A DNA stretch of 63,640 nucleotides, from NCBI GenBank assembly GCA_965235115.1, contig OZ249444.1, positions 23,746,001 to 23,809,640 of the forward strand, given 5' to 3'. A program made the position numbers and the translations under genes. Below are positions 1 through 63,640 of the stretch, one piece after another. Under the pieces are notes generated by a model. The model had not been told where the DNA came from, did no database searches, and was given only the letters and a program-made list of their open reading frames with translations. How positions within the stretch are numbered: position 1 is the stretch's first letter; every line of letters starts with the position of its first letter. The DNA comes from Laetmonice hystrix. Its lineage: Eukaryota.

Positions 1-644
1 CAATGCTAGACCATTTAATTCTTTATGACCAGCGCCAACCGAGGCGGGAAAGACACTCTAAACATTTAGACTTCAATGGGAAATACTGTTTGCGAAATTG
101 GCAGGTGTCTTCCGTAATATTTCTAAAGAGTAGTGGTGGACCACGTAAGATAAATACCAAACGACTTCATCACTTTACTTCCGCTGTTATTAAAATATTC
201 TGCCCTCGTTTTTTCCCTATTCCTTTCACGGATAATGCATGCTGGCTTGGCCCACAGTGGCCCAGCGAATGGAGGGCTACCCCACTACGGTAATTTGTAT
301 TTTATGGTGGAAAAGTTGAAGATGGGGGTCAGGGTGGCCCTCGTAGATCAAGGCTTGCTGTGAGAGGATGACGGAAGGCGCGCTCAAACACTTAGTGTTA
401 ATTAGATCATGGCTGGCCCGTCGCTTGGCGAGCAGGTGGACCCCTATACTGACGATCCCCTACCTCCCACCTGCCTCTCTCACCGTCCTCTACCAGTCCC
501 TGCGCCACACACGCCCTCAACACTTCTATATATGTATGCACACACTTAAGTGTACCGATATAAGCTTACATACGCCAATATACATAGTGCTCTATGTCAC
601 TGGGCATGGCAACTGATGTATTCTTCACGTTGAGATCTACTACA

Positions 645-1318
645 GCCAGTAACATCTGTCTAGTGAACACGCATACATTACTGGGATATGACACCCCATG
701 TATTCCTGGCCATCTAAGAGCCAGTAACATCTGTCTAGTGAACACGCATACATTACTGGGATATGACAACCCCATGTATTCCTGGCCATCTAAGAGCCAG
801 TAACATCTGTCCAGTGAACACGCATACATTACTGGGATATGACAACCCCATGTATTCCTGGCCATCTAAGAGCCAGTAACATCTGTCTAGTGAACACGCA
901 TACATTACTGGGATATGACAACCCCATGTATTCCTGGCCATCTAAGAGCCAGTAACATCTGTCTAGTGAACACGCATACATTACTGGAATATGACACTCA
1001 TGTATTCCTGGCCATCTAAGAGCCAGTAACATCTGTCTAGTGAACACGCATACATTACTGGGATATGACACTCATGTATTCCTGGCCATCTAAGAGCCAG
1101 TAACATCTGTCTAGTGAACACGCATACATTACTGGGATATGACACTCATGTATTCCTGGCCATCTAAGAGCCAGTAACATCTGTCTAGTGAACACGCATA
1201 CATTACTGGGATATGACAACCCCATGTATTCCTGGCCATCTAAGAGCCAGTAACATCTGTCTAGTGAACACGCATACATTACTGGAATATGACACCCCAT
1301 GTATTCCTGGCCATCTAA
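645..1318. repeat. Minisatellite, 74-76 bp unit, 9 copies
   Basis: CCAGTAACAT recurs at 646, 721, 797, 873, 949, 1023, 1097, 1171, 1247. Each unit has an internal inverted pair CCAGTAA...TTACTGG. Confidence 0.97.
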
Positions 1319-2177
1319 CAGACGTGCATTATTTGTGATGTCTGTTTGCCACATATTTATATCATACGCGATACCGGTAGAACTTCCTATTTCCAAACTG
1401 CAGTTTATTAAATAAACATCAATTAATTTTGTCCCCCATTTTATTTATACCTTAAAGCGATTCCTACCTCGCTTAGTTCCTTTTGTAGCTATTATCTCAA
1501 ATTAATCCACTTTTCTCCTCCTGACATGGGGAAAGTTTTGCCTTAAGGTAGACCCGGCCCATTTAACCAAGCCCCATTGGGCCCTGTCCAAAGTGAAATA
1601 TTTCAGTCATAACCCCTCAACAGCAATGACCTACACCAATAATTCTGTGGCTAATTCAATAATCACATTGTAAAACCATCCCAGTAAATTTATGACCTCC
1701 ACTAAAACGACAATTCCCACTGATTGCCTTGCTCACGTGCACATTGTGTGAATGTTCCGACAATACCCAACCCATTCTCATCTTAACTCGGCAAATCGGA
1801 CCAAATTTCTTCTTCGCAAATGATCCATAACTCAGCGACAATAATCATAAAACGTCGAAAGTCGTGACGTTACGTGGTTGAGATGATTATCTTTCCATCT
1901 CATTCATCAAGAAAATCATCCTAAAAGGCTTGTTTTCGTAAGAACCGTGTCAAAAACGCTCCGTTTGGTAAGGTAATCCACAATGGCCAATTATACCAGT
2001 CGCTTGTAGTCGTTCTGTCTCTTTCTGTTACACAGGGCCAACCGACACCACCCAACGCGCTGCCAATTAGCCTTGGATTATCTCCCCGATAGTCCAATGT
2101 AAACTCGACCAGGGATTGATCCACTCCGCTATCTGTGGTGCTCATCTTTAATTCGGCCCCAGGACCTGATTAAGTTT

Positions 2178-2325
2178 GACGCAATCAGTGGTGTCGGTCG
2201 GTGCTCACAGAGGGCGCCACTGATGACGTCACAAGTTAATCACGACGTCGTCCTCCTGGCGGCCTGTATTGGCCCTGATTAACCTCGGCGTCCTATCGTT
2301 ATCGGCCAATCAGGGGCCAATAACC
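2178..2325. promoter_or_regulatory. CpG-rich cluster of promoter/enhancer-type motifs
   Basis: TGACGCAAT near 2178, CTCF-like CACAGAGGGCGCCAC (2206-2220), perfect CRE TGACGTCA (2224-2231), ATTGG near 2268, and GGCCAATCAG and GGCCAATA near 2303-2323. Motif matches only. Confidence 0.35.
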
Positions 2326-2824
2326 CAACCCGAATAACATCAGTGCTCTTCATGGCACGCTTAATGCCATTTTCTTTGTCGTGTTCGGTATCACACTTTC
2401 CGTCCACCTTCAAAGCCTGAGGAAAACCTTGGTTTGTATTTTTGTCACACAACACATTTCTTGAGAAAGCCAAAACGAAAAACTGATTTGACATCAGTGC
2501 TTTAGTTACACTTTTGTTATTTCACCGAACTATAGCTCTCATAAAGGTCACAGGATCATGTCACATTCACAACTTTCAACTTCCACGACAGCAACACTAT
2601 GCAGCCACAGCATTCAATATCATACCCAGTTTTCAAAACATAATATTCAGGAAAGTATGCTTCACATTTCTTTATCATCCGCACTCACCTTGCACCATTA
2701 CTGGTACATTTTATATCAGTGTATTAGCGTATTTTGGACAAAGCCGTTCCCATAGAAACACGCCTCCTATCCCAAACCTTTGTTTCTAGTCACATCCATT
2801 CCACTAATGGCAAGACTGTCCTTG

Positions 2825-2840
2825 GCGCTAGATGGCGCTG
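2825..2840 (+). promoter_or_regulatory. CTCF-like motif
   Basis: GCGCTAGATGGCGCTG, one mismatch to the core CCASYAGRKGGCR. Confidence 0.3.
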
Positions 2841-3351
2841 TAATCAGTATCTTATGTTGCCAACTGTGGACACAGACACTCTTCCAATCTCACTCCACAC
2901 TGACTATTCCTCTCTCCCTATTACCCACATTCTTCAAAACGTCACCAACTTTTTCTCAACAGTGCCCCATTGCAATACACTGTGAATTTAACATTAAAAT
3001 ATGTTGTCAAATCTGCTAAATAAACTTGACTTAGTACTCCTCCTTTAGCCACAAAGGTTGTAAAATCTCTTAAATGTAGAAATATAATCACGGTACAGTA
3101 CACTATGGAGAGTCTGGAAGTTTACATTTCGCGGGCCGCTTTCTCTTCCACCAGCATCAGCAGACACGACATCCTTCAATTTGGATGTCGAGCCCAATAA
3201 TTAATGCAACAAAGTCTATAAATGCTGCCTCTCTACACCATAGCCCCCCGCCGACTTGAGTCCGGCCCGGGAATGGACTAGCCCACGCACATTGTCGGGA
3301 ATGGGTTGATCATGATGAAGCCTACATAATGGTAGCTCGCAGCGACTTCCG

Positions 3352-4418
3352 AATGTTTGCGTGTAGTACATGTATATCTCTGTCACAGGCTATAGGTTCC
3401 TCCATGTACCCGTCCATTGAGAACACACTGATTGCCCTGTAATGTTTGCGTGTAGTACGTGTATATCTATGTCATGGGCTATAGGTTCCTCCATGTACCC
3501 GTCCATTGAGAACACACTGATTGCCCTGTAATGTTTGCGTGTAGTACGTGTATATCTCTGTCACAGGCTATAGGTTCCTCCATGTACCCGTCCATTGAGA
3601 ACACACTGATTGCCCTGTAATGTTTGCGTGTAGTACGTGTATATCTCTGTCACAGGCTATAGGTTCCTCCATGTACCCGTCCATTGAGAACACAATGATT
3701 GCCCTGTAATGTTTGCGTGTAGTACGTGTATATCTCTGTCACAGGCTATAGGTTCCTCCATGTACCCGTCCATTGAGAACACAATGATTGCCCTGTTATG
3801 TTTGCGTGTAGTACGTGTATATCTCTGTCACAGGCTATAGGTTCCTCCATGTACCCGTCCATTGAGAACACACTGATTGCCCTGTAATGTTTGCGTGTAG
3901 TACGTGCATATCTCTGTCATGGGCTATAGGTTCCCCCATGTACCCGTCCATTGAGAACACACTGATTGCCCTGTAATGTTTGCGTGTAGTACGTGTATAT
4001 CTCTGTCACAGGCTATAGGTTCCTCCATGTACCCGTCCATTCAGAACACACTGATTGCCCTGTAATGTTTGCGTGTAGTACGTGTATATCTCTGTCACAG
4101 GCTATAGGTTCCTCCATGTACCCGTCCATTGAGAACACACTGATTGCCCTGTAATGTTTGCGTGTAGTACGTGTATATCTCTGTCACAGGCTATAGGTTC
4201 CTCCATGTACCCGTCCATTGAGAACACACTGATTGCCCTGTAATGTTTGCGTGTAGTTTATATCTCTGTCACAGGCTATAGGTTCCTCCATGTACCCGTC
4301 CATTGAGAACACACTGATTGCCCTGTAATGTTTGCGTGTAGTACGTGTATATCTCTGTCACAGGCTATAGGTTCCTCCATGTACCCGTCCATTGAGAACA
4401 CACTGATTGCCCTGTAAT
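3352..4418. repeat. Minisatellite, 89 bp unit, about 12 copies
   Basis: AATGTTTGCG at 3352, 3441, 3530 and onward. Copies are near-identical; one near 4250 has a 5-bp deletion. Confidence 0.97.
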
Positions 4419-7002
4419 GAATGACTCAACCACTAAAGGTCATCATAAGGCACTCAGACTGGTCTTTCCAAACCCGCGGGCGACTGTCCTCTCAGACTTC
4501 TTCCCGTTATGAACATAGAAATTTCTGTACACTAAAAGATTTTACTGATTACATTTTAAAGTATTTTCTCTATGCTGAACCCCCCAGAATTCTGACCGCA
4601 TGATAAGTTTAACGACCCCTCTTGTTTACTATCTGGTTATTGTGCGAGTGATGATCAACTATTCAGGTGCCACTCAATTTTTGTGGTTCCGACGACGTCG
4701 GTACCAATAATGCCGTCTGTCTATAATAATGCTCCGTTACCAGAAAACCGCTACAGGTTGGGACAGGTTGTCTACTACATCAGCCATGCCAGTCCCGACC
4801 AACAAGCAATGCCTCTATGTCCGAGGTCCATTTGCCTGCTCGTTCTCTGCGCAGGAATCTATCTTGGTGGCTATCGCAGGACAACAGACGGCCCAATAAA
4901 TTGGTTTCTGTTGCACAGCCGAGCCAAGCGGGATTGCCTTTTCAAATTCTTCTTGCAATCCATCTTTTTATCTTGACTTGTGTTATGATAGCAATCTCTG
5001 GCAGTAGAGGCCGTGCTTTCTTTGGGGCGGGAGAACAACGTACAGTGGACAGTCCCTGTCTAAACGCCATCAACCGGGGAGCCGTCTTCAGGACCTGCCA
5101 GAGGCAAGCAAATGCCTTTCAACGGTGCTGTTGGGTTAATTTACTCTCAGCGGAAATTACCATTTCAGTACCGGAGAGCATAATCAGGAAAGTGAAAACA
5201 TTTTTAGTTGCCTAATAGAAATTGACTGACGGATACAAATCTGAGTAGTTACATGACACTCACGGACTTAACTTTTCCTCCTCTACCATCTCTGGCATAT
5301 CAAATAATTACGTTGGGGATATTAATGTCCTTTTGAAAAGGCATTAGGGCTTTAATAAGAATCAAACTAGATGGAACAAGAAGAAAGTCCGGTGAAAATT
5401 AAGTCAAGTTAACTGACCCGTTTCAATTATATTTGAATGAAAAACATCTTCTCAAAACACCTCTGGTGGATGTGAACATCGGTCTGTGAATGAGTGGGTT
5501 TTAAACCCCACTTGTAAAACCTGCCTTCCTTCCTGTCAGAATCCTCAAACTCTTTCCCCTTAAACAAGTTTCACGACCCGATTAACCACAGACAGGCGTC
5601 ATTAGCCTGACAATAATCAATCCAAGGTAATCAACAAACATCAATCATTCAAAGTCATTCAATCAGTGCTGATCGGAAACCCAACCAGGAACTTGGCTCA
5701 GCATGTTGTATTCACACCTTCCGTGACATCCTGTCAGCGATCCTAACTTGTCTCCCGCCTTGGTCCAGCCAACTTTACAAATTTTAAAACGGGAACTCCA
5801 GAAGAAGAAAAAAACACTTGCACTGTCTGCGTCGCACAGTTCCCTAAAGGAAGCTTACCAATTAAGCAATTACAAAATGCCGGTAAAAATTTCTTATCCG
5901 ATGCATTTGTAGATGAGTTTCTTCAATAGCCTGATGGCAAATCACATTGGCCAAGAGTTGGTGCTTCCGAATCAAGCCAGTCTTTGCTCCCTGAACTGAG
6001 GATTAAAACCTCCATACTCCTTCCAAATATAGCAGCAAGAGGACTAACAGTGAGCCATTACTGGCTGGGTCACCGATACTACCCCTAGACAGTAATTAAT
6101 GAACCGAAACCACTGCGACTCCGCCATTCACTGGTCTCAAATAGAGCACAAATGAGAACTGAAACGTCATGCTGGTGAAGCACTTAGCCGGCCACAAGTG
6201 GCCTGACTGCCGGGTCCCATGGGCCGGCTGGCCGGGCTTCCCTAACGACAATGAAAACACGGGCTTCCTTCAATGCTCGCCTCTGTGTAGATAACCTGCA
6301 TTATTGATGGTTCGCCAATGGCGATTGATACAGACAGGAGTCAAAGGATTAGGCATATACCATCAAGTCGCAGTCAAGGCAGCCTTTTGGATGCACATTT
6401 AGTTTGCATCGAACGATTGCCGCAATTACACTCGCTTATGGATGATACGCTTGGGGATCGCGCGGCTCCTGGTTAAACAAAATAAATTATGAGCCTGACT
6501 TGTGTAAACTAAATATCTCAGCTTATATAAAACCTCACCAACATCATAGATTAGGGCCATTTCAGGACCATTTAGCCGAAGCTGTCATTATTACGTCTGC
6601 CTTCCAAAAAGAGCTCCTCGTAAATGATTTCACGATTAGACCGCCTAAATATGAACAAAAATTTGGCTGCATCAGCATGTGTCGGCGTCTGTGGGATTAG
6701 TGTGGGAGGAGTCTGGGTAAAACCCTCTATCGTGAGAAACTTTGTCAGTAAGATATTTCTTCTTGGCTACTTTTCTGGTCCCCTGCTCTCAATGCCGGCC
6801 CCGCGAAGCGAGAGAGTCAGGGGACCCGCCTAGGCCACATCCAAATTTGGGTAGTCAGGTCCAGGTGCTGACATCTGGTGGCATCAGCCCACAGATGTAT
6901 TTGCGTCCAGTCCGTATATCTTGCGGACATGAGGACTGGTGGTCGAGTTGAAGTAGAGAGTGAAGTCTCAGGTGTGTATTACCGTTAGATGGCGGCACCT
7001 TA

Positions 7003-7018
7003 CTAACTAACTAACTAA
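7003..7018. repeat. (CTAA)4 microsatellite
   Basis: Direct reading. Confidence 0.85.
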
Positions 7019-7120
7019 CCCTCACATCTCCTTAATGTCCTAAATCACCACCACATATGACCTGTATATCAATGGAATCACGACTTGCTAGATGTCTTTC
7101 ACACCTGTCCACTGGACAGG

Positions 7121-7146
7121 CCTTTAATCATGGACCTACCACGGCC

Positions 7147-7177
<31 letters not shown>

Positions 7178-7318
7178 AGGTGAAGACCAACCCCCAGCCT
7201 TTAATCATGGACCTACCACGGCCAGGGTGTGTGTGTGTAGGTGAAGACCAACCCCCAGCCTTTAATCATGGACCTACCACTGCCAGGGTGTGTGTGTAAG
7301 TGAACACCAACCCCCAGC
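7121..7318. repeat. Triplicated unit with an embedded variable (GT)n microsatellite
   Basis: CCTTTAATCATGGACCTACCAC..CCAGG(GT)n..GTGAA.ACCAACCCCCAGC at about 7121, 7198, 7259. The GT run is long in copy 1 and short in copies 2-3. Confidence 0.93.
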
Positions 7319-7492
7319 AGGACGGTAGGACGGGGCCGGGATGTAATCATCGTCCGTCTCCCAGCCTCATCTCTGCCCGGTTTTATCATCATCATGGCCA
7401 CATTAACAACATCTTCTCGTCTACCATACAAATTATGGAAGTTATTACACACTGTAATACCAATCTCTAGCCGACCTCGGCGTCTCGAATAG

Positions 7493-8915
7493 ACTATCAG
7501 GGCAGTTATCAGCAGAGAGACTGCACCTCGCCAGGCTGTGGCAAACCATCGCACTATCAGGGCAGACAGTTATCAGCAGAGAGACTGCACCTCGCCAGGC
7601 TGTGGCAAACCATCGCACTATCAGAGCAGACAGTTAGCAATAGAGAGACTGCACCTCGCCAGGCTGTGGCAAACCATCGCACTATCAGAGCAGACAGTTA
7701 GCAATAGAGAGACTGCACCTCGCCAGGCTGTGGCAAACCATCGCACTATCAGGGCAGACAGTTATCAGCAGAGAGACTGCACCTCGCCAGGCTGTGGCAA
7801 ACCATCGCACTATCAGGGCAGACAGTTATCAGCAGAGAGACTGCACCTCGTCAGGGTGTGGCAAACCATCGCACTATCAGGGCAGACAGTTATCAGCAGA
7901 GAGACTGCACCTCGCCAGGCTGTGGCAAACCATCGCACTATCAGAGCAGACAGTTATCAGCAGAGAGACTGCACCTCGCCAGGCTGTGGCAAACCATCGC
8001 ACTATCAGGGCAGACAGTTAGCAATAGAGAGACTGCACCTCGCCAGGCTGTGGCAAACCATCGCACTATCAGGGCAGACAGTTAGCAATAGAGAGACTGC
8101 ACCTCGCCAGGCTGTGGCAAACCATCGCACTATCAGGGCAGTTATCAGCAGAGAGACTGCACCTCGCCAGGCTGTGGCAAACCATCGCACTATCAGGGCA
8201 GACAGTTATCAGCAGAGAGACTGCACCTCGCCAGGCTGTGGCAAACCATCGCACTATCAGGGCAGACAGTTAGCAATAGAGAGACTGCACCTCGTCAGGG
8301 TGTGGCAAACCATCGCACTATCAGGGCAGACAGTCAGCAATAGAGAGACTGCACCTCGCCAGGCTGTGGCAAACCATCGCACTATCAGAGCAGACAGTCA
8401 GCAATAGAGAGACTGCACCTCGCCAGGCTAACAAACCATCGCACTATCAGGGCAGACAGTTAGCAATATAGAGACTGCACCTCGCCAGGCTGTGGCAAAC
8501 CATCGCACTATCAGGGCAGACAGTTAGCAATAGAGAGACTGCACCTCGCCAGGCTGTGGCAAACCATCGCACTATCAGGGCAGACAGTCAGCAATAGAGA
8601 GACTGCACCTCGCCAGGCTGTGGCAAACCATCGCACTATCAGAGCAGACAGTCAGCAATAGAGAGACTGCACCTCGCCAGGCTGTGGCAAACCATCGCAC
8701 TATCAGGGCAGACAGTCAGCAATAGAGAGACTGCACCTCGCCAGGCTGTGGCAAACCATCGCACTATCAGGGCAGACAGTCAGCAATAGAGAGACTGCAC
8801 CTCGCCAGGCTGTGGCAAACCATCGCACTATCAGGGCAGACAGTTATCAGCAGAGAGACTGCACCTCGCCAGGCTGTGGCAAACCATCGCACTATCAGGG
8901 CAGACAGTTAGCAAT
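7493..8915. repeat. Minisatellite, 64 bp unit, about 22 copies
   Basis: CACTATCAG at 7552, 7616 and onward. Source of the repetitive 289-aa ORF. Confidence 0.97.
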
Positions 8916-9388
8916 AATTTATCGAGAAAAAGAGTACCTGGCTTTTTCACGCTGTCGACTGATGAGAGTTTAAAACCTTCACACTCTATCATTCAATATT
9001 ATATCTGGTGTAATACTTACACTGCTATAGTTTTTCCTTCAGTACACAATGATGTGCTTAGCACATTTTTCGTTCTGCACAACCCTCAGTAACTGTATAC
9101 GGCAGGGAAACGTCATTCAAAGTCATTTCCTTCTCTCTGACTGCGTTTACCGGATAAAAGTCTGAGATATAATTAATCAAGGATCATGTCATTGATGACA
9201 GAATTCTAATATACCAAATTAAAAGGCAATAATCACTTTATTAGTCGGGTTCACCTTTTTTACAGGAAACATCTCCCGCGGAAGGGAAATCTAATTGACT
9301 TTGAACCTCCGCGTGTTTCTCAGTGTCAGTTTGATGGCATCCATCTCCCTGGGACATTTCACAGGGAACTCGCCCTGATCTCTGCTGG

Positions 9389-9442
9389 ACCCCCCCCCCC
9401 CCCCCGCCCCCCCCCCCCCCCCACAACCCCCCCCCCCCCCCG
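9389..9442. repeat. Interrupted poly-C tract
   Basis: About 50 nt, almost all C. Confidence 0.9.
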
Positions 9443-9942
9443 GCCGGTGGATGTATGTACCGGGACCTTGGGCCCAGATACTGAGATTCTATTACTAATG
9501 GATATACATACAGGATACACTTGATATGTAATCCTGCGGGCCCAATCCACGTCATATCCTTCTATCATCGTGCTGTTACAAGCTACCTTTTATAAACAAA
9601 CCCCACTGGAGGCGGGATTATCCTAATCCCTCTCCTAATCCGTGCACTGACTGCCCTACTGGAGGAGTACTTCCACACCTCCAGATCCTGGTGGGATCCT
9701 ACAATACAGCCCCTTTCCAACAAATCATTCTTTTTTCTAAATCATAATTCAATGAAAGCTGTTTTTGCTCATCCCCTGTCAGGTATTGATCGTTGACATT
9801 TAGACCATTAACGAAGCCAAATTTATTGAACAAACTAAAGGGTTATTGGGCCACCAGAGTGTATACGAAAACCTAAGAGTGGGGGATGAAAAAGACTTTC
9901 TTCATGTGGTATTTATAATCTGCCGCGTCGTTTTCAGAACAT

Positions 9943-10283
9943 TTACACCCAGTATTGTGGCAGGCCCCTGGACGGCCGTACCAACGACCCGGCCGTGCTA
10001 CAGTTACACCCAGTATTGCGACAGGCCCCTGGACGGCCGTACCAACGACCCGGCCGTGCTACAGTTACACCCAGTATTGTGGCAGGCCCCTGGACCGTGG
10101 ACGGCCGTACCAACGACCCGGCCATGCTACAGTTACACCCAGTATTGTGGCAGGCCCCTGGACCGTGGACGGCCGTACCAACGACCCGGCCATGCTACAG
10201 TTACACCCAGTATTGTGGCAGGCCCCTGGACGGCCGTACCAACGACCCGGCCGTGCTACATTTACACCCAGTATGGTGGCAGG
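9943..10283. repeat. Minisatellite, 61/68 bp units, about 5.3 copies
   Basis: TTACACCCAG at 9943, 10004, 10065, 10133, 10201, 10262. The 68-bp units carry an extra 7 nt (CGTGGAC). Confidence 0.95.
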
Positions 10284-10667
10284 TTTCCAGCTGTTGTTTC
10301 CGTCCCAGTCGCCGCACAACCCGAGTGTCGGCCAGCGGTGCAACAAACAACGGTCCATTTCAATGGCTTGGCCACGAACCAGACAATGAAACAAGTCGAT
10401 CCCCCACGACAACATCTTACCGAAATGTGGTAACAAAAACTATAAAACTCTCACTATTCCTGGCCCCCAAACCTAACCTAAACCTCCACTCCCGGTCCTC
10501 CGACATCCCCTAAAACATACCCCTCTCCCTACCCTTACCCCGAACCCCTATTCTCACACCCGTGTGAATGATACCATGAGGTAGTAACCTATACACATGT
10601 CCGTGCCACTGCACCACCAAGCCGGGGGCTCAGGGCTGGATTAACGTAACCCACCGTATACCACAAA

Positions 10668-10932
10668 TGACCTGGCACCCAGAGCAGCGCCCTCTCTGAC
10701 TGAGTAACCACAACCTGGTGTTGTATCACACGGGTACACGGCATGACCTGGCACCCAGAGCAGCGCCCTCTCTGACTGAGTAACCACAACCTGGGGTTGT
10801 ATCACACGGGTACACGGCATGACCTGGCACCCAGAGCAGTGCACTCTCTGACTGAGTAACCACAACCTGGGGTTGTATCACACGGGTACACGGCATGACC
10901 TGGCACCCAGAGCAGCGCCCTCTCTGACTGAG
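10668..10932. repeat. Minisatellite, 75-76 bp unit, 3.5 copies
   Basis: ATGACCTGGCACC at 10668, 10743, 10819, 10895. Internal hairpin ACAACC-TGG-GGTTGT. Confidence 0.95.
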
Positions 10933-11894
10933 TCCGACCATTATTTCTGTCGTTTGACAACCGACCGTCGCCGTCCAGTCAGACTAGGATCTCCACCCCT
11001 GGAGAACAGAACATGTTTTCGTGACACAATGACCTTGTGACCTTCTCCTACCTAACATGTCCTTTACTCATTATCTTGTCCACACTGGGCATTACTGACC
11101 TCATACCTGGTGGTCACCTCTGACAGCCAGTCTGTGTAAGATTATCTGACTTGTCTAGGTTTATCACCTACGTGTCCGCATACGGTAACGGTACTCAAAC
11201 AACCTCAGGCCAGCCGATCCAACAATCAGTCCTTTCCAACGACAAGTCCACCATATTCAAATTATATAAAAGGACAGTAAAGTTACTGACATCTGATTCG
11301 GACTGTGTAACCTGTCATCACTGTGATGACATGTCACGTCAAGATCAAACCCGATAATTTGACATAGAATCACTAGTTTCCATAAACCGGTCTGCCTCTA
11401 TGGTGTGGGGTGGGAACCTACAGCCTGGAGGACACACATGATGAGGCAGACTCCAGGTGGAAGTTGTCAGGGTAACGTGTAGTCCCCAGGAGCATGGTCA
11501 CCAAGCCGGGAGGAAACAACTAGAATTACTCCCGTGGGAAACCGGAAGGTCTCAGACCCCTCCTGACACTCTACTCCACGGTACAATCAATTTACAACAG
11601 CCGCCAGCACTCGGCAATCAGACCGTTTACATTGGCTTGGAGCCGAGCCTCATGGCTCCCTGTACAGTGACAACTATAGGCTCATATTTACTTCATTCAA
11701 CCCTATCGAATATGGACTACCTTTGTATCTATCTATCCAGATATCCAAACACATACACAGAATGCAACCATTTTATGAGCTAGGATCAACAATAGTTTCG
11801 GGGTTGTTGAAAGTATTGATTAAAGCCTTACGTTAGACACACGAATTCCCACTTTAATGACTGCTAAAAGGGCTTTTCAAATGTACCGACTCAC

Positions 11895-11923
11895 CCACTG
11901 CAGACTTCAAGTTGAATACATAC
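11895..11923 (-). other. Candidate recursive splice site with a 29-nt cryptic RS-exon (site A)
   Basis: Minus strand reads TTTAAC CTTTATTTTTTGTTATTTTTTCAG|GTATGTATTCAACTTGAAGTCTGCAGTGG|GTGAGT: branch-like TTAAC, long pyrimidine tract, CAG|GTATGT, then a downstream GTGAGT donor. Confidence 0.55.
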
Positions 11924-12282
11924 CTGAAAAAATAACAAAAAATAAAGGTTAAACATGACATACTTGACAACAAGTCCTCAAATTACGGGGTAATATTCAG
12001 ATTATCTGTTCAATGTGTCCTTTAAGCCGAGTCATGTCATGTCAAGTCATGTTTTTTCCCCCGACTGGAAGCCAATTGACATCTTATAACGATTTGGAAA
12101 ATATATCTCTTCTTTCCTGACGTTTCACTTACATACCGGAAAAAAAATCAAGATAGATGAATGAGAGTGACCTTCCGAGTGTCATGACCTTCCGCGTCTC
12201 CTGAACTATGATCTGTCCCAGATGATCTGTCTTAGATAATCTATCAGAACTATGACAGCTCGGCCTCCCCGACTTGATTTAC

Positions 12283-12960
12283 GGCGCTTTATGACGTCAT
12301 TACGTCAAACATTCAACCCGATCATCTATCCCGTCCTTCAGCCCTCAGAGTGTCCTCCCCACTATACGCCGCTCTATGACGTCATAACGTCAAACATTCA
12401 ACCCGATCATCTATCCCGTCCTTCAGCCCTCAGAGCGTCCTCCCCGCTATACGCCGCTCTATGACGTCATAACGTCAAACATTCAACCCGAACATCTATC
12501 CCGTCCTTCAGCCCTATTAGAGCGTCCTCCCCGCTATACGCCGCTCTATGACGTCATAACGTCAAACATTCAAACCGATCATCTATCCCGTCCTTCAGCC
12601 CTCAGAGTGTCCTCCCCACTATACGCCGCTCTATGACGTCATAACGTCAAACATTCAACCCGATATCTACCCCGTCCTTCATCCCTATTAGAGCGTCCTT
12701 CCCGCTATACGCCGCTCTATGACGTCATAACGTCAAACATTCAACCCGATCATCTATCCCGTCCTTCATCCCTATTAGAGCGTCCTCCCCGCTATACGCC
12801 GCTCTATGACGTCATAACGTCAAACATTCAACCCGATCATCTATCCCGTCCTTCAGCCCTCAGAGTGTCCTCCCCACTATACGCCGCTTTATGACGTCAT
12901 AACGTCAAACATTCAAACCGATCATCTATCCCGTCCTTCACCCCTATTAGAGCGACCTCC
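12283..12960. repeat. Minisatellite, 85-87 bp unit, 8 copies, each with a perfect CRE palindrome
   Basis: TGACGTCA at 12292, 12377, 12462, 12549, 12634, 12720, 12807, 12892. Confidence 0.97.
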
Positions 12961-15900
12961 CCTGTTTTCCTAAAGGTCAGACCTATTACCAAAACATGTA
13001 TAATGACCGTATGAACAAAGAAGGGATCCTCTAATTAAACTGTTTTCAGTGAGATGATTTAGAGAATGTAAACACGGGCAAATGTCAAATCAAATTGCCA
13101 TTTGTACTCTACTGACTCAAACAAACGATCTACTGGTACGACCTCTGTGTAATATTCCATCAGCAATCTGTATCTGTGAGAACCCTCCTTTTATACAGAC
13201 ACGATACATGTCTGCTCACACAGACATCATCCCCCCACCGACATCTGAGGTCTCCCTCACTCACAGGACAGGAAAGAGGAGAGAAGGATGCTGGAGACGC
13301 CGCCGTCACCGAGAGAATAACCTTGGCCGGTCATTGGACGAGTGACCGCGGTGAGATGATGAAACTTCGGCCTCATCGGTTAATAACAGACGACACGAGC
13401 TGATCAAAGTGACCCTAGTGGTGAGTGAGCGAACTAACCGCAACCACAGCTCCGTGTGATGGGACATATCTGCAATCATCAAGGTCACACCTCCGACTGA
13501 ACTCGTCAAATCAAAGACAATGTCGACAGGAATTATCCTCGCCACCTGCCACCTCCACACCGCCCCGGTGTCCTTGACAGCGTCGGTTGACCTTTAACTG
13601 ACCTTCAAGATTACCCTGCCAGAGTTCGATAATTGACTTGCAGGGCTATCCTTCCACTACCGTCAATTTTCCTCTCAAGTGAAGATTATCTTAGATCAAG
13701 GGGCAGGGTTAAGCTGAGGTTGAGACATCATCTCTGCAGCCGAGAAGTTCAGGCGAAAAACGGCTAAATTATTCATGATAGCCATCAAGCACACTCTATG
13801 TATCAAATCCCCAGCTGACTTTTTGAACTAAACTAGAGCGATTTTTCTTGATTAACGTACAGAAATGATGTTTTTGCTGACTCATAGAAGTGCTGCTTCT
13901 CAGGGTGAGCACCAACCAGGCATACCACCCTTTCTTTATGTCAGGACTTCGGTCTATTCCCAATCAAAAATGTCTTTTTGTGCATTTTTATTGATCCACC
14001 CTGGATCTGCTTCTCCCGCATCTGAACTGCATCCTGGATGGAAATGGAAACCTTTTGAGTTATTCCTTTGACAAAGTATTGGCTGTATGACATCCCCTGT
14101 GGCATTTGGGGTCGGTGTGGGGTACTGTGGGTGTGTATGGAGGCGGGTAGTACGGGGGCAGGGAGTCAATCATGGCATCAAACACATCTGTGATCATCAC
14201 AGTCCCTTTGCTCAGTGAAATCATCGAGGACGTCTTGATCAGCCCAGCACTAGTCATCACGCACCGTCCTGGGATCTCCTCCTTCCAATCCGCTCCGACC
14301 GCCAATATTCAACTGTTTGTGGCATGTATAGCATAACTTTAGAAGTAATATTCGTATCTGGCAGTGTTGGCAGAAAATATAGGCCGTTTTGAGTGGGAGA
14401 TTATACCAGAAGGCTGACAAAGGAAACTGTTTCCCAAACTATCTAATAATCTCACAGTTTTGAAACCATATCAGAGTCATGCTCCAGGAATCAACAATAC
14501 TGAGGATAAAGTCTAGGTGACAAAACCATAGTGGTTTCATGATTTCAGAGCTGACTCTATGCCTATTATAAACAGGCTGAGTTTGAAAGGTTTAATAACT
14601 TTTAGATAACTCTGTAGACCACTATCTACAATCTAACCAGAGCACAGGTTCCATAAACGGATTTGATCTTGGTTCAGAAAGAGACTTGCTGATTGAAACA
14701 TGGGAACTATTACTTGGAATACTTGTATTTTGATTTGGTAGGCAGACTTCCCTTCTGTACACACACCGTAAGTAGACATGACAATGATTTGAAGGATTCC
14801 CTGGCGGTTTGTCTGAGCTCACTGCTAACAAGGAAAGACACCCGGGTTCTCCACCATTCAAACGCGCATCCCACTTCACTTCGACTGGCAGCCAAATTAC
14901 TACGGCAACGTTTTATAATAACCCCCTTTTCTCTACTGAATAAAATATGGTTTAGAAAGGCAGGATGTGTCGTAGAAGTGTGTGCCGAATTGACAGCTGG
15001 CAGATTGCCCCTTTGTGGGGAGTTTACTTGTGGTTCAACATGAGGATTGCAGGGTGATGAGAAAAGACATATTACAGTCAGCAGCCACCATTGACACCCA
15101 CGTCATGCTGCTGCCAGTGTCTACATCAATCTGGTCAGGTTTCCTCACAGCAAAGCTCTGACAAAACTTCATCAGTCTCAGATATTGTTGTCATTTAACG
15201 ATTGTGAAATCTTCAGGAACTTCTTCGGAGATTAACACAATTATTATTGGTACAACATCAAATCTTTGCTGTCTGTTCCAATTAATATTATTTCAACGGT
15301 ATGGTAAAGGAACAAGGCTTTTATAATCCTACAAACTACAGTTCGGAAGATAAAGGAAGTTTCCTGGTTCATTTAGCCAACAAAAGAGTAGTGTGGTTTC
15401 TGTAGAAACAGACGTCTGTCTTCTCAGACCCAATGTTTCACTACTCTCTGCATTCCTTCCACATCTGTACTTTGAGCTTTATTGCTTCACTCTTAACGAC
15501 CCTTTCAAGACTAACTACCATTTCTCCTGTAATCACACCCACTGAAGATCTGCAGCTGATGATATCCAAGTAAGTGTGAACGTTTCTAAAAGCACTTTTT
15601 GTGCCATAAGGCTTGCAAACCGAGTGCCCTGCGGGACAAAAACACAGCTTGCCCTTACCAACAAACCTTCCACCAAGGCTGTACCTTTGAGAGTGTTCCA
15701 CTCTGCTTCCAGTGTGAGTGGCTTTCCACATTACACGGGAAGGAAACATAGGATTACAGGAAAACTCGGACTGGTTGTCTTGCCGGCTACTTAGGACTCA
15801 AAGACAGAGGTAGCCTTTGGAAACACGAGCAAGAAAAAACATCAGCAATATCAATAATGTGTGTACACACTGTTTCTTTGATGGTCGTTTGTCTAGGATG

Positions 15901-16286
15901 TGGGGCAACTTTGCTTTGAAGTCTAAACTGCCTACGGGATGGAATGGGTGGTTTCAACGCTCCGACTGCAAGAAAGGAAACACCCCAACAAAGATAAAAC
16001 CCGAGAATTTTTTTTCTATATTTTGTCCCAATCACGGACCTGATAATGACGCTGTGTTCGTCAGCGCCTTTTTCTAAATGGCCACCGGTAGCACAAAGTC
16101 CTATCCTGACCAGATTTGGAATATCCTGAAGTAGCCGACTTTAAACAGGATACTGTGTTATGAGATCAATGTTTTCCATCCACTGGTAGCCACCTTATAG
16201 TCCGCGCTGTCTGTGAAATCCCCTCCACCAGCCTTCAAGGCATGAACACGCTGATTTGGCTATTTGTGCACATTTCAGGGACGCTG

Positions 16287-16301
16287 CCGCCAGGCGGCGC
16301 T
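16287..16301 (+). promoter_or_regulatory. CTCF-like motif
   Basis: CCGCCAGGCGGCGCT, one mismatch to the core, in a CpG-rich patch. Confidence 0.35.
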
Positions 16302-17123
16302 TGGCTCTGTCCACACTAACTCTGCTAACTGGATCAGCACCTCAGTAAAAGGTGACATAAGTCACGAGCCCGGGACAAATACGAGTGCTTCCAGTGACGC
16401 GGCGTTCTGTCAGCGTCCGTAGCGTAACGTCATCTCAGTGTTTACCGTTTTGACAGGGCGAGGACTTACGGCTCACAGGGCCTGCCACGGGCCTCAACGA
16501 CGTACGGAACGCCCGCCTGGTGGACCTGATTGGCCCACTTTGAGATGGTCATGTAAATAACTGGCTCAACTCCTCGGTCCTTGGCAGCGTCCCTCCCTTG
16601 TCGGCAACGACAAGTCTAGCACCTAATTTTTCCCAATCTGCATTTCTATGGGCCTGGCCGATCTTTAAGCTCTAGGGGCCTGCTGGGGATGGGTGGGTAA
16701 GGGATCGCTGCAACATCACTGTATACATGTGTATTTAGAATTCATTCTTCCCTTTAAGGCTGACGGGTACGGGAGTCCATCACCAGGTGAAGCGCCGCCG
16801 ATCATGAATGTCATCAGCTTAAATTTTAATATCAGGAGGATCTAACGGGAAATACAATAATGACCTAGATATACAGGTTTTCACCTGAAACCGCGGAGCG
16901 GATGGATAATGGTTTTCTGTACCTGTTATCGGACGACTCTACACTTGACTCTATGTCTAGTCGACCTTCGTGATCCTAACCTGACACCTCCAGGGCACCT
17001 CCTGACATCGTAACGAGGCTCTTGGTTTGTTCCCTGTCCAGGCATCGTTCACATTCAACCTGTCCTAGGCTGTATCTGGTTCCTAGTGGACTTCACAGGA
17101 CAGGTGACACTGAGATCACAGTA

Positions 17124-17432
17124 CAGGTCACACTGAGGTGTGTCTCTCAGGCTATGATACTGTTTCTCAGGTCACACCGAGGTGTATCTCCCTGGCTATG
17201 ATACTGTTTCTCAGGTCACACTGAGGTGTATCTCCCTGGCTATGATACTGTTTCTCAGGTCACACTGAGGTGTATCTCCCAGGCTATGATACTGTTTCTC
17301 AGGTCACACTGAGGTGTATCTCCCTGGCTATGATACTGTTTCTCAGGTCACACTGAGGTGTATCTCCCAGGCTATGATACTGTTTCTCAGGTCACACTGA
17401 GGTGTATCTCCCCGGCTATGATACTGCTTCTC
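17124..17432. repeat. Minisatellite, 44 bp unit, 7 copies
   Basis: CAGGTCACAC at 17124, 17168 and every 44 bp after. Confidence 0.96.
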
Positions 17433-18324
17433 AGGGGACTGCATACATTCACTCTGCCCCACTTGTTGGAAGAGGCTCGAGTAAGCTGACTGCCTAAACT
17501 GAACCCCTGGCCCGCCAGGTGGGCTGATAAGTCCACCGGGAGTCTTTTCCTGCCTCACCTTCCGCAGTTTGCAGGCTTTACCCCCAATCTCCTTGGTGCC
17601 CTAGCTGTTGTCTACCTCAGTCTCAGATTGGTCGGCTGATGTTGCCGGAGGCTGTTGTGCTTGAGGCGACCTCACAGAACTCCGGAGGCATTCACCCCGG
17701 CTCGAGTGACCCGACAAGGTCAATGACTGCTAGTGGCCATCATCAAAAGATCACGATCCAATATGAAAGACATTTTTTTCCGAGATCAATATTTAATTTC
17801 CATTAACAAATGAAAAGTTAAAGATGGTAACACTCTAGTTGCACCAAGACCGGATATTTGATATTTAATTTCGTTTGCAATATCAAAGCAAGAATATGAC
17901 TAAACCCGGAGGTGTGTGTTGTGTGGACGTGTGTGTATGTGGTGAAGGCGTGTGTGTCGTGTGGACGTGTATGTGAAGACAACCAATGAGAAGTAGCCCA
18001 GGACTAGACTTGACAGTAAACGCAAGCCATGGTGGACTGGAAGCTGTAACTGTCACCCGACTGGTCCATCCTGCGTCCCCAGTGCCGTGTACCAGATCAT
18101 GTGACCTCGGCCTTAATGGAAAGGCCTTTCCTTTCTCAGGTCAAAACGAAGTGACCCAACTTCTGTGAAGGCATCTGGAGTGTGAGCAGGTCCTTAACAT
18201 GGTCAAGCTGGCAGTCGGCCCGGGTCCATCCAATTACTGTCCAGCCCAGCCCCTGGCAGGTCCGTCTCACTGCTCCACTCGTCAACCCCCTCTCACTCTG
18301 TCCCTCTCTCGATCTTGATTTATC

Positions 18325-19517
18325 GGAGACTCACAGACCGTGCCACTTTCTCTCCGTCCTCCTGTAGGAGGCTGGTGGTGGAGGATGGCGCTGACAGACA
18401 TCGTGTGCCGGGAGACTCACAGACCGTGCCACTTTCTCTCCGTCCTCCTGTAGGAGGCCGGTGGTGGAGGATGGCGCTGACAGACATCGTGTGCCGGGAG
18501 ACTCACAGACCGTGCCACTTTCTCTCCTTCCTCCTGTAGGAGGCCGGTGGTGGAGGATGGCGCTGACAGACATCGTGTGCCGGGAGACTCACAGACCGTG
18601 CCACTTTCTCTCCGTCCTCCTGTAGGAGGCTGGTGGTGGAGGATGGCGCTGACAGACATCGTGTGCCGGGAGACTCACAGACCGTGCCACTTTCTCTCCG
18701 TCCTCCTGTAGGAGGCTGGTGGTGGAGGATGGCGCTGACAGACCGTGCCACTTTCTCTCCGTCCTCCTGTAGGCAGGAGGCCGGTGGTGGAGGATGGCGC
18801 TGACAGACATCGTGTGCCGGGAGACTCACAGACCGTGCCACTTTCTCTCCGTCCTCCTGTAGGAGGCTGGTGGTGGAGGATGGCGCTGACAGACCGTGCC
18901 ACTTTCTCTCCGTCCTCCTGTAGGCAGGAGGCCGGTGGTGGAGGATGGCGCTGACAGACATCGTGTGCCGGGAGACTCACAGACCGTGCCACTTTCTCTC
19001 CGTCCTCCTGTAGGAGGCCGGTGGTGGAGGATGGCGCTGACAGACATCGTGTGCCGGGAGACTCCCAGACCGTGCCACTTTCTCTCCGTCCTCCTGTAGG
19101 AGGCCGGTGGTGGAGGATGGCGCTGACAGACATCGTGTGCCGGGAGACTCACAGACCGTGCCACTTTCTCTCCGTCCTCCTGTAGGAGGCTGGTGGTGGA
19201 GGATGGCGCTGACAGACATCGTGTGCCGGGAGACTCCCAGACCGTGCCACTTTCTCTCCGTCCTCCTGTAGGAGGCCGGTGGTGGAGGATGGCGCTGACA
19301 GACATCGTGTGCCGGGAGACTCACAGACCGTGCCACTTTCTCTCCGTCCTCCTGTAGGAGGCCGGTGGTGGAGGATGGTGCTGACAGACATCGTGTGCGG
19401 GAGACTCACAGACCGTGCCACTTTCTCTCCGTCCTCCTGTAGGAGGCTGGTGGTGGAGGATGGCGCTGACAGACATCGTGTGCCGGGAGACTCACAGACC
19501 GTGCCACTTTCTCTCCG
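18325..19517. repeat. Minisatellite, 86 bp unit, about 14 copies, with deleted and inserted variants
   Basis: GGAGACTCAC at 18325, 18411 and onward. Truncated units and GTAGGCAGGAGG variants at 18720-18950. Confidence 0.96.
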
Positions 19518-20892
19518 CTGACGGACGCTGGGTGACCGTACTCCCGTCCTCTGTGCCCGCCTCCCATCTCCCCACGGATAACAATTAATTATTGTCGTCA
19601 GCTGGACACGCCTGGTACCGTCACCTGATTGGTTCTGACCCGTCCGAGATTGTCAGCTGATTGGTAATGACCTGGCTGCTACGCCTTCATCTGCTTGACC
19701 TGCGCAGGTGGAGACTGAGAGAGGAAGCGACTGGCGCAGACCTGAGTAGTCGGCCTTTTTTTCTCCATCCTAATTGGTTTCTCTGCCAACAAACGGACTT
19801 GGCAATTGTTCAGTTTTGCGCTCGTTGGTTCTATAGGATTGATCATCCTGACTTTGAATTAAATCAACTAAAACCAGAGAAAAGACTATTGATGTTGAAC
19901 GGCATCAGGTCATACAAGTAGAAAGAGAATTTTGTTAAAGCCAACTGACTATAAAACATTGATAGGACTGTCTTCTTGATCTCATGACACATCAAGAAAT
20001 GGCAAAAATGTTATTTCTAGATGCATGCAGAAAAATATCTCTGCCTTTTGGGTCAGAATTGTGCCGGAGAGGCATGGGGAAGGTAATTCCTATCACGAAT
20101 ATGCTTTAAAGGGTTTTGTCACACATTCATCATTTCTTCTTCAATACTATTTACCTAATTCCATGTTCTGATGTGTCTCCGGGACAATATACAACACTTC
20201 CAGACAGGGAGAAAAAGCATTTCCATGCAAGTATTTGATTGTGGGAGCTGTAGCGACTGTGCGGAATTCATACATAATTCAGTCTCAAAACAAATGTGCC
20301 GTGGGCTGTGTGAATCCGACAATCTATTAAACGATATCCTTAACGGTTTCAATTTACAACAGCAGACAAGGCGCATGAATAACTTTTTACTTGAAGCGTC
20401 GACTTCCCATATAAATGGTGGCACTAACAAATGATCAACCTCAATTTGAGGCTCAGAAACGCTGCAGTGCATTCCAACCATTTCCTGCATACATTATTCT
20501 CATTGCATGGTGCGATCGATTTTCATTATACCCAAAGTTTTCATTATATTCGGGATCAGGCACGTCCGACAACAGCGAGAAATGGTTGTCATACGAAGGG
20601 TTTCATAAATAAACCACAGTCGGTGAAGTTATCGGGGGTGCTTCAGTCTCCTGCTGTCCTCAGGATGAGCGGTGGGGGAGGGAGGGGGTAGTGGGGGGTT
20701 GTCATCAGAACTTATGAATACATAACACGGGCCACAACTTACGAATACATCACACGGGCCTGATCAGCTTACAGACCGATCGTTATTTGCGACATTAACT
20801 AATGACACGTCATGCACTCCCAGCCTGCGGGTCATCACGTTAAAACACAACCCGCCCGTTTTATGGCTCGTTGTCCTTTGTCTTCGACGGCT

Positions 20893-21224
20893 GATCCCAC
20901 TTTTGTCTACGACTACCGATCCCACTTTTGTCTACGACTACCGATCCCACTTTTGTCTACGACTACCGATCCCACTTTTGTCTACGACTACCGATCCCAC
21001 TTTTGTCTACGACTACCGATCACACTTTTGTCTACGACTACCGATCACACTTTTGTCTACGACTACCGATCACACTTTTGTCTACGACTACCGATCACAC
21101 TTTTGTCTACGACTACCGATCACACTTTTGTCTACGACTACCGATCACACTTTTGTCTACGACTACCGATCACACTTTTGTCTACGACTACCGATCACAC
21201 TTTTGTCTACGACTACCGATCACT
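20893..21224. repeat. Minisatellite, 25 bp unit, 13 copies
   Basis: GATC(C/A)CACTTTTGTCTACGACTACC; 5 C-type copies, then 8 A-type copies. Confidence 0.97.
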
Positions 21225-21929
21225 TACACCGGAAATCGGACAAATTATACCGCTATTTTACGGCCGTCAAGACGGACAGTGATCTATCTACGAACTGGAA
21301 GAGTTGGGATTAATAATATTATTTTTCACGTCTGTATACAATATATGGGCCAGGCAAAGCCAATAAAATTATATTAATATGGACATCGAGTTTAGAACCG
21401 ACATTACACAGACAGTCGCTGTTGAAGTCAATTTAACTGCATGGAAGTTCGTAAAACATGCATTACTGAAGATATTTCACATTTGGTGAATATGACTTCA
21501 CAACATTCAAACCCCACAGCTGCATATATAACAACACACATCAATATCTTTTTACTTAGACATTTATTCCCCATTATACGTGGTGCATATAAAGAAAAAT
21601 TTCACGCAATTATTAGAACATTCCTTTTTTGGTAACCAGATAAAAAGAGTTTCCGAAGTGGGGTATACCGACTCTCAACACCGATACTCCTGCAGACATT
21701 GACTCATTTAATGAATACAAATCACTTGGCTGAGATATATCAGTAGACATAAATAGACTCTGAGAGCTGATGACAGGTGAATATTGTAATGTAGGAGATG
21801 GAAAACTGCAGACAAGTGCTGACTATAAATCAGGAAATTATCACTTTTTACTTGCAGGTTGTTATTTTCCCTCCCCCTTCCCCAGAATCTGCGTTTCTCG
21901 CTCCTTTCTTCTGAGTCTTCATAAAGTGA

Positions 21930-22440
21930 CTATGTCCGCGACCCAGGTGATATCAGCAGGACACTGATGCTTCATAACGGGACCATGTCCCTGGTGACAT
22001 ACTGAGCCTTCATTACGGGATCATGTCCCAGACCCAGGTGACATCAGCGGCTTACTGAGCCTTCATTACAGGATCATGTCCCAGACCCAGGTGATATCAG
22101 CGGCATATTGACCCTTTATGGCGGGACTATGTCCCATACCCAGGTGACATCAGCGGCATACTGAGCCTTCATTACAGGATCATGTCCCAGACCCAGGTGA
22201 TATCAGCAGGACACTGATGCTTCATAACGGGACCATGTCCCTGGTGACATACTGAGCCTTCATTACGGGATCATGTCCCAGACCCAGGTGACATCAGCGG
22301 CATACTGAGCCTTCATTACGGGATCATGTCCCATACCCAGGTGACATCAGCGGCATACTGAGCCTTCATTACGGGATCATGTCCCCGACCCAGGTGACAT
22401 CAGCGGCTTACTGAGCCTTCATATCGAGACTATGTCCCAG
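21930..22440. repeat. Diverged minisatellite, 53 bp unit, with a 250-bp higher-order block
   Basis: ACCCAGGTG at 22032, 22085, 22138, 22191. The variant block ACCCAGGTGATATCAGCAGGACACTGATGC occurs at 21941 and 22191. Confidence 0.9.
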
Positions 22441-23629
22441 ATACAAGTGCACCGTCTGATGACCCAGGTGCAGTCTCTCAGCAAGGTCAGCCTGCGGACC
22501 CATGTGTCCGTGCCATCCCATCCCACAGCTGTCCTGTAGCCGGGTTCCATGGCCAGGGTACAGGGTCCCAATGACAGGAGATGTTGGTTTCCGACACAAA
22601 CCCCATTTGTTGACATCCTGACAGGATGAACGCCGGACGACACCATTTGTATCATCACCACGCGGCGTCTGTCACCATTCAGCCCACACCTTCAACCGTT
22701 TTTTTGTGTGTGTTTTTTTTTGTGGTGGTGGGGGGCTTTTTTCTTTATCTAATCACTGATATTATACAGCGTTCTGACTGTATAGTTTATATCTCAACAC
22801 GATCTAAAGAAAGACCATGGCGAAGGCACAGTTTAAGCTGAAACCACGAGCATCCCTTCTATTCTTTCTTGGCTATATATAGTTAATAATTCTGTTATAT
22901 ATCATAAATTCTATGTGCGCATGATTGATGCGAATGACAACCCCCACCTCCCCTCCATGGACAGCAAACGTCTCCCTACAGTCAGAATCTTTAAAAGCAT
23001 TCATATTTTTGGAAAGCGACTGATCCCAACTGGGTGGCCTCTATTTCCAATCTCCTCTACTAAATCATTAGAAAGCGCCTCCTAGCGTGACACATTAGCA
23101 AAGCAAACACATCAGGTCCACATCTGGCTTGAAAAGGGAGAAAAAACGGCACCGGATATATAGTTGGACTCCCCAAGGTGTACCCGTCTCAGGGCGACCT
23201 GGACGTACCTCCGTATCCATGGAAACACTGCCCATTACATGATCCCCGCTAGCTGGGCTTTCAGGTGGAAGTATCACTAAACAGCATGAAATCTGAGGGT
23301 TAAAAAAAACGGATTTAAATTAAAGCAGTCGGCTGAGAGCCATCGCCGTCCGGGTAAGGAGGTGGGAGTGGAGAACGAGTGTGGGAAGGAGGCATGAAAC
23401 ACCAGACAGAGGATGAAAGAAATAGATACAGGCAAAACGACGGGAGGGAATGTCTGGACCTGGCTGTGATTACAGCAGACAAGGTGAAACATAAACGAAA
23501 GACGGGACAAATGGGGACAGAAAATGACCAAAATAAAGACAAAAATAGAAAAGTAAATTAGCAGAATCTCAGTATCATGAGACAGAAGGGAAAGTAAGAG
23601 CCCAGAGAAGCGGGATAAGGTCAGAGCTG

Positions 23630-24138
23630 TTGGATTGACAGTCAACTGTTGATTATTGGGTTAGTGTTTGGAAGGCCTGTGAGTGTGAAACAAGTCCTCG
23701 ACCAGCTGTAACTGACAGTCAACTGTTGATTATTGGGTTGGTGTTTGGAAGGCCTGTGAGTGTGAAACAAGTCCTCCACCAGCTGTAACTGACAGTCAAC
23801 TGTTGATTATTGGGTTGGTGTTTGGAAGGCCTGTGAGTGTGAAACAAGTCCTCGACCAGCTGTAACTGACAGTCAACTGTTGATTATTGGGTTGGTGTTT
23901 GGAAGGCCTGTGAGTGTGAAACAAGTCCTCGACCAGCTGTAACTGACAGTCAACTGTTGATTATTGGGTTGGTGTTTGGAAGGCCTGTGAGTGTGAAACA
24001 AGTCCTCGACCAGCTGTAACTGACAGTCAACTGTTGATTATTGGGTTGGTGTTTGGAAGGCCTGTGAGTGTGAAACAAGTCCTCCACCAGCTGTAACTGA
24101 CAGTCAACTGTTGATTATTGGGTTGGTGTTTGGAAGGC
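23630..24138. repeat. Minisatellite, 77 bp unit, about 6.5 copies
   Basis: CAGCTGTAAC at 23703, 23780, 23857 and onward. Confidence 0.96.
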
Positions 24139-24412
24139 CATGGAACCCCATCACCGCCACCACCAATCCATACATTAACCATGACCAACCTACACACCCC
24201 TCCTGAGGATTAATGCCAAATCGGACCGACTAAATCCCCGGCCGGGCCAGATTGAACTGGATCTAATTTTCTCTCCTCGGTCCCCGGCCGGAGATACCCT
24301 CGTCTTTCAGTGACCAAAGAGGTCATTGAAGGCAGTAATCGGGCAATCTGGATGCTGGCCAGACACGGGGACCGGTCTGGTGGGGCCTCGTCCGACCTCT
24401 CCCTGCCACCTT

Positions 24413-25320
24413 CTCTAATCAACAATCTACACTCCCTGCTCTCCACTCTAATCATCAATCAACACTCCTTGCTCTCTACTCTAATCATCAATCTACACTC
24501 CCTGCTCTCCACTCTAATCATCAATCTACACTCCCTGCTCTCCACTCTAAACAACAATCTACCCTCCCTGCTCTCCACTCTAATCATCAATCTACACTCC
24601 TTGCTCTCTACTCTAATCATCAATCTACACTCCCTGCTCTCCACTCTAATCATCAATCTACACTCCCTGCTCTCTACTCTAATCATCAATCTACACTCCC
24701 TGCTCTCCACTCTAATCATCAATCTACACTCCCTGCTCTCTACTCTAATCATCAATCTACACTCCCTGCTCTCCACTCTAATCATCAATCAACACTCCCT
24801 GCTCTCCACTCTAATCATCAATCTACACTCCCTGCTCTCCACTCTAAACAACAATCTACCCTCCCTGCTCTCCACTCTAATCATCAATCTACACTCCTTG
24901 CTCTCTACTCTAATCATCAATCTACCCTCCCTGCTCTCCACTCTAATCATCAATCTACACTCCCTGCTCTCTACTCTAATCATCAATCTACACTCCCTGC
25001 TCTCCACTCTAATCATCAATCTACACTCCCTGCTCTCTACTCTAATCATCAATCTACACTCCCTGCTCTCCACTCTAATCATCAATCAACACTCCCTGCT
25101 CTCCACTCTAATCATCAATCTACACTCCCTGCTCTCCACTCTAATCAACAATCTACACTCCCTGCTCTCCACTCTAAACAACAATCTACGCTCCCTGCTC
25201 TCCACTCTAAACAACAATCTACCCTCCCTGCTCTCCACTCTAATCATCAATCTACACTCCCTGCTCTCCACTCTAATCAACAATCTACACTCCCTGCTCT
25301 CTACTCTAATCATCAACCTA
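24413..25320. repeat. Minisatellite, 33 bp unit, about 27 copies
   Basis: Unit CTCTAATCATCAATCTACACTCCCTGCTCTCCA. Generates the LHSLLSTLIIN and MIRVESRECRL ORFs. Confidence 0.97.
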
Positions 25321-25985
25321 ATCAGCAGACGACGTCCTGTCTCACGTACGTCAAACAACATAAATCCCAGGTTTGACGTCTCCAGGTCCCATCCGTTTTT
25401 GGCCCGCTGATCATAATTGAAACGGTTGCTCTCTGAAGTCCCTGGCATTCTCATGACTAATCCCCACCTCCCGGATGCTCTTAGCGCCCTCTGTCGACTA
25501 CTCACCCGGCGTCACCATGGTGATACCTAGAGAGCTCCACTGACGTCTTAATAACGTTTCTCCCAGTCAACCTCCAGTATTTTACAATTGGGGAAACCCG
25601 ATTCACATATTTCAAGCGGGAATGAAGTCGACCTACCTATTCTGGTTACCAGATTCTGTGATTTTACCCATGAACAATTTCGTTTTGGAGAATCCTCAAG
25701 TGGGTATGAAGTACCCGTTCTTCTGATCAACGAACTCTTGCTTTCCACAAGTAGCTTTACTTTTACATATAAAGGCATCGGATGTATGGGTTGCTCCCCC
25801 GTATAAATTTTCTCAAAGCTTGTAAAAGGACAATCTTACCGCCATAAAATAATCAATGGTTATAGAGAGGGGTCGAAATACCCCCCCCCCCTCCCCCGGG
25901 AGAGTTGTCCGGTAACCCACCCGTCAGTTAAACCATGTCGGGACAGACATTATTAACTGATGCGATATCTCATACGCCGACTTAC

Positions 25986-26017
25986 TTTCCGTCCTCCTAC
26001 GGGGACTAGCTCTCCTC
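25986..26017 (-). other. Candidate 32-nt microexon
   Basis: Minus strand GCGCTTTTTGTTCAG|GAGGAGAGCTAGTCCCCGTAGGAGGACGGAAA|GTAAGT. Open in two frames (GELVPVGGRK or RRASPRRRTE). Confidence 0.35.
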
Positions 26018-26738
26018 CTGAACAAAAAGCGCCAGGGTCATCTAGTACAATGCCCGGAGTCCTCCTGTGAGATCGATGGATCCCAGGCTGCATATCAACG
26101 ACGCGTTTGTGGGCCAGGGTTGCTACGGGGGGTTGCTAGAGGGCGCGCGTGAGGTCAAGGTAGGTATCACTCAGCCGTGGTAGTACTGCCTCCTATTCCA
26201 TGGCCCACCTTCCCATCAATCATGTACCACCTACGGACGCCTGATTCCACCTGCCAAAACAATGGGCCCCCATTACTGCTGCCATGGTTTCTGTTACTAT
26301 GGTGATTTCTATTTTATCACCAGGACCCCTGGGGCGAAGTGGTGATCAGAAATAAGTATCTGGTTATGTGGGCAGTTTTTGCCTTCATTTCCTGGCAGTG
26401 GGAAGGGCAGAGGGTGGTGGCTCTGTCTGTTAGCACGCCAGATAAGATTGTCCTCGATAATCTATCCGAAGGTCACCTGAAGGTCAATTCATCATTTGGC
26501 ATGCCATTCACAGTGAGTGCGCGATGCTGTTCCTCAATCACTCAAGTCTCCCCCATGACCCTCACCAGTGATAGAAACGGCGAGAAAGGGGGCCTTCCGT
26601 GCACTTCATTGTAGAAGGCATCGTTCGTATTCGGGTTGACCCATCTAGCCTGGTGTGCGATTCTGGGTTAGCTTACTATAATTTAGATTTTAGAGAACTA
26701 CACCAAACAAATATATGTGTGTGGGGATAGGGGTGAGA

Positions 26739-26766
26739 CCCCCCCCCCCCCCCAAAAAAAAAAAAA
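26739..26766. repeat. C15 followed by A13 homopolymers
   Basis: Direct reading. Confidence 0.85.
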
Positions 26767-27087
26767 TCAGTCGGTTTGCCTCTCAAAAACTTAGATCTAA
26801 TCGTAATGTGAAACGAAACGTTCTATAAACCTGACAAAGTCTGCCATAATTCCAAGACTTGTCAATATGAATTGCAAGTACCTAGCATGATATATTAAGA
26901 AGCCGTGTTTTGTTAGCTGGCTATGCAGTCTCTTCCCACGACAAGGAGTTCAATAGTGTGTCCTTTCATAACGTCCTCTGAATGTCGGTCGGACACGTGA
27001 GGACGGGTTTACTCGGTTGGTATCAGTGATATCACCGTCTATCCTCACCTCGCTCTCTCCACCCTCAACCCGTCACCTTTCTCCCGG

Positions 27088-27418
27088 CAAGTTCTGCTGT
27101 CGTCATGGCGATCGGACCGAGATCGGAACCTTTCATTCAGTCAGCGGTCATCGCATGCGTCCTTCAAGTCCTCACGCATGTTCCAACCTCACTGGAATCA
27201 AGTTCTACTCGATCTGTCGTCATGGCGATCGGAACTTTTCATTCAGCCAGCGGTCATCGCATGCGTCCTTCAAGTCCTCACGCATGTTCCAACCGCGCTG
27301 GAATCAAGTTCTGCTCGATCTGTCGTCATGGCGATCGGAACCTTTCATTCAGCTAGCGGTCATCGCATGCGTCCTTCAAGTCCTCACGCATGTTCCACCC
27401 GCGCTGGAATCAAGTTCT
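27088..27418. repeat. Tandem triplication, 106 bp unit (first copy 117 bp)
   Basis: CTGTCGTCATGGCGATCGG at 27097, 27214, 27320. Confidence 0.93.
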
Positions 27419-28920
27419 GGGCACTTTCCCGTCTTATATTTGGGACATGTCGTGATTCTCTCCCCCACTCACCCAACCCACCACTGCCGTCCGAGATGAA
27501 AATATTGCTTTATTACAGGGATATAAAGAAACTTGTGGGTCTCTTGAGCCTGCTTATCTTGACCTCCCAGTGCGTATATTGTGCCTTGTCCTCGACCTCC
27601 ATCCACGTCGGTACCGGTGAACGTCGACCCCGTACCTCCAGTGTTTCCCTACTCTGGAGGAAGCTGGAGTAGGCAGCAGGAGTAGCCATATTGTGCGGTC
27701 CTACTGTTGGCGGTTGTTGTTAACCAGCTTGCACAATAAGCTTTCATAGTGATCCAGTTTGTGCCTAAGCTGGCGGCCTGCTGGCCGGGCCTTGCCGTGA
27801 TCCCGGCTTAGGGACCCGATAGCAGCGCTCGGTGGGACCAGCACATTATTCGCACTCGGCGGTGAGGGATGACCTACCCAGGCTTATTTCCATAGCGATG
27901 AATGCCTTCGCGTCTTGTCGTCGCGATCCCAGTCCGCTAAAACCGACGCCGGGGTCCGAGGCCAACCCCAGCACTTTTCTTCCACAACAACACCTCTTCA
28001 TGTCCCTAAAGTTCTTAATATTCCTGGCACTTATTGGATCATAGCAGACAAACTGCGGCTTTTCGGACAGGCAGCAATGTTGGAGGCTGATTATACAACC
28101 AACTCCAGCCCATCCTGTATGTGACTCGAGGTCAAGGGTCAAGGTGATTAGGCGATTCAGGGACATCCCAAACCTGAAGACTTATCTATACCATCATTTA
28201 TACCATAGCAAGTTCTGCAAATAGAGGCAAGCCTGCACACTACTCTTGTTCAACTTAATCCAATAACGGCAAGATTTATAGGACAGCTTAGGGTAATCTC
28301 TTGGGAGATTAAGTCTAGATTAAGCCTGGTAGGAACTCCCCACCCTTCCGTGAATAATATGCGCTGATGGCCACCACCTCATCAACCCTGTAGAAATAAC
28401 TCCTCAACATTGCTCCACACCCCCACTGTTCCCCGGAATTCATTTTTATATTGCACGCAATATATCGACCCATCGGCCCACATGAATCTATCCATTTCAT
28501 CTCAATTAACACTTTTTTCGCGTCAGGAAAGTCTCCAAATAATGGCGGAATCTTAATTCTCTACGTTCGGCTGACTCTTGTCAAGTTGCCGTGTAATCGC
28601 TCTTGCAGGCCGGCCCCGTGCTGTCGGTGTAAGCTCTGGGGTTACGTCTATGTTCCACTCAATCTAGCCTGGTCCGCCATCGGACGGGACAGGGCTGCAG
28701 TCATTCTCCAGGGACAATTCCCGCCCGCTTGTATTTGTCTTCATCAATTCCCATTGGCCAGATCTCGAGGGCCGACCAACGCCATGACGAAGTGTGTCGT
28801 AATTTTACCACTTCAACCCAACACCAATCTATATATACGGCACTCAAAGTGAGCGTAGGGATGCCCTGGCTCGCCATGAGATTCTCCTATGGAAATTCGA
28901 AATAATCAGGCAGTGCAATA

Positions 28921-28971
28921 CTCCACCTGGGACTGGGACACTCCACCTGGGACTGGGACACTCCACCTGGG
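28921..28971. repeat. 20 bp tandem repeat, 2.5 copies
   Basis: CTCCACCTGGGACTGGGACA repeated. Confidence 0.9.
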
Positions 28972-29418
28972 AGTACAATGTTCGCCTTGGGGATCTAGCC
29001 CAGTTGTTGACCTTTCCTCGTTCTGCTGATTCTAAAACAGGACATTAGCCGTGGGCCGGGTAGTTGATCTAGTAGATATAGGTGTTAGGAAATTAGTGGG
29101 TGTCATGAATGAGCTGGGCAAAGTTAACGTTGTCCTGATTGGTCTCCAACATCTAGTTTTCTGTCTCGGTGACCTTAGACGCCACTCCGTGTTTATATTA
29201 TACGTCTATAGGTCATTACGTATCAGACATTTTACTGGAGGAGTAAGACTGTTATCCAATCACCCTCCCTCCCGTACCCTGCTCCAGGGCGCCGATCAAA
29301 GCGCAGAGGTAGCAGACCCATTCTGGCGGACCGCCCCTTGCCAAGCCCACCCTCACCAACCCGATTTTATTCAGCCTTCTCTGCCAACTGTCCATGTCAC
29401 GTGGTCAGACGGCGCGTC

Positions 29419-29432
29419 CCACCAGGTGGCGC
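29419..29432 (+). promoter_or_regulatory. CTCF core motif with adjacent E-box
   Basis: CCACCAGGTGGCGC is an exact core match. CACGTG at 29398-29403. Confidence 0.45.
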
Positions 29433-30463
29433 GCTCTCTGTCACGTATATATTACGGTACGACCTCGGTGATAAAAACTTTGGTAATTATCATTCCTAGA
29501 CAAGTTAACATCGCAGACTATATGAATTACAGTTTATCAGTTTATCATCTCTTCAATAACAGCAAATCTAACTGATAGCATCCTAAATTAGAAAAAAAAA
29601 ACGGATTTCATAATTCATATCAGAATACTTATCCTTTACGTTTCTGAACTAAGTATGAATTTACTTCCAATTATTCTATAATGACACTATACACCAAGAC
29701 ATCGCCTTCTCTCCTAGAACTCAAAGAACCCTGTGGAACCCCTCACTGATTGCGTCAACCAGATAACCATCTAGAGTAGGTAAAAATAATTAAAAAGATA
29801 ATTAAAAGAATCACAGAGAATGCTACTGGAAATAATTATTTTTAAGAACGGAAATCAGATTTGTCTCAGTCTAGATTCTTCTGTTAGACCTATATGTATC
29901 AAAAAATGAAATCTACCTTTCAATATGATTTATAAATATATATAACTAGACCGATTGTGTCTATGCATTAGTTAGCAGTGTCATGGTGTACCGCCCAACC
30001 CGTCCCTGTGCAGTCAGAATCAGACGATATCCTCTGATAAAGAAATATCGTCATGTCAGCAGAATTTTCTAACCGTGAGGCTGCCGACACAACAGAACGG
30101 AATCCTTACTTTGATCCGCCATGAAGTCGTAAAGTGGCTTGAAGAGATCAGGTCCATGAAAACATCGATTACACATTCTCTGTTACCGTTACTGCCTCAC
30201 CTGGATTTTATGTTACCAGTTTCTAACCTTTCATCTTTCTATCTGGCTTTAATAGCTGCATGTTTTCCGTCGACGGCAAAAGTTTCTTCGAATAATCGTC
30301 TAACTGCTGAATTACGCATCAAAGACTGAAATACGGATCCTTTTAGACACTTCATCGTCAACCTTTGCGCCACGTCTCTTCTTTATAGGAAAACGTACGG
30401 ATTCGGACCTTCTTGATGTTTCAGTATATCCTGAATCCGTATTCCCGTCATCTGTTGCTAATC

Positions 30464-30548
30464 CTCCTCCTCTTCCTCTTCCTCCTCCCCCTCTTCCTCC
30501 TCCTCCTCCTCCTACTCCTCCTACTCTTCCCCCTCTTGCCCCTTCCCT
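30464..30548. repeat. CCT/CTT low-complexity tract
   Basis: Degenerate (CCT)n. Confidence 0.85.
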
Positions 30549-31123
30549 TGATAATTGTGGAATCACTTCATCCCTTTGCTCTGTCTCCCGGTGTTGGACA
30601 GATACCGGGCCGTACCCGAATACCGCGCATACCGTGATGAGTACCGGTGTCCCGGTCTGTACATTCCGCCCGGCATCAGCTTTCCGCCCCCAATGATGTC
30701 CCCCTGTAACGCCGAGTCGTGTGTGATACTCCGCACCTACACACAAATGAAGGTCGTTCACTGCCAGTTAACCTTAAATTTGAATCATATTTTGATCACA
30801 TAGAGGGGGAAGGAAGAGCACAGCGGAAGGTGAGGACTGTGGCACCGGGCAGGTAGCCCTGATTCAGCCCCTGTCTGCCTTGAGACCGTGCCCCAGGGTT
30901 GCTTGTGGAATAATCTATTATCCCTCTAAGGGGTGGGTGGGTGTCAGCGACAGCTGGCGACACGACGATAAGCCCCGCCGGGATGGCCCAGGACCATGTA
31001 TTTATATATACCCACCCGGGACCGTGCCCGACCAAGCCTGTGGCTCCGAGAGCTGTGGCCAAGGTAAGCCACGGTCACCTGCCCTGACGGAGCCAAGCAG
31101 GAGTTTACTGAAACCATTGGTCC

Positions 31124-31557
31124 TGTGACCTACAACTGCTCACAACCACTTGATGGTACGACTCCCAGACATTGTCCTAACCATTGTTACTATGGCCAAG
31201 TTGTGCCTCAAGGCGCCCCGTTCTTCTTAACCTGTGACCTACAACAGTTGCTCACAACCACTTGACGGGACGACTCCCAGACATTGTACCAACCATTGTT
31301 ACTATGGCCAAGTTGTGCCTCAAGGCGCCCCGTTCTTCTTAACCTGTGACCTACAACAGTTGCTCACAACCACTTGACGGGACGACTCCCAGACATTGTA
31401 CCAACCATTGTTACTATGGCCAAGTTGTGCCTCAAGGCGCCCCGTTCTTCTTAACCTGTGACCTACAACAGTTGCTCACAACCACTTAACGGTACGACTC
31501 CCAGACATTGTCCTAACCATTGTTACTATGGCCAAGTTGTGCCTCAAGGCGTCGCCT
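31124..31557. repeat. Minisatellite, 112 bp unit, 4 copies
   Basis: TGTGACCTACAAC at 31124, 31233, 31345, 31457. Confidence 0.95.
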
Positions 31558-32078
31558 TCTTCTAAACCTTTCAAGTCCGCTCAAACAAGTGGTTGAAAAT
31601 GTCACAAGTGCCAATCAAGTAGGACAGGAAGAAATGCTGTAATGTCATTTATAAATACGCAGAAAGCATGTTTTATATCTTTCAAATATTTATGAAACTC
31701 CCCTGACCTTTGAAAATCAGGTGTGGCGTTAATATGGTCGACATTATCCCGAAACTGAAACCAAAATCTCTGCCAATTCCAAGCGAGAAAAACGGGATTT
31801 GTACAAATGTATTTTGATTTGCTTTTCATGGTGGACATAATCACTATGACTCAAAACCTGATAATGTCTTCCATGCACAGTGTCTGATAAATCTTTTTTT
31901 TCAGAAATACCATGTCATGTTGCTCCCCTCTCCCATTCCGAAGTATTTAGAGCTACACTTGTGGGTCCGACAAGACAGTACAGCTGGTCTGGCGTGAGTG
32001 GATAGTTAAAAGCCACTGCCCCCGGTGGTCGGTAGTTGTCTGTCTGGACTGACTTCCCCACCTCCCAGACTGTAATTA

Positions 32079-32093
32079 GTGCCCTCTGGTGGC
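32079..32093 (-). promoter_or_regulatory. CTCF core motif
   Basis: Minus strand GCCACCAGAGGGCAC, an exact core match. Confidence 0.45.
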
Positions 32094-32638
32094 TAGGTCG
32101 TTGACCATGGCACGCGACCTTTGACCACCTCTCGGCTCTCCGGCAGCACCTGTGGCCACCTTGCGGTCAATGACCTTGTGAGGTTTAGAGGTCACTGACA
32201 GCAGCTCAATGACATCTGCGGTATCCCCAACACAATATAGAGAGCCGCCATTTTGATATACTACTAACTATGTGCAGCTGTACGGGTAGGGAAGACTTCC
32301 TTCTCCATAAAGATAGGTGGTACACAACAGCCATGTTGCTATGATACCTTACTTATCTTTATGCTGGAAACCCTTTTTCTGCCCATTTAAGCAGCAAAGT
32401 AACATTTACACACTGCTGCTGATTGCAAAATTTGAGAGGCAAGCGGAATATATTGTGCTTTTTTAATTCCTTATATGATCGAGAATATTCAAATTCTGAT
32501 TGCACCACGGTATGTTAGACAGCACTGTGATAGCGAGCAGATACTCCATCAATCACTCCATGTTCAATCTAACAATAGAGGCGTACCAAAGGTTATTATA
32601 TCCTCCTGTATGATGAGATGAGTGGTAATCTCTAACAT

Positions 32639-32814
32639 GTCACCATGGTAGCACGTCACCATGGTAGCACGTCACCATGGTAGCACGTCACCATGGTAGC
32701 ACGTCACCATGGTAGCACGTCACCATGGTAGCACGTCACCATGGTAGCACGTCACCATGGTAGCACGTCACCATGGTAGCACGTCACCATGGTAGCACGT
32801 CACCATGGTAGCAC
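32639..32814. repeat. Perfect 16 bp tandem repeat, 11 identical copies
   Basis: (GTCACCATGGTAGCAC)11 with no mismatches. Confidence 0.98.
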
Positions 32815-34306
32815 CACATCTCACACTGCCATCTTCAATCACTCCTCTCTACAACCAATTTCACACGTGCCTTGAGCAATAATTCCCAATTCATTGGATG
32901 CTCCGACACTTTGGTCACATGGGAGGAGGTATATCCACCGTCCTTCTAATCACCGCCCCTCAATTCATGAAGTAGAAATAAATTTTACTCCAATAAACGA
33001 CCTGCAAGTTTTACAATCACAGCAGTGAGTGATCGCTGCAGTCTGGCATCAACTAATCCTATTACTATCGTTATGCCACTCTGCTCCCATAGCAGAGTGT
33101 TTTATCTAATTATAACTTTTACCATTCAGTCGTACTTTTTGATTGTTTAACCAGATTTAGTTCCTGGTTTACAGTTATAGGTGTACAATTTCTGAGTCCT
33201 GAAAATATCCCGTTGTTATTCCACATCAGTTACATTATAACAAACTGTAACTCCCATTCGTTATTTATTGCAGACATTTTCATCACGTTTGAACCTCCTC
33301 TTTTGTGGGAATTTCTTGAGAACAAAAAAATGACGTGCATGTATTTCTACGTGTCAAGTCAGACGACATCATTAAGCCAGTCTGTGAAGCTGTTTGTAGC
33401 TGTGAAGTTCTCGATGTTCCCCATGCTGTATACATTCAGTAAGTACCCCAGTCAGTGGGAAGACTGTTAATTGTGAGGTTTCTAATTGATGGCGTGTAGA
33501 TTTCTCGGTGTTACATCTATGTGGGTAACTCGTCGTGGTGATTTACTGCGATACCCGCTCCCACCTCCCAATGGCCACCGCTTCCAACACGGCCTCATCA
33601 GCCCACCTACTCCTTCTCACCTTACCATGATCCTTAACGAACCTCGCCTTAATTAATGACCCAATTAGCGAGTCCTGCCAGGCGTGCCATGACCTGGGGT
33701 GTATGCGGTGGAAGCCGCCAGCCACCTGAGGTTTGTGTAGTCCCCGAGTGGTGGCGCTGTAACGGCACACCAACTGGTTGTAATGGATGAGGTCTACTGA
33801 CAGGGGCCATGGCTAATTAATGGAGGCCCTCCTGTAGTATTCACCTCGCAATGGGCAAACACATAGAACTTCCTCCAGGGTCCCTGAACAAACTCCCTCC
33901 TCCTGCTCCAGTGTGTAGTATCAGAGACCAAACGTTAACAATGGTCTCTAACTCTCCACTGAGCGACATGTCGGTCAAACTTTTGGGCCCGCAATTAGAC
34001 AAACTTAATGATTCTTTTCGCCTCATACAATACCACATCATGTGATTAATCTAAATGTAATCCTCATTTGTCGCACTCTATCACAAATACCAGCCGGTCC
34101 ATTTAGCGACCTTTCAGATGAAAACTTGCCAGACTTGTTGCCGTAAATTTGTGCAGGTCCGTTTAACGCGACACCCATTGACACCTGACGTTATCGCCAC
34201 AAGCTAGAAACCGTCTCAGCATGAAAAGTCTTACGGCTTCTAGTTTTAGTTGGCTTCATATGCTTCCTTCCCAGGAGGCAACGTCAGCCCCAGCCTTAGA
34301 GGTCCT

Positions 34307-34500
34307 ATTGCTATGGTAACGGTCAGCGCGGACAGGTATCCTTAGCTAACCAGGGGCGCCTTCAGCATTGACACTCAAGACGGTGTTTTCTTGCAGGGGT
34401 ACAAAAACCCCTTTCCTGTTTTTCAGTCCACCTGCCACTACAAAATGACAACAAGTAGGTTAATTGGGACATTCACTCGACTTCTGTTACCAGTGGCAAC
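34307..34500. promoter_or_regulatory. Pair of RFX X-box-like motifs
   Basis: ATTGCTATGGTAAC (34307-34320, near match) and GTTACC-AGT-GGCAAC (34486-34500, fits GTNRCC(N0-3)RGYAAC). Confidence 0.35.
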
Positions 34501-37500
34501 CAGTTAGAATCCCCTTTAAGAGTTGAAGTAAGGTTATACGTTACTGGCGAATAAATCTTGCATAGTGACACCTTAGATATGAAGGGGTGGTTTAATACCG
34601 GATGGCGATGTTTGGTAGAAGCGTCACCACCTGATTACCGCCACCCATAGAATTCATCACACCACTGAAAGATTAATGGAAAGTTAGCTAAAAATGTCCT
34701 CAATCATAGGCCCTCACTGCAAACGTGGCACGGAAATTAATTCTTAAATGATTTGCCGCCTAACTTGTTGCGTTAATTAGTGTTGGTCGAATGAAGAACG
34801 TGCCAACGGCAGCTCCTTCCCGATGTCAAATTGGCAGCCAGTCGCGGCGAGTGGTACCTTTGGCTTTTAAAATCCCTCACAAATCCATTACTTCTTCTAT
34901 TACCCTCTTATCACCCGACACCCTTGGCACCCCTATTATCACTCTTGCCCCCAAGAGCTCACTCTTGATGCGGTTGCTCATCCATGTGGACCAAAGCTTT
35001 AATTAACAACTGATAGTTCTTCCAGATACGGAATCACTAAGGCAATATTATAGAGCATACATCCTTTCCTGGTGCTTTCCTTGTTGGAGACAGAACTGTT
35101 AACGACAGCGACAGATTCATATTATTAAACTTTATGGTAAGTTTCCAATAATTTACCATGTCCTTGAGTCCATGTTGTCAAGGTGTACAATTCAACAGTT
35201 TGAACGATATCATAATCGGCCAACTTGTCCAGCTCACTAGCAACCTCCTTGATATAACTTGGATCCATTCCCGTCATTGGTATCAGTGACGATGCTCTGG
35301 TCTCATTCACATTCAAGGCCATGTCTGTCGAGTACCGCCCTCCGTGGACAGGTTCGAGCAGTTCTGTCACTCAGGGTCCACGAATCTATACCCCCACCCT
35401 CACAGACACTCTTGGATAACATGAAATCCCTGGCGGCCGGTCTAAGAAAGCTGGCGGTCGGGTTGAGTCCTGGCTACGTGATTCCCCATGGCAATATTCC
35501 CATGGAATTGAGGGAATGGGTTAGGTCTAGACTGGCCTAGGAATACGGTAGGTTTAGGGAAAGCGTGTTGGGAGCTATTTTAGTCATATTCCGTGTAGAT
35601 ATCACCACGGTGATCGACCCACGGCTGACAACCCCGCCTCGACTCGCCGTCTTCTGACCTCGCAGCATTTGTTTCCGACCTCGCAGCATTTGTTTCCGAC
35701 AGGAGGCCTTTCCTCAGGCCGTAATGAGTACACTACGATAGCTCGTTACAGCCTTCGTGGATTTGTCACTTGAAAGTCGGCTTGTGACTGGCACAGGATT
35801 ACAGCATGCAATGTCGTTAGTTATTATACCGCCAGTCGTCCAGCCACAGATCTGACAGCTCAGAAACCACCTTGTCTGAAACTGAACCACAAACGTCAAC
35901 ATATTTCTAAAGTATTTTTTCCTAGCTACCAGTTTTTTCTCATTTCCTAACATAACTTTAAAACATCAATTCTTATGCTGAATCTCAGGATTCCATTGGC
36001 CCCAGTTGCTCAGATGACCTCGTTCCAATGGTGCGTACAGTCGCACACGCACCCAAGTTTTGTATAGAATCTGCCTTAGAAAGTGCATGCCTGACACGAA
36101 CGGTGGAAAATCAATTATTGAAGGCCTTGAGTCGCAGATTCCAAGACTGACTTTGAGACTGCTCATCTGACACCAATCAAATAATTTGCTGTTGGCCGCG
36201 GCGGTCGCGGCACTCAGTCACACATCATTCATGTTACATGGAAATACGCAGAACGTACTTGTGCAATTCTCCTGTGATGTTTGGTATAGACACAGACATG
36301 GGCAGGGCGGGGAGACGTTCAATATTTGATGTTGGTGTGTGGTTCCACTGATGGACACCAATGACACTGCCCTTGTTGTAGAGAAACGAACCGATAACAA
36401 AGTACATGCACTGAGTGGGTCGGCGGTACCAGATACTGTCGGATGTTGTTGAACAACAACAAACCACGCTCCATATTTCCCAGAAGGTTTCGCTGGTATC
36501 CGTCTGACCTTTCCCAACCAACCTCTCCATGTCTTTCGTCCTAATCGTAATCTTTTCTTTCAGTTTTTAAGCTCGAAAATTGGGACCATATTCATGGACA
36601 TACAAGTTATCTCTTGTACCAAATCGATTTGGTCTATTCGAGTATTCGTCACGGAGTAACGTTGTCTATATGTGTGTAATTAACATAGGTCCTGTAGTCA
36701 TGGGAACGGGAAGGAAGCCAGACGTCCCTCGAATTGAGGACTTTATTGACCTTGACGTCAGATTAGGCAGTCTTACCGAAACATTTGCAAAACGTTTGAA
36801 AGTGGACAACACTGAAATTAAGTTCGGCTGAGGTAGCAGCATTTTGCGGGCACGACTCCAAACAGAGGTACTTCCGCTACTGCCGGCCAAATCTGTTTGA
36901 AGTTGCCATACGGCCTGTCGTCCGGTCTGGGCCTATAACCAATACACCCTGCCAACGGGTCAACCACTGACCAAACACCATGGCATTTCTCTGGCCATCA
37001 AATCCACAGGTCATTCATCTACCAGGCAGGGGGTCAAAGGTCAAGGAGACACAGGTGGAAACAACTCTCGAAGCCAAGGTCATTGCCAAGAGTTCCTTCC
37101 GTCCTTAGGGTATTCATAATGTCACTATGGAGGTTTGGTTCTGGTTCTTTCTGGGTGCTTTTGTAACAGCCTTTTGGGAATTCTACTGCCTTCGTAGGCG
37201 ACCGATCACTTTCTGGAGAAACTTTCGTACAATGTGTACTTTCCATCTCTACTGACATCTTTTTAATTAGGACAGCGTTGTTGTCGGCCTGTACCAATAA
37301 AACCCGTAGACGGGGACTTGCCTTGGTTTTACGGGAGACACTAATTAGGTATCAGTCGGAGCGCCTGTCGCTAACGAGGTCAGCCCATTATGGAAAACAG
37401 CATTAATTAGCGACATTGTTGGCCGGATTTCCCCTACAAACACCTTTAATTTAGTTAATAAGATAGCATGAAAAAATGATGAAAGATCTGCTGAAAGGCC

Positions 37501-37950
37501 ATACGTAATATATGCATGTCTACAATATTGAGTTTTATGGATACATTTACAAATTGTCAACTTACCAGCTTCCCTCCCTTCACAACCAAAGATAATAATG
37601 ACAAAATAAGACATGCGTTCAGCTGTTCAATTAACAAGTTAGGTCTACAATCATCCAGGTCACGGGCAGAATTTACTAAAAAGGTGATAATAAATTAATG
37701 GCCCAGTCCAAAATAAACACAAAACAGTATTTTTTATATATTTACTTTTTACTTTGTTTCTTGGTGGTGGTTGGAGTAAGAGCCAGGCCGGCTGGGCCCG
37801 TGGTCTGTGCCAGGATGTGAAACTCGCCCCTGTAAGTGACTGATGTTTCCACTTACTCCCTCACCTCCCTCGCTGCAGGCTTGTCGGTGACTTGATAATG
37901 TCCTTACAATTACCCCCTCCATTAAGTCAATGTTACGGTGAAATACCCTG

Positions 37951-38020
37951 ATGGCCTTGCCAAGCGGAACAATGGAACATCCCATGGCCTTGCCAAGCGG
38001 AACAATGGAACATCCCATGG
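37951..38020. repeat. 33 bp tandem duplication
   Basis: ATGGCCTTGCCAAGCGGAACAATGGAACATCCC twice. Confidence 0.93.
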
Positions 38021-40107
38021 GTTTGTTAAAGATTATAGTTCGGCGTGAAATCTGTATCCACACAACTCTCGTTACACAAGAAATGCTACTGTTCAGCTCA
38101 AAGTAAATTTTTTGATAGTTCTTTCTGACATCCCTAGAGTGAAGTGGCTGTATGTGGGTCAGTAAGACGCACTGACCAGAATAGACGAGCTGCAGCGTTC
38201 GTGAGCTCGTAGAGATGACGTAATACGTGACCAGGTTGAGTAGACTCCACATGCAAACTTTCCCCATTCAATTCGTCTGGTTGCGTACCTCGGTTTGCTC
38301 GCATACAAAGTCCCTATCAATGAATATGTATCACTAAATCAATTGGTGATCTTCCAGGACGTGTAGTCTATTACTCCAAATTGATACAGTCAATAACAAC
38401 AGAGTTATTGCCGACATAACGGGTGATCATGACCTTGGCGACACCATGTCGAAGGGGCTGGGATCAGGGAATCAGAACAGTGGCCAAACGCTGAGTAGCT
38501 CTGACTTTAAATCCCAGTCCACTTGACCTTGGCCGATTGTAATGTAAGTAGAAATCATCTCCGACGTTCTGTAGATACTTGTTTATACCAGATGGTGCCA
38601 CCTGTCTAGACTAGTACGCATCAGTATTTAATGTTTTATTTCTCCAACTTCATTTGAGGCCGTTTCCTAATCAACACACCTCCAGGAGTGTTTTGTCAGC
38701 AACCAACGGGACCGCCAAAACAGACCCAAAAAATGGCCTTGCCTGGTGCTCGTGTCCTGTATAATGCACAGCTTGTCTGCATGTATTTTTACCAACGGTT
38801 GTCATGAGAAATTTACATTAAGCATGGCAAATTAGTCCACAACCGCGTATTGTTAGCAGTAATTCAATAACCGTGCAGATATTTCATTGGGGACGAGGGT
38901 GATTTTCCCGGCGCCATTGATAATGTCGCGTGTTAAGTAGATTTTTCGCGGCGTTCCCTACACGCAAGGTGAGCCTGATGGCGGGTGTGGGACCGCCATC
39001 CCCCACCACAGGGTCGACCTAACCATCCACAGGGACTCTTTTAGAGGGCCTCTTCCACGCACCAAGTGGCCATAAAACAAGTGTTGTTTTCCCATTCCTT
39101 CAGCCCAGGCTATGTCATAGGAATCATGTGGAATGCATGCTAGAGCCAACTGAATTAGGGTAGTGTCACAAATCTCATGTAAATCACTTAGGGACCATGC
39201 AAGCAGTGCCGATAGGGAACACACCATTGGAAATCTAATCTCACCATGAGTCGTTGGCCACCCTACCATTCCCACCTCCTCCCACCAAACCAATAGATTC
39301 CTGTCTTACTCTACTGCCTCCCCCACACCCGGCAGGCCAATATATATACTTAGCTTGGCCTAAGCGCCTTTCTGGTTATAACGTTCCCTTACTCGCCACG
39401 CCAATGAATAATTGCCCTGTTATTATTACTCCCGTCCTCCTCACCATGGCAATGAATACTTTCTCTCCTCCGCACGACAGCAATGACAACCTAGCTTGTT
39501 ATATATATCTCCTAATCATCGAACCAATAGAAACTATAGCTTGTTATAGATTTCTGTACCTCACGAAACCAATTCTTCTTGCTTTATCTCTCCATGGTTT
39601 GTCACGGTTTCTATCGAATCGACTTGATGGGTAAAATAATAACATACACTGCGCGGGATACGGCTCTGTGAAACTAGCTCTCTGTCACATACCACATCCT
39701 ATCATCTAGTAGTTTTATCTACCTTTAAAGAAACTCAAACTAATCTTGGCACCAACCTCATATACCTGAATGAGACAGTTTTTATAGACAGCCACAATGA
39801 CAAGTGGTTGGGAGTTTGCTCTATCAAAGTTCAACCTTCGGTATGATGTCACTCTCTGCAAGGACTTCCCGTGCCGTCATCATCAGCTGAGATAGAAACC
39901 TCTTATCGTATCAGGTGACACACACCTGTGTTCCTACCTGCAGGTTTACACCCACAATCACCAAACTGGTCAATGATTGAGACGGTCACAGAGTGCGCCG
40001 AGACGCTGGGTCCGGGAGTAGCTTTACGTTTTCAACAAAAATCTAGAAAAAATTGCAATCAGAATGAAATCGCTGTACATAGAAAACTCAATCTCAGATA
40101 CACACAC

Positions 40108-41155
40108 AACACCTCCTCACAACATGCCTGTATCCTAGACAACAGTCACATACACCCTACCAACCTCACACCTCCTCTGTGGATACACACAAACTACTCA
40201 CCCCGTCCGTCCTGATCCCAACTAACATAACACCTCCTCACAGCATGCCTGTATCCTAGACAACAGTCACATACACCCTACCAACCTCACACCTCCTCTG
40301 TGGATACACACAAACTACTCACCCCGTCCGTCCTGATCCCAACTAACATAACACCTCCTCACAGCATGCCTGTATCCTAGACAACAGTCACATACACCCT
40401 ACCAACCTCACACCTCCTCTGTGGATACACACCCTCCGTCCCGATCCCAACTAACATAACACCTCCTCACAGCATGCCTGTATCCTAGACAACAGTCACA
40501 TACACCCTACCAACCTCACACCTCCTCTGTGGATACACACAAACTACTTATCCCCCTCCGTCCCGATCCCAACTAACATAACACCTCCTCACAGCATGCC
40601 TGTATCCTAGACAACAGTCACATACACCCTACCAACCTCACACCTCCTCTGTGGATACACACAAACTACTCACTCCCTCCGTCCCGATCCCAACTAACAT
40701 AACACCTCCTCACAGCATGCCTGTATCCTAGACAACAGTCACATACACCCTACCAACCTCACACCTCCTCTGTGGATACACACCCTCCGTCCCGATCCCA
40801 ACTAACATAACACCTCCTCACAGCATGCCTGTATCCTAGACAACAGTCACATACACCCTACCAACCTCACACCTCCTCTGTGGATACACACAAACTACTC
40901 ACCCCCTCCGTCCCGATCCCAACTAACATAACACCTTCTCACAGCATGCCTGTATCCTAGACAACAGTCACATACACCCTACCAACCTCACACCTTCTCT
41001 GTGGATACACACAAACTACTCACCCCCTCCGTCCCGATCCTAACTAACATAACACCTCCTCACAGCATGCCTGTATCCTAGACAACAGTCACATACACCC
41101 TACCAACCTCACACCTCCTCTGTGGATACACACCCTCCGTCCCGATCCCAACTAC
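40108..41155. repeat. Minisatellite with 121/108 bp units in a (long-long-short)x3 higher-order repeat
   Basis: Unit starts 40108, 40229, 40350, 40458, 40580, 40701, 40809, 40930, 41051. Confidence 0.96.
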
Positions 41156-42765
41156 CATACAACACGTGAAGCTCGTCTCTCTGCGGGGCAGTTAGCCCGA
41201 CACTATTCCCCATCTCCATAGACTACTTACAATCATTCGTATACTACTTAGAGTCATCCTCCTGGTGAGGTCTCAGACTGCGGGCTCTTTACGTCGCGCT
41301 CCCCACAAACAATCAACCCTTAACTCTGCCCACAGCCTACAGCCAGCGCTCCCTGGGGGCTAAGTAAGACAACAAACACCGATTTAACTTGAGGCTCTCC
41401 CACCGTCCTGGGACCACTAACAGTATGTGGTTCGCGGTGTAGGGGAACACGTCCAGGCCAAGTGGTGTCTGTCCGCAGTTAGATTGAGACAATCAGCGGT
41501 AACAATGGATAAACAATGGCGAGAATCTCAGCACTTACAAAGTCCCTACTGTATAAACCGAATGTCAACTCCCAGAACACAAATAACACCACTATTTCAG
41601 TATTCTGTGGTTCACAAGAACATATTTCTGTCGCCTGAACTCACTCTGTTTCACTGCTATAGATCTTTACCAACTATACGAGCATAACTTCTTTACTTCT
41701 CTGACATTGATGCTCCCTGAAGTCCAGCCATGACCATTATCTTATTTGATTTCCAAAACAGAATTCAATAAAAAGGTAAAAATGTGGTTTATTTTCCGAC
41801 ATTGGGGTTTCTTACTTTTCACTTGAGAAGACAACTAGCCCGATACGGCAATCTGTCCTTGAAGCCACCTCTTTGTTTTAATGAAACAGACTAAGGTTAC
41901 TGATACCACATACAAATCAGGGCCTCCGGGGTACAATTATTCATGACAATACCCCTCCCCCCTACTGGATTAAACAACAAGGCAGTCTTTACTAATGAAC
42001 ACTAACTACGCTGACAGCGCAAGGCGTGATGAAATAATATGATTTGGTGAAATCTGCCGAGTACAAGTCCCATGGGGTTGATAGGCCCTCCCCATTCAAT
42101 CTCTCCAACTACAGACTACCGGTGGGCTCGTCAGTGATAAACTGATCCAGCCTGGCTCTGTATAAACTCGGAGAATCTTTCTGTCGTCTATCACTCAATC
42201 TCATTCATTACAGCCGTGAATGCGATCACTGAGCTTACCTTCAAACCCTGTTAGATATTCTCTCCCTGTCTATTGGCCACCACAAGTAAGCCTTGCCTGT
42301 ATAAATCGTAGACTTTAGTAAGACATGAAACGTTGCTTTGATTGAGATTGTGCCCTTTCTGGAGGAAAAAAAGACAGAGAGCTGATGTTGAATGGTTGTG
42401 GCGTGGGAAGCAAAGCAAAGTATGTATCCATTCATCTGGCTCGGGACAGCCCGACTGACAGAAATAATGGCCATTCACCGCCGATCCTGATTGTTCCTGT
42501 GCCTGGAATGCAAATACGGCCGTCCAAAGGCTGGTGTTGGCCTCTACTGGTACCCTGTTTCCACACCCCTATAGATGGCAGGGGGTGGGGGGTAATCCCC
42601 CCGCTCTGTGCCGCGCACACGGACGACAGACAAAACTCTTTCTAAACACGGACAAAATATCCAATTTCTGTCCATGTTGAGGAGTTAGCCTCGGCGGATT
42701 TTCAATGCAGCTAGGGCTTCCGGATGGTAGCGCCTAATCCTGCGGCTTCCCCCTCCCCCTCCCGG

Positions 42766-43808
42766 TCCCGGCTGGACCAGGACCTGCTGCCCACAGCGCC
42801 GTACAGTACTGCCTATCCCCCTTCTTTCCCGGTCCGACCCGACCCTCTCCCTGCCCCCTCCCCCCTCCCCATGCCCCGGCTGGACCAGGACCTGCTGCCC
42901 ACAGCGCCGTACAGTCCTGCCTATCCCCCTTCTTTCCCGGTCCGACCCGACCCTCTCCCTGCCCCTCCCCCTCCCCCGGCTGGACCAGGACTTGCTGCCC
43001 ACAGCGCCGTACAGTCCTGCCTATCCCCCTTCTTTCCCGGTCCGACCCTCCCCCTCCCCCTCCCCCTCCCCCTCCCGGTTCCGGCTGGACCAGGACTTGC
43101 TGCCCAGAACACCGTACAGTCCTGCCTACCCCCTTCTTTCCCGGTCCGACCCTCCCCTCTCCCTGCCCCTCCCCCTCCCCCAGCCCCGGCTGGACCAGGA
43201 CCTGCTGCCCACAGCGCCGTACAGTCCTGCCTATCCCCCTTCTTTCCCGGTCCGACCCGACCCTCTCCCTGCCCCTCCCCCCTCCCCCAGCCCCGGCTGG
43301 ACCAGGGGGGTGTTTCAATAAGCGCGTCGGACCGTCCGACTGGCGACGGACAGTCCGTCGCTTGGTTGTAGGGCCTGCAATTTTTGGTCCGTCGCCGGTA
43401 GGACGGTCCGACGCGCTTATTGAAACACCCCCCTGGACCTGCTGCCCACAGCGCCGTACAGTCCTGCCTATCCCCCTTCTTTCCCGGTCCGACCCGACCC
43501 TCTCCCTGCCCCTCCCCCTCCCCCAGCCCCGGCTGGACCAGGACCTGCTGCCCACAGCGCCGTACAGTCCTGCCTATCCCCCTTCTTTCCCGGTCCGACC
43601 CGACCCTCTCCCTGCCCCTCCCCCCTCCCCATGCCCCGGCTGGACCAGGACCTGCTGCCCACAGCGCCGTACAGTTCTGCCTATCCCCCTTCATTCACGG
43701 TCCGACCCTCCCCTCTCGCTGCCCCCTCCCCCTCCCCCAGCCCCGGCTGGACCAGGACCTGCTGCCCACAGCGCCGTACAGTTCTGCCTATCCCCCTTCA
43801 TTCACGGT
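42766..43808. repeat. C-rich minisatellite, 100-108 bp unit, about 9.5 copies
   Basis: GGCTGGACC at 42770, 42878, 42978, 43083, 43188, 43295, 43531, 43638, 43745. Length variation lies mostly in the C-run linkers. Confidence 0.95.
43306..43432. mobile_element. 127-bp MITE, PIF/Harbinger-like
   Basis: Perfect 32-bp TIRs GGGGGTGTTTCAATAAGCGCGTCGGACCGTCC, extendable to 46 bp with 2 mismatches. Flanked by CAG and CTG. Neighbouring repeat units show the empty site GGAC-CAG-GACC, and this unit is 130 bp (127+3) longer than its neighbours. Confidence 0.88.
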
Positions 43809-44009
43809 CAGCCTATACCAGCAGGTCTCCACATACCTCCCACTCATTCCTCAGCCTAGTCCCTTAAAATCTCAAACTCTATAATTCCAGTGTAATTTCA
43901 CTGGGTTCAGAACGTAATCCTCCCCTCCCTCCGTTCACTATGCTCAGTGTGAGATAACAACCTCACCACAAAGTTGTAGTCTTTGTAAACTATTCTCTTC
44001 ACAACGTGC

Positions 44010-44226
44010 CAGTAAACCCGACACTGTATTCCAGTATCCCGTAGGCTGGGCTAGAAGTACCTACAGTAACCCCGACACTGTATTCCAGTATCCCGTAGGC
44101 TGGGCTAGGAGTACCTACAGTAACCCCGACACTATATTCCAGTATTCCGTAGGCTGGGCTAGGAGCACCTACAGTAACCCCAACACTGTATTCCAGTATC
44201 CCGTAGGCTGGGCTAGGAGTACCTAC
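44010..44226. repeat. Minisatellite, 54 bp unit, 4 copies
   Basis: CCCGACACTG at 44017 and 44071; the same unit continues for two more copies. Confidence 0.95.
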
Positions 44227-44751
44227 TTTATTGCTCAAAATGAGCAACTGTCATGATAGCTTTACTGCCATACATTACCCACCTCCAGGCAAAAACAGGC
44301 CACACGGAGATAAAACCCAATACACCGAAACGCTCTCAGCCTCGGACTCGCAATCATAAAGTCCACAATATCATGGAAATTAAAATTGCTGGCTCCGTCA
44401 TGAAATGCAGCCTGCTATTTGACACTAGTCTTTAATCACCACAGATATGATATTGGTCTTTAATATGCTCAGATAAAAAGACCCTCTCCTCTACCAGTGT
44501 CATGTTGACATGAGAACTACTCGACTGCCAAGCTGTCTCTGACTGTAGCGAACACACACTCCATGACCCTAACGTACCGGGACGACACTATGCAGGCCAA
44601 TTTTAATGTTTGAACGGTCTCGGCTTGGTCATGCCTGATAACATGTACAATCCTGACAACTTACAAACATGAAACATCTCCTTACTTCGCTCAAAACCTA
44701 CACGAATACTTTCTGTTGGAGTACCAGGTGCTGGAAGCTTTCCTGCTTGGT

Positions 44752-45648
44752 CCACTCTACCCTCCACATACCGTCCACTCTACCCTCCACATACCGTCCA
44801 CTCTACCCTCCACATACCGTCCACTCTACCCTCCACATACCGTCCACTCTACCCTCCACATGCCGTCCACTCTACCCTCCACATACCGTCCACTCTACCC
44901 TCCACATACCGTCCACTCTACCCTCCACATGCCGTCCACTCTACCCTCCACATGCCGTCCACTCTACCCTCCACATACCGTCCACTCTACCCTCCACATA
45001 CCGTCCACTCTACCCTCCACATACCGTCCACTCTACCCTCCACATACCGTCCACTCTACCCTCCACATACCGTCCACTCTACCCTCCACATACCGTCCAC
45101 TCTACCCTCCACATACCGTCCACTCTATCCTCCACATACCGTCCACTCTACCCTCCACATACCGTCCACTCTACCCTCCACATACCGTCCACTCTACCCT
45201 CCACATACCGTCCACTCTACCCTCCACATACCGTCCACTCTACCCTCCACATACCGTCCACTCTACCCTCCACATGCCGTCCACTCTACCCTCCACATGC
45301 CGTCCACTCTACCCTCCACATGCCGTCCACTCTACCCTCCACATGCCGTCCACTCTACCCTCCACATACCGTCCACTCTACCCTCCACATGCCGTCCACT
45401 CTACCCTCCACATACCGTCCACTCTACCCTCCACATACCGTCCACTCTACCCTCCACATACCGTCCACTCTACCCTCCACATACCGTCCACTCTACCCTC
45501 CACATACCGTCCACTCTACCCTCCACATACCGTCCACTCTACCCTCCACATACCGTCCACTCTACCCTCCACATACCGTCCACTCTACCCTCCACATACC
45601 GTCCACTCTACCCTCCACATACCGTCCACTCTACCCTCCACATACCGT
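44752..45648. repeat. Minisatellite, 23 bp unit, 39 copies
   Basis: CCACTCTACCCTCCACAT(A/G)CCGT; 897 bp = 39 x 23. Confidence 0.98.
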
Positions 45649-45874
45649 AACAGACTACAGAATTCCATATATTCCTTCCTACATCAATATCTCCAAGCCT
45701 ACTCCGACTGATGAATGAGGAAAACTATCATCGTTATTGTAAGGGGAGAAACTCATGTACGAGATGTATGATATTATAATATTTCGACCCGATTCTCTAT
45801 AACCCGACACAAAACACCCTTTTCATTCGCAAAAAGATATTAAAAGACTTTAAAACTAACTGTTCCTTACTTAC

Positions 45875-45916
45875 CCCTCGAAGGTCTGAACTAGGAAGAT
45901 TGAACAAGGTACATAC
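45875..45916 (-). other. Candidate recursive splice site with a 42-nt cryptic RS-exon (site B)
   Basis: Minus strand CTAAT GGTTGCATTATTTTTGTATTTTACAG|GTATGTACCTTGTTCAATCTTCCTAGTTCAGACCTTCGAGGG|GTAAGT. Branch point CTAAT about 27 nt upstream of the AG. Confidence 0.58.
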
Positions 45917-47272
45917 CTGTAAAATACAAAAATAATGCAACCATTAGTTTAACTGCTACAAAATCCAACATGATTGTTCACATCACCAACAAACAAACCC
46001 AGTGCTATCATAAACATGTTCACAAGTACGCACTACCTGACGTAACTACTAGTACGACAGCTCCACCTGGTGAGAGGATATTCCTGCTGTCCCCGCTCCG
46101 TCCTGATACGATTTTACACCACTGAACTTTTTTTTAACCAAACTATACTAACTGACAACATCTGTTTGGGAACCACAATACATTTTTAATATCGCAGTAC
46201 AGGCAATATTAAAATTTTTATTCCCGCAAGCTCCTGTAAACAAGAAATTATGGTAATTACCAGGAGAACAATGGTTTCTATAAAAACAAAGGTTTCTTAT
46301 AGCATCAGTCTGTGCTGAAAAAAAAGAAGAAAAAAACTTATATATATGAGCTGCTCTACAGAAAATGAGACAACAGATGTGGATTGCCTTGTGATAGAGA
46401 TATCCTATATGACATGAGCTTGTTTCAACGATTGACTACGGGAGGGAGAAAAAACCTATCCTCATTAAAAAGTTATTGCGATGTCACCCACCATGGATGT
46501 CTGCAATTACATTACAGTTTAGAGTTTAAATTAATATTAACATAAAATCAAGGATCAATATGTAGTCATTTCCAGAGGTTTATATTGGATTATTTTGGTG
46601 TTTTGTTATGACGGTATGGTAGACCCCTTGTATCACGTCGTGTTGCGTTTCGTTCCGAGTCCGGCAAATCCCGTACCGATCAGTCACGTCACCAAGATAC
46701 CGCTCGCCGAGCTATCTCCATGGATCCTTTGTCAGTACTAATCCTACCTAAACCCCTTCTGATCCTAATCCCATCATCATCTAGTGTCTCTATCTCATCC
46801 AATTTGAAGATAAACCATCTTCATTTCAGCCACAATAGCGTTATCTGGGAGTAGGCCTTTGTTGCCGTGTCTGGTAGGCACACCCCGGCGTCACGGCTCT
46901 AAGCTCTCCATGGGACGTTCGCTTACGTATGGATTGCTCTAGGCAGACTTCACCAATTAATCTGAATTTGACGCTATTAGAGCTTGAATTGCTCGGGTTC
47001 GGTTTTGATGACAAAGCTCCTGATTCATTTTGCTTGAAATTACACTTGGTACGAACTTTCCGGTGGTAGGCACTGGGTGGGTAATGGGACATATATAGGC
47101 AAGGATAGGTAATTAGGATGCTTTCAGAATATCAGCGATTTCTAAATACCGCTATCTCACAAACATCCTTCCGGTATTGACCGGACAAAATACGACATTA
47201 GAAAACTATCTCGAATGACCACAGAGATTGTGGTCAGTAGTCGAGTCTGGTAACCCATCCTGGATGTATTTT

Positions 47273-48160
47273 ACATAGATCTACCGGTATGCTGTATACC
47301 TTGGGTACACTGTAGGCAGAAGTCTACATTTGTACATAGATCTATGCTGTATACCTCGGGTACACTGTAGGCTGAAGTCTACATTTGTACATAGATCTAT
47401 GCTGTATACCTCGGGTACACTGTAGGCTGAAGTCTACATTTGTACATAGATCTATGCTGTATACCTCGGGTACACTGTAGGCTGAAGTCTACATTTGTAC
47501 ATAGATCTATGCTGTATACCTCGGGTACACTGTAGGCTGAAGTCTACATTTGTACATAGATCTATGCTGTATACCTCGGGTACACTGTAGGCTGAAGTCT
47601 ACATTTGTACATAGATCTATGCTGTATACCTCGGGTACACTGTAGGCTGAAGTCTACATTTGTACATAGATCTATGCTGTATACCTCGGGTACACTGTAG
47701 GCAGAAGTCTACATTTGTACATAGATCTATGCTGTATACCTCGGGTACACTGTAGGCAGAGGTCTACATTTGTACATAGATCTATGCTGTATACCTCGGG
47801 TACACTGTAGGCTGAAGTCTACATTTGTACATAGATCTATGCTGTATACCTCGGGTACACTGTAGGCTGAGATCTACATTTGTACATAGATCTATGCTGT
47901 ATACCTCGGGTACACTGTAGGCTGAAGTCTACATTTGTACATAGATCTATGCTGTATACCTCGGGTACACTGTAGGCTGAAGTCTACATTTGTACATAGA
48001 TCTATGCTGTATACCTCGGGTACACTGTCGGCAGAAGTCTACATTTGTACATAGATCTATGCTGTATACCTCGGGTACACTGTAGGCAGAGGTCTACATT
48101 TGTACATAGATCTATGCTGTATACCTCGGGTACACTGTAAGCAGAGGTCTACATTTGTAC
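47273..48160. repeat. Minisatellite, 55 bp unit, 16 copies
   Basis: TACATAGATCT at 47333, 47388 and every 55 bp after. Confidence 0.97.
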
Positions 48161-48893
48161 ACACGAGTATAAAGACATGGATCACTTTACCGTATAGACT
48201 CCCGACCAATTACAACTGCGACAATCTATCGCAATCACTTCAGATTTTCTTCCTCTTTTAGCTTTTTCCGCCCGATCACTCACTACTAACCACTCCAAAC
48301 GACAGGTGGAAGTAATTAGAAAATATATGATTTCACTAATGACCTCGACAAACCAACCTAGTCCAACCATAATGAATCAGTCCGCCTGCCCTCAATCGCG
48401 CACCTGTCAATCAAGTAGTAACCTGTGCATGTGGAGGACTCGACCCTCATCCATTCTGTTCACCCAGCCACAGGTCCCAGCCGGTCACGCTTCACTTCTC
48501 CCGGATAATTCTCACCAACTCTCCGCGTTATAACGATTGAATATCGGGGTCAGTGAAGGCGAAAGGAATCAGTCTTCATCGACCACAGAACTACTGGAGC
48601 GGGCCAGGGGTATGGTACACAACAGCAGCCGTCCTGGCAGGGGGTGGGCGGTAGGGGGTACAATGGTTTACCCCCAGTATTGAGGGGTCAGTGTAATGGG
48701 ACTAAGCGGGGTCATGGTATAGATCTTGGGGACCGGCACGGACGCTGGCAGTGTCGGTAGCGGCAATCACTCCAGGCGGTGGTCTCACTCAGGTGTGTAA
48801 TAGCTCCACGATCCCTCCTCCATCAGCCCTGACCTAGCCTGATTCCCACGCTTCATCTTGGAGGGTTCCATCACCAGGAAATGTCACCGCCTT

Positions 48894-48907
48894 GTTACCA
48901 TGGCAAC
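48894..48907. promoter_or_regulatory. Canonical RFX X-box
   Basis: GTTACCATGGCAAC, within the 22-bp near-palindrome CCTTGTTACCATGGCAACAAGG. Confidence 0.5.
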
Positions 48908-49312
48908 AAGGGTAGAATTACTTCCGGGATGGAAACTATTCTCAAACGTGTCGGGACCTATGAAAATGTATGATCCATTGGCCGAAGTAACATTGAATAT
49001 TTCTAATAGCCTAAACCTGAGCGCAAATATTCAGGGACTATCTGTCAATTATTCATGCCCAACCACCGCCAGCAAGACGACCATTAACGATGACAAAGCC
49101 CGACATGAAAAAGTACTTCATGGTTTGTCCCGATACTGTTTGAAAGTCGCCAGCCTTTGTAAGAGGCCTTGGCTGATTGAATGTAGCAATTCCGGCAACA
49201 GCGTCCAATTTGTCTGGGAATGACATGACTCGCAGCTTGACACGCGCCCCCTCCCCCGATAGGTACACTGCCCTTGTTGGCTTGTTTCCGTTGGAGGCGG
49301 GTGGGCCGGGCC

Positions 49313-49327
49313 GGGGGGGGGGGGGGG
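49313..49327. repeat. G15 homopolymer
   Basis: Direct reading. Confidence 0.85.
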
Positions 49328-49628
49328 TTGTTGTTGCTGTGGCGACCGACCAGCCTGCCACAGACACCTGGTATCATCTCCCAGGTAACGAGTTCACCTA
49401 ACCAGCTCCCCCCGCTGCCGTTAGTACCGGCACATGATGACGCATCACTTGTTTATTCTCAGTCGTCAGCTCCTCCTTCCTTTCCCCGATCTCCTGATTA
49501 TAACTTTCTCCTCGTCTCTACCTGGGCCAGGCGTAACGCTTCCTATTGACTGGCATGCTAAGAACCAATCAGAAGAGAGCTTACGCAACAACTTAAATCT
49601 TGAAAAACCCGGCCCTGACGGCGGTTCA

Positions 49629-49950
49629 AACATTCGTGTCTGATTGCACACCACGGCGGCCAGAATCTTTGACACATTCTAACAGATTACCTCCACCTAT
49701 TTATTACAAACACAACATTCGTGTCTGATTGCACACCGACCAGAATCCTTGACACATTCTAACAGATTACCTCCACGTATTTATTACAAACACAACATTC
49801 GTGTCTGATTGCACACCGACCAGAATCCTTGACACATTCTAACAGATTACCTCCACGTATTTATTACAAACACAACATTCGTGTCTGATTGCACACCGGC
49901 CAGAATCCTTGACACATTCTAACAGATTACCTCCACCTATTTATTACAAA
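49629..49950. repeat. Minisatellite, 80 bp unit (first copy 85 bp), 4 copies
   Basis: AACATTCGTG at 49629, 49714, 49794, 49874. Confidence 0.95.
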
Positions 49951-50545
49951 CCGTCACCATGCCCCAATTCCAACTAAATATCCAGAGCGGGTTGTTTCAG
50001 CAATTCCAAATGTCCCGTTCCTTCCTGATAACAGTTGCATTAAGTCGCCATCCGGACATAAATGTGTGTCAATTCGTTCATGTATCCGATTCGTTCGCCT
50101 TCCAACAGGCCGGGTGGGTAAGGGTGGGATATTGTTCTGTCAACTCCTTCCTCTCACCCTGCCTTAAGATGACAGCAGAACCAATTGACAGATGTCATCT
50201 TAACCTGTGGATCCCTCAACTACTGCGTGCCACTTCTATAGCAGCACGACGGCCGCCACTGTCTGGCCAAGCCAAACACACAACCACCTGCCAGCAGGCA
50301 TTACTGCTGGACATCCACTCATCTCTAGGCATTTCCAGGACGAGCATTAGGACTGACAGGTGATGATGGCTGGCTGGGATCCGGGCCTGGGGAGCCAGAG
50401 AGTGGCAACACAATGGATCCCGTGGTAGGCATTCCCTATCGCTGTCTCCCACTGGAAGCGGACTTCATGCTCTGTTAGCAGTTCTCTCCACGGACCGACA
50501 GGATCGGTCCCAGATTGGGGACACGGCCGGTTGGAGGTGTCTCAC

Positions 50546-50750
50546 TAAAAGTCCCTGCCCAGCGACATCCACAAACAGGCGACATTTCTGGTCAGTGAGT
50601 CGACTTCAAGAGTGTCTCCGGGGTATTTCCTGATCAGCGACTTCACCAATTGGTGAGGGACAATCTTAGTGAGACAGGGAAGCTGACTGGTAGGGTTGAC
50701 CACCAGGGATGAGCAGTCAAAGTCCTCGGGTCTGATTGACTCGACTCCAA
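50546..50750 (-). CDS. Candidate internal coding exon, product unknown
   Basis: GCTTGCAG|TT GGA GTC... open for 67 codons (GVESIRPEDFDCSSLVVNPTSQLPCLTKIVPHQLVKSLIRKYPGDTLEVDSLTRNVACLWMSLGRDF), ending at TA|GTGAGA just before the in-frame stop. About 25 of 68 codons end in C. No recognisable domain. Confidence 0.3.
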
Positions 50751-51192
50751 CTGCAAGCCATCTACCAAAAGTAGTTCTAAATTTCATGCAATACATTTTT
50801 TAAGGTTCAGCTATGATATTCTATTAAGCAGATCGACCTTAGAGTAAGGATGTCGGAAGCGAATCGTAAGGAAACATTGCATTCTGGATCAATACCAGCC
50901 AGTCTTGTTTCTTTTAGACTATATTCCTGTCCCCTGAAGAAGACAAATGTAACCAAAACAGTCAGACAATTTAGTTTGTCTGAAACAGTCGTCCTCCCTG
51001 ACGTATGGCAGTAATTCCTGCCTTGGTAAGATTATAAATACACATACACTGCCGCCACAGGTTTTAGCTTGGCTTGCCTAGACAAGGAGCAGTGCTTTAT
51101 TTTACTCTATACGTCTATTGTCATTTGGTAAGTCTCTCATTCGTTGAATTGAGCCAAATTTGATTAAAGCGGCAAAACAAAGCCAGTAAAGT

Positions 51193-51195
<3 letters not shown>

Positions 51196-51267
<72 letters not shown>
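51196..51267. repeat. (CT)36 microsatellite
   Basis: Direct reading; explains the ERERER ORF. Confidence 0.97.
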
Positions 51268-51271
<4 letters not shown>

Positions 51272-52530
51272 ATAATAATTTCCATACTCTCAGTGCAGGA
51301 GAATTACTAAAAGTACAGGGTTGAAAGGTCTGCAATTACCCTTTAGGCTGTAGGCAATGCCCCATGGATTGTCCAATAAGCCAAAGGCTGGACCGCGGGA
51401 GAGGTTGGAGAATACGTTTTACGGCCCTGCATGCATGACCTCCACTATCAACGAGTCTGACCAGTCACTAGAGGTGGTGGGTATTGCCATATAATAACCA
51501 TTGGTCACTTCCTATCGCCGCTTCCAGCTCCATGAAGCGGCCTGGCCGCCCAGAGCTCGGACAGACGAGGTGGGCTGTGGATCAATTTGTGGTGACATTT
51601 CGAGTTAGATTCCCTCATCATTCAGATCGTGGGATATACAGCCAGATGATGAATGATCGGATAATAAAAGTGGGCCGGGGTATGGAGCACGTGGCATTTT
51701 GTGTCTGCTCCAATCCAATGTCCGATTGATACGGACCGGTCACAGATCACGAAACAACCACTGGTGCCAATCTTTGCGCGTTTTTTATTTTATTCTAGAC
51801 CGGGACCTGACAGTGGTAGATGGTAGAAGATGATGAGACTGGAATGATAACGATGGAATGTGGATGGAAGGATCGGTAAGGACGGTCAAGGGCAGGGCAC
51901 CAAAGTCGGCTCCATAAAGTCAGCATTTCTTTCTTTGCGTCTACCAGTTTCTACTAGTCTAACCCTTGGTTTTCCTGAACGTCTCACCTGTACCGCGCGG
52001 TCACTAACTAAAACCTGGTAGACCCCGCTCAAACACACTTCTTTGATGACTCCTCAAAGGACGTTGTCGTCCTGTTGATTGCCCCTGCAATAAGTTGTGA
52101 CTTGGTCCGATAAAATCCAGACAGTCCAGGCTGGTAGTGCTATTTGTGGATAAAGTGACCGAGGGCAGAGCTGGCCACTATGGCTTCATGACTGCCGTCG
52201 GAACGGTGCCCTTTCAGATGAGCACGAATTCCCTGCAGATGGGCTTCACTGCCGCAATTTGATTTGTCTCAATCTTACAGCAAAAGGAAAAGTCCACCAC
52301 AGTAAATAGTCGGAAAAGTGGCCATGCTATTGGCCTTTAGTTTGGAGGATGCTAAATATCCATGCGAACACGACCAGCACGTGGCTAAAATTGGCGGTAG
52401 AGGGAGGGGGTATCCTAGGATTGCACTTGCGTAGCTTCAATGGCTGGTATTTCCCTCAGCCCTGATTTGATGGCAGTGGGTGTAAAACTGTTTGATCATG
52501 ATCCGGGGAGTGTAACGTTCCAGGGGGAAA

Positions 52531-52695
52531 GCCGGTCGGTAGTGGGCCCGGACTGGGCGGGCTGGGCCGTACGGATGGCCGGTCGGTAGTCGGCCCGGAC
52601 TGGGCGGGCTGGGCCTCGCTGGGCCGTACGGATGGCCGGTCGGTAGTCGGCCCGGACTGGGCGGGCTGGGCCTCGCTGGGCCGTACGGATGGCCA
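52531..52695. repeat. GC-rich tandem repeat, 47/57 bp units, about 3 copies
   Basis: GCCGGTCGGTAGT at 52531, 52578, 52635. Confidence 0.9.
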
Positions 52696-53100
52696 GTCGT
52701 TCATCATCTGTCGTGTGTCACTATTCCCGCATCCAGTTTATCAACCGTAACTCCACCAACCCTCAACTCCCATGCATCAATCGAGACCACCATACAGTTG
52801 ACTCCTATTACAGTCACAACGTTATTCACCCATGCATTATGGGGGCATTTTCCTCTGCCTCCCAGCAACTGCTGATTGAGGTATAGCTTTTTCTTTACAC
52901 AATCAGCACTTTTGTATAACTGCTGGACCGTTTACAGATTGTAAAATGCCACTTTGACCAACATAATGGCCCCCATTATTCACTTGATTAAACGCCTTGA
53001 ACCAAACTTCACTATCAGCAAGTTATCATTAAAACGCTGAATTTCAAGAGAACAATAATTCCAACATTATTGGCGTCCAGTGAAAGTAGGTCGTGTTCAA

Positions 53101-55068
53101 GATGCGGGTTTGTGTAGGTGTTCAATATGAAGGTCCCGGTCGGGGTGGGGTGGGGGAGACTGGACCTAGGATATCTCTGGGACACGGATGCGGGTTGGTG
53201 TTGGTGTTCAATATGAAGGTCCCGGTCGGGGTGGGGTGGGGGAGACTGGACCTAGGATATCTCTGGGACACGGATGCGGGTTGGTGTTGGTGTTCAATAT
53301 GAAGGTCCCGGTCGGGGTGGGGTGGGGGAGACTGGACCTAGGATATCTCTGGGACACTGATGCGGGTTGGTGTTGGTGTTCAATATGAAGGTCCCGGTCG
53401 GGGTGGGGTGGGGGAGACTGGACCTAGGATATCTCTGGGACACTGATGCGGGTTGGTGTTGGTGTTCAATATGAAGGTCCCGGTCGGGGTGGGGTGGGGG
53501 AGACTGGACCTAGGATATCTCTGGGACACTGATGCGGGTTGGTGTTGGTGTTCAATATGAAGGTCCCGGTCGGGGTGGGGTGGGGGAGACTGGACCTAGG
53601 ATATCTCTGGGACACTGATGCGGGTTGGTGTTGGTGTTCAATATGAAGGTCCCGGTCGGGGTGGGGTGGGGGAGACTGGACCTAGGATATCTCTGGGACA
53701 CTGATGCGGGTTGGTGTTGGTGTTCAATATGAAGGTCCCGGTCGGGGTGGGGTGGGGGAGACTGGACCTAGGATATCTCTGGGACACTGATGCGGGTTGG
53801 TGTTGGTGTTCAATATGAAGGTCCCGGTCGGGGTGGGGTGGGGGAGACTGGACCTAGGATATCTCTGGGACACTGATGCGGGTTGGTGTTGGTGTTCAAT
53901 ATGAAGGTCCCGGTCGGGGTGGGGTGGGGGAGACTGGACCTAGGATATCTCTGGGACACTGATGCGGGTTGGTGTTGGTGTTCAATATGAAGGTCCCGGT
54001 CGGGGTGGGGTGGGGGAGACTGGACCTAGGATATCTCTGGGACACTGATGCGGGTTGGTGTTGGTGTTCAATATGAAGGTCCCGGTCGGGGTGGGGTGGG
54101 GGAGACTGGACCTAGGATATCTCTGGGACACTGATGCGGGTTGGTGTTGGTGTTCAATATGAAGGTCCCGGTCGGGGTGGGGTGGGGGAGACTGGACCTA
54201 GGATATCTCTGGGACACTGATGCGGGTTGGTGTTGGTGTTCAATATGAAGGTCCCGGTCGGGGTGGGGTGGGGGAGACTGGACCTAGGATATCTCTGGGA
54301 CACGGATGCGGGTTGGTGTTGGTGTTCAATATGAAGGTCCCGGTCGGGGTGGGGTGGGGGAGACTGGACCTAGGATATCTCTGGGACACTGATGCGGGTT
54401 GGTGTTGGTGTTCAATATGAAGGTCCCGGTCGGGGTGGGGTGGGGGAGACTGGACCTAGGATATCTCTGGGACACTGATGCGGGTTGGTGTTGGTGTTCA
54501 ATATGAAGGTCCCGGTCGGGGTGGGGTGGGGGAGACTGGACCTAGGATATCTCTGGGACACTGATGTGGGTTGGTGTTGGTGTTCAATATGAAGGTCCTG
54601 GTCGGGGTGGGGTGGGGGAGACTGGACCTAGGATATCTCTGGGACACTGATGCGGGTTGGTGTTGGTGTTCAATCTGAAGGTCCCGGTCGGGGTGGGGTG
54701 GGGGAGACTGGACCTATGATATCTCTGGGACACTGATGTGGGTTGGTGTTGGTGTTCAATGTGAAGGTCCTGGTCGGGGTGGGGTGGGGGAGACTGGACC
54801 TAGGATATCTCTGGGACACTGATGCGGGTTGGTGTTGGTGTTCAATATGAAGGTCCCGGTCGGGGTGGGGTGGGGGAGACTGGACCTATGATATCTCTGG
54901 GACACTGATGTGGGTTGGTGTTGGTGTTCAATGTGAAGGTCCTGGTCGGGGTGGGGTGGGGGAGACTGGACCTAGGATATCTCTGGGACACTGATGCGGG
55001 TTGGTGTTGGTGTTCAATGTGAAGGTCGGGGTGGGGTGGGGGAGACTGGACCTAGGATATCTCTGGGA
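53101..55068. repeat. G-rich minisatellite, 86 bp unit, about 23 copies
   Basis: GATGCGGG at 53101, 53187 and onward. Each unit has GGGGTGGGGTGGGGG. Confidence 0.98.
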
Positions 55069-55388
55069 TCAGGTGGACACTGTTCAATGAATACATAAGT
55101 AGGACAAAGAGTTCCCCATATTTCCACTATAAATTACCTAATATATTCTAACAGTAAGTGTGGTAAATCATTAATCCTAAGATAATCCCTTACTCAGCAG
55201 CATCTGGTACTTGGTTAAGGAGGACCATGAGAAGCTAGGATTTATGTCGACTCTGCCATAACGACTGATAGATCATCTATTAGTCCAAACCCTCCAGCAG
55301 GAAGTGGTGACGATTGCCACACTAGGTACATGTAGTGGTAACTTCCAGCATTCATGTTAACATCCCTACTGGTTCCATACCCATACGG

Positions 55389-55728
55389 GTTCTATACCAA
55401 GTTATAGCGGACTAGCAAACACCTCTACTGTTTCTATACCAAGTTATAGCGGACTAGCATTTCTATACCAAGTTATAGCGGACTAGCAAACACCTCTACT
55501 GTTTCTATACCAAGTTATAGCGGACTAGCATTTCTATACCAAGTTATAGCGGACTAGCAAACACCTCTACTGTTTCTATACCAAGTTATAGAGGACTGGC
55601 AAACATCCCTACTGTTTCTATACCAAGTTATAGAGGATTGGCAAACACCTCTACTGTTTCTATACCATGTTATAGAGGATTGGCAAACATCCCTACTGTT
55701 TCTATACCAAGTTATAGAGGACTGGAAA
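55389..55728. repeat. Minisatellite, 42 bp unit with 29 bp short variants, about 9 copies
   Basis: TTCTATACCAAGTTATAG spaced 42, 29, 42, 29, 42, 42, 42, 42. Confidence 0.94.
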
Positions 55729-58012
55729 ACACGTAAATATGCTAACAGTATTTACATCATCAATATCCTGTTTCTTATATACACCGCCCTCAGGCTGCCA
55801 CAAGCCCCAGCTAACGTCACCTTTTATCTCAGCCTAAATGAATGATGCATAAATTCTTGATTATTAATCATAGGAAAACAAAAGGCCTTCAGCATGGGAA
55901 GGCGTCAAGCTGAAATAATGGCTGTCCTAACAAGATAACGTCCTCGCATCATCAAACAACACCTGTTCTGCCGCTGGCATCATCTTTTGTTTTAACGGCC
56001 GGAAAAGGCTCGGAACAAAAGTCACTTTGGGCCCAAACATTCTCATTATATTATCCAAATTACAGGTGAATATTGTAATCATTTATCTGAAGTCAGAAAC
56101 CTGAGGTAGGAATTCTGCTGAGTGTGGTACATCACCCTGCTGCCCAGTCACCCTAAATACAGCATCCCCAGTAAATTTATCATGATTCGTTGCCATGACT
56201 GCTCCTGAAGATATCAATGATTTAGTAGCTTGCTACTCAGCCGTAGTTTTTCCTGCACAACACTTGGCCAAAAACGATGTGGCGGGGACCTGAGTGGTGT
56301 GATTCACAATGTGCCCACTCACAACTTCAGAATATCGACGCCAACTCAACGACAAGAGAGGGAGGGAGGAAAAAAAATAAAAGCGTCATGGATAATGAAA
56401 TGAAATGGAAGCCCTTTTTTCAGCTGATCTATAGAATTTTTTTTATGTCTACTGAGAAAAGGATGAGGTTGTTAGCCTTCAATGCTTATCAAGGGAAACC
56501 AGTCCCTGTGAGACGTCAAAAAACCAGGCGGCAGAGTTATACATAACCGTCAGTAACGGCAGCAGGGCATGATTCATTCTCATGTTATCAATATGACCAT
56601 GCCCCTAAACAAATTACAATCGATGTCTGACAAAATGATCTCAACAACAAAATCTCCATTAGCCCAAACGTCTGGACCTCGTCAAAACTTCCCGGGGCAA
56701 AGTGGCAACACTTGAGCAATAATCTCCGCGGCAATTGTAGAATTGTCGGGGGAACCATTACCATAGCTCACCCCCAGGTGCCCCGCCGTGCTGCCAGAGT
56801 CAGTGGACTGGAACTATCGCTGACAAGGCAGGGTTCCGGACCACTCAACACTGAACAACCAGCCGAACAACCCACTAAATGACTGACAACGAGCACAATA
56901 TGAAATCCGGGCATTGCTGTTTGCAGCAATTCACCAGCCACACCAAAAATAGCAAATTCATTAGGAAAATGAGAGAGCTTGTTTTAGCTAACTAATTCAA
57001 TTACGACGGGTTTCTGGTGAAACTCAACTCCTAATAGGGGGTTTGGTTAAAACAAGGAATCGATGCGTCAGGCTGTGGTACCGTTCACATCGTCATCAAT
57101 AAATGTGCACGAATCAAACCTCACACACTCAACGCGACAACTTCACCCTCAATCAGAACTTCTTATTTAAGGCATTATTAGCTATTTTATCAATCAGACT
57201 GCTTTCTGCTATCAACTGTCAAGTAAAGTATGACGACGGAGGTACATTTCAGCACTAGAACCATTATCACATAAAAAGAGTACAGGCAGTTTCCGACATT
57301 TCTGACGGCCATTTTATCCTGGAACTGAAGGCTCTCGGCTGGGACTGACAAGCAGTTTAACATGACGACACGCGGGGAATCTAAGAACATTTTGTGCTCC
57401 GTCCCACTACCTGGGGACTGGAGGTTATTTCAGCCATCAGCGACTGGAAACTTCAGATTGGCAGCTTTAGCCTGTGACAGCTGACACAATAAACATCCAA
57501 GGGGATAACATTACTCGGTACGAGATGTTAGCTTCCGGAAACTTGACAGGTCTGACTAGAGGAGTTTCTTCTGCTCCAAGGTCACCGAGTCTTTGAGACC
57601 GACCTAGCCATTTCCTACAAAGTTCTGTCTTCTTGTACAGATAGATGTGTTCAAACGACTCATGTCTGTCTAAGTCTACTATGGAGACTCTTCACTAGAC
57701 AGAACTTGATGCTGCAATTCCCTTTTTCCCTTTCACTCAAACCTATCCTATAAAATCTTCATTCTGCTGTCACTAACGAGTTATATCATGTGGCTCAGAA
57801 TAACAGTTACCAAGGAAACAGATTTGGGAAAATACAAGCATGTATATGGACTGTTGTCGAAACCGTAAAAGTCTTCTGTCATTTGAAGAATTCCATTCAT
57901 CTGTAGAACATAACTTTTCAACAATTCTTTTTTTAATTTATTGAAACATATATCTGAGTGGAAAGCACCCTCATATCTACAGTCGTCCTTTGAAATCTGC
58001 AAGTCGATATTC

Positions 58013-58689
58013 AGTTCCAAACTTCATTCTGGAATTCTGAAACCTTAAATGATATATAGTTCCAAACTTCATTCTGGGATTCTGAAACGTTCAATGATAT
58101 ACATGTATACATGTAGTTCCAAACTTCATTCTGGGATTCTGAAACGTTCAATGATATATAGTTCCAAACTTCATTCTGGGATTCTGAAACGTTCAATGAT
58201 ATATAGTTCCAAACTTCATTCTGGGATTCTGAAACGTTCAATGATATACATGTATACATGTAGTTCCAAACTTCATTCTGGGATTCTGAAACGTTCAATG
58301 ATATAGAGTTCCAAACTTCATTCTGGGATTCTGAAACGTTCAATGATATATACATGTAGTTCCAAACTTCATTCTGGGATTCTGAAACGTTCAATGATAT
58401 ATACATGTACATTGTAGTTCCAAACTTCATTCTGGGATTCTGAAACGTTCAATGATATATACATGTAGTTCCAAACTTCATTCTGGGATTCTGAAACGTT
58501 CAATGATATATAGTTCCAAACTTCATTCTGGGATTCTGAAACGTTCAATGATATATAATTCCAAACTTCATTCTGGGATTCTGAAACGTTCAATGATATA
58601 TAGTTCCAAACTTCATTCTGGGATTCTGAAACGTTCAATGATATATAATTCCAAACTTCATCCTGGGATTCTGAAACGTTCAATGATAT
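58013..58689. repeat. Minisatellite, 45 bp core plus variable ACATGT-type inserts, 14 copies
   Basis: Unit lengths 45, 57, 45, 45, 57, 45, 51, 58, 51, 45, 45, 45, 45. Confidence 0.96.
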
Positions 58690-59260
58690 CTGATTCCAAT
58701 TTATGAAGACGAGTGATGGTTTGTGAGGTGAGCCCTCAGTCGGACTGACTGGAACATATCAGTCTATATTATTTCACTGTCTCATCTCTTTCAGACTGGT
58801 TTAATGTTATGATTTATACCAGTATCAACCCAAGATGAGCGCAGAGTGCTGCCCTATGTAAAGGTACCCGCCCCTCCAACTACTCTAGCCCTAACCGGAG
58901 ATTAAGGTTGATTGACCGACAGACTTGAGACGTGGGAGTGAGACGGCCGGTAGGCGGCGCTCCATCACTACTCCGAGACGCCATGTAATCCTATCGGCCG
59001 TCCTAACATCGTGTCTATGTTACTACTGACGTAACTGTTCGTCATAAAGATTGACATGGCCCTCTGCCCTATACTTGGACACCCCACATGTCTGACCGGC
59101 CTGTGTTTATCGTTATATCGTCTCTCGGACATCGTCGGCCTGTGAGTTTGTGAACTGACCAATGCCGTGATTGTGGCCGATTCAGCCAGCGACTTGTTCT
59201 CGCACGGTCCGGTGACCGGAGATCCCAGCCATATGTTTCAACCGGACTTACACGGCAGAT

Positions 59261-59283
59261 GGGGGGGGGGGGGGGGGGGGGGG
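59261..59283. repeat. G23 homopolymer
   Basis: Direct reading. Confidence 0.85.
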
Positions 59284-61155
59284 CAGGGGGATAGGACACA
59301 TCTGGGTCGGGAAGGGGTCGCATTTCCATCAAAACTCCTTTTTTTCTTTTTTGATGTTCTGAGTGAGATCTTTTGTCTTTTCCCTTTCCTGACAATCGCT
59401 GACAATCAATTAGACTTTGAGAAGTGCTGTACTTTGAAGACGTCCTACCATAAAGACACAAATTCTTCACCCATCTTTCCACTGTCCACTTTCTATTTCT
59501 ATGAAACACTCAAAAATCCATTAAAAACTATCTTGTAAAACGCCTTCAATGAACCTGGAACAGGTTTCCTAGGGGACAATGATCTATTTTCACGTCCCTC
59601 CGCTGATCGAGCGACGTCTCCTCAAGCAGAGCGGAATCTTTGCAAGCTGTGTATGCGGCCGATAGTCACGGTCGGCTGGAAGAGACAGGCCTGCGTCACG
59701 GTCCATGACTATACTAGTAGACTGGTGGACGGTAACATTGATCTGGGCCCCAGCTCAACACCTCAACGACTGGCTCAAACAGAATTGGGGGAAAAAAACT
59801 CTAGTAGCATTGATCTCCAAGTCCATGTGGAACTCTTGTCTACCCAAACTCACGGCGTCAATGGTAAAGTCGAAATTAATATGCCACCTTTGTGGGAAAA
59901 CAAAAATGCTGCGATTCACGAGATATTTAAAATCCATGACCTTTGGAGGAGCTTTCGTAGTTCTTTCATAATCTTTTGAGTAATAATGTGTTGGGGAGTC
60001 TGGGCAGCTCGCTGCTACAGTGTCGGATATAAAAAAATATGTATTTTGAAGTTGTAGAGCTACATGGTCGATCACCTTGCCCTAATCTCCAGTCTGACGG
60101 GAGAAACCTGTGCGCAGCCCAACTAATTTCCCCCTCAGTGTGCCACAATGACTGTTTCGCCAAGGTTAGTCACCCATGCACACGCTTGCCCTCGTGACCT
60201 ACTACCTCTTGTTCTTGCTAATCCGGCAGCTAATCCTACACAGAGGTTCTAAATCAGTCCTGCCTAGCCATGCATGCAGGCCGTGGATCAGGGCAGCTCG
60301 CTGGCACTGCCTGCGGGCCATACGACCGAGCTGTGGCATTCACCCTGCGACTCCTACAAATCCTGCCCCTTCTGGATCAGACATGGAATCAGGACATTAA
60401 CAGGGACTGGTTTAGTGTCGCCTTCCCGAAACTTCTATTGAAATTAATCCTTCAGGATGGGGCACATTCTGAATATCTGATTTAAAATCAAGAAGTTATG
60501 CAATTTTCGATATGAATAAATATAGGCCTCATATAAGTTGTCTTGGTTCTCTTGCTCAGTGCAAGACCACACAAAGAAATACACCTCACATCCATTGAAT
60601 ACACACACTTCCTGGTCCCAGGGCAGCATGTTTCCAATTTTTCCCCAAAATAAACTGGAAAACAGATCGACTTACTTCGTTTTTTTCCAGACCAATTTCC
60701 CAGAAATAACCTCTCACTGTGAAGCTAGCGTTACACTGAATGACACGTGACATCTAATAAAAGACGAGAACAGAAGCGTTTTTATCACCAGCCGTCATGT
60801 GCCACTCGAGGTATTACTTTAGATTTTCCGTATCTCTGATTATACCCGCAATCCGTGGGCTGTCGGCGGGGTCCCAAATGGATATTTGTGGATCGTGTAG
60901 TTATAATACGTCAGTGAAATGTTATCATCACCTCTCAGTCTCAGAACAGTGACAGAAATCTGCTCTATCACAGTAACTGAGGCTCCGACCGCCAACCAGG
61001 AATACTCTTACCAACAAAATACGGAAATAATTTAATGGATGGATGGGTTGGATAGATGTATGCGCTTTTCTGTCGCAGTCAGAACCGAGTACATACACTG
61101 CTGACATACACTGGCCTTCTAACGTGGGTATCGTGTTTCTGTGGAGAGGAGCGCT

Positions 61156-61642
61156 CACACCGGTTCTCCGGCTGTGTTCACACTGATTCTCCAGTTGTGT
61201 TTACACTGATTCTCCGGCTGTGTTCACACTGGTTCTCCAGTTGTGTTCACACTGGTTCTCCGGCTGTGTTCACACTGGTTCTCCAGCTGTGTTCACACTG
61301 ATTCTCCAGCTGTGTTCACACTGATTCTCCAGATGTGTTCCCACTGATTCTCCAGCTGTGTTCACACTGGTTCTCCAGTTGTGTTCAAACTGGTTCTTCG
61401 GCTGTGTTCACACCGGTTCTCCGGCTGTGTTCACACCGGTTCTCCGGCTGTATTCACACCGGTTCTCCGGCTGTGTTCACACTGGTTCTCCGGCTGTGTT
61501 AACACTGGTCCTCCGGCTGTGTTCACACTGGTTCTCCGGCTGTGTTCACACAGGTTCTCCGGCTGTGTTCACACTGATTCTCCAGTTGTGTTCACACTGG
61601 TTCTCCGGCTGTGTTAACACTGGTTCTCCGGCTGTGTTCACC
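61156..61642. repeat. Minisatellite, 23 bp unit, about 21 copies
   Basis: Consensus CACACTGGTTCTCCGGCTGTGTT. Confidence 0.96.
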
Positions 61643-61923
61643 TCAAGTTTCTTGAGTATAAGACTCCCGCCCATACTGACTGGTCAGTGGTTAATATGTA
61701 TAGAGGTCTTCGTTAAGTTGGTCAGTGATTGACCGCTTTACCAGAAGTACAATCCTCACCCTCCCTGATGATAGAATCCTACATGCGGCCTGGCCTGTTT
61801 GATGTACAACTGTCTCATACCGATACAGCAGTAGTCAGGGCGGGTCATCAGTATTAACACCTCCCACCCCTGCTGACACAGCGTCTGCCCCTTCACTTAC
61901 CACCCTTCTCCCTCTACCCCTAG

Positions 61924-62249
61924 GTGATATCATAACTTGTTTCCTTCAATCGTTATACACCACAGGACCGACCTTCCCAAGCTGTGAAGGTTATCGGACT
62001 TATACAGATCATAGCGCCGCCTTGTATAACGGTGGTCGGCCTTCTGTGTGGTACGACTTCAGTCGACGGATCTATGCCCGACCTATGGACGTCCTCCACC
62101 CTCCTCCCCTCCCATCCACACAAACGTATGAGTTACGAGATCGGACCTCTCTCAGCGCACCTCCCCCCGACCATCGCCCCCGCCTCCCGGGTCCTTGGAT
62201 CAATAGGGTCAGATCACGGTTTGAACAAACTGATATACGAGCTGTCTAG
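61924..62249 (+). CDS. Candidate terminal coding exon, Pro/Tyr/Arg-rich, product unknown
   Basis: Strong acceptor CCTTCTCCCTCTACCCCTAG|GT; an in-frame alternative acceptor CACAG|GA sits at 61966. About 108 open codons (DIITCFLQSLYTTGPTFPSCEGYRTYTDH...PWINRVRSRFEQTDIRAV*), with AATAAA at 62405-62410. Confidence 0.35.
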
Positions 62250-63499
62250 GAGTCGTAGGTTTCAATTTTCTCCAGCAGGTTGGTGGGGGGTACGCTCTTA
62301 TGGAGCCAGGAGGTTTTTGGTATGTCTGGTCAACATGGGATTTCTCTGTACACCTTCTGCATTTTCTTAACTTCGTCTCCTAAGAAACTTATGTGCTCCC
62401 CTGGAATAAAGATTCTGCTTGGATCCAAGTGCAGACATAGTTTAGGTTAAAGTAGTTATCGGCAACCACAACATATTTTTTTAATTAATACGATTTATCG
62501 ATGTTAAATCTTACTATATGTACATGTTGTACAATATACTATACACGACCCGTGTTTTGCTATAACCACAGAGTTCTTCATGTAACTTTATCACGACTCT
62601 TAATATCTGCACAGTTCAGCGCATTTACCATAATAAGTTAGCGGTTTCAATGCTGCTTTAGAAATTGAATATGTCAAGGGGAACGTATAATACAAAGGCC
62701 TGAACATCATCAACCTTTCTGACATTCAATTCTACTCGACTGACAAACAACACAAATGTTAAATTCGTCTCTCAACATTAATTTTTGTTTACAATAGTCC
62801 CAGATTTGGAGTTTTAAGATGGAGGAAGCGATGTATAATGTAAATGTAATTACCGAGAGAGATATATGACATGTTATGTCAGAGTAACTGTGCTTGAGGT
62901 TTCAGTCAACAGACACGGGTATTGTAAAGTGGTATTGTAAAGTTATAAAATTTCAAGGACTCCCCAGTGAACCAGCGCCTCATCAAACACTCTGTGGAGA
63001 ATACAGGTCTCTCCGACACTCGGACAGGAGGGATTCCCTGGGAGACATTTATTATAACCTCAAGGATTGTTTCTTGACGTGCTCCAACAATCAACACCAA
63101 CCATGGACGTGTAACCCTGATAGACTGGTTCGATCAGGCACGCATCCTGTCTGTGTTCACTTGACAGAAAGAGTGAACATGAAAAGGTTAAGTACTGTCT
63201 CCGACAGTCGAACAGGTCGAGAGAAAACAAGCCAACGTCTGTAAGACTGGCCCAGTGTGGCTGTTAACCCGAGGAAATATTTGCTGATGGAATGTGTTGT
63301 TTCAGCATCATATATTACTGTGCTGTGAGGATCTGACAGTAGCAACAGGATATGCCTGGTTTTTAACTGAGCATTTATTACCTGAAGGTCCAAAAACATT
63401 ATACTACTTCCTGACTACTTCCTTTATTCCACGGACTCAGTGGCCATACCGAAGAGCCCCCCCTTTACTGGTATTCTCCACTATAACGCCCCCCTGACG

Positions 63500-63518
63500 C
63501 CCCCCCCCCCCCCCCCCC
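63500..63518. repeat. C19 homopolymer
   Basis: Direct reading. Confidence 0.85.
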
Positions 63519-63640
63519 AATACTCGCCTTTTAACATTATTGTTTCAGTTTTCAACTTGCGATCCTTGGTGTAGGAGAGTTTGACTTTTGATTTTTGATG
63601 ATTACCGTTATGAATGATTTGAGGGGGTGTTTCACCTACT

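What the first reader, a model, noticed from the sequence alone, without database searches (positions are those of the whole stretch)
11889..45947. Two ratchet-point-like AG|GTATGT sites with short cryptic exons: candidate recursive splicing in a long minus-strand intron
Seen: at 45917 and 11924 (minus strand) a branch-point motif (CTAAT or TTAAC, about 26-27 nt upstream), a T-rich tract and CAG are immediately followed by the donor hexamer GTATGT. A second consensus donor (GGG|GTAAGT, TGG|GTGAGT) follows after 42 and 29 nt. Established: this is the layout of recursive splice sites in Drosophila and vertebrate long introns, where a 3'ss regenerates a 5'ss and a short cryptic RS-exon is defined by a downstream donor. 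Inference: two independent copies on one strand 34 kb apart, with no convincing coding chain between them, suggest stepwise removal of an intron of at least 34 kb in a lineage that does not look like fly or vertebrate. Joining site B, the 26-kb microexon and site A gives a stop in each frame I tried.
Basis: partly seen in the sequence, partly recalled or inferred. Interest (0 to 1): 0.78.

Follow-up and report, generated by a model that had tools for sequence, protein, structure and literature searches.

The report
Predicted recursive splice sites, misshapen/TNIK intron
Both sites are real and belong to a series of four "intron end fused to intron start" signals inside a roughly 121-kb intron of a worm's misshapen/TNIK-type kinase gene, so the intron is probably cut out in steps as in flies, but no RNA data exist to prove it.

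Summary
On the minus strand, a T-rich tract plus CAG abuts GTATGT at 45917|45916 and at 11924|11923. A consensus donor follows after 42 nt and 29 nt respectively.

The minus strand is the sense strand of a real gene, a misshapen/TNIK/MAP4K4-type kinase (kinase domain plus CNH domain). The whole window lies in the gap between its middle-region exons and its CNH exons. That gap is 138 kb, or most likely a 120.9-kb intron after a 31-nt exon.

Two more sites of the same build, both AG|GTGAGT, lie upstream of the window. The four would cut the intron into pieces of 9.2, 17.4, 36.2, 34.0 and 24.0 kb.

The core motif occurs six times on the sense strand of this interval and nowhere else on either strand in 263 kb. 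About 0.4 to 0.7 are expected. Three of the genome's 268 composite sites lie here.

Inclusion of the short exons at site B and at both upstream sites would break the reading frame. Site A's 42-nt exon is in frame and may be an expressed microexon.

No RNA run was available and conservation could not be tested, so use of the sites is inferred. This scan has already noted similar series in other genes of this genome. The mechanism is known; the lineage is new.

The parts
1..63640 (-). The whole window is intronic sequence (sense = minus strand) of a misshapen/TNIK/MAP4K4-type kinase gene. It lies between the middle-region exons (upstream, beyond the window's high end) and the CNH-domain exons (downstream, beyond its low end).
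   Evidence: Kinase exons lie at +129 to +174 kb and CNH exons at -12 to -23.6 kb, in window-type coordinates (genome C10 = 23,746,000 + x). Pfam finds Pkinase and CNH. The best solved relatives are MAP4K4, TNIK and MINK1 at E 2.5e-24. Source names TNIK and misshapen/NIK-related kinase appear. G exceeds C on the minus strand from about -30 kb to +160 kb.
45917..45947 (-). Site A 3' splice signal: branch-like ctaat (45947-45943), T-rich tract, CAG (45919-45917).
   Evidence: Crude acceptor score 7.2.
45911..45916 (-). Site A ratchet donor GTATGT, directly after the AG.
   Evidence: Score 10.0 as CAG|GTATGT, and the same as AAG|GTATGT after ligation to the 31-nt exon (hand sum of the same matrix).
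45875..45916 (-). Site A RS-exon, 42 nt. It is in frame and stop-free (VCTLFNLPSSDLRG) when entered in phase 0. Its last 16 nt (45890-45875, behind an inner cttcctag acceptor) give LSDLRG and would by themselves restore the frame after exon E126.
45869..45874 (-). Site A downstream donor GGG|GTAAGT, which closes the RS-exon.
   Evidence: Score 9.4.
11924..11952 (-). Site B 3' splice signal: branch-like ttaac (11952-11948), long T tract, CAG (11926-11924).
   Evidence: Acceptor score 10.9.
11918..11923 (-). Site B ratchet donor GTATGT.
   Evidence: Score 10.0.
11895..11923 (-). Site B RS-exon, 29 nt. Including it shifts the frame and gives a premature stop inside the next coding exon, whichever upstream exon is assumed.
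11889..11894 (-). Site B downstream donor TGG|GTGAGT.
   Evidence: Score 8.2.

Best explanation
Sites A and B are two of four sense-strand recursive splice sites (ratchet points) in the giant intron of this animal's misshapen/TNIK/MAP4K4-type kinase gene. Each site is a 3' splice site fused to a 5' splice site and is followed by a short cryptic RS-exon.

The intron separates the last middle-region exon from the first CNH-region exon. That middle-region exon is most likely a 31-nt exon at 108,829-108,799. If that exon is not real, it is exon E126, which ends at 125,883. The first CNH-region exon starts at -12,110.

Predicted course (inferred, not shown):
1. Each site is first recognised as a tiny exon, defined by its acceptor and by the donor 29-47 nt downstream.
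2. The upstream exon is spliced to the AG.
3. This recreates a donor (AAG|GTGAGT or AAG|GTATGT) that is then used in preference to the downstream donor.
4. The 120.9-kb intron therefore leaves in five pieces of 9.2, 17.4, 36.2, 34.0 and 24.0 kb, and the short exons do not appear in the mRNA.

Site A's 42-nt exon is in frame and may sometimes be kept, like the Ubx microexons of flies.
For: Shown by sequence:
- Build of both sites.
- Host gene and strand.
- Two further sites of the same build at 99,551|99,550 and 82,162|82,161, both cag|GTGAGT. Downstream donors follow at +35 nt and +47 nt.

Strand and place specificity:
- YYYNCAGGTRWGT occurs 6 times on the sense strand of the 138-kb interval and 0 times elsewhere in 263 kb on either strand.
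- Genome density predicts 0.40, giving P(6 or more) = 4e-6. A 2nd-order Markov model of the same strand predicts 0.67, with a maximum of 4 in 200 simulations.
- With a GGTRAGT 20-50 nt downstream, the genome holds 268 matches, tandem arrays included. Three of them are here. My arithmetic gives about 0.026 expected.

Genome-wide excess of the core over the pattern read backwards: 66 v 29, 111 v 52, 116 v 74.

Agreement with the fly rules stated in PMC8605326:
- The RS-exons are short.
- Three of the four are out of frame or contain a stop.
- Behind an exon ending AAG, the ratchet donors score 12.2, 12.2, 10.0 and 10.0. The RS-exon donors score 9.8, 6.9, 9.4 and 8.2.

The sites are not copies of one another and are single copy.
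Against: - No RNA run exists for this organism, so no intermediate, lariat or saw-tooth pattern has been seen.
- GTATGT is not among the 21 donors I could read in this gene and its neighbour.
- Genome-wide, pyrimidine-tract CAG|GTATGT is only 1.6 times its backwards control. The loosest core is 1.13 times. Many single motifs in the genome are therefore chance.
- The donor advantage at site A is small (10.0 v 9.4) and rests on a crude matrix typed from general knowledge.
- If the 31-nt exon is not real, the upstream exon ends CCT. The recreated donors are then weak (4.4 for A and B), which predicts inclusion rather than skipping.
- Site A's exon is in frame. Its last 16 nt are one of only two strong-donor solutions for the missing 3n+1 exon.
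Confidence: 0.6

Rival explanations
1. Site A is an ordinary coding microexon, not a ratchet point. Either its last 16 nt (45890-45875, LSDLRG) are the constitutive 3n+1 exon the reading frame requires, or the 42-nt form is a normal in-frame cassette. On this view the GTATGT at its start is incidental.
For: E126 (phase 2) joined directly to the next coding exon (phase 0) is a frameshift with a stop at codon 49, so a 3n+1 exon must exist. Only 2 of 46 strong sense-strand donors in the interval allow a stop-free 3n+1 exon, and site A's donor is one of them. The 42-nt form is open in phase 0.
Against: The other solution, the 31-nt exon at 108,829-108,799, has a better pyrimidine tract and a stronger donor (10.9). 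From my memory of human MAP4K4 (..SEPAMTPSKEGTLIVRQ..), which is unchecked, its peptide LCPLEEKVVPK aligns better than LSDLRG does. An incidental GTATGT directly after a good acceptor has odds of about 1 in 1000 per exon, and the same build recurs at three other places in the same intron.
Confidence: 0.15
2. The four units are poison or decoy exons spliced in the ordinary way. They would be included in some transcripts to trigger decay, or would merely help define the long intron. No re-splicing occurs at the AG|GT.
For: Each unit has a good acceptor and a good downstream donor. Three of the four introduce a stop or a frameshift. A 120-nt unit of this kind that does not start with GT lies nearby at 42358-42239.
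Against: This reading gives no reason for all four units to begin with a donor hexamer. Fly work shows that exactly this build is re-spliced and that the short exon is needed for recognition and then removed (PMC8605326).
Confidence: 0.12
3. The sites are chance matches with no function. T-rich tracts, AGGT and GT-rich hexamers are common in a long, compositionally skewed intron.
For: At window scale the core is only mildly unusual: 2 against 0.45 expected, and 3 of 100 shuffles reach 2. The loosest genome-wide ratio is 1.13. Two of the six loose matches (64,591 and -7,208) have poor acceptors and look like chance.
Against: Six matches on the sense strand of the interval and none elsewhere in 263 kb gives P about 4e-6. 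A Markov model of the same strand gives 0.67. Three of the four sites carry a consensus donor 29-42 nt downstream, where 0.18 such sites are expected in all 263 kb. Three of the genome's 268 composite matches lie in this one intron.
Confidence: 0.08

Closest known systems
Intronic ratchet points of Drosophila ('0-nt' recursive splicing; Burnette 2005, Duff 2015, Joseph 2018, Pai 2018, as summarised in PMC8605326, PMC6110457 and bioRxiv 10.1101/006163)
   Same: Pyrimidine tract plus CAG fused to a donor hexamer. Sense strand of a very long intron in a developmental or neural signalling gene. Several sites per intron. A short cryptic exon closed by a second donor. Exon content out of frame at three of the four sites. 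Ratchet donor scoring above the cryptic-exon donor.
   Different: The lineage is an annelid-like spiralian, for which I found no paper. Two of the four sites use GTATGT rather than GTAAGT or GTGAGT. The RS-exons are shorter (29-47 nt) than the roughly 50 nt quoted for flies. No RNA intermediates have been seen. The gene symbol msn does not occur in the held supplementary tables of Pai 2018, so there is no sign that the fly orthologue's intron is recursive.
Ubx microexons m1 and m2 (Hatton 1998, via PMC8605326): expressed recursive exons
   Same: Site A is a short exon of 42 nt (Ubx: 51 nt) whose length is a multiple of three. It has an open frame, begins with a donor hexamer and sits deep in a giant intron. 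It could be kept or removed by the choice between two donors.
   Different: Inclusion is unproven. Site A's frame is open only if the 31-nt exon precedes it.
Vertebrate RS-exons (Sibley 2015, via PMC8605326)
   Same: Exon-definition logic. Competition between the recreated donor and the RS-exon donor. Inclusion gives premature stops.
   Different: Vertebrates have few fully suppressed intronic sites. Here the density per intron is fly-like.

Membership tests
Recursive splice site / ratchet point with RS-exon | A 3' splice signal (branch point, pyrimidine tract, YAG) directly abutting a 5' splice hexamer | tested here: met
   The same holds for the two upstream sites.
Recursive splice site / ratchet point with RS-exon | Sense orientation inside a very long intron of a transcribed gene | tested here: met
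   The gene model was built by homology. The kinase and CNH exons flank a 138-kb gap on the minus strand. Transcription itself is inferred from the gene being intact.
Recursive splice site / ratchet point with RS-exon | A downstream donor that defines a short cryptic exon | tested here: met
   Donors lie at +42 nt (A), +29 nt (B), +35 nt and +47 nt (the two upstream sites).
Recursive splice site / ratchet point with RS-exon | Recreated ratchet donor stronger than the RS-exon donor | tested here: inconclusive
   Met with a crude matrix if the upstream exon ends AAG: 12.2, 12.2, 10.0, 10.0 against 9.8, 6.9, 9.4, 8.2. Not met for A and B if the upstream exon is E126, which ends CCT (4.4).
Recursive splice site / ratchet point with RS-exon | RS-exon content out of frame or stop-containing | tested here: inconclusive
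   Met for site B and both upstream sites. Not met for site A's 42-nt exon behind the 31-nt exon.
Recursive splice site / ratchet point with RS-exon | Splicing intermediates: upstream-exon-to-AG junctions, lariats from the ratchet GT, saw-tooth nascent coverage | not testable with these tools
   No RNA run was found for this organism. The three runs found are DNA contigs of one sample.
Recursive splice site / ratchet point with RS-exon | Strong conservation of the AG|GT core in related species | not testable with these tools
The ORF search at site A was blank. The absence of variants within 161 nt of site A in one sample is too weak to count.
MAP4K4/TNIK/MINK1/misshapen kinases (host gene) | N-terminal STE20-type kinase domain closest to MAP4K4/TNIK/MINK1 | tested here: met
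   Pkinase hits. PDB best hits are MAP4K4, TNIK and MINK1 at E 2.5e-24, against 4e-13 for the next kinase group.
MAP4K4/TNIK/MINK1/misshapen kinases (host gene) | C-terminal CNH domain preceded by the ..[11 protein letters not shown].. motif | tested here: met
   CNH hits at E 3e-10 and 4e-9. The pre-CNH exon has 455 relatives, some named TNIK or misshapen/NIK-related kinase by their sources.

The most novel reading that the evidence does not exclude
Fly-type intronic recursive splicing, with several silent ratchet points per giant intron, operates genome-wide in a spiralian (annelid-like) animal. It includes a GTATGT class of ratchet donor and an occasional in-frame recursive microexon. If so, the mechanism is either ancestral to bilaterians or evolved again wherever introns pass tens of kilobases.
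Probability: 0.5. Interest if true: 0.65.

Novelty: new member of a known kind. Interest (0 to 1): 0.5.

Why it matters
Recursive splicing has been demonstrated in flies and vertebrates. In the searched literature I found nothing for annelids or other spiralians.

This is a clear, strand-specific series of ratchet-type sites in a conserved signalling gene, and similar series have been noted elsewhere in this genome. It gives concrete places where one total-RNA or RT-PCR experiment could show whether stepwise removal of giant introns is a general bilaterian solution.

It would also show whether GTATGT can serve as a ratchet donor, and whether an in-frame recursive microexon diversifies the linker of a misshapen/TNIK kinase.

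Tried and rejected
- RNA evidence: the run search returned only three DNA-like contig sets from one sample. Laying them confirmed the DNA and showed no splicing joints.
- Rfam: no family hit in the window.
- Repeat or duplication origin: rejected. Both sites are single copy and share only splice letters.
- The repo-type homeobox gene downstream as host: rejected. It has its own TATA-like promoter and no acceptor ahead of its ATG exon.
- Direct join of E127 to E126 or of E126 to the pre-CNH exon: rejected by reading phase. This led to the 62-nt exon and to the need for a 3n+1 exon.
- Candidate coding stretches rejected for lack of splice sites or because of flanking stops: the Glu run at 30.5 kb, the Pro-rich ORF at 49.3 kb, and charged ORFs.
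A blank means nothing here.
- Fly msn among published recursive introns: the gene symbol is not in the held supplementary text of Pai 2018.
- Adjacent windows in the scan's notes: none could be read.
Full report
COORDINATES. The window is G000:C10:23,746,001-23,809,640. I fetched 100 kb on each side. I use window-type coordinates throughout, with genome position = 23,746,000 + x. Values above 63,640 or below 1 therefore lie outside the window.

1. THE OBSERVATION

Both sites are in the sequence as described.
- Site A: ...aaactaatggttgcattatttttgtattttacag|GTATGTACC...CGAGGG|gtaagt. The AG|GT junction is at 45917|45916 and the segment between the two donors is 42 nt.
- Site B: ...tttaacctttattttttgttattttttcag|GTATGTATT...CAGTGG|gtgagt. 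The junction is at 11924|11923 and the segment is 29 nt.

They are the only places in the window, on either strand, where at least 14 of 20 upstream pyrimidines precede AG|GTRWGT. The bare core YYYNCAGGTRWGT is only mildly unusual at window scale: 2 found, 0.45 expected, and 3 of 100 shuffles reach 2. A pattern tailored to both sites, including the second donor, never occurs in shuffles, but that test is post hoc.

Both sites are single copy in the 627-Mb genome. An alignment shows they share only the splice letters. Contigs of three DNA runs from one sample confirm site A and show no variant in 45821-45981, while the flanks carry SNPs and indels.

2. WHAT SURROUNDS THEM

The window has no long credible ORF, and about a fifth of the region is minisatellite arrays. 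Scanning the 263 kb for open frames flanked by splice signals, and then for kinase and CNH motifs, revealed one large gene on the minus strand.

Kinase-domain exons lie at these positions:
- +173.9 kb ([22 protein letters not shown])
- +151.9 kb (GRHTKTGQLAAIKVMNVTE)
- +134.3, +133.1, +132.6, +132.0 and +130.6 kb (the last with HRDIKGQNVLL)
- +130.3 kb (DFGVSAQL..WMAPEV)
- +129.95 and +129.3 kb

CNH-region exons lie at -12.1, -12.7, -13.1, -16.2, -16.4, -20.5, -20.8, -23.3 and -23.6 kb. The last ends ..QIYFMTLNKPGLANW followed by a stop.

Identity of the gene:
- Pfam finds Pkinase and CNH.
- The best solved relatives of a kinase exon are MAP4K4, TNIK and MINK1 at E 2.5e-24, against 4e-13 for the next kinase group.
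- Relatives of the pre-CNH exon are named TNIK or misshapen/NIK-related kinase by their sources.

Middle-region exons:
- E127 (127,402-127,086) carries ..PGESTLKRNF..
- A 62-nt exon (126,445-126,384) was found because the reading phase demanded it.
- E126 (126,037-125,883) encodes ELDVLAAQLNHL...EPPRP.

The next recognisable exon starts at -12,110 (YRQAVSK...[21 protein letters not shown]). So the whole window lies in a 138-kb gap inside this gene, on its sense strand. The minus strand has G in excess of C from about -30 kb to +160 kb. I read this as fitting one long transcription unit. That reading assumes the mammalian sign of the skew, which I did not calibrate in this genome.

A separate repo-type homeobox gene with its own TATA-like promoter lies downstream at -42.2 to -49.3 kb. 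It is not the host.

3. READING FRAME ACROSS THE GAP

E126 ends in phase 2 at CCCCT|gtcagt. Two results support this:
- A related species' ORF (P0271, 90% identical) stops immediately after ..RPL. A consensus GTRAGT donor at the same spot would produce exactly that.
- GTCAGT is used as a donor at two other introns of this gene.

The pre-CNH exon starts in phase 0. In more than 25 relatives the ORF reads ..Q|YRQAV.., with the Q being the CAG of the acceptor.

A direct join is therefore a frameshift, with a stop at codon 49. At least one exon of 3n+1 nt must lie in the gap. Of the 46 strong sense-strand donors in the gap, only two allow a stop-free 3n+1 exon:
- a 31-nt exon at 108,829-108,799 (ctctttcctctaag|GTGTCC...CCTAAG|gtgagg, peptide LCPLEEKVVPK);
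- the last 16 nt of site A's segment (cttcctag|TTCAGACCTTCGAGGG|gtaagt, peptide LSDLRG).

I prefer the 31-nt exon. Its peptide fits my recollection of human MAP4K4 (..SEPAMTPSKEGTLIVRQ..) better. That recollection is from memory, not a tool result, so this step is inferred.

With the 31-nt exon, the intron containing both sites runs from 108,798 to -12,109 and is 120,908 nt long.

4. THE SERIES

Scanning all 263 kb on both strands for pyrimidine tract plus AG|GTRWGT gives four sites. All are on the minus strand and all are inside this intron:
- 99,551|99,550 (cttccag|GTGAGT, second donor at +35 nt)
- 82,162|82,161 (ttttcag|GTGAGT, weaker GTAGGT donor at +47 nt)
- site A
- site B

None lies on the plus strand.

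The looser core YYYNCAGGTRWGT occurs six times on the sense strand of the gap and nowhere else in the 263 kb on either strand. The two extra matches, at 64,591 and -7,208, have poor acceptors.

Expected numbers and probabilities:
- Genome density (3,661 matches in 2 x 627 Mb) predicts 0.40, so P(6 or more) = 4e-6.
- A 2nd-order Markov model of the same strand predicts 0.67, with a maximum of 4 in 200 simulations.
- With a GGTRAGT 20-50 nt downstream, the genome holds 268 matches, many of them in tandem arrays. Three are in this intron. My arithmetic gives 0.026 expected and P about 3e-6.

Genome-wide, the core exceeds the same pattern read backwards by 66 v 29 (ten pyrimidines, GTRAGT), 111 v 52 (GTGAGT) and 116 v 74 (GTATGT). 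The loosest form exceeds it only by 3,661 v 3,253. Many isolated motifs are therefore chance, and GTATGT is the less enriched class.

The composite count is several times my naive expectation of about 14. Arrays inflate both the count and its control (119), so I give no firm factor.

The four sites cut the 120,908-nt intron into 9,248, 17,389, 36,245, 33,993 and 24,033 nt.

5. HOW IT MOST LIKELY WORKS

The build matches what fly work defines as a ratchet point with a cryptic RS-exon (PMC8605326):
- a tandem acceptor and donor;
- a short exon closed by a second donor, which is needed for recognition;
- exon content that is usually out of frame;
- a ratchet donor that usually beats the RS-exon donor, so that the exon vanishes from the mRNA.

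PMC6110457 reports enrichment of strong downstream donors and conservation of such sites.

What I find here:
- Inclusion of the 35-nt, 47-nt and 29-nt exons gives stops or frameshifts, whichever upstream exon is assumed.
- Behind an exon ending AAG, the recreated donors score 12.2, 12.2, 10.0 and 10.0. The RS-exon donors score 9.8, 6.9, 9.4 and 8.2. The matrix is crude and typed from general knowledge.
- If the upstream exon were E126, which ends CCT, the recreated donors at A and B would be weak (4.4) and inclusion would be predicted.

Site A differs from the others. Its 42 nt are in frame and open behind the 31-nt exon (..KVVPK-VCTLFNLPSSDLRG-YRQAV..). It may therefore be an expressed recursive microexon of the Ubx m1/m2 kind.

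The sites, the gene, the strand, the frames and the statistics are shown by sequence. The order of splicing, the skipping of the short exons and the 31-nt exon are inferred.

6. LIMITS

- No RNA run exists in the index.
- I could not fetch more of the gene's 5' end.
- GTATGT is absent from the 21 donors I could read in this gene and its neighbour.

7. COMPARISON AND NOVELTY

The mechanism is known from flies and vertebrates. A full-text search found no paper that links recursive splicing with annelids; the single hit is unrelated. The gene symbol msn is not in the held supplementary tables of Pai 2018.

Earlier notes of this scan report similar sense-strand series in other long introns of this same genome: ephrin, Eph, dachsous, srGAP, RBMS, KDM3, CPEB and PLC-beta. 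All lack RNA data. I treated them as leads only. My own genome-wide counts agree in direction with the claim of enrichment.

VERDICT. This is a new member of a known kind. Interest 0.5.

Noticed in passing
outside the window: L017 and neighbours, window-type -42.2 to -49.3 kb, minus strand: A repo-type paired-like homeobox gene lies just downstream of the kinase gene on the same strand. It has five coding exons, a ctataaat box about 30 nt ahead of a likely start site, and an ATG at about -42,363. Its homeodomain exon is 88% identical to a 611-aa protein that looks like fly Repo.
   Followed up: partly
window 42239-42358, minus strand: A 120-nt exon-like unit with very good signals (tttttttcctccag|AAAGGG...TTGAAG|gtaagc; scores 11.6 and 11.1) but stops in all three frames. 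It lies 3.5 kb downstream of site A and does not start with GT. It may be a poison or decoy exon.
   Followed up: no
outside the window: L007:2289-3287 (+), window-type 105,929-106,927: A 333-aa open frame on the opposite strand encodes NHL repeats (Pfam NHL, E 2e-19). This looks like a nested antisense gene, or its last exon, inside the kinase gene's intron, between the 31-nt exon and the first ratchet-type site.
   Followed up: partly
outside the window: window-type 64,591 (L003, about 951) and -7,208 (L013): Two further sense-strand matches to YYYNCAGGTRWGT (ctctcag|GTGAGTGT and ctctcag|GTGTGTGC) with poor pyrimidine tracts. They are probably chance. If the first were real, it would halve the 36-kb segment.
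   Followed up: partly
G000:C10:24060180-24060199, minus strand (window-type about +314 kb): A perfect TTTCTTTCTTTTAG|GTGAGT on the same strand. It may lie in a 5' intron of the same kinase gene, whose ATG exon lies beyond +174 kb, but that DNA could not be fetched.
   Followed up: no
kinase gene donors at window-type 133,006, 130,540 and 125,882: GTCAGT (C at +3) is used as the donor at three of about 17 introns read in this one gene. That is an unusually high share for a rare donor type.
   Followed up: no
window 45709-45801: Contigs of two of the three DNA runs replace 91 nt with a different 19 nt. This looks like a haplotype indel next to the 23-mer array and about 75 nt downstream of site A's second donor.
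   Followed up: no
whole 263-kb region: About 20% of the sequence is minisatellite arrays with units of 16-120 nt. Several give long spurious ORFs in more than one frame. Window-type -100 to -50 kb has a steady opposite skew (G>C and A>T on the plus strand).
   Followed up: no
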